DNA from: an uncultured virus (IMG/VR IMGVR_UViG_3300020037_001477)
Taxonomy: Duplodnaviria; Heunggongvirae; Uroviricota; Caudoviricetes
Length of the DNA stretch: 20,000 bases
IMG/VR virus record: IMGVR_UViG_3300020037_001477
Strand: one strand, 5' to 3'
Part shown: one piece after another, positions 1-20,000 of the stretch
Layout: each line of letters opens with the position of its first letter
Position numbering within the stretch: position 1 is the first letter of the stretch
Program-made: the position numbers and the translations under genes
The notes under the pieces: generated by a model
What the model saw: only the letters and a program-made list of their open reading frames with translations
What the model was told of the DNA's origin: nothing
Databases searched by the model: none

Positions 1-51
1 ATGGACGAGCTTCGTCGTCAGATCGAGCGCAAGCTGACCACCAGTCCGTAG
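1..51 (+). CDS. 3' end of an upstream gene (probably truncated by the window edge), ...MDELRRQIERKLTTSP*
   Basis: Open frame from position 1 to TAG at 49-51. The stop overlaps the AGGAGG Shine-Dalgarno (SD) of the next gene. Confidence 0.55.
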   Translation: MDELRRQIERKLTTSP

Positions 52-60
52 GAGGCCCCT

Positions 61-609
61 ATGCTTTTGACGACCCTGTCGTCGTTCCTCGGGCTGGCGG
101 CGAGTGCCGTCCCCGCGTTCATCGACTACTTCAAAATGAAGCAGTCGCAGAAGCACGAGATCGCGCTGCTCGGACTGCAAATCCAGGCGCAGGTGCAGAT
201 GGGGCAGTTGAACCTCCAGATGATCCAGACGCAAGGCGACGTCTCGGAGATGATGGCGCGCTTCCAGTTCGCAGCGCCGACAGGCAGCGCGACGTGGGCC
301 GACCGCCTCAACATCTCCGTGCGCCCCATCGTCACGTTCGGGTTCTTCGGGCTCTACGCTTTCATCAAGATCATCCTGACCATGGTCATGCTGATTGCCT
401 ACCCGTTCAGCGTCATGCAGGCCGCACCGAACATTGCGTGGTACGATCTGCTCACTCTTGTCGCCGAGAAACTCACGACCACTGTGTGGGGTGAGGGCGA
501 TCACCTGATCTTCTCGACGATCCTTAGCTTCTGGTTTGGCGACCGCATGTTCAACAAGGGCCGTAACGTCACGGCTCAGCCCGCGCTCGCCTTGCCGAAG
601 ACGTCCTAA
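61..609 (+). CDS. Putative holin (3-TM, GTA-holin-like family)
   Basis: Strong AGGAGG SD. Hydrophobic N-terminus, 'SVRPIVTFGFFGLY' and 'ILSFWFGDR' segments typical of 3TM holins. Lies upstream of an endolysin. Confidence 0.75.
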   Translation: MLLTTLSSFLGLAASAVPAFIDYFKMKQSQKHEIALLGLQIQAQVQMGQLNLQMIQTQGDVSEMMARFQFAAPTGSATWADRLNISVRPIVTFGFFGLYAFIKIILTMVMLIAYPFSVMQAAPNIAWYDLLTLVAEKLTTTVWGEGDHLIFSTILSFWFGDRMFNKGRNVTAQPALALPKTS

Positions 610-632
610 CCCCCACCAACAGGAGAGCCAGA

Positions 633-836
633 ATGACTTCGTCTGTCGCCGAAAAGAAGTCGCGCATCGAACAGGCCGTCGAGGCTGATCGGGCAGCGAT
701 CACCGACGACCGCGCCGTCACGTTCAACGGCAAGTGGCCGAGCGTCGAGTTCATCGAGAACTTCAAGCCGTGGAACGTGCGCGAGCGCAAGCCGCGCAAG
801 GCCCCGGCGGCTCCGGCGAGCGACGCGCAGGAGTAA
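633..836 (+). CDS. Small hypothetical protein (67 aa) in the lysis cassette
   Basis: AGGAG SD at about 621-625. Fills the gap between holin and endolysin, with GC-rich third codon positions. Confidence 0.7.
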   Translation: MTSSVAEKKSRIEQAVEADRAAITDDRAVTFNGKWPSVEFIENFKPWNVRERKPRKAPAAPASDAQE

Positions 837-842
837 GCTCTC

Positions 843-1376
843 GTGAATGCTCTGGCTGAACAGCCTCTCCCGAGGTTCCTGACTCAGCCCAAGCTGGCTC
901 CGGGACTGGTGCGGCTTGTCTCTACCTATGAGACAAGCGACCAGGGCGTGGCGTTCATCCAGAGCTACGAGCGTTTCTCGGCGACCGTTTACAAAGACCA
1001 GGGCGGGCTACCAACCATCGGGTGGGGCCATCTGATCAAGCCCGGTGAGAAGTTCGACGAGCCGATGTCGCGGGAGACGGGGGACGCGCTTTTCCGCGAA
1101 GACCTGAAGGAACACGAGCGTGCTGTGCTCAAGCTGTTTGCGATGCCGCTGGCGCAGCACCAGTTCGATGCGTTGGTGTCGTTCGCGTTCAACGTGGGGA
1201 CCGGGGCGTTGCAACGATCAACGCTACGTCAGATGATCCTGCACAGGATGGAGCAAGAAGTTCCCTACCAGTTTCTCCGCTGGAACAAGGTACAAGGCAA
1301 GGTGTCGAACGGGCTCACCCGTCGTCGCGTCGCCGAGGCCATCATCTACACGCAAGGTGTCTATGTCCCAAATTGA
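843..1376 (+). CDS. Endolysin, GH24 (T4/P22-type) lysozyme
   Basis: Catalytic triad E-x8-D-x5-T (ERFSATVYKDQGGLPT), plus IGWGH, 'QFDALVSFAFNVG' and 'GLTRRRVAE'. GGAG SD before a GTG start. Confidence 0.95.
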   Translation: MNALAEQPLPRFLTQPKLAPGLVRLVSTYETSDQGVAFIQSYERFSATVYKDQGGLPTIGWGHLIKPGEKFDEPMSRETGDALFREDLKEHERAVLKLFAMPLAQHQFDALVSFAFNVGTGALQRSTLRQMILHRMEQEVPYQFLRWNKVQGKVSNGLTRRRVAEAIIYTQGVYVPN

Positions 1377-1671
1377 TATCGCGAAGGTGCTCTTTGCCAA
1401 GGGCAAGGGGCCGAAGGTTCCCGCCAAGCTAACCCAGACCGAGGCACTGGTGCTCGTGATCCGCTACTGGATCACGGTCAACAGCATCTCGATCTGGAAG
1501 CTCAACCACAAGCTGGGGTTCACCGATCACAAGCTGCGCGACATCATGTCGCCTGAGTGGAACCCGACGTACCAAACGCTCGTCGCTATCGAGCGCCTGA
1601 TCGTCAAGACTGGCTTGACAGGCCCCGCGCTAGAAGCGCTGCGTCAGCCTCCAGGGAAGCGAAGCCGCTAG
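1363..1671 (+). CDS. Small basic protein, possibly XRE/HTH-like
   Basis: ATG at 1363 with AAGGTG upstream, overlapping the endolysin end. 'SIWKLNHKLGFTDHKLRDIMSPEWNPTYQTLVAIE' resembles an XRE HTH with the NPT..TL tail. Confidence 0.55.
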   Translation: MSQIDIAKVLFAKGKGPKVPAKLTQTEALVLVIRYWITVNSISIWKLNHKLGFTDHKLRDIMSPEWNPTYQTLVAIERLIVKTGLTGPALEALRQPPGKRSR

Positions 1672-2395
1672 TGTTGGAGAGCGTGTAGTCCACGTCCCAG
1701 GACCAGTGCGTGCCCTCGCTGACGTGATCGTAGCTTTCCAGTTCCTTGTCGCGTGTCAGGCGGACCACCTTGCCACCGGCCCGCTTGACCGCGAGGAACT
1801 CGTTGTCGAAACGCACGTCACCCCACAGGACCATCTTCGCGCCCTGCTTGCGCACGAGGTCCGACTTCCATAGGGCGATCTTCACCCACATATCGTTGTC
1901 GACGTGCCGGCCAACTTCGGTGCCCATCAACTGGAGCACACGACGCCCGGTCGTCGGGATCATGTACTCGTAGTGCTTCAGCGCCAACGGGTCTGTCTCC
2001 ATCATGGAGACCATGCGGCGGTCCTGCTCATAGCCGAGTTCCTCGCCCATCACGACGACAGCCCGTGCCGCGAGCTTCTCCGTGAACGCATGGTGATCGC
2101 CGAACGCGGCGACGAGATCGCGGTCGCTCATGGAGTTGATGCAGGCCTTGGCGAAGACGCGCATCGCCGGGACGGAGTTGGGGCCGACAGCGAAGCGCGG
2201 CAACGGCAGCGGCGCTTTCTTCCCCTCGCTGGTATAGAGGAACCACTGGTTGATGTTGAACGCCACGGTGCAGGCATACTTCAGAGGATCGGCGAGGTTC
2301 ACTTCCTTCGCCGCCTCGTGCCCCAGCGCCTTCGCCATCAAGCGCAGCGCCGTGGTCTTCCCAGCGCCAATGTCCCCGCAGATACCGACGATCAT
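1604..2395 (-). CDS. Deoxynucleoside monophosphate kinase (T4 gp1-like)
   Basis: P-loop 'IVGICGDIGAGKTT', plus 'LADPLK', 'RRVLQLMGTEVGR', 'DVRFDNE' and 'HVSE'. Start set at 2395 from the ATGA overlap with the upstream stop and GGAGG 9 nt upstream. Confidence 0.9.
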   Translation of the reverse strand: MIVGICGDIGAGKTTALRLMAKALGHEAAKEVNLADPLKYACTVAFNINQWFLYTSEGKKAPLPLPRFAVGPNSVPAMRVFAKACINSMSDRDLVAAFGDHHAFTEKLAARAVVVMGEELGYEQDRRMVSMMETDPLALKHYEYMIPTTGRRVLQLMGTEVGRHVDNDMWVKIALWKSDLVRKQGAKMVLWGDVRFDNEFLAVKRAGGKVVRLTRDKELESYDHVSEGTHWSWDVDYTLSNTSGFASLEADAALLARGLSSQS

Positions 2396-2796
2396 CGGAA
2401 CCATCCTCCCATGTTGGAATGCACAACTGCCGCGACGAACGTCGCTCCTACCGCCCAGATCGTCAACCAGACATTGACGACCGCGAGCCTGTTGGCATGC
2501 ACGGTCTTCCGCTGGGCGACGCCGCGCATGTCTTTGTAGCCGTCCTTGTAGGACTTCAACTCGTTCTCAGCTTCGGTGAGCGCGAGCTTCGTCTCGTTGA
2601 GCAGCACGTCGGTGTCGATCACCCCGGCGTTGGTGGCTTCCGAGCGCATCGCGCCAAGCTGGCGATGGATTTCGTCGAGCGCGCCGCGCGCACCTTCCAT
2701 GCCAGCACCCCCACCGACAAGGCATCGCCGCGCGTCGAAGACGAGCTTCGCTGCGTCGCTGAGCCCCCTGACGTAGGCCGCAGGAGTTTCGTTCAT
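2392..2796 (-). CDS. Hypothetical coiled-coil protein with C-terminal TM helix
   Basis: AAGGA SD and ATG at 2796, just after the polA stop. Hydrophobic C-terminal segment LAVVNVWLTIWAVGATFVAAVV. Confidence 0.7.
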   Translation of the reverse strand: MNETPAAYVRGLSDAAKLVFDARRCLVGGGAGMEGARGALDEIHRQLGAMRSEATNAGVIDTDVLLNETKLALTEAENELKSYKDGYKDMRGVAQRKTVHANRLAVVNVWLTIWAVGATFVAAVVHSNMGGWFR

Positions 2797-2800
2797 GTGT

Positions 2801-5002
2801 CTAGTCCTTTGCATCGGCCCAATTGTCTCCGATCCCGCCAGAGACAAGGCCATTGGTAGGCATCTGCGGGAAGATGGTGGTCGCGGCCCAGATCAGGGTC
2901 TCCTTCATGACCTCGAACGCTTCGGCCGCGTCGTGCTCCGCCACGTCGGCGATCAACTCGTCATGCACCGTGTGAACGAGATGCGCGTCGAGCCGATAGT
3001 CGGGCTCGACCTGCCACACCTTGGGGAACCGGCTGAGCGCGAGCAGCATGATCTCCGCCGCGCCGCCCTGCGAGGGCGTGTTGATCGCCTTGGTGAAGGT
3101 ACCACCGCGAGGCTTGTAGACGTTGCCGCACGGCGTCCACAGGAAGCCGCTGACCTCGGCCTGCGCCTCCTGGAGGTTCTTCCACGCCTTGAAGTCCACG
3201 AACAGATCGAGGATCGCGTGCTGGATCGCAGTGGCTTCGTCGACCGTGATGACGATCTTGCTCTTCCGCAGCAACAGCGTGAGACCCTTGGGCTGCTGGC
3301 CGAACAGCAGACCGAACAATGCGTTCTTCGCCGCCTGTCGCATCCACTTTCCCGCGCCCTTTTTGAAGAACGCGACGACGTCAAGACGCGCAGCGAAGTT
3401 CAGCAGATCGGTCAGGTCGATCTGGCCGAAGGTGGTGCGGACCAGCGGGTGGGATTGGAAGCAGGCGCACGCCGTCATGACGTGAATGTCGAGGCCGCGC
3501 TGCACAGCTTCGAGCAGGAAGCGGTCCTTCGAGAGACAGGCCGGGACACGTAGCTCGATCTGCCCAAGGTCAAGCACGACGAACTTGCGGCCCTTCCTGG
3601 CTTTGAAGAGCTTCCTGAAGTTTCTCTTCAACTCGTCGTCTTCGTCAGGGCGCTTGATCGTCTGGAGCGCCGGCTCCGTCACAGAGAAGCGGAACGTCTC
3701 CGTGCCGCCGATCCTGAAGTTCGCGTGGATGTTCTGCGTGAACGGATTGATGTGGCGTCGCAGGTTCCAGCCGAGCGTCTCGAACTCTTTCTTTACCTCG
3801 GCCCATTCGATCAGGCACTCCAGCGGGTATTGAAGCTCCTGGACGATCATGTGCTTGTACTGCTCAAGCGTGTCTTGCCCGGTCGACATCGCGCCCGTGT
3901 CGGTGACGGGCCAGTCGCCGACCGTGCGCGCTCCGGTGTTGAGCAGCACCCACTGCACCCACGCTGAGACCTGCGCGTAGCTTCCGGGGTTCTGCACCTT
4001 CGGCGCGCCCGGCGGGCTGTGCGCCTTGAACGCTTCAAGCGTGCGGTCGTGCAGCGCATCATACTCGCGCTCCATTTCCTCGCACATCTTCCAATGCAAC
4101 TCGGCGTCGAAGCCGATGCCGTGCGTCACCACTTCGTTCACCGCTGGCATCGCGCCGCGCAGCAGGTTGTAGACACGGCGGCAATTCTCCTGCGGCAGAC
4201 GCTTGATCTCGCTGATGAAGCGGTCCTGTGCCCAGAAGAGTTCGTAGGTCGCGACCACGTCGGTCGAGGCGTAGCTGATCTGCTCGACCGTCAGCGTCGG
4301 TGCGCCCCAATCACTGACCTGAAGCTGCTTCGAGAGTTTCTTCCCGAGATGCTGGTCGCAGAGGTATGCCAGCGTGCGCGTCATGCCGGACAGCGACGTG
4401 ATCGCCACGTTCTGGAGCATCGTGCAGTGCGGCGTCTTGGCCGGCGCGAAGCCGTACTGGCTCAGCATCTTCATGTCGAACGATAGATAGTGGCCGACCC
4501 AGGCCACGCCCGGCGAGTTCAGAAACTCGTAGAGCGGTTCGAGAGCTTCGCGAGACAGCACATGCAGATCGGCGACGAGCACCGTGTCTCCGCCCCAATA
4601 GACCTGGATCAGGCGGACGTTGCCGGTGCCGACGTTGAGACCGCCTTCACGCACGTTCTTCGAGCACTGCTCGCTCCACGCCTCGGCGTCGAGCAGCGCT
4701 TGGCGCATGTTGATCCAGAGGTCGGAGTTCTGATCCTTCGACTTCACCGCCTCGAAGTTGGCGCGTGCCTGCCTCTCGAACTCCTGCGCCTCGGCGAACT
4801 CTTTCTTCACCGCCTCGACGCAGTAGGTCTCGACGTCGACACAGATCAGCAGCGGGTTGTTGGGATCGAGGTTCTGGGGGATCGCGTTGGCGAGCGCGTC
4901 GCGGGTGGTCGGGACCAGGACAGTCTTGTTCCAGAGGAAGTTGAAAAACCCCCCTGGCAAATGAGCTTCCGGTTGGGCTGCGGCGGTCACGGCTGCGGTC
5001 AT
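2801..5002 (-). CDS. polA: Phage family A DNA polymerase with 3'-5' exonuclease domain (no 5'-3' exonuclease domain)
   Basis: ExoI DVET, ExoII HYLSFD, ExoIII YASTD; motif A DLGQIELR, motif B RQAAKNALFGLLFG, NTPSQG, motif C VHDEL. ATG at 5002 follows AAAGGGAA (alternative GTG start at 5032). Confidence 0.95.
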   Translation of the reverse strand: MTAAVTAAAQPEAHLPGGFFNFLWNKTVLVPTTRDALANAIPQNLDPNNPLLICVDVETYCVEAVKKEFAEAQEFERQARANFEAVKSKDQNSDLWINMRQALLDAEAWSEQCSKNVREGGLNVGTGNVRLIQVYWGGDTVLVADLHVLSREALEPLYEFLNSPGVAWVGHYLSFDMKMLSQYGFAPAKTPHCTMLQNVAITSLSGMTRTLAYLCDQHLGKKLSKQLQVSDWGAPTLTVEQISYASTDVVATYELFWAQDRFISEIKRLPQENCRRVYNLLRGAMPAVNEVVTHGIGFDAELHWKMCEEMEREYDALHDRTLEAFKAHSPPGAPKVQNPGSYAQVSAWVQWVLLNTGARTVGDWPVTDTGAMSTGQDTLEQYKHMIVQELQYPLECLIEWAEVKKEFETLGWNLRRHINPFTQNIHANFRIGGTETFRFSVTEPALQTIKRPDEDDELKRNFRKLFKARKGRKFVVLDLGQIELRVPACLSKDRFLLEAVQRGLDIHVMTACACFQSHPLVRTTFGQIDLTDLLNFAARLDVVAFFKKGAGKWMRQAAKNALFGLLFGQQPKGLTLLLRKSKIVITVDEATAIQHAILDLFVDFKAWKNLQEAQAEVSGFLWTPCGNVYKPRGGTFTKAINTPSQGGAAEIMLLALSRFPKVWQVEPDYRLDAHLVHTVHDELIADVAEHDAAEAFEVMKETLIWAATTIFPQMPTNGLVSGGIGDNWADAKD

Positions 5003-5029
5003 GGTGTTTCCCTTTTGTCTCTCGGTCGT

Positions 5030-5067
5030 CACCCCCTCCCCCGGTCTACGCTCCAGGGGAGGGGGTG
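5030..5067. promoter_or_regulatory. GC-rich inverted repeat (hairpin) upstream of polA
   Basis: CACCCCCTCCCC (5030-5041) pairs perfectly with GGGGAGGGGGTG (5056-5067). On the minus-strand RNA it extends by one G-U and two more pairs. No U-tract follows. Confidence 0.65.
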
Positions 5068-5080
5068 CGCTCGACTGCCG

Positions 5081-5110
5081 GCGTCTAGGTGCCTGAACTC
5101 ACCTAGACGC
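5081..5110. promoter_or_regulatory. 11-bp perfect inverted repeat overlapping the stop codon of the SSB-like gene
   Basis: GCGTCTAGGTG (5081-5091), 8-nt loop, CACCTAGACGC (5100-5110). Confidence 0.65.
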
Positions 5111-6470
5111 TGCCGTCCCCGAGCGCCGCGTCGACCGCCGCGCCGGCCACGGCGGGGGCATCCGGCGCGGTGCCGGCGGGGGCGGCGGCAGGAGGCCGTC
5201 GCGGATGGCCACGGCGCGCGACCGGGGGAGCCCCGGCGGGAGCCGCCTGGGCGGGCGCAGGAGCGGCCTGGACCGGCGGGGGTGCCGCAGGTACCGGTGC
5301 CGGCGCAGGCGCAGCCACGGGCGCAGGGGCGGGCGCGGCCGGGGCCTGCTGGCCGTAGTCCACCACGGCGGTCGGGGCCGGGCCGGCGGGCACCGACTGG
5401 ACCGGCGGCGGGGCCTGGACCGGCGGCGCACCGGCTGCGACAAAACGACGCACCGGGGGAGCCATCGGCTGGGCCACCGCAGGGGCCGGCTGGGCACCGC
5501 CGAACTGCCGCGCCGGCTGCGGGGCCTGGACCTGCGGCGCGGCGACCGGGGCCGGCTGCTGGGGCGGGATCGTGCTAGGCCCCTCCCACGACGGCGGCGC
5601 GGCCTGCGGCTGGGGAGCCGCGTAGACCGGTGCCGGCGCGGCGACCGGGGCCGGCGCACCGCCGAACTGGCGCGGCGGCTGCGGCGCGGGTGCCGCGTAG
5701 ACCTGCGCCGTGGGAGCCGGCGGGGCGTAGGCCGGTGCCGGCGCGGCCGGCGGGGCGTAGGGCTGGCGCTGCACCTGCGGAGCCGGCGTCGGCTGATGGT
5801 TGATCGCCGCGCGCATGGTCGGCGGCAGCGAGACGCCGTAGCCTTCCATGAGCGCAATCGCCGAAAGCTCGTCCATCCACTGCGTGACGTCGAACACCGG
5901 GTAGGGCGTCGGGCCGTACTGCTTGTGGACGTAGGTGTCGGTGGTCGCGCGCACAATGATCTGCTCGCTCTCGGCGTGTCCCGTCTTGAGACCGGTCGAG
6001 TAGTCGCGCAGCAGCTTGGAGACAGCGTTCAACCCGCCCGTGCTCGACGAGATGAACATGCCGAAGATCGCCTCCTGCACCGGAGCCGAGGGGTCGGGCA
6101 GAATGAGCAACTCCAGCTTGACCGACTTCTGCCAGCCGTCGTTCTGCTTCGAGTACGGGCCGTGGTCAGGCAGCGACGTCTTCTCGGGGATGCGCTCGCC
6201 GGCCGAGTACCAGCGATCCTCGATGCACTGGCTGTTGCGCCAGCATTGCCAGCCGTACACCACGTTCTGGAGGTTCGGCATGAAGTAGAACTCGTTGTTG
6301 GGGAACTGCAAGCCCTCGCGGCCGAGCAGCCACCAACCCTTCTGAAACTTCACGTACTGCACGCCAGCGCTGCCAATGGCCGCAGCGGCGGCTTCAAGCT
6401 GCCGGACGTAGTCCGACTTCTGGTTCGGGTCGACAATCGCGGTACCCGGTCGATGTCCGATGTTCGTCAT
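5103..6470 (-). CDS. Putative phage single-stranded DNA-binding protein with a long Pro/Ala/Gln-rich tail
   Basis: N-terminal ~220 aa contain 'YVKFQKGWW', 'GWQCW', 'DGWQ', 'SSSTGGLNAV' and 'YVHKQYG..P.PVF.V..W', a pattern I associate with phage SSB-like proteins. Sits between nuclease and polA. The C-terminal half is low complexity. Confidence 0.65.
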   Translation of the reverse strand: MTNIGHRPGTAIVDPNQKSDYVRQLEAAAAAIGSAGVQYVKFQKGWWLLGREGLQFPNNEFYFMPNLQNVVYGWQCWRNSQCIEDRWYSAGERIPEKTSLPDHGPYSKQNDGWQKSVKLELLILPDPSAPVQEAIFGMFISSSTGGLNAVSKLLRDYSTGLKTGHAESEQIIVRATTDTYVHKQYGPTPYPVFDVTQWMDELSAIALMEGYGVSLPPTMRAAINHQPTPAPQVQRQPYAPPAAPAPAYAPPAPTAQVYAAPAPQPPRQFGGAPAPVAAPAPVYAAPQPQAAPPSWEGPSTIPPQQPAPVAAPQVQAPQPARQFGGAQPAPAVAQPMAPPVRRFVAAGAPPVQAPPPVQSVPAGPAPTAVVDYGQQAPAAPAPAPVAAPAPAPVPAAPPPVQAAPAPAQAAPAGAPPVARRGHPRRPPAAAPAGTAPDAPAVAGAAVDAALGDGSV

Positions 6471-6475
6471 CTGGC

Positions 6476-7606
6476 TTAGTCCACTTCCTCTGTTTGCTGG
6501 TTCCCCCTCTTGGGCGTGATGGTGAGCCGGGGGTAAAGCTCGCCACCTTCGAGAAACGGTGTCGGGTCGATGCCGGCCGCGAGCAGCTTGTCCTGCGAGA
6601 CACGCGTCGGGGTCTTCATCGAGAAGTAAGAGACAGAGCCAGACGGCGTCCGCACCGACTTGGTGCCAGCCTCCTGGAGTATCTGCTTCACGTCTTCACT
6701 GATCCGACCCGTCTCATGCTCAGCGAACTTTTTGCCGTCGTTCGCCTGCGCGTACTGCTGGATCAGCGGCTCGATCTTCTCAGCCACGCCAGGAGGCGCA
6801 GCCTTTTTGTCCTTCGGGATCATCGAGACAGCGGCCTTCGTGCATTCCTTTTTGAAGGCGCAATACTGACACTCGTTGCCCTCGTTGATGTAGAGCCCCT
6901 CCTGCCTTGGCAGGTTGGACAGCGAGCGCTCGTACATGATCTCGCTGGCGCGCCTCGTCAGGCGTTGCGCGTATTCCTCGTCGTACATCACGTAGTAGAG
7001 CTTACGCTCGCTGTAGAAACTCGCGTTCACGTAGAGGATCACGGCATAGCTGGGCATGTACTGGCCGACGCGGCGCAGGATGCTCATGCCCTGGATTGCC
7101 TGCGAGACGTGCTCGATCTTCGGTTCCTTCAGCCCGTCGAAGGCGCGCGGGTCGATGGACTTCACTTCGAGATAAAGCTGGTCGACGATGGCGTCCTCGA
7201 TCACGCGGCCGAGTTCGTCGAAACGCAGCGGCACAGCGATGATCGGCTGCGGCGCGACGAAGATGCCGTCAGGCGTCGCGCTCTGCGCGCCAATCACCAT
7301 GGTCTGTTGTGCGTCGCCGGCCAGATCGAGCCGCAAGCCTTCGGGGTGGTCCTTCAGCGCCGCGCGAAGCTGCTCGACGACCCAGGCCTCGACGTTGTGC
7401 CCACGCTCCAGCGCCCCGTAGTCCTGCTTGTAGGTCTTGTCCAAGGGCTGGTTGTGCTTCAGGTAGACGGTCTTCCGAGCACACTGCGAAATCTCCGACG
7501 CGCCGACCGTGTCGGCACGATTGTGGCCGGACCAGTCGCGCACGTTGTGCTGGGAATAGACGCCCTTGTCGATCAGACTGGAGACGTTCTCGAACGCGTC
7601 GGTCAT
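6476..7606 (-). CDS. Cas4-like PD-(D/E)xK exonuclease
   Basis: 'GASEISQCARK', 'ERGH', 'ATPDG', 'LEVKS' and 'CQYCAFKKEC' give four Cys in the Cas4/AddB Fe-S staple arrangement. Replication-module context. Confidence 0.85.
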   Translation of the reverse strand: MTDAFENVSSLIDKGVYSQHNVRDWSGHNRADTVGASEISQCARKTVYLKHNQPLDKTYKQDYGALERGHNVEAWVVEQLRAALKDHPEGLRLDLAGDAQQTMVIGAQSATPDGIFVAPQPIIAVPLRFDELGRVIEDAIVDQLYLEVKSIDPRAFDGLKEPKIEHVSQAIQGMSILRRVGQYMPSYAVILYVNASFYSERKLYYVMYDEEYAQRLTRRASEIMYERSLSNLPRQEGLYINEGNECQYCAFKKECTKAAVSMIPKDKKAAPPGVAEKIEPLIQQYAQANDGKKFAEHETGRISEDVKQILQEAGTKSVRTPSGSVSYFSMKTPTRVSQDKLLAAGIDPTPFLEGGELYPRLTITPKRGNQQTEEVD

Positions 7607-7609
7607 GGC

Positions 7610-7843
7610 CTATTCCTTTGTCCACATGGCGCGAGCACCGGCCCAAGCGAGTACGATGGCCAGCATCACAGTGATAAGCACGACGTGTCCGACCATAGCC
7701 GCAATCCACAGCGGGATCGAGACAGGGAACAGCACGACCGCCAGCCGACGCAACCACAACGGCCACTTATGCGCTGATACCGTGGTCTCAAAGCTATCGA
7801 CCGCGTGTTTGCCGATCAACTCGGCGATCTCGAAGTTGGTCAT
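7610..7843 (-). CDS. Small membrane protein (77 aa)
   Basis: ATG at 7843 overlaps the helicase TGA (ATGA), with GGAG upstream. Long hydrophobic stretch. Confidence 0.7.
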   Translation of the reverse strand: MTNFEIAELIGKHAVDSFETTVSAHKWPLWLRRLAVVLFPVSIPLWIAAMVGHVVLITVMLAIVLAWAGARAMWTKE

Positions 7844-9663
7844 GGTGTATCTCCCTGAAGCTGTGCTTTCGCGAGCGCGAGTTCGTCGGCGATGATGCCG
7901 ACCATGTTCTGTGTCTCCGCGCCGGGGTTGAGGACGGCGAGCGCGACGGCGTTCTTCTGCTGAAGACGAGACGCGAGACGCTCTTCGATGGTCGAGCCGC
8001 ACACCACGTAGGTGTAGGTGCAAGGCTTCGTCTGCCCTCGGCGATGGATACGATCTTCCATCTGATCCATCTTGTGCGGGCTCCAGTCGAGTTCGACCAC
8101 GAGCATGTTCGACGACGCCGTGAACTCGTAGCTCTCGCCCCCCGTGTCGATGGTGGTGAAGAGCACGCGGTAGACGCCGGCCTGGAACTCCTGGATCAGC
8201 TTGTCTCGCTTCGCCATCGGCGTGTCACCGTGGATCACAGCGACGGCGACCGTATCCTCGGGCTGCTGCACGGCCTTCTGGTCTACCGGGTTGTCATCGT
8301 CGGTGTCGTCGCCGATAGCTGCGGCCAGATCGTCAGCTACCCACTTGTGCTTGGTGAAGACGACGAGCGGCTCGTTGCGGTCGGTGCTCTCGATGTAGTC
8401 CTTGATCCACGCGACGGTCGCCGACATCTTGGCCTTCGCCGTGATCTGCATCAGCGCGTTCATCTTCGGCAGGATCGTAAGCGTGTTCATCGGATTGCCG
8501 GTGGCCATGCTCGTCCAGTGATCGACGATCTCGTCTTCGACCTCCTGGTACTCGGCAGCCTGCTCCGCATCCATAGGCACGATCATCGTCTCGTAGGACT
8601 TGGCCGGCAGGAACTTCAGCACGTCGCTCTTCAAGCGGCGGAAGACGTAAGGCGCGATCTCGGCGCTCAACTTCGACAAGTTACTCGCGCCGCTGAAGTC
8701 GTAGCCGAAGCCGTTGTACTTCATGTCGCAATACTGCCGGGCGTAGCGAATGAAGTTGCCCCACTTGGTGGCGTCGATCATGTTGAGGATCGGCCACAGC
8801 GACGCAGGCCGTCCGATCAGCGGCGTGCCGGACATGGGCATGAAGTATTTGCAGCGCAGAGAGAGCCAGCGCAGCGCCTTCGTGCGGCGCGCATTCTGGT
8901 TCTTGGCGCGGTGGCACTCGTCGGCGAAGAGCGTCACGAAGGGGAAGTCCTTGCCGGCCTTGTCGGCCAGCTTGTAGGCGGAGGCCCAGCCGACCAGCAA
9001 CACGCCGTTGGTCGAGGCGACCCAATCGCGCGGGCCGAACTGGTCGATGCCGTAGAGGTAGACCGGACGATCCGGGTTCACCTTTTTCCAGTCGCGGCGG
9101 AACTTCAGCAGCATGCCCTCGGGCAGCACGCCGATGGCGCGTTCGTTAGGCGCGGTGTTCTCGGTGAAGAAGATCGCGGCGTAGGTCTTGCCGAGCCCTC
9201 GGTCCCAGGCGAGAAGCCCGCGTCCGCCATTGGCCAGGAGTTGAGACAGGTCATCGACCTGATAAGGATCGAGAGACACGTCCGGCGTCTGGGTCAGGGT
9301 GAGAGACAGCCGGGTCTTGGGGGCGACCTGCACACCGTGGTCGGCCTGGGCGTCTGCGATCCTGGCCTGGGTTATGTCGTCGACATCGACACGCATCGCC
9401 GACGTCTGCCCTACCTGGATCAAGCGCAGCAGGCACGCGACCTGCGCCGCTTCGAGCGACGGGTCGCCGGACCACACGAACCACCAGCACTTGTTGTCGG
9501 GGTTCCAGCGTGCGCTAGGGATGGACCGGAGTACGTCCAGCAGCGCCGGACTGTACGGCGTGCGAACCTCGCAAACCGGCGGCGTGCTCTTGGTGGTGGA
9601 GATGGAGAAGCCCGAAGGGCGTGCTGCGTTGAACGCGGCGGACAGGGGGGACGGGGCTGGCAT
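7840..9663 (-). CDS. SNF2-family (SMARCAL1/HARP-like) helicase/translocase
   Basis: Motif I DRGLGKT, motif II DECH, motif III SGTP, motif VI QMEDRIHRRGQ. N-terminal 'PYSPALLDVLRSIPSARWNPDNKCWWF' resembles a HARP domain. Confidence 0.9.
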   Translation of the reverse strand: MPAPSPLSAAFNAARPSGFSISTTKSTPPVCEVRTPYSPALLDVLRSIPSARWNPDNKCWWFVWSGDPSLEAAQVACLLRLIQVGQTSAMRVDVDDITQARIADAQADHGVQVAPKTRLSLTLTQTPDVSLDPYQVDDLSQLLANGGRGLLAWDRGLGKTYAAIFFTENTAPNERAIGVLPEGMLLKFRRDWKKVNPDRPVYLYGIDQFGPRDWVASTNGVLLVGWASAYKLADKAGKDFPFVTLFADECHRAKNQNARRTKALRWLSLRCKYFMPMSGTPLIGRPASLWPILNMIDATKWGNFIRYARQYCDMKYNGFGYDFSGASNLSKLSAEIAPYVFRRLKSDVLKFLPAKSYETMIVPMDAEQAAEYQEVEDEIVDHWTSMATGNPMNTLTILPKMNALMQITAKAKMSATVAWIKDYIESTDRNEPLVVFTKHKWVADDLAAAIGDDTDDDNPVDQKAVQQPEDTVAVAVIHGDTPMAKRDKLIQEFQAGVYRVLFTTIDTGGESYEFTASSNMLVVELDWSPHKMDQMEDRIHRRGQTKPCTYTYVVCGSTIEERLASRLQQKNAVALAVLNPGAETQNMVGIIADELALAKAQLQGDTP

Positions 9664-9700
9664 GGTCTAGTTCCTGTTTACCTGTTTGATCGCGGGCAGG

Positions 9701-9729
9701 ACTTTATTCCCCCTGTCGATCTCGGTCAA
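9701..9729 (-). promoter_or_regulatory. Sigma70-type promoter for the leftward replication operon
   Basis: Minus strand TTGACC (9729-9724), 17-nt spacer, TAAAGT (9706-9701), ending 38 nt upstream of the helicase ATG. Confidence 0.7.
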
Positions 9730-9730
9730 G

Positions 9731-9760
9731 AAAAAACCCCCGGCTTTGTGGGCCGGGGGT
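9731..9760 (-). terminator. Intrinsic terminator (minus strand)
   Basis: ACCCCCGGC-CCACAAA-GCCGGGGGT followed by TTTTTCTT: a 9-bp GC-rich stem plus U-tract. Confidence 0.8.
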
Positions 9761-9789
9761 GAGTGGGAGGAAACCCTCCTGAACTAGAC
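9731..9789 (-). ncRNA. Candidate ~59-nt small RNA (or attenuated leader)
   Basis: Bounded by a near-consensus promoter (9824-9796) and an intrinsic terminator (9760-9731). No AUG-initiated ORF inside. Internal GGAGG/CCUCC hairpin. Confidence 0.55.
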
Positions 9790-9795
9790 GCTGGC

Positions 9796-9824
9796 ATTGT
9801 ATTCCAGGCTGTTGCTTTCAGCAA
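9796..9824 (-). promoter_or_regulatory. Sigma70-type promoter driving the candidate sRNA
   Basis: Minus strand TTGCTG (9824-9819), 17-nt spacer, TACAAT (9801-9796). Predicted +1 is G at 9789, preceded by C. Confidence 0.65.
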
Positions 9825-9838
9825 GCCTCTGGTATCCT
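9812..9838 (+). promoter_or_regulatory. Possible rightward promoter for the primase
   Basis: Extended -10 TGgTATCCT (9830-9838) with TTGCTT at 9812-9817 (short 15-nt spacer). An alternative -10, TATGAT, lies at 9859-9864. Confidence 0.4.
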
Positions 9839-9891
9839 GGCCGGCTCATAGATCGCCCTATGATGGGGTGGTCGCGCCATGCGGGGAAACC

Positions 9892-12636
9892 ATGACGTTC
9901 CAACTAGACCAGAAGGCGGTCGTCGCCTTTCTGCGCACGATCACACCGCCGAACAAGGCGGGCTCTCTCGCCATCATCTCGCGCCCGACCGACGCCAACC
10001 TGAAGATCGCAGAGGATGCGCTAGCTGCGGGGGAGAAACGCGGCGGGTTCATCTACAAAGAGACCACGCGGCAGTTTGCCGGCAACGATCCGAACGGTCT
10101 CACCAATCTGATCACGCTGCTCAACGAGCGCAACGGCATCGCGCACATCTCAGCGCGCATGGGCCGCATCAAGATCGGATCGCCGACAGCGAAGCTCGAC
10201 AATATCGAGCAGGTCGGTGCGCTCTGGATCGACATCGACGCCAAGAAAATGGCACCGACGTTCTACCCCGATCCTGACACAGCGGTGCAGTGCGCGGTCG
10301 ACGCGCTGCTGGAGTTCGAGTTGCCGCCAACGATGATCGTCTTCACTGGTGGCGGCGTGCATGCCTATTGGAAGCTGAGCCAGGGTGCAGGCCCGGCGGC
10401 GCTATCCGTGATCGAGACGTGCAACCGCGCGCTGGTGAACCTGTTCACCGCTGACGACACGCCTGCGATCATGAAGGCGAACGCGGCGATGCGTATCCCT
10501 GGCACGATCAACTGCAAGTACGGGATCGTGACGGAGATCGTGCATCACGACGAGACCGCGATCTACGATCTAGGCGACACGGCGAACTTCCTAGCTCAGC
10601 CGCGTGACGCGCTCGCCTTCGGCCCTGGTCTCATGACGCTGAAGGACACGCTTGATCGGTTGTCCGGCAAGCAACTCACGCCGGCCGCGCTATACCAGCG
10701 CGCGGCTGCGCAGGTCGGGGCGCGCGGCGGCAAGACCGATGAAGAGTGGGAAGAGATCATCGGTCGCATCGCTCTGCCTGGGCACCGCAACAGCGCATGG
10801 GCAACGGTGTGCGGCAAGCTGGCGCAGGAAGGCTTGTCTCCTGACCAGATGGTTGGCTGGTACGCGCAGGAGTACGAGCAGCAGGCGAAGGCCTACCCCG
10901 GCACGCGCGAGCCGCTGCCTCCGATGGAAGTAGTCGCGACAGCGGATAGCGTGTGGAAGAGCCACCAGTCTTCGCGGCGGGAGACCGACGCTCGCCACCC
11001 TACACAGGCCCCCGCGTCCGCATCGGATGCAGGGGCGGAAGAACCGGAGCCGGAAGCAGAGACAATAGCGCTGGACCCTGTGTCGACATCCAATCCGTTT
11101 GGCAGCGCGTCCGTCTCAACGCGAGCGCGCGTCGAGGACATCGAGAAGAACGTCAAGAAGGCGCAGCGAAAGCAGCACATCCTGCGGGCGTTCGTTGATG
11201 GCGTCGTGTCGTTCTTCGATCCTGGCCGCAACGGCAGGCTGATCGAGAGCGAAGAACTCTTCTGGGTTTGCGATCTGACATCCAACGTCTGGTCGTCGAA
11301 GACCCACGACGCCATGGCGCGCGTCATCAACGACTTCATCACCTACGGCGTTGGTGCCGTCGCCAGCGCGGCGGTGGTCAACGAGGTCAGGTTGATGCTG
11401 AAGAACAAGACGCACCAGACCGTGGTGCCGTGGAACAGTGGCGCGGGCAAGCATGCGGTGGTGTTCTCGAACAACATCGTGATCGACCTGAACACGATGA
11501 ACGAGTTGACGCTGACCCCCGATATGTACGTGCAGGATCGTCACAAGATGGCGTGGCCGTGGGAGCCCGGCGCGCAGTGCCCGTTGTGGAATAAGGCGCT
11601 CGCCGACACCTTCGCGCACATCCCTGCTGCTGATCAGCCCGGCGTGCTCGACACGATTGAAGAGTGGATGGGGACGATCCTGATTGGCAGGCACAAGCCG
11701 CGCGAGATTGCCAAGGCCATGGTGTTCTTCGGTCCTGAGTTGACCGGCAAGTCCACGGTGATCGACGTGTGTCGGCGAATGTTGGGAGACAGCAAAAGCT
11801 CGTCGCTCAAGCCCAGCGATCTAGGCGGCGACCATAGTCTCAGCGAGCTAGCTCAATCCATCGCTTGGCTGGTCGACGAAATCCCCTCCGCCGGCAAGCT
11901 CGAAGACAACATCTTCAAGCAACTCGTCACCAACGAACCGGTGCAGATCAACCCGAAGTACGTCGCCGCCTACACGAAGCGCCTGGACTTGACCATCGGG
12001 TTCGCCGGCAACAACCTCCCGATCATCACCGACCCGACGATGGCCACGCTGAGCCGCATCATCTGGGTGCCGTGCCTAACGCAGTTCTTCCCGAACAACC
12101 CAAACACGAACCCAACCCTGATCGACGATCTGGAGAAGGAAGCCGCTGGCATCGTGCAGCAGGTGGCCTGGGCAGCGAACCGCGTGCTGCTGCGCGGCCG
12201 GTTCGATCTGCCGCCTGTGTTGATGCAGGAACAGGAGAAGATCAAGGTTGTCTCCAACCCGATGCACGACTACCTGAAGCAGGCGATCAGGCCGAACCCG
12301 AAGGTCTCGATCAAGGTGCGCGATCTCCTGGCTGGCTACCTTGGGTACCGCGCCATGATCCGGGGCACTGTCTCTAAGAAGCTGATCCACGAGCGAGACA
12401 CGACGACCGATGTCCTCGGGCGTGTGCTGAGCACCATGGTCCCGTCAGCGATCTCCAGCCAGAGCGGGGGGCAAGGCGTGTGGATCGGGGTGGAGTGGAG
12501 CGACAACGGTCTCGGGTGGGTGCTGCATGGGGACGGGATGTTCGATCACCCGACCTATGGAAGCTCTCCGCAAGCTGCGAAGAGCGCCAACATGGCAGCA
12601 CCCCCCGGCACCGTCCTGCCTTTCGCGAGGCCTTAG
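9892..12636 (+). CDS. Primase-helicase fusion: RepB-type AEP primase, PriCT-like domain, D5/P4-type SF3 helicase
   Basis: AEP motifs 'WIDID', 'TGGGVHAYW' and 'MRIPGTIN'; 'GHRNSAW...GKL' is PriCT-like; SF3 motifs 'GPELTGKS', 'LVDE' and 'AGNN'. ATG at 9892 follows GGGGAA, so the ORF-track start at 9763 is rejected. Confidence 0.9.
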   Translation: MTFQLDQKAVVAFLRTITPPNKAGSLAIISRPTDANLKIAEDALAAGEKRGGFIYKETTRQFAGNDPNGLTNLITLLNERNGIAHISARMGRIKIGSPTAKLDNIEQVGALWIDIDAKKMAPTFYPDPDTAVQCAVDALLEFELPPTMIVFTGGGVHAYWKLSQGAGPAALSVIETCNRALVNLFTADDTPAIMKANAAMRIPGTINCKYGIVTEIVHHDETAIYDLGDTANFLAQPRDALAFGPGLMTLKDTLDRLSGKQLTPAALYQRAAAQVGARGGKTDEEWEEIIGRIALPGHRNSAWATVCGKLAQEGLSPDQMVGWYAQEYEQQAKAYPGTREPLPPMEVVATADSVWKSHQSSRRETDARHPTQAPASASDAGAEEPEPEAETIALDPVSTSNPFGSASVSTRARVEDIEKNVKKAQRKQHILRAFVDGVVSFFDPGRNGRLIESEELFWVCDLTSNVWSSKTHDAMARVINDFITYGVGAVASAAVVNEVRLMLKNKTHQTVVPWNSGAGKHAVVFSNNIVIDLNTMNELTLTPDMYVQDRHKMAWPWEPGAQCPLWNKALADTFAHIPAADQPGVLDTIEEWMGTILIGRHKPREIAKAMVFFGPELTGKSTVIDVCRRMLGDSKSSSLKPSDLGGDHSLSELAQSIAWLVDEIPSAGKLEDNIFKQLVTNEPVQINPKYVAAYTKRLDLTIGFAGNNLPIITDPTMATLSRIIWVPCLTQFFPNNPNTNPTLIDDLEKEAAGIVQQVAWAANRVLLRGRFDLPPVLMQEQEKIKVVSNPMHDYLKQAIRPNPKVSIKVRDLLAGYLGYRAMIRGTVSKKLIHERDTTTDVLGRVLSTMVPSAISSQSGGQGVWIGVEWSDNGLGWVLHGDGMFDHPTYGSSPQAAKSANMAAPPGTVLPFARP

Positions 12637-12902
12637 ATCATCAGGCTCTTCGGCGGGGTGTAGTCGTCAGCGCCCCGCCGCTTGGCCATGAAGGATCGCG
12701 GGAGTTTCTTCCCGTAGACCTTCTCCAGATAGGCAGTCATGACCAGCGCGCTAAACACGCCGACCGGCATGTTCGCACGCTTGGCCTGGGCCGTGAGATG
12801 CGCCGCCGTCTTCAACGGCATCCGCATCATGATCGGGCGTGCAGCCCCGGCCACCAAGTTCTGCACGCCATCCTTCGTGTTGTTTCGCTTCAGCTTCGGC
12901 AC
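12633..12902 (-). CDS. Ribbon-helix-helix (Arc/CopG-like) DNA-binding protein
   Basis: AAGGAG SD with GTG start. 'PIMMRMPLKTAAHLTAQAKRANMPVGVFSALVMTAYL' fits the strand-helix-helix pattern. Confidence 0.6.
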   Translation of the reverse strand: MPKLKRNNTKDGVQNLVAGAARPIMMRMPLKTAAHLTAQAKRANMPVGVFSALVMTAYLEKVYGKKLPRSFMAKRRGADDYTPPKSLMI

Positions 12903-12905
12903 GGT

Positions 12906-13649
12906 CTACTCCTTCTTCTCCTGGTTGGTGGGGGCCTGCTGCATGCCGGGCATCGTCGTGAACCCGGCCGGCGCAACGCCCGCCGACAGCCCTTGCAGAT
13001 AGCGGCGGGTGTCGGTGTACAGGCGAGTGCTGGGCGTGTTGGCGAGCTTCTCCAGCGCCTTCCGCCGCAGCCAGTTGGCTTGGTTGGGGTCGAGCATGCG
13101 GAAGGTCTGCACGTTCGCCATCGACTGCGACAGCAGATCGTTGAAGCGGAACATCTTGATGGGCTCGTCCATCGGGATGTTGTGCCAGATGCGCAGCAGC
13201 GTGAAGCCGATCATCTGGCGCTGGAACTCGTCGGCCCGTCCCTGGTCCGACATATCGAGCAGCTTGCCGGCGAGCGCGGAGAACACCGCGACCGCATGGA
13301 TGAAGCTGCCGTAGCTGTGCTGATACTTCGACGTGAGGTCGGTGAACAGCAGCAGCGCGCCGGCAAGATCGTTGATCGACGAGGCGCGCCGGTACCACTC
13401 GTCGATGATCATCGCGTCATCATCGGGCACGATGATCTGGCCCTTGTCGTTCTTCTGGAAGGGCGTGATCTTCTCCGCCATGTTGACGGGCTCGGTCTGG
13501 CGCGGCTGCTCAACCAGCGTGGCAACCGGAGCCACGACAGGCGGGGGCGGCGCGTCAGCAGGAGCTTCCGTGAGCTTCACGCGGGTAGCCCGCCGCCGGT
13601 TCAGCGCCTTGCTGACTTCGTTGGGGGACGGGGTCTTACGAGAGGCCAT
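12906..13649 (-). CDS. Hypothetical protein (247 aa)
   Basis: GGAG SD with ATG, strong codon bias, tight packing with neighbours. Confidence 0.75.
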   Translation of the reverse strand: MASRKTPSPNEVSKALNRRRATRVKLTEAPADAPPPPVVAPVATLVEQPRQTEPVNMAEKITPFQKNDKGQIIVPDDDAMIIDEWYRRASSINDLAGALLLFTDLTSKYQHSYGSFIHAVAVFSALAGKLLDMSDQGRADEFQRQMIGFTLLRIWHNIPMDEPIKMFRFNDLLSQSMANVQTFRMLDPNQANWLRRKALEKLANTPSTRLYTDTRRYLQGLSAGVAPAGFTTMPGMQQAPTNQEKKE

Positions 13650-14310
13650 GTGTTATCTCCATGAGTTCGGGAGGGATGTTGAGGTTGTCTCTGTCGAGAC
13701 CGAAGTCCTCGATCAAGAGACCTGTCTCCAGGACGTGGGCTCGCCATGCCTTGGTGGCGCTCTTTCCTTTCAGCGTTGTTGGATCGACGAAGAGCCTGCG
13801 TGGGTCTTTGCCGTTCCGCTTGCAGTAACGCTTGATGCTCTTCACCAAGCGCATGGTGTCGACGACCTGGGTTGTCTCACCATCCACGTTGACGGTGGTG
13901 TAGAGCCCCAGAAGCTCGGCGATGCGGTACCATGACAGCGCGTGCTCGACGCGCAGAACGATGGCCAGTCGACAGCGCGCCTCATACAGATCACGCCGGG
14001 CGTTGGATTTGATCTCCTGCTCTTCTGCCGGCGTGCTCAGCAGATCGAGGCGTCCAGCGTTGCGCACGATCTGGTAGACGCGCTGGCGCGAGATGCCGTG
14101 GCGCAGGCCGACATCAGCGAGAACGCTCGACTTCGAGTTCCCGTTGGCGACAGCGATCTGCTGTGCTGCTTCGACGTCGAGGATGATCTGCTTGTTGCGC
14201 TCGGGCTTGGCGTACATGGCGACGCCACGCTGGCCGCGCACCTTCTTAGTGAGCAGTGTCTCGATGCGCTCAGCTAGGCGCTCAGCGTCGGTTCTGGAGA
14301 GTTTGCGCAC
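13636..14310 (-). CDS. Putative transcriptional regulator with two HTH motifs (one sigma70 region 4-like)
   Basis: 'LADVGLRHGISRQRVYQIV' and 'LSWYRIAELLGL'. GTG at 14310 has GGAG upstream, but the start is uncertain. Confidence 0.65.
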   Translation of the reverse strand: MRKLSRTDAERLAERIETLLTKKVRGQRGVAMYAKPERNKQIILDVEAAQQIAVANGNSKSSVLADVGLRHGISRQRVYQIVRNAGRLDLLSTPAEEQEIKSNARRDLYEARCRLAIVLRVEHALSWYRIAELLGLYTTVNVDGETTQVVDTMRLVKSIKRYCKRNGKDPRRLFVDPTTLKGKSATKAWRAHVLETGLLIEDFGLDRDNLNIPPELMEITHGLS

Positions 14311-14593
14311 TGAGAAACTCCGCCCATAGCTCGTGCAGATGGGCAATCTTGAACATATCGGTGAGACGGCTGTTGATCCTGGCCTCGCGTAAATCCTTGG
14401 CCACGACCACGGGTGTCTCGCCGTGGGCCTGTTCCTTGGAGACGAGGATGAACTCGCCGTCTATCGGTGTGGTGTCGTCCGTGTAGGCGGCGAGGCCCTC
14501 ACATATCCTGGTCGCGAGGTCTTCGTTGTTGAGACGGATGTCGCCTCGATGCTCGTCCAGGAGCAACTCCAGTCGCTTTGTGCTGATCCGCAT
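14282..14593 (-). CDS. Hypothetical protein (103 aa)
   Basis: GGAG SD; ATG lies 3 nt after the upstream stop. Confidence 0.65.
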   Translation of the reverse strand: MRISTKRLELLLDEHRGDIRLNNEDLATRICEGLAAYTDDTTPIDGEFILVSKEQAHGETPVVVAKDLREARINSRLTDMFKIAHLHELWAEFLSAQTLQNRR

Positions 14594-14596
14594 GGC

Positions 14597-15118
14597 TCAA
14601 GCTCTCCCTTGATCTTGTGAGTACGCATGCGCCGGCCGTTCAACCTCCATCGCTTGCGTCTTGTCGAACTCCCTGAACCTGTGCATCAGGATCGCGGTGG
14701 GCGTATCCACATGCGCAAGCCAGTGGTTGGGATCGACGGCGCTGCCTGGGCGCTTGCTGGCGCTCACCTTGGCCTCTTCGATCTTGCCGTCCAGAACGAC
14801 ACGCGCAGCGACCGCTATCAGTCCTAGCTCGGCGATGAAGTTGGAAAGCTGAAGAGCCTTGCGCGGCACCGTGTTCGGGTCCATCGACACATCCTCGGCG
14901 TTGGCCGTGCGGTAAATCTCGATGTAGGTCATCTTCGCCAGCATGAACTTGTGTGTCTCGGCGATGATCAACTGCACGAGCGCCTTACACAGGCCAGCGG
15001 TAGGACCGTCTTCGAGTTTCTCGTAGTCGATTCCAGCATAATCCATCGCGCGTTTGCAGATCGTCAGCATCTCGGTGGCCTGGAGCATCGGGTCAGGCAT
15101 CTTGATCGTGTCGTCCAT
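14597..15118 (-). CDS. Hypothetical protein (173 aa)
   Basis: ATG at 15118 overlaps the upstream TGA (TGATG), with GGGGG upstream. Confidence 0.7.
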   Translation of the reverse strand: MDDTIKMPDPMLQATEMLTICKRAMDYAGIDYEKLEDGPTAGLCKALVQLIIAETHKFMLAKMTYIEIYRTANAEDVSMDPNTVPRKALQLSNFIAELGLIAVAARVVLDGKIEEAKVSASKRPGSAVDPNHWLAHVDTPTAILMHRFREFDKTQAMEVERPAHAYSQDQGRA

Positions 15119-15288
15119 CAGAACCCCCAGCGGTGCATGTAGGTAAGCATGAGCCACGAGAACATGGCGACAAGATGCGCGAACCAGACGCGACGCCATA
15201 ACAGGGTGTCTTCGTCCCACGCCTTCTGCGTCTCATGCATGCGCAGCCACACGGCTTCGCGCATGGCCTGAAGCTGGTCTGGGTTCAT
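15118..15288 (-). CDS. Small Trp-rich probable membrane protein (56 aa; not in the ORF track)
   Basis: MNPDQLQAMREAVWLRMHETQKAWDEDTLLWRRVWFAHLVAMFSWLMLTYMHRWGF*. ATGA overlap at the start and TGATG overlap at the end. Confidence 0.65.
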   Translation of the reverse strand: MNPDQLQAMREAVWLRMHETQKAWDEDTLLWRRVWFAHLVAMFSWLMLTYMHRWGF

Positions 15289-15413
15289 CGCACGACGATC
15301 TTGATCGCCTGCACCATCAGGTCTGGAACCGACAGGCAGAGCAGCACGATGGCCACGAAGATCAAACCGGGGATCAGATCACCGGCAACGTGCAAGACAG
15401 CGCGCTTACTCAT
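15285..15413 (-). CDS. Small membrane protein (42 aa; not in the ORF track)
   Basis: MSKRAVLHVAGDLIPGLIFVAIVLLCLSVPDLMVQAIKIVVR*. ATGA overlaps at both ends and GAGG upstream. Confidence 0.65.
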   Translation of the reverse strand: MSKRAVLHVAGDLIPGLIFVAIVLLCLSVPDLMVQAIKIVVR

Positions 15414-15811
15414 TTGATGGTCCTCGGCTTAGGTTTCGGGGAAGGGATCATAACAGGGTTCAGCACGCGTGCCAACCGTTCGTAGGCCTGAAGAAACTCC
15501 TGGAGGAATTTCCCAGACACAGCGCCAACCCTCGGCCCAACGCTGCTTGGATAGGAGGCGTTCGGGTTGATCCGCATCGGGTCGTCCTGCCCAGAGACAG
15601 CAGCCGTTATGGTCTTGGCGTGCTCACCGATCTCAGCAACCAGTGCGTAGGCACGCTTGAGTTTCTCCAGGATACCGTCGCTCTCGTATTGGCGGATGTG
15701 CTGGCTCTGGTCTATGGCATCTCGCAGAGAAATGGTGATCGTGTCGGTGCCGTCGACCCCGCGATCCACTCCCACTTCAACGACATCTTGCTCTGACTTC
15801 TCGACCGACAT
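15410..15811 (-). CDS. Hypothetical protein (133 aa)
   Basis: GAGG SD and ATG at 15811, just after the upstream stop. Confidence 0.65.
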   Translation of the reverse strand: MSVEKSEQDVVEVGVDRGVDGTDTITISLRDAIDQSQHIRQYESDGILEKLKRAYALVAEIGEHAKTITAAVSGQDDPMRINPNASYPSSVGPRVGAVSGKFLQEFLQAYERLARVLNPVMIPSPKPKPRTIK

Positions 15812-15819
15812 GGCAAACC

Positions 15820-16599
15820 TCAGTGATTGATGAAGGCGATTGCCCTGCCCCAGGAGGCATCCGCCCAACACAAGCCGCAGGTCGAGCACGCGGAGGTCTT
15901 GTCGATCTGCGCCGGGCAGACGATGACGTCCTTGTGCAACGCCGTCTTGTCTCCTGAGCTAGAGACAGGGATGGCCTCGCCTTCGTAGGTGATCGGGTTG
16001 GGCACCGATCTCCTGACCTTCCAACGCTCGGGGTACGCCTTACCGATCTGCATGACAGCTTGCCCGATCTCGCTCTGTGGCTGGCGCGCAGTGTACCCGA
16101 AGACCCGCAGGCCGCGCATCGCCTTCATGGCCGTGTCCCACAGGCGCACGTATCCAAGCGAGTAGAAGTCCCCCAGAATATGGAGCCTCACAACGAAGCC
16201 TCGGGGGTACTCGCTCTGAAGTTTCTCCAGATTGCGCCAGAGCGCGATCTCGAACAGCGTCGAGGGTTGGTACCGCTTCGACCAGTTCATGTTGTTGCCG
16301 TAGCACGAGAGCCAGTGCATGCACGAAGACGGGCATGTCTTGCGCTCTTCGAGGGTGAGCGCGAAGATTGGCATGCCTGTCCACGCGCCACGAGAGACAA
16401 CGGCCCCTAGCTTGCGCTGATAGCCTCCGGGCTTGAGCACCCGCTCGTCCATCTGAGCGAACACCCTGGTGTGCGGGAAGAGCGTGCGGCTCTCCGTCAC
16501 AGCTTGGTGGTCCTTGGTGAGCACGACGCCCCGCCGCTTGCGCGTGCTCACCGTGATGTTGGAGAAGCGCCGCCCCTCCATGCTGGGCTTGTGAACCAT
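15820..16599 (-). CDS. Gp88-like Cys-rich, radical-SAM-like protein
   Basis: 'TCPSSCMHWLSCY' (Cx3Cx5C), 'RLHILGDF', 'FGYT' and C-terminal 'CPAQ..CSTCGLC', as I recall for the phage Gp88 family. Start at 16599 (coupled) or GTG at 16674. Confidence 0.7.
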   Translation of the reverse strand: MVHKPSMEGRRFSNITVSTRKRRGVVLTKDHQAVTESRTLFPHTRVFAQMDERVLKPGGYQRKLGAVVSRGAWTGMPIFALTLEERKTCPSSCMHWLSCYGNNMNWSKRYQPSTLFEIALWRNLEKLQSEYPRGFVVRLHILGDFYSLGYVRLWDTAMKAMRGLRVFGYTARQPQSEIGQAVMQIGKAYPERWKVRRSVPNPITYEGEAIPVSSSGDKTALHKDVIVCPAQIDKTSACSTCGLCWADASWGRAIAFINH

Positions 16600-16664
16600 C
16601 AGCGTGCCCGCCAGATCGAGCTTCCGGCGGCGATCTCGAAGGTCTCGTCGTGTGTGTAGCTCAC
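16599..16664 (-). CDS. Possible 21-aa coupling mini-ORF
   Basis: GTG overlaps the upstream TGA (GTGA). Its own TGA overlaps the ATG at 16599 (TGATG). GAGG upstream. Confidence 0.4.
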   Translation of the reverse strand: MSYTHDETFEIAAGSSIWRAR

Positions 16665-16942
16665 GGCTCGGCACCCTCTTCCTCGGGCTGCGCCTCGGCC
16701 GGCATGCTCAGGTCGCCGAAGTGTTCCTTGTTCAGGATCGCAACGGCTTCCAGCAGCGCGGCGAGCGCCTGCCTCGACGAGACCTTGATCTCGCTCGGAC
16801 CCTCGGCCTCGAAGCTGAAGCCGTCGCGCTTGGCTTCGCCCTTCAGGGCCTTCAGGTTTTTCTTTGCGTCGCCCTGCTTGGCGTCGAAGTACCAAGCCGG
16901 CGGCTCGCCAGCCCTGGTGAAGATGGTACGCCAGACGATCAT
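16661..16942 (-). CDS. Hypothetical protein (93 aa)
   Basis: GGAG SD, ATG 3 nt after the upstream stop, good codon bias. Confidence 0.7.
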   Translation of the reverse strand: MIVWRTIFTRAGEPPAWYFDAKQGDAKKNLKALKGEAKRDGFSFEAEGPSEIKVSSRQALAALLEAVAILNKEHFGDLSMPAEAQPEEEGAEP

Positions 16943-16945
16943 GAG

Positions 16946-17239
16946 TTACTCCGCTCCTGGTTTGGCCGGGATGCGATATGCCCCCGGCGCGTGGATCATC
17001 TCTCGCTCGGACTGTGGATCGCCCCAGCCCTGTCCATAGTTGGTGCCTGGGCCGCGCTTGTCGACGGCCTTGTCAGCAAGCTGCACCATCTTGCGGTGCT
17101 CGCGCGCACGAAGACGTCGCTGTGCCGGGGACAACCTAGCCAGTTGTTTGTGGTGGGGCGATCCGGGGATTGGACACGAGCCGTTGCACTGAGACCAATC
17201 GTCCCCAGAGACAGCCCCGCACTTAGGACACGCTGTCAT
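16946..17239 (-). CDS. Small Cys-rich (putative Zn-binding) protein
   Basis: GGGAG SD and ATG at 17239. MTACPKC...QCNGSCP...HH. Confidence 0.65.
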   Translation of the reverse strand: MTACPKCGAVSGDDWSQCNGSCPIPGSPHHKQLARLSPAQRRLRAREHRKMVQLADKAVDKRGPGTNYGQGWGDPQSEREMIHAPGAYRIPAKPGAE

Positions 17240-17648
17240 CGGTCGGCTCCCGCTGTTGGCGCTCGTTGCGGATGTAGTAGGCGATCTCCATCTCGGCGGT
17301 CGCCTCGCACGCGAACACGATCTCGGGCTGCTCGGCGCGCCGCCCCAGGAGCATGATCTCCTGCGAGTTGCCGTTGCGGTCAGGCCCCATCGGGTATTCG
17401 CCGTCGCTTTCGTTCCAATCCTTGATGATCTTTTTTGCGGCACCCCAGAAGGTTCCGTCGTAGGTCTCGTGGATTGCGGCTTCGTCCCAGACGCCGGCCT
17501 TGGCGCACTCACCCACGAGGAACTCCCACTTCGGAAGGCACTTGTGCGTGCGCTTCCTGTCTCCGCCGATCAGCGCAGCAGAGACACCCTCGTTGAATGA
17601 CAGGCCGTCATTCATGAGGTACTCGCCGCAGGTAGGACACGGCCTCAT
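17223..17648 (-). CDS. Hypothetical protein with N-terminal CxxC...HxC
   Basis: GGAG SD with ATG, acidic C-terminal domain. Confidence 0.7.
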   Translation of the reverse strand: MRPCPTCGEYLMNDGLSFNEGVSAALIGGDRKRTHKCLPKWEFLVGECAKAGVWDEAAIHETYDGTFWGAAKKIIKDWNESDGEYPMGPDRNGNSQEIMLLGRRAEQPEIVFACEATAEMEIAYYIRNERQQREPTDDSVS

Positions 17649-17654
17649 GACTGG

Positions 17655-18224
17655 CTACTCCGGGATTTCAGTGGGCGGGGTCTCGGCGAGATGCTTCTCG
17701 ATGTCCTCGCGAGACGGGTAGACCTGCTCCAGCAGAGACACGGCGTCCTTGGTCATGACGAAGAGCGCGTCTCGTGCTGCGACCTGGGTCTCGATCAGCG
17801 ACGAGCTTGAACTCAGCACCGCCTGCGCCGCAGCCGCAAGCCGGCGCAGCTTGCCGCGCATCTCGAACGCGCGCTGGAACAGGACGGCGTTGGCGAAGTC
17901 CTGGGTATCGTCGCTGAGCCCGGTGGTGTACCCGATCTCTTGGCCGGCGATGTCGCTGATCTGCCGGCACCCGATGGCGTCGAGGCTGGCCGACCACGGG
18001 CCGGGCGACGTGACAGAGACGTCCTCGTCGCCGCCCATGCCCGCCATCTTGGCGTCGCGAGCCAAGCGCCCAAGGTTGTCGGCGTGCGCTCGCATCATCT
18101 TCTCGAAGAGCACGCGGTCGGGAGTGAGCGCACCCCGCAGGTGGTTGCTCGCTGCCCGATCAGGTGTGAAGCTCAGCTTCAGTCCGTTGTCCTGAAGCAT
18201 CGCCTGGAATTGTGCGAACTGCAT
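17655..18224 (-). CDS. Hypothetical phage protein with a 'TPGPW...ANA.L'-type domain
   Basis: AGGAG SD. 'TSPGPW' and 'ANAVLFQRAFEM' resemble a common uncharacterised phage early-gene family. Confidence 0.7.
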   Translation of the reverse strand: MQFAQFQAMLQDNGLKLSFTPDRAASNHLRGALTPDRVLFEKMMRAHADNLGRLARDAKMAGMGGDEDVSVTSPGPWSASLDAIGCRQISDIAGQEIGYTTGLSDDTQDFANAVLFQRAFEMRGKLRRLAAAAQAVLSSSSSLIETQVAARDALFVMTKDAVSLLEQVYPSREDIEKHLAETPPTEIPE

Positions 18225-18414
18225 TGTCTAGCTCCTGTTGGATGTTGGCGTGGATCATCTCTTTGATGACCTTGGCGATGGCGCATCGCCGGGCGCTGGC
18301 TGTTCGGACAAGCCAGTCGTGCTGGGTCTTCGTGAACTCGATGCTGTACTGCACCGAGTTTCTCTCGGACGCCTTGAAGTAGGTGCCCTTCGGGGCGGTG
18401 CTGTGGTTGGCCAC
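18160..18414 (-). CDS. Ribbon-helix-helix DNA-binding protein
   Basis: 'VQYSIEFTKTQHDWLVRTASARRCAIAKVIKEMI' fits the RHH pattern. GTG lies 2 nt after the upstream stop. Confidence 0.6.
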   Translation of the reverse strand: MANHSTAPKGTYFKASERNSVQYSIEFTKTQHDWLVRTASARRCAIAKVIKEMIHANIQQELDNAVRTIPGDASGQRTEAELHT

Positions 18415-18416
18415 GG

Positions 18417-18695
18417 CTAGAGCTTCTGGATGAAGGCGTGCAGCACGAACGTGCCCTGGTGCAGCAGGAAGCTGCCAATGTGATCGGCCTCGTCAGGGCT
18501 GGGGCATGGCGCTCCGGTCACAATGAACGCGACCGTCCGCTTCTGGACGGGGGCGTCCGCCAGACACCGATACCAGAAGGCCAGCTTGCCGTGCTGATAC
18601 TCGGCGTGGAGCAACTCGAAGTCCTGGTGGAACTCGATCTCCTGCACGCCCATCGGCAGTGCGGCGGTCTTGTAGACAACATAGGTATTGGCCAT
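18417..18695 (-). CDS. Conserved phage hypothetical protein (92 aa; DUF7352-like by recollection)
   Basis: GGAG SD. Pattern VYK...Q....FW......TG.....IGS......VLH.F. Confidence 0.7.
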   Translation of the reverse strand: MANTYVVYKTAALPMGVQEIEFHQDFELLHAEYQHGKLAFWYRCLADAPVQKRTVAFIVTGAPCPSPDEADHIGSFLLHQGTFVLHAFIQKL

Positions 18696-18720
18696 CGGTG
18701 TCTCCGGTCCAAGAGAGGGG

Positions 18721-18771
18721 GTCTCCTAATGCCCTAAGCCCGGCGCTAGTGCCGGGCCAGGGGTTGGAGAC
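18721..18771. promoter_or_regulatory. Long interrupted intergenic hairpin
   Basis: Nested arms GTCTCC/GGAGAC, CCCT/AGGG and GCCCGGC/GCCGGGC. Confidence 0.55.
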
Positions 18772-18785
18772 GCGCGTCCTGCGCG

Positions 18786-19436
18786 CTAGGTCACGACCGT
18801 CTTGGTCATGCGCCGACCGCCACGAGGAACCGGGACGGGGGCCGGCTGGTCAGCAACACGCTCGGCGACGTCGCGCTGGATCGCACTGATCGCCTCGGCC
18901 GGGAGCAGCACCAACTGGCTCTGCACCTTGCGCTCGACGATCCTGTCTCGCAGCGCCTCGGCCTCGGGCCACACGGCGACGAGTTCCTCGTAGGTCGCCG
19001 CCGCCCCGATCACGTCGGAGTAGGCCTTGAGCAGGGCTTTCTTCGCGGTCTTGTAGACCTGCCGCGCGTCGTCCCATGCGTCGAACGCCTCGCGATCTCC
19101 GGGCTCGTCGAAGAGGATCGGCCGATAGTAGGCGTTCGTCGGAGCCGTGAACTCGTCGCCGTTCTTGGTGACGAAGCGCCTCTCCCCGCCGACGTCCAGG
19201 CGCAGCACCGGCTGCGCGAGTTTCCCGGTCATGGCGTAGCGCTCAAGCACGAGCATGTCGTGCATGGGGTAGCGCGCAAGCACCGCCTTGAGGACGCGCG
19301 AGTAGAGGTTGGAGTAAGCCACCTTCAGCACGTCCTTCTGCGGGCCGGCGAGGCGGAGGCTGAGCGCGTGAGCCTTCAGGATGACGCGCATGTTCTTGGT
19401 GAGGCGGGTCGGCTTGGGGGATTTGATCTGGGTCAT
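18786..19436 (-). CDS. Nmad5-like (nucleotide-modification-associated domain 5) protein
   Basis: N-terminal 'RLTKNMR..I' and C-terminal 'TYEELVAVWPEA' match my recollection of Nmad5. ATG at 19436 with a GGGGGA SD. Confidence 0.6.
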   Translation of the reverse strand: MTQIKSPKPTRLTKNMRVILKAHALSLRLAGPQKDVLKVAYSNLYSRVLKAVLARYPMHDMLVLERYAMTGKLAQPVLRLDVGGERRFVTKNGDEFTAPTNAYYRPILFDEPGDREAFDAWDDARQVYKTAKKALLKAYSDVIGAAATYEELVAVWPEAEALRDRIVERKVQSQLVLLPAEAISAIQRDVAERVADQPAPVPVPRGGRRMTKTVVT

Positions 19437-19437
19437 G

Positions 19438-19863
19438 TCAGCGGTCCCCCTGCTGATCGTTGGAGACAGGATCACGGTCGACGTGGATCACGCCACGGTC
19501 GGGGATCGAGACCATGAAGCCGATGTCGCCTTCCTCGTGGCGCTTCTCGGCTTCGTGCCGCTCGGCCTGCTCGTCGGCGTACTTGTTGACGTCGGCGCGC
19601 TTCACGTCACGCCCGTTGAAGGGCGACGGCTCGTCGGCCGGCTTGTCGACCGGGCCGTCATAGAGGATGCGCGACACGCCCTTGCCGTGCCAGGGGATCA
19701 GCGCAACCTGCGCGTAGTCACGGCCATCGCTGGCGTTGTGGTAGAGGGTCGTCTTGACCGCACCGTTCCACGACGCAGCGATGACCTCCATGCCTGAGTT
19801 CTTGGTGCCAAGCCTGGACGCTGGGCCGCGTGCGCCGTTCAGTTTCCCGATGAAGTGAGCCAT
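19438..19863 (-). CDS. Hypothetical phage early protein (141 aa)
   Basis: GAGGA SD. Globular-looking N-domain MAHF.G...GARG.ASRLGTKNSG...AASW.G. Confidence 0.75.
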   Translation of the reverse strand: MAHFIGKLNGARGPASRLGTKNSGMEVIAASWNGAVKTTLYHNASDGRDYAQVALIPWHGKGVSRILYDGPVDKPADEPSPFNGRDVKRADVNKYADEQAERHEAEKRHEEGDIGFMVSIPDRGVIHVDRDPVSNDQQGDR

Positions 19864-19879
19864 GGTCTAGTCCTCTTTC

Positions 19880-20000
19880 CTGGTTGCTGGTTGCTGGTTG
19901 CTGGTTGCTGGTTGCTGGTTGCTGGTTGCTGGTTGCTGGTTGCTGGTTGCTGGTTGCTGGTTGCTGGTTGCTGGTTGCTGGTTGCTGGTTGCTGGTTGCT
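19880..20000. repeat. Perfect heptamer tandem repeat (CTGGTTG)n, at least 17 copies, truncated by the window end
   Basis: Directly visible: 121 bp with no mismatch seen. Confidence 0.98.

What the first reader, a model, noticed from the sequence alone, without database searches (positions are those of the whole stretch)
2799..19873. Recurrent (G)RRCTAGAC motif at five translation starts, complementary to the 5' end of the candidate sRNA
Seen, in mRNA sense: helicase AGGAACTAGACCATG (site 9673-9665, perfect 9-bp complement of GUCUAGUUC); gene 19863 AGGACTAGACCATG (19873-19865); gene 2796 AGGACTAGACACATG (2807-2799); gene 18224 AGGAGCTAGACAATG (18234-18226); primase codons 4-6 CAACTAGACC (9902-9909, 8 bp, using a CTA codon). 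The three AGGA(G)CTAGAC variants differ from the perfect site only by A>G changes that keep pairing as G-U wobbles, which favours RNA-RNA recognition. The eight GTCTAG/CTAGAC hexamers I found by eye all lie at gene boundaries. Inference: a phage sRNA regulon that shuts down translation of early and replication genes. Alternative: a DNA operator (TGGTCTAGT at the helicase, primase and 19863 starts) for one of the RHH/HTH proteins.
Basis: partly seen in the sequence, partly recalled or inferred. Interest (0 to 1): 0.8.

Follow-up and report, generated by a model that had tools for sequence, protein, structure and literature searches.

The report
Phage start-codon motif matching a small RNA
An uncultured wastewater phage carries the same short sequence just before the start codons of five of its genes, and a tiny RNA gene between its helicase and primase genes begins with the exact complement, so the RNA probably controls translation of those genes.

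Summary
Two overlapping contigs of the same phage extend the sequence to 44 kb and add two copies, one of them a fifth ribosome-site copy identical over 15 nt to the helicase site. CTAGAC is the most start-enriched of 474 hexamers (5 of 10 copies within -20..-1 of 40 starts, p 3.6e-9). Only 1 of the 5 TAGs is a real upstream stop.

The candidate sRNA (9789 to about 9728, minus strand) has a promoter-like site, a 10-nt single-stranded 5' end, a hairpin and a strong terminator.

The only diverged relative I could fetch (helicase 69% identical) keeps the sRNA. Its seed reads AUCUAG instead of GUCUAG and its helicase site CUAGAU instead of CUAGAC: one compensatory change.

Best reading (about 0.55): a trans-acting phage sRNA pairs with a start-associated motif and represses translation. 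Repression, expression and Hfq dependence are untested. A protein that recognises the motif is the main rival.

The primase site is weaker: 8 bp, and absent in the relative.

The parts
9728..9789 (-). Candidate sRNA of about 59-62 nt. It has a single-stranded 5' seed GUCUAGUUCA, stem-loop 1 (GGAGG/CCUCC) and a terminator hairpin with a U6 tail.
   Evidence: Fold at -27.9 kcal/mol, z -3.8. Terminator scan. A homologue with the same architecture lies in L003 2700-2766. Only sub-threshold Rfam matches.
9796..9824 (-). Promoter-like site of the sRNA: TTGCTG (9824-9819), 17-nt spacer, TACAAT (9801-9796). Six nt further on is G at 9789.
   Evidence: Read from the sequence. It is the only TTGCTK-N16-18-TAnnnT in 44 kb. 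L003 has TTGCTT-N17-TAGGGT at the same place. It falls below the threshold of the consensus scan. No transcription start site has been measured.
9736..9760 (-). Intrinsic terminator of the sRNA: 9-pair stem with 8 G-C pairs, followed by TTTTTT at 9735-9730.
   Evidence: (top-ranked terminator-like site). Conserved in L003.
9701..9729 (-). Helicase promoter-like site TTGACC-N17-TAAAGT, directly after the sRNA terminator. It implies a 5' UTR of about 30 nt that contains the motif.
   Evidence: TTGAC and TAAAGTCC are conserved in L003.
9665..9673 (-). Start-associated site of the SNF2 helicase: GAACUAGAC, a perfect 9-bp complement of the seed, with ATG at 9663.
   Evidence: The dimer minimum-energy fold contains the duplex in all four sequence windows tried.
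2799..2807 (-). Start-associated site of g6 (134 aa, ATG 2796): GGACUAGAC. Its TAG is the stop codon of PolA.
   Evidence: Cofold ddG -13.9, rank 1 of 40.
18226..18234 (-). Start-associated site of g22 (189 aa, ATG 18224): GAGCUAGAC. It lies inside the 3' end of an 84-aa ORF (18414-18160), where it is read CTA GAC.
   Evidence: ddG -12.4, rank 3.
19865..19873 (-). Start-associated site of g25 (141 aa, ATG 19863): GGACUAGAC. It sits at the end of a leader of about 350 nt.
   Evidence: ddG -11.0, rank 4.
9902..9909 (+). Primase codons 4-6 (AACUAGAC), an 8-bp complement at +11..+18. Doubtful target.
   Evidence: Absent from the L003 primase. ddG -6.9.
5083..5112 (-). Hairpin whose two arms carry GUCUAG and CUAGAC (11-bp stem, 8-nt loop). 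It begins at the stop of gene 5103-6470. A second 12-bp hairpin follows at 5030-5066, upstream of PolA. Role unknown.
   Evidence: Sequence and CTAGAC hits. No U tract follows either hairpin.

Best explanation
The phage encodes a trans-acting small RNA of about 60 nt, transcribed leftward from about 9789 and ended by the terminator at 9760-9730. Its first nine bases, which are predicted to be unpaired, pair with GRRCUAGAC. That motif occupies the space between the Shine-Dalgarno core and the AUG of five phage mRNAs: helicase, g6, g22, g25 and a CobT/VWA-like gene just beyond the window. The duplex covers -10 to -2, so it should block 30S binding and lower translation of these genes as the sRNA accumulates.

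Shown here: the motif and its register, the complementarity, the conserved sRNA architecture, and one compensatory change.

Inferred: that the RNA is expressed, where its 5' end lies, the direction of the effect (repression), any need for Hfq, and any role in timing.
For: (1) Motif. 5 of 10 CTAGAC copies in 44 kb lie at -7/-8 of an ATG. CTAGAC is the top hexamer of 474, p 3.6e-9, and 0 of 20,000 shuffles reach 5. Two of the sites are identical over 15 nt.

(2) Only 1 of 5 motif TAGs is a real upstream stop.

(3) The seed complement is found as GUCUAGUUC in a transcript only at the sRNA. It lies 7 nt after a -10-like TACAAT and ahead of the strongest terminator in the window.

(4) Both the window and L003 homologues fold with a free 10-nt 5' end, a stem-loop and a terminator. 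The stem-loop sequence differs but the hairpin is kept.

(5) The intergenic region is 81% identical between lineages whose helicases are 69% identical. Seed bases 2-11 are invariant.

(6) Covariation. The window has sRNA GUCUAG with helicase CUAGAC. L003 has AUCUAG with CUAGAU. Cognate duplexes score -13.7 and -15.5 kcal/mol, against -11.3 and -11.2 for the crossed pairs.

(7) At the sRNA locus the three bases next to the hexamer complement the purines of the ribosome site, although no gene starts there. They are conserved in L003.

(8) 8 of 10 copies are in mRNA sense. The two antisense copies are the sRNA seed and the hairpin arm that pairs with a sense copy.
Against: No expression data exist. 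The one RNA-library run that was laid is contigs only and cannot show RNA ends.

The promoter is weak by consensus: 8 of 12 in the window, less in L003, and not listed by the scan.

Covariation rests on one relative and one terminal base pair. It would equally fit a DNA motif present in two orientations.

Energies do not separate targets cleanly. In full-length cofolds the SAS genes rank 1, 3, 4 and 6 of 40. The helicase reaches only -4.5 kcal/mol (-2.3 to -7.9 depending on the window), and a non-motif gene (g23, start 18695) ranks 2.

A 9-bp seed is short.

Three mRNA-sense copies (one hairpin arm, the primase site, and the 758-aa gene in the left extension) lack the full 9-bp match, so pairing with the sRNA does not explain them.

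The host is unknown, so Hfq cannot be checked.
Confidence: 0.55

Rival explanations
1. The motif is read by a protein. One version is a DNA-binding repressor with asymmetric, dispersed sites that block transcription, as the stoperators of Cluster A mycobacteriophages do. The other is an RNA-binding translational repressor in the manner of T4 RegA. (Both comparisons are recalled knowledge.) The copy at the sRNA start would then be one more site, for example one that represses that promoter.
For: The bare hexamer also occurs where the 9-bp pairing does not: in both arms of the 5083-5112 hairpin, and at +13..+18 of two plus-strand genes. TGGTCTAGT is shared by four sites. GGACTAGACC is nearly palindromic. 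The phage encodes small proteins of unknown function and one with weak HTH matches. The L003 change of both sites would also follow from a change in a protein's specificity.
Against: The sites keep a fixed register with the AUG rather than with promoters. The helicase site is at about +22 of its promoter, and the g25 site is about 350 nt from its promoter. The sites with an extra base break the palindrome. TGGTCTAGT is absent at the sRNA, g22 and g6 sites. The conserved complementary flank at the sRNA locus has no explanation under this model. No candidate protein was identified.
Confidence: 0.25
2. The motif is a cis-acting start context with no trans factor: a shared ribosome-binding cassette, a remnant of stop-start coupling (SD-TAG-NCC-ATG), or a linker for module exchange. 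The match to the sRNA 5' end would then be fortuitous or a by-product of copying.
For: TAG lies within -12..-1 of 13 of 41 starts, and 13 of 41 genes end in TAG. Near-variants exist at ordinary coupled junctions, such as GGAGTAGACCGTG at 12902 and AGGAATAGGCCATG at 7606. A pyrimidine-rich 'CC' just before the ATG is common in this phage.
Against: 4 of 5 motif TAGs end no gene. A 15-nt identity between two unrelated genes and the top hexamer rank go beyond a loose context. This reading does not explain the conserved complementary 5' end of a terminator-bounded unit or the paired change in L003.
Confidence: 0.12
3. The 60-nt unit is not a free sRNA but a leader or attenuator of the helicase operon. 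Read-through transcripts would carry both the 5' GUCUAGUUC and the helicase site 110 nt downstream, and would fold back on themselves to mask the helicase start in cis.
For: The unit lies directly upstream of the helicase on the same strand. The two complementary sites are 119 nt apart in the window and 122 nt in L003.
Against: A strong terminator and a separate, conserved helicase promoter lie between them. This reading says nothing about the four other sites elsewhere in the genome.
Confidence: 0.06

Closest known systems
Start-associated sequences (SAS) of Cluster K mycobacteriophages (Pope et al. 2011, PMC3203893, passages read; Front Microbiol 2025, PMC12699233, passages read)
   Same: A short asymmetric repeat in the ribosome-binding position, a few nt before predicted starts. 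It is almost always in one orientation, confined to the non-structural arm, and prefers ATG. Sometimes it contains the upstream stop. Those authors left open whether the partner is an RNA or a protein, and the 2025 paper still calls the function unverified.
   Different: Different sequence: 0 matches to the 13-bp Cluster K consensus at 2 or fewer mismatches in 44 kb. Fewer copies: 5 against 11-19. An unrelated phage, and probably a Gram-negative host, which I infer only from the GH24-type endolysin. Here a complementary small RNA gene is present. No extended inverted repeats (ESAS) were seen.
5'-seed, terminator-ended trans-acting sRNAs of Gram-negative bacteria (RybB and OmrA/B type; recalled knowledge)
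   Same: A short RNA with its own promoter, a conserved unpaired 5' end used as the seed, a Rho-independent terminator with a U tail, and several targets paired at or near the ribosome-binding site.
   Different: Both the sRNA and its targets are phage genes. The targets share one near-identical site. Hfq binding and any regulation are untested.
Phage RNAs that pair with phage ribosome-binding sites: P1/P7 c4, P22 sar; and the trans-acting phage sRNAs VpdS (VP882) and PreS (lambda) (review PMC12197685, passages read)
   Same: A phage-encoded small RNA that pairs with complementary sequences around a ribosome-binding site to block translation. VpdS acts on both phage and host mRNAs.
   Different: c4 and sar act on one operon (ant) and belong to immunity circuits. 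PreS targets a host gene. Here five dispersed phage genes carry the same site. No Rfam family reaches its threshold.
Stoperators of Cluster A mycobacteriophages (mentioned in PMC3203893; details recalled)
   Same: Many copies of a short asymmetric site, in one orientation relative to transcription, in short intergenic gaps across the genome.
   Different: Stoperators are bound by the phage repressor on DNA and are not locked to the start codon. No repressor or lysogeny module was seen in the 44 kb examined.

Membership tests
Rfam RF00519 (mmgR/suhB) | Covariance-model score at or above the gathering score of 41 bits | tested here: not met
   23.5 bits at 9721-9788 on the minus strand, over the full model length. 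The shared GUUUCCUCCC stretch is not kept in L003.
Rfam RF02278 (Betaproteobacteria toxic sRNA) | Score at or above the gathering score of 50 bits | tested here: not met
   24.2 bits, mostly from the terminator.
P1/P7 c4 antisense RNA (Rfam holds a family for it; that it does is recalled) | Any covariance-model match | tested here: not met
   No such match at E up to 1 in the window, up to 10 in 9650-9900, or up to 0.1 in L002, L204 and L003.
Cluster K SAS | 13-bp consensus GGGATAGGAGCCC with at most 2 deviations (PMC3203893) | tested here: not met
   0 matches at 0, 1 or 2 mismatches in 44,040 bp, both strands.
Cluster K SAS | Position a few nt upstream of start codons, overlapping the ribosome-binding site, in one orientation | tested here: met
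   5 sites end 1-2 nt before an ATG, all in sense orientation behind AGGA or GGAG.
Cluster K SAS | Restricted to the non-structural arm, with ATG preferred | tested here: met
   5 of 5 lie on the minus-strand replication/early arm. 5 of 5 use ATG, against 31 of 41 starts overall. The numbers are small.
5'-seed trans-acting sRNA | Independent transcription unit: own promoter and Rho-independent terminator | tested here: inconclusive
   The terminator is clear. The promoter is only consensus-like and is conserved in place in L003. No RNA ends are available.
5'-seed trans-acting sRNA | Conserved, unpaired seed complementary to several mRNAs at the start region | tested here: met
   unpaired 5' end; bases 2-11 invariant; 5 start regions.
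5'-seed trans-acting sRNA | Regulation of targets and chaperone dependence | not testable with these tools
   Uncultured phage with an unknown host.
Stoperator-type repressor sites | Binding by a phage repressor on DNA | not testable with these tools
   No repressor identified. Only weak HTH matches in ORF 13636-14346, below the Pfam cut-offs.

The most novel reading that the evidence does not exclude
Start-associated sequences, whose function in mycobacteriophages has stayed open since 2011, can be docking sites for a phage-encoded trans-acting sRNA. One 9-nt seed and one shared site between the Shine-Dalgarno core and the AUG would define a phage-wide translational regulon that co-evolves with its RNA. 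This would be an RNA counterpart of protein translational repressors such as T4 RegA.
Probability: 0.45. Interest if true: 0.8.

Novelty: new variant of a known kind. Interest (0 to 1): 0.66.

Why it matters
Phage sRNAs are known mostly as single-target antisense RNAs or as regulators of host genes. Start-associated motifs are known only as unexplained repeats. Here the two meet in one genome. A motif at five gene starts has its complement at the 5' end of a conserved small RNA, with a first hint of co-evolution. If confirmed, this gives a concrete and testable mechanism for SAS-type motifs. It would also show that a phage can group dispersed genes, inside and at the head of operons, into one post-transcriptional unit. 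The phage turns up in wastewater, sludge, freshwater, soil and seawater metagenomes: 20 runs from 12 studies hold part of it, so natural variants are available for covariation tests.

Tried and rejected
TAG stops beside ribosome sites as the whole explanation. TAG near starts is common (13 of 41), but only the g6 site uses the motif TAG as a real stop. The ORF above g25 is a leader with a 7-nt tandem repeat.

My own idea that motif sites have unusually long Shine-Dalgarno spacing. Withdrawn. Aligned spacing is 6-9 nt, against a median of 7 elsewhere.

CCUCC in stem-loop 1 as a second, anti-Shine-Dalgarno seed. Not conserved in L003.

Rfam membership. None. No tRNAs in the extensions.

Search for relatives:
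- INPHARED phages, by DNA: no match.
- Helicase tblastn: best hit 28% identity, Thermus phage MN1.
- IMG/VR, 8 scans: only two contigs of the same phage. One search returned only lysozymes at 49% identity or less.
- Species genomes, 2 scans: nothing related (checked by blast).
- Metagenome contigs, 1 scan: L003 only.
- The 15-mer AGGAACTAGACCATG occurs in 116 IMG/VR stretches. By my own rough estimate that is about the chance number. Two of the stretches are from this phage. I checked the others only by blast and base composition.
- Protein hits show that closer and intermediate relatives exist: endolysin at 94, 79, 77, 72, 72 and 66% identity, and a helicase at 68% on a 29-kb contig. Their DNA could not be fetched.

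Read laying: contigs only, so no RNA ends, strand or level. The contigs hint at diverged relatives, but their letters at the motif sites were not shown.

Other blanks: the search of earlier findings returned nothing. PDB sequence searches for g25, g22 and g6 returned nothing meaningful.

Operator TGGTCTAGT: present at 4 sites and absent at 3.


Full report
WHAT THE WINDOW IS

The window is 62% G+C and holds the replication module of a tailed phage.
- Plus strand, 61-1671: late/lysis genes, including a GH24 endolysin at 843-1376.
- Minus strand: dNMP kinase (2395-1604), g6, family A DNA polymerase (5002-2801), a nucleotidyltransferase-like protein with a long Ala/Pro-rich tail (6470-5103), a RecE/Cas4-like exonuclease (7606-6476) and an SNF2 helicase (9663-7840).
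- Plus strand: a primase (9892-12636).
- Minus strand, 12633-20000: about 15 small genes.

No sequenced phage is close. There is no DNA match, and the best helicase match is 28% identity to a Thermus phage.

Two IMG/VR contigs are the same phage: 99.8% and 100% identical in the overlaps. They extend the sequence 16.8 kb to the left and 7.3 kb to the right. I analysed a 44,040-bp composite. Parts of the phage are held by 20 public runs from 12 studies of wastewater, sludge, freshwater, soil and seawater.

THE OBSERVATION

The number is not unusual: 4.3 are expected, and 12 of 200 shuffles reach 8. The flanking strings and coordinates are right.

The extensions add two copies.
- L002 6503-6508 reads GAAGGAACTAGACCATG. 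It starts an 870-aa CobT/VWA-like gene that follows a CobS-like AAA+ gene. This is the same 15-mer as at the helicase, found without looking for it.
- The other copy lies at +13..+18 of a 758-aa plus-strand gene. The primase copy sits at the same offset.

Position carries the signal.
- Five of ten copies sit at -7/-8 of an ATG, behind AGGA or GGAG.
- Among the 474 hexamers seen in -20..-1 of 40 curated starts, CTAGAC ranks first: 5 of 10 copies, binomial p 3.6e-9. It ranks ahead of every Shine-Dalgarno hexamer.
- Shuffling each upstream window 20,000 times never gives five copies. The maximum was 4, reached once.

Caveat: I curated the start list, and for g6 I chose ATG 2796 among alternatives. 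The other four are the first ATG of their ORFs.

IS IT JUST TAG STOPS NEXT TO RIBOSOME SITES?

TAG near starts is common here: 13 of 41 starts have one within 12 nt, and 13 of 41 genes stop with TAG. Ordinary coupled junctions resemble the motif, for example GGAGTAGACCGTG at 12902. But only the g6 site uses the motif TAG as a real stop (that of PolA).
- Helicase site: it lies in a 5' UTR behind its own promoter.
- CobT-like site: it lies 20 nt after the true TAA stop, in another frame.
- g22 site: it is read CTA GAC inside an 84-aa ORF.
- g25 site: the ORF above it is a non-coding leader. A TTGACA-N18-TTTAAT promoter is followed by about 350 nt that end in 17.9 perfect copies of CAACCAG.

THE SMALL RNA

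On the minus strand, TTGCTG-N17-TACAAT is followed after six bases by G at 9789. Then come GUCUAGUUCA, a 5-bp stem-loop, and the best terminator in the window with a U6 tail. The fold is -27.9 kcal/mol (z -3.8) and leaves the first ten bases unpaired.

Directly downstream, TTGACC-N17-TAAAGT gives the helicase its own promoter. So the terminator closes a separate unit.

Rfam gives only sub-threshold matches: mmgR at 23.5 bits against 41, and a betaproteobacterial sRNA at 24.2 against 50. The unit is not a member of a described family.

The promoter is weak by consensus, and no RNA ends are available. The single RNA-library run that I could lay is kept as contigs and cannot show them.

COMPLEMENTARITY

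All five start-associated sites fit GRRCUAGAC. Each can form nine contiguous pairs with the seed, with at most one G-U.
- With G-U allowed freely, 16 sites in 44 kb fit, and five of them are these.
- None of 20,000 other genomic 9-mers reaches five start regions. The only ones reaching three or more overlap the motif's complement.
- Seed-only duplex energies are -13.3 to -15.0 kcal/mol for the five sites and -12.8 for the primase. Most other starts score -5 to -12.

Full-length cofolding is less clean. The motif genes rank 1, 3, 4 and 6 of 40. A non-motif gene (g23) ranks 2 through a different pairing. The helicase gains only -4.5 kcal/mol (-2.3 to -7.9 depending on the window), although the 9-bp duplex is in the minimum-energy dimer every time.

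THE RELATIVE

Only one diverged relative could be fetched: L003, a 7.2-kb metagenome contig whose helicase is 69% identical. Its helicase-primase intergenic region is 81% identical to the window, which is more conserved than the flanking protein. It keeps these features:
- the -35 element, and a TAnnnT at 17 nt;
- seed bases 2-11;
- a stem-loop of different sequence at the same place;
- the terminator;
- the helicase promoter;
- 16 nt of the helicase 5' UTR.

The one seed difference is G to A at position 1. The helicase site differs by C to U at the pairing position (CUAGAC becomes CUAGAU). Cognate duplexes score -13.7 kcal/mol (window) and -15.5 (L003, if its RNA starts one base earlier). The crossed pairs score -11.3 and -11.2.

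It is one event, at a terminal pair, in one lineage.

The primase site is absent in L003.

WEIGHING THE EXPLANATIONS

For RNA-RNA pairing:
- The motif has a fixed register with the AUG, not with promoters.
- 8 of 10 copies are in mRNA sense.
- At the sRNA locus there is a conserved flank complementary to ribosome-site purines, where no gene starts.
- The sRNA has the architecture of a 5'-seed sRNA.

For a protein partner:
- Bare hexamers occur where 9-bp pairing is impossible: the two arms of the 5083-5112 hairpin, and the two +13 sites.
- The 10-bp form of the site is nearly palindromic.
- Covariation of two DNA copies would also follow from a change in a protein's specificity.

My estimates: sRNA regulon 0.55, protein-read motif 0.25, cis-only context 0.12, cis leader 0.06.

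COMPARISON WITH WHAT IS KNOWN

The closest described phenomenon is the start-associated sequence of Cluster K mycobacteriophages. It is a 13-bp asymmetric repeat 3-7 bp before starts, in the non-structural arm, and prefers ATG. Its authors left open whether the partner is 'RNA or protein' (PMC3203893, passages). A 2025 survey of 188 genomes still calls the function unverified (PMC12699233, passages).

The present motif behaves alike but is not that sequence: 0 matches at 2 or fewer mismatches.

Known phage RNAs that pair at ribosome sites (c4, sar) act on one operon. VpdS and PreS are trans-acting phage sRNAs with host or mixed targets (review PMC12197685, passages). I found no paper that links a start-associated motif to a phage sRNA. 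That statement rests on three full-text searches and is not exhaustive.

VERDICT

The motif is real, and its link to the small RNA is probably real. The mechanism, translational repression by seed pairing, is plausible but untested. I rate it a new variant of known kinds and of good interest.

Noticed in passing
window 19880-20000, continuing to L002 763 (array at L002 639-763): A perfect tandem array of 17.9 copies of a 7-nt unit (CAACCAG on the transcribed minus strand). It forms the last 125 nt of a leader of about 350 nt between a strong promoter-like site (TTGACA-N18-TTTAAT, L002 about 1010-975) and the g25 start motif. It cannot be coding because of the 7-nt period. It may be a translation enhancer or standby site, or a binding array.
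   Followed up: partly
window 5030-5112: Two strong hairpins without U tracts between the stop of gene 5103-6470 and the PolA start. The first has GUCUAG and CUAGAC in its arms, and its 5' arm plus loop resemble the sRNA 5' end with a 4-nt insert. The second has a 12-bp C/G-rich stem. Their role is unexplained.
   Followed up: partly
window 9904-9909 and L204 11142-11147: Two plus-strand genes, the primase and a 758-aa gene with no Pfam match, both carry CTA GAC as codons 5-6, at +13..+18 of their ATG. This is a post-hoc observation. The start of the second gene is ambiguous (a second ATG lies 6 nt downstream).
   Followed up: partly
window 9640-9910 compared with L003 2575-2855: The whole helicase-primase intergenic region is 81% identical between lineages whose helicases are 69% identical. 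Conserved features include a probable extended -10 promoter for the primase (TGGTATCCT at 9830-9838) and 20 nt around the primase ribosome site.
   Followed up: partly
window 5103-5800 (minus strand): G+C reaches 78% because the C-terminal 240 residues or so of the nucleotidyltransferase-like protein form an Ala/Pro/Gln-rich low-complexity tail.
   Followed up: partly
window 18160-18414 (minus strand): An 84-aa ORF with no Pfam match overlaps the start of g22 by 65 nt. I could not confirm any fold.
   Followed up: partly
L002 3889-8032 (minus strand): A CobS-like AAA+ (AAA_5/CbbQ_C) gene and a CobT/VWA-like gene lie side by side in the early arm. The second one carries the start motif.
   Followed up: partly
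L204 3-8735 (plus strand): A single ORF of at least 2,900 codons runs off the left end of the contig, in the late arm. It was not analysed.
   Followed up: no
window about 8805-8825: The near-identical IMG/VR contig lacks 21 nt (7 codons, in frame) inside the helicase gene. It also differs at 5 single bases, none of them in the sRNA or the motif sites.
   Followed up: yes
window 15447-15475 (minus strand): The best sigma-70-like match in the window (TTGGCA-N17-TATGAT with TG) lies upstream of the small gene that starts at 15413.
   Followed up: no

Follow-up and report, generated by a model that had tools for sequence, protein, structure and literature searches.

An uncultured phage carries a compact predicted transcription unit in the gap between its divergently oriented helicase and primase genes. 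We propose that the product is a trans-acting small RNA (sRNA) of 59 nt which likely acts, through base pairing, as a translational repressor of the early regulon of the phage itself, a reading drawn from sequence comparison to which we assign a probability of roughly 0.68. The original prediction had described a stand-alone sRNA belonging to the replication module and working by base pairing. The sRNA part of that description is strengthened by a compensatory change in seed and target and by a layout kept across the phage family, but its scope was drawn too narrowly, as the predicted targets extend across the early region.

The window, by which we mean the whole 20,000-nt stretch analysed, forms the final 20 kb of a phage record that is complete at 66,106 bp, has a GC content of 63% and carries direct terminal repeats; the record is present in wastewater, sludge, freshwater and soil runs. 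The flanking genes are divergent, as had been called: an SNF2-family helicase on the minus strand (ORF 9663-7840) and, on the plus strand, a primase containing a D5-like helicase domain. The primase ATG at 9892 is consistent with its homologues, and a plus-strand frame open from 9763 begins upstream of this homologue-supported start. An upstream ORF of 11 codons (9860-9895, plus strand) overlaps the primase start through ATGA; in the close relative L004 the counterpart of its ATG is in frame with the primase. The helicase leader carries an AAACAGG tandem repeat (9674-9687, minus strand) that is invariant in L004, and a similar AAACAGG is found in the helicase leader of the more distant G003. 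Blastn of the region gave no cultured phage match, protein matches are below 60%, and the nearest cultured phage by capsid, at 45%, is CRP-810 (accessible part of PMC11288001). A tyrosine integrase was not found in the complete genome, which does contain two weak HTH-like genes. The region set at genome 28996-38076 and 23101-23511 (L007, L008) encodes a 3026-aa virion-region protein and, among structural genes, a 136-aa HlyC-family acyltransferase-like protein.

Every letter that had been listed for the unit is present on the minus strand. P1, the predicted sigma70-type promoter of the sRNA (9796-9824), comprises TTGCTG (9824-9819), a 17-nt spacer and TACAAT (9801-9796), followed by the G at 9789; it scores 8/12, below the 9/12 cut-off of the promoter scan, and is one of only 7 sites of at least 8/12 with TTG..TAnnnT in the 66-kb genome. 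The 59-mer, which runs from a predicted +1 at 9789 to a predicted 3' end at 9731, has a folding energy of -27.9 kcal/mol (z -4.9). It begins with a 5' seed, GUCUAGUUC (9781-9789), complementary to GAACUAGAC, with bases 1-4 and 8-10 unpaired and bases 5-7 only about 40% unpaired, the latter being open in L004. Hairpin 1, GGAGG-GUUU-CCUCC (9766-9779), had originally been written with an AGGAGG arm; the five GGAGG/CCUCC pairs stand, and the leading A is unpaired. It had also been said to hide an anti-Shine-Dalgarno (anti-SD) sequence, CCUCCC; in the window's clade the best fit for this hairpin is the SD and spacer of the primase, to which its GGUUUCCUC part is complementary. The intrinsic terminator (9731-9760) was recovered by a terminator scan, with a stem at 9760-9736 of nine pairs, eight of them G-C, and a U run to 9731; it is one of two hairpin-plus-U sites that a genome-wide script detects. 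Directly after the U run the promoter scan likewise recovered P2, TTGACC-17-TAAAGT (9729-9701), the predicted promoter of the helicase operon. A likely extended -10 of the divergent primase promoter (TG-n-TATCCT, 9830-9838, plus strand; TGG-TATCTT in L004), read by eye, would abut the -35 of P1. A contig from an RNA run covers 9612-9797, extending 8 nt beyond the predicted +1; it may be DNA, and it shows neither ends nor strand.

The unit thus has, by sequence prediction, the features of a trans-encoded sRNA: a stand-alone promoter and intrinsic terminator, a non-coding length within 50-500 nt, a U tail and an accessible seed complementary to several mRNAs encoded elsewhere. The Rfam/Infernal search that had been suggested gave it no family. 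Covariance models of Rfam 15 (c4, isrK, suhB and others) returned 0 hits at the gathering threshold in the window and seven related loci, with a best score of 24 bits against the 50 needed, and sub-threshold matches were rejected as an identity, as they reflect the terminator.

The complement of the seed, GGA(n)CUAGAC, lies between the SD and AUG of early-strand genes. It is found at 7 of the 29 starts on the early (helicase) strand compared with 0 of 35 others, and CTAGAC is reversed at 0 of 64 starts. CTAGAC occurs 13 times, on both genome strands, and seven of these copies stand 6-8 nt before a start codon, directly after GGA. The corresponding starts are at genome positions 8168, 7390 (CobS-like AAA) and 5859 (CobT-like vWA) and at window positions 2796, 9663 (helicase), 18224 and 19863, four of the genes being uncharacterised. 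Within the window, all on the minus strand, the helicase site is GAACUAGAC (9665-9673), with 9 nt of seed complementarity between SD and AUG; GGACUAGAC precedes both a 134-aa gene (2797-2808) and a 141-aa gene (19864-19875), and GGAGCUAGAC a 189-aa gene (18225-18236). At the first of these the TAG is also the polA stop. Stop-codon coupling was rejected as the source of TAG in the motif, since it accounts for 1 of the 7 sites. A weaker candidate, GGAGUAGAC (12903-12912), precedes an 89-aa gene starting at 12902 (duplex -8.4 kcal/mol; rank 6 of 64 for the whole RNA).

Scored by energy, seed duplexes of -10 kcal/mol or below form at 7 of 29 early-strand starts and 0 of 34 others, against a background of 62 in 33,046 windows. 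This start set consists of our own gene calls, from which five weak ones were removed and in which two starts were corrected manually, and a second self-trained gene caller picked the two corrected starts unaided. Only 37 genomic 9-mers match at least six starts over 7 nt, of which 24 are copies of the motif and 13 generic anti-SD words. The three non-consensus sites carry A to G opposite a seed U, which may be tolerated through G-U wobble, G also being favoured in SD regions. AACTAGAC occurs three times in the window (0.12 expected), always at the helicase-primase hub: before the helicase AUG, in the template of the RNA 5' end and in primase codons 4-6. CUAG is rare in the genome (66 seen, 223 expected), so the motif would be a private address.

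For the primase we predict a bipartite mRNA target (9883-9909, plus strand) made up of GGGGAAACC in the SD and spacer, the AUG at 9892 and UUCCAACUAGAC in codons 3-6. Co-folding gives about 21 bp of predicted pairing there, at -11.8 kcal/mol and rank 4 of 64 starts, with CobS at rank 1 and CobT at rank 5; the helicase site nets only -5.4 kcal/mol once target folding is counted. The strand bias of whole-RNA binding is significant in only 3 of 7 genomes. In the polA leader (5030-5113, minus strand) there are two strong hairpins. Segments of the 5' region of the sRNA recur in the first, one arm of which contains CUAGAC; the SD and GUG are sequestered in the second, with a seed-like site, GGAGCGUAGAC, in and beside its loop.

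Comparison with L004, whose helicase is 69% identical to that of the window, provides a direct link between seed and target. This phage keeps the -35 region (TTGCTT), a TAnnnT box 17 nt on (TAGGGT), TCTAGTTCAG and P2 (TTGAC and TAAAGT), in the same layout with a 64-nt RNA. Hairpin 1 is retained with new letters around an invariant GUUUCC, and the primase leader GGGGAAACCAUG is likewise invariant. The terminator keeps its stem and has a new loop, and in a third relative, seen in contig pieces only, the terminator arms are kept with a UUCG loop. In L004 the seed starts GAUCUAGU and the helicase site is ACUAGAUC, so that the first base of the seed has gone from G to A, the site from C to U, and a G-C pair has become A-U. 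The cognate duplexes for the window and L004 reach -13.7 and -14.2 kcal/mol, compared with -11.3 and -9.8 when crossed. In the one readable close relative this direct covariation comes down to one base pair at one gene, and together with a lineage-specific match it amounts to few independent events. The primase coding site AACUAGAC is not conserved in L004, and the L004 RNA has no cognate preference at the primase (-8.3 vs -8.4). Searches for further close relatives found the window phage only (IMG/VR scans with the primase, the helicase, the CobS-like protein and the terminator pattern), no match (GTDB scan with the helicase) or 119 loci with no close relatives among them (start-motif pattern search).

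More distant relatives were collected with a terminase profile search, which gave 80 loci. Of a further set of 80 helicase loci, 12 have the divergent primase; the other 68 were left out, except L231. Six syntenic long records (G001, G003, G004, G005, G006 and G008) have divergent primase and helicase genes, with terminases 49-55% and capsids 56-68% identical to those of the window phage. Relatives that keep the gene pair and lose the layout had been named as evidence against the sRNA; all six keep a terminated hairpin-plus-U unit, reading towards the helicase, with a promoter-like site after it; five of these units were flagged by the script and that of G005 was seen on folding. Marine-type loci, 14 of 14 (12 distinct), have a hairpin with CUCCC, a linker UCCUGU(C)AGUCU and a terminator. 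In a 13-row alignment (11 distinct) all 8 pairs of the terminator stem have changed on both sides and 88 of 88 cells are paired, while the hairpin-1 stem has a lineage-specific sequence and forms in each, the CUCCC motif and linker being kept.

Five of the six, all marine, share the seed CCUGU(C)AGUCU, different from that of the window, and its complement lies at their own early starts. The window seed matches 6 of 29 of its own starts (0.12 expected) and 0-1 starts in each of the six relatives, whereas the G005 linker matches 8 of 22 of its own (0.83 expected) and 1 of 29 in the window; marine linkers in general match 0-1 of the 29 window starts, and CTAGAC is not enriched as a start motif in marine relatives. 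The complement of the own linker is at 4 of 16 early starts in G001 and 3 of 16 in G003. In G004 and G008 the cognate 7-mer is not significantly enriched (2 of 29 each, reached by 320 and 336 of 2000 shuffles), and the counts there for GACAGA (7 of 29 and 6 of 29) use a motif picked after the data were seen. Target enrichment is therefore weak in three of the six relatives, the third being G006, in which a regulon-wide start motif was not found. G006 has instead a distinct 108-nt unit of four hairpins (G006 9915-10363, L212). Two of its segments can pair with the leader of the primase (9 nt, rank 1 of 72), and one with that of the helicase (7 nt, not significant). In G003 the whole RNA ranks the helicase 1 and the primase 2 of 49 starts, and in G006 the primase 1 of 72. 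Across the family the recurring targets are CobS, CobT, helicase, primase, polA and integrase.

Marine motifs mostly lie 20-40 nt upstream of the AUG, before the SD, and the RNA order is CUCCC (anti-SD) and then seed; in the window the motif is downstream of the SD and the RNA order is seed and then CCUCC. The order of modules mirrors that of the targets in both lineages, as antiparallel pairing predicts. Because the marine lineages inherited one common seed, the number of independent seed states is about three. R1, a model of the marine RNAs, finds a held-out marine locus (L231) at E = 1.7e-18, matches the window weakly at 9750-9784 (10 bits, E = 1.1) and has no significant match in CRP-810. 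The comparison establishes the window unit as a counterpart of the marine RNAs by position rather than by sequence homology.

The same motif distribution might be explained by a protein, which would bind it as a DNA operator or stoperator-like element or as a RegA-like translational-repressor site, with the unit an insulating terminator carrying an inverted copy by chance. Three copies do cluster in the control region, the genome has its two weak HTH-like genes, marine ACAGAC occurs as tandem repeats and inside the P2 spacer (in G001, G004 and G008, where it is DNA only), and all sites of one protein would drift together too. We consider this unlikely, as the seven start sites are all on the sense strand 6-8 nt before AUG, several of them inside operons, with none of 64 reversed, and the sole free antisense copy sits unpaired at the predicted +1. 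Variant sites fit G-U wobble, the hairpin and linker of the unit are conserved as RNA structure, and the G006 unit, made of unrelated letters, likewise complements both leaders. Equally unlikely, in our estimate, is that the RNA does pair with these targets and serves immunity or lysogeny control, or stabilises or activates some of them, instead of timing lytic shut-down. Of five relatives tested, three encode an integrase, and for RNA binding the integrase start comes fifth in G001, third in G005 and second in G004; yet the window's complete genome has kept the system while carrying no detectable tyrosine integrase. Also in favour, the polA SD of the window is sequestered by a hairpin with a seed-like site in its loop; against it, pairing from SD to AUG normally blocks initiation.

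It had also been suggested that the unit is an attenuator read through by antitermination. As a cis-acting leader it would let the 5' end pair with the helicase ribosome binding site of the same transcript upon read-through, and a 129-nt read-through fold does pair the seed with the helicase site over 9 bp, at the one gene where a covarying pair is seen. The terminator is intact in that fold, however, and in 8 of 8 units tested the best terminator-free fold is 17-27 kcal/mol worse. P2 directly follows the terminator, relatives also have a second promoter there, six other sites are 7-20 kb distant, and the opposite strand carries the primase site. We regard this explanation as very improbable, at about half the likelihood of either of the preceding two. 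The transcription-attenuator class was rejected in the absence of a competing antiterminator (-27.9 vs -8.3 kcal/mol without the terminator for the window unit). So was the class of cis-encoded antisense RNAs (OOP, sar), as the unit lies outside both predicted mRNAs and the longest perfect runs are 9 and 8 bp.

Taking the trans-acting sRNA as the preferred reading, we envisage that early in infection host RNA polymerase would transcribe it, starting from P1. Its free seed would pair over 9 bp across the SD-AUG spacer of the helicase, CobS-like, CobT-like and four uncharacterised genes, and thereby block 30S loading. On the primase mRNA the seed may act as a toehold in codons 4-6, after which hairpin 1 would unzip and pair with the SD and spacer. 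As sRNA and targets share the early promoter hub, the sRNA would accumulate and, after a delay, hold back the output of early and replication genes, while its terminator may also insulate P2. Repression is suggested here by the position of the sites, and transcription, pairing in vivo and timing are likewise inferred.

A wider hypothesis, which we offer tentatively and hold to be less probable than its converse, is that this phage family runs an RNA-addressed regulon. One hub sRNA with a seed and an anti-SD module would recognise matching private start addresses; seed, module order and addresses would be rewritten together between lineages; and the system would time the early-to-late switch, or lysogeny in temperate members, with no protein repressor. 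The same logic could explain orphan start motifs such as the start-associated sequence (SAS) of cluster K mycobacteriophages, and makes the question of what binds SAS testable. If true, control of a phage's early regulon by its own RNA, through an address that the start codons have in common, would add a new layer to temporal regulation, such regulons should be findable by computation in other phages, and the unit would offer a compact, orthogonal translational switch. A further start-associated motif, GGAGGACUAG or GGAACUAGAC, precedes at least five ATGs within 6 kb of an unrelated viral contig (L042, 45% GC).

Among known systems, the c4 RNA of P1/P7 and the CI RNA of P4 are trans-acting phage RNAs that silence lytic or replication functions through short complementary segments. 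The window unit resembles them in its predicted trans-acting pairing; processing from a leader, action on a single operon and the conferring of immunity are features of c4 and CI, and the window unit has no Rfam match. Cluster K SAS is an asymmetric motif at the ribosome binding sites of non-structural genes, its partner being given as unknown and one reversed copy being reported in K1 phages (accessible parts of PMC3203893 and PMC11373665). In the right 35 kb of Adephagia (JF704105) we count 16 forward SAS copies and a single reversed one, in the loop of a long hairpin in the gene 92-93 gap (L315 33655-33725; z -4.7); this hairpin, on the strand of the SAS-bearing mRNAs, is a candidate anti-SAS RNA. 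The right 36 kb of Pixie has 18 forward and 0 reversed. Membership of SAS itself was rejected for our motif, GGA(n)CTAGAC, which does not follow the 13-bp GGGATAGGAGCCC consensus; it differs in sequence and belongs to an unrelated phage, and here a promoter-terminator unit contains the reversed copy, which covaries with its targets.

The phage sRNAs in the literature covered target one overlapping phage gene or mainly host genes, and a search restricted largely to papers available without subscription found no title or abstract start describing a phage sRNA for an own-gene regulon. OOP and aQ of lambda and sar of P22, the last of which blocks translation initiation, resemble the window unit, as predicted here, in having their own promoter and terminator and repressing a phage gene (accessible part of PMC12197685). 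They are, however, cis-encoded against one overlapping gene, whereas the window unit overlaps no target transcript and has at least eight predicted targets. Closer are the trans-encoded sRNAs, including the phage RNAs PreS (lambda) and VpdS (VP882), which share with it a short seed, several targets with a common complementary motif and a U-tailed terminator. According to the accessible parts of bioRxiv 10.1101/2024.10.31.621285 and PMC12197685, the targets of PreS are mainly genes of the host, and VpdS acts on mRNAs of both host and phage; unlike in these, the motif that the window unit is predicted to read is part of the early gene starts of the phage itself and changes along with the seed within the family.
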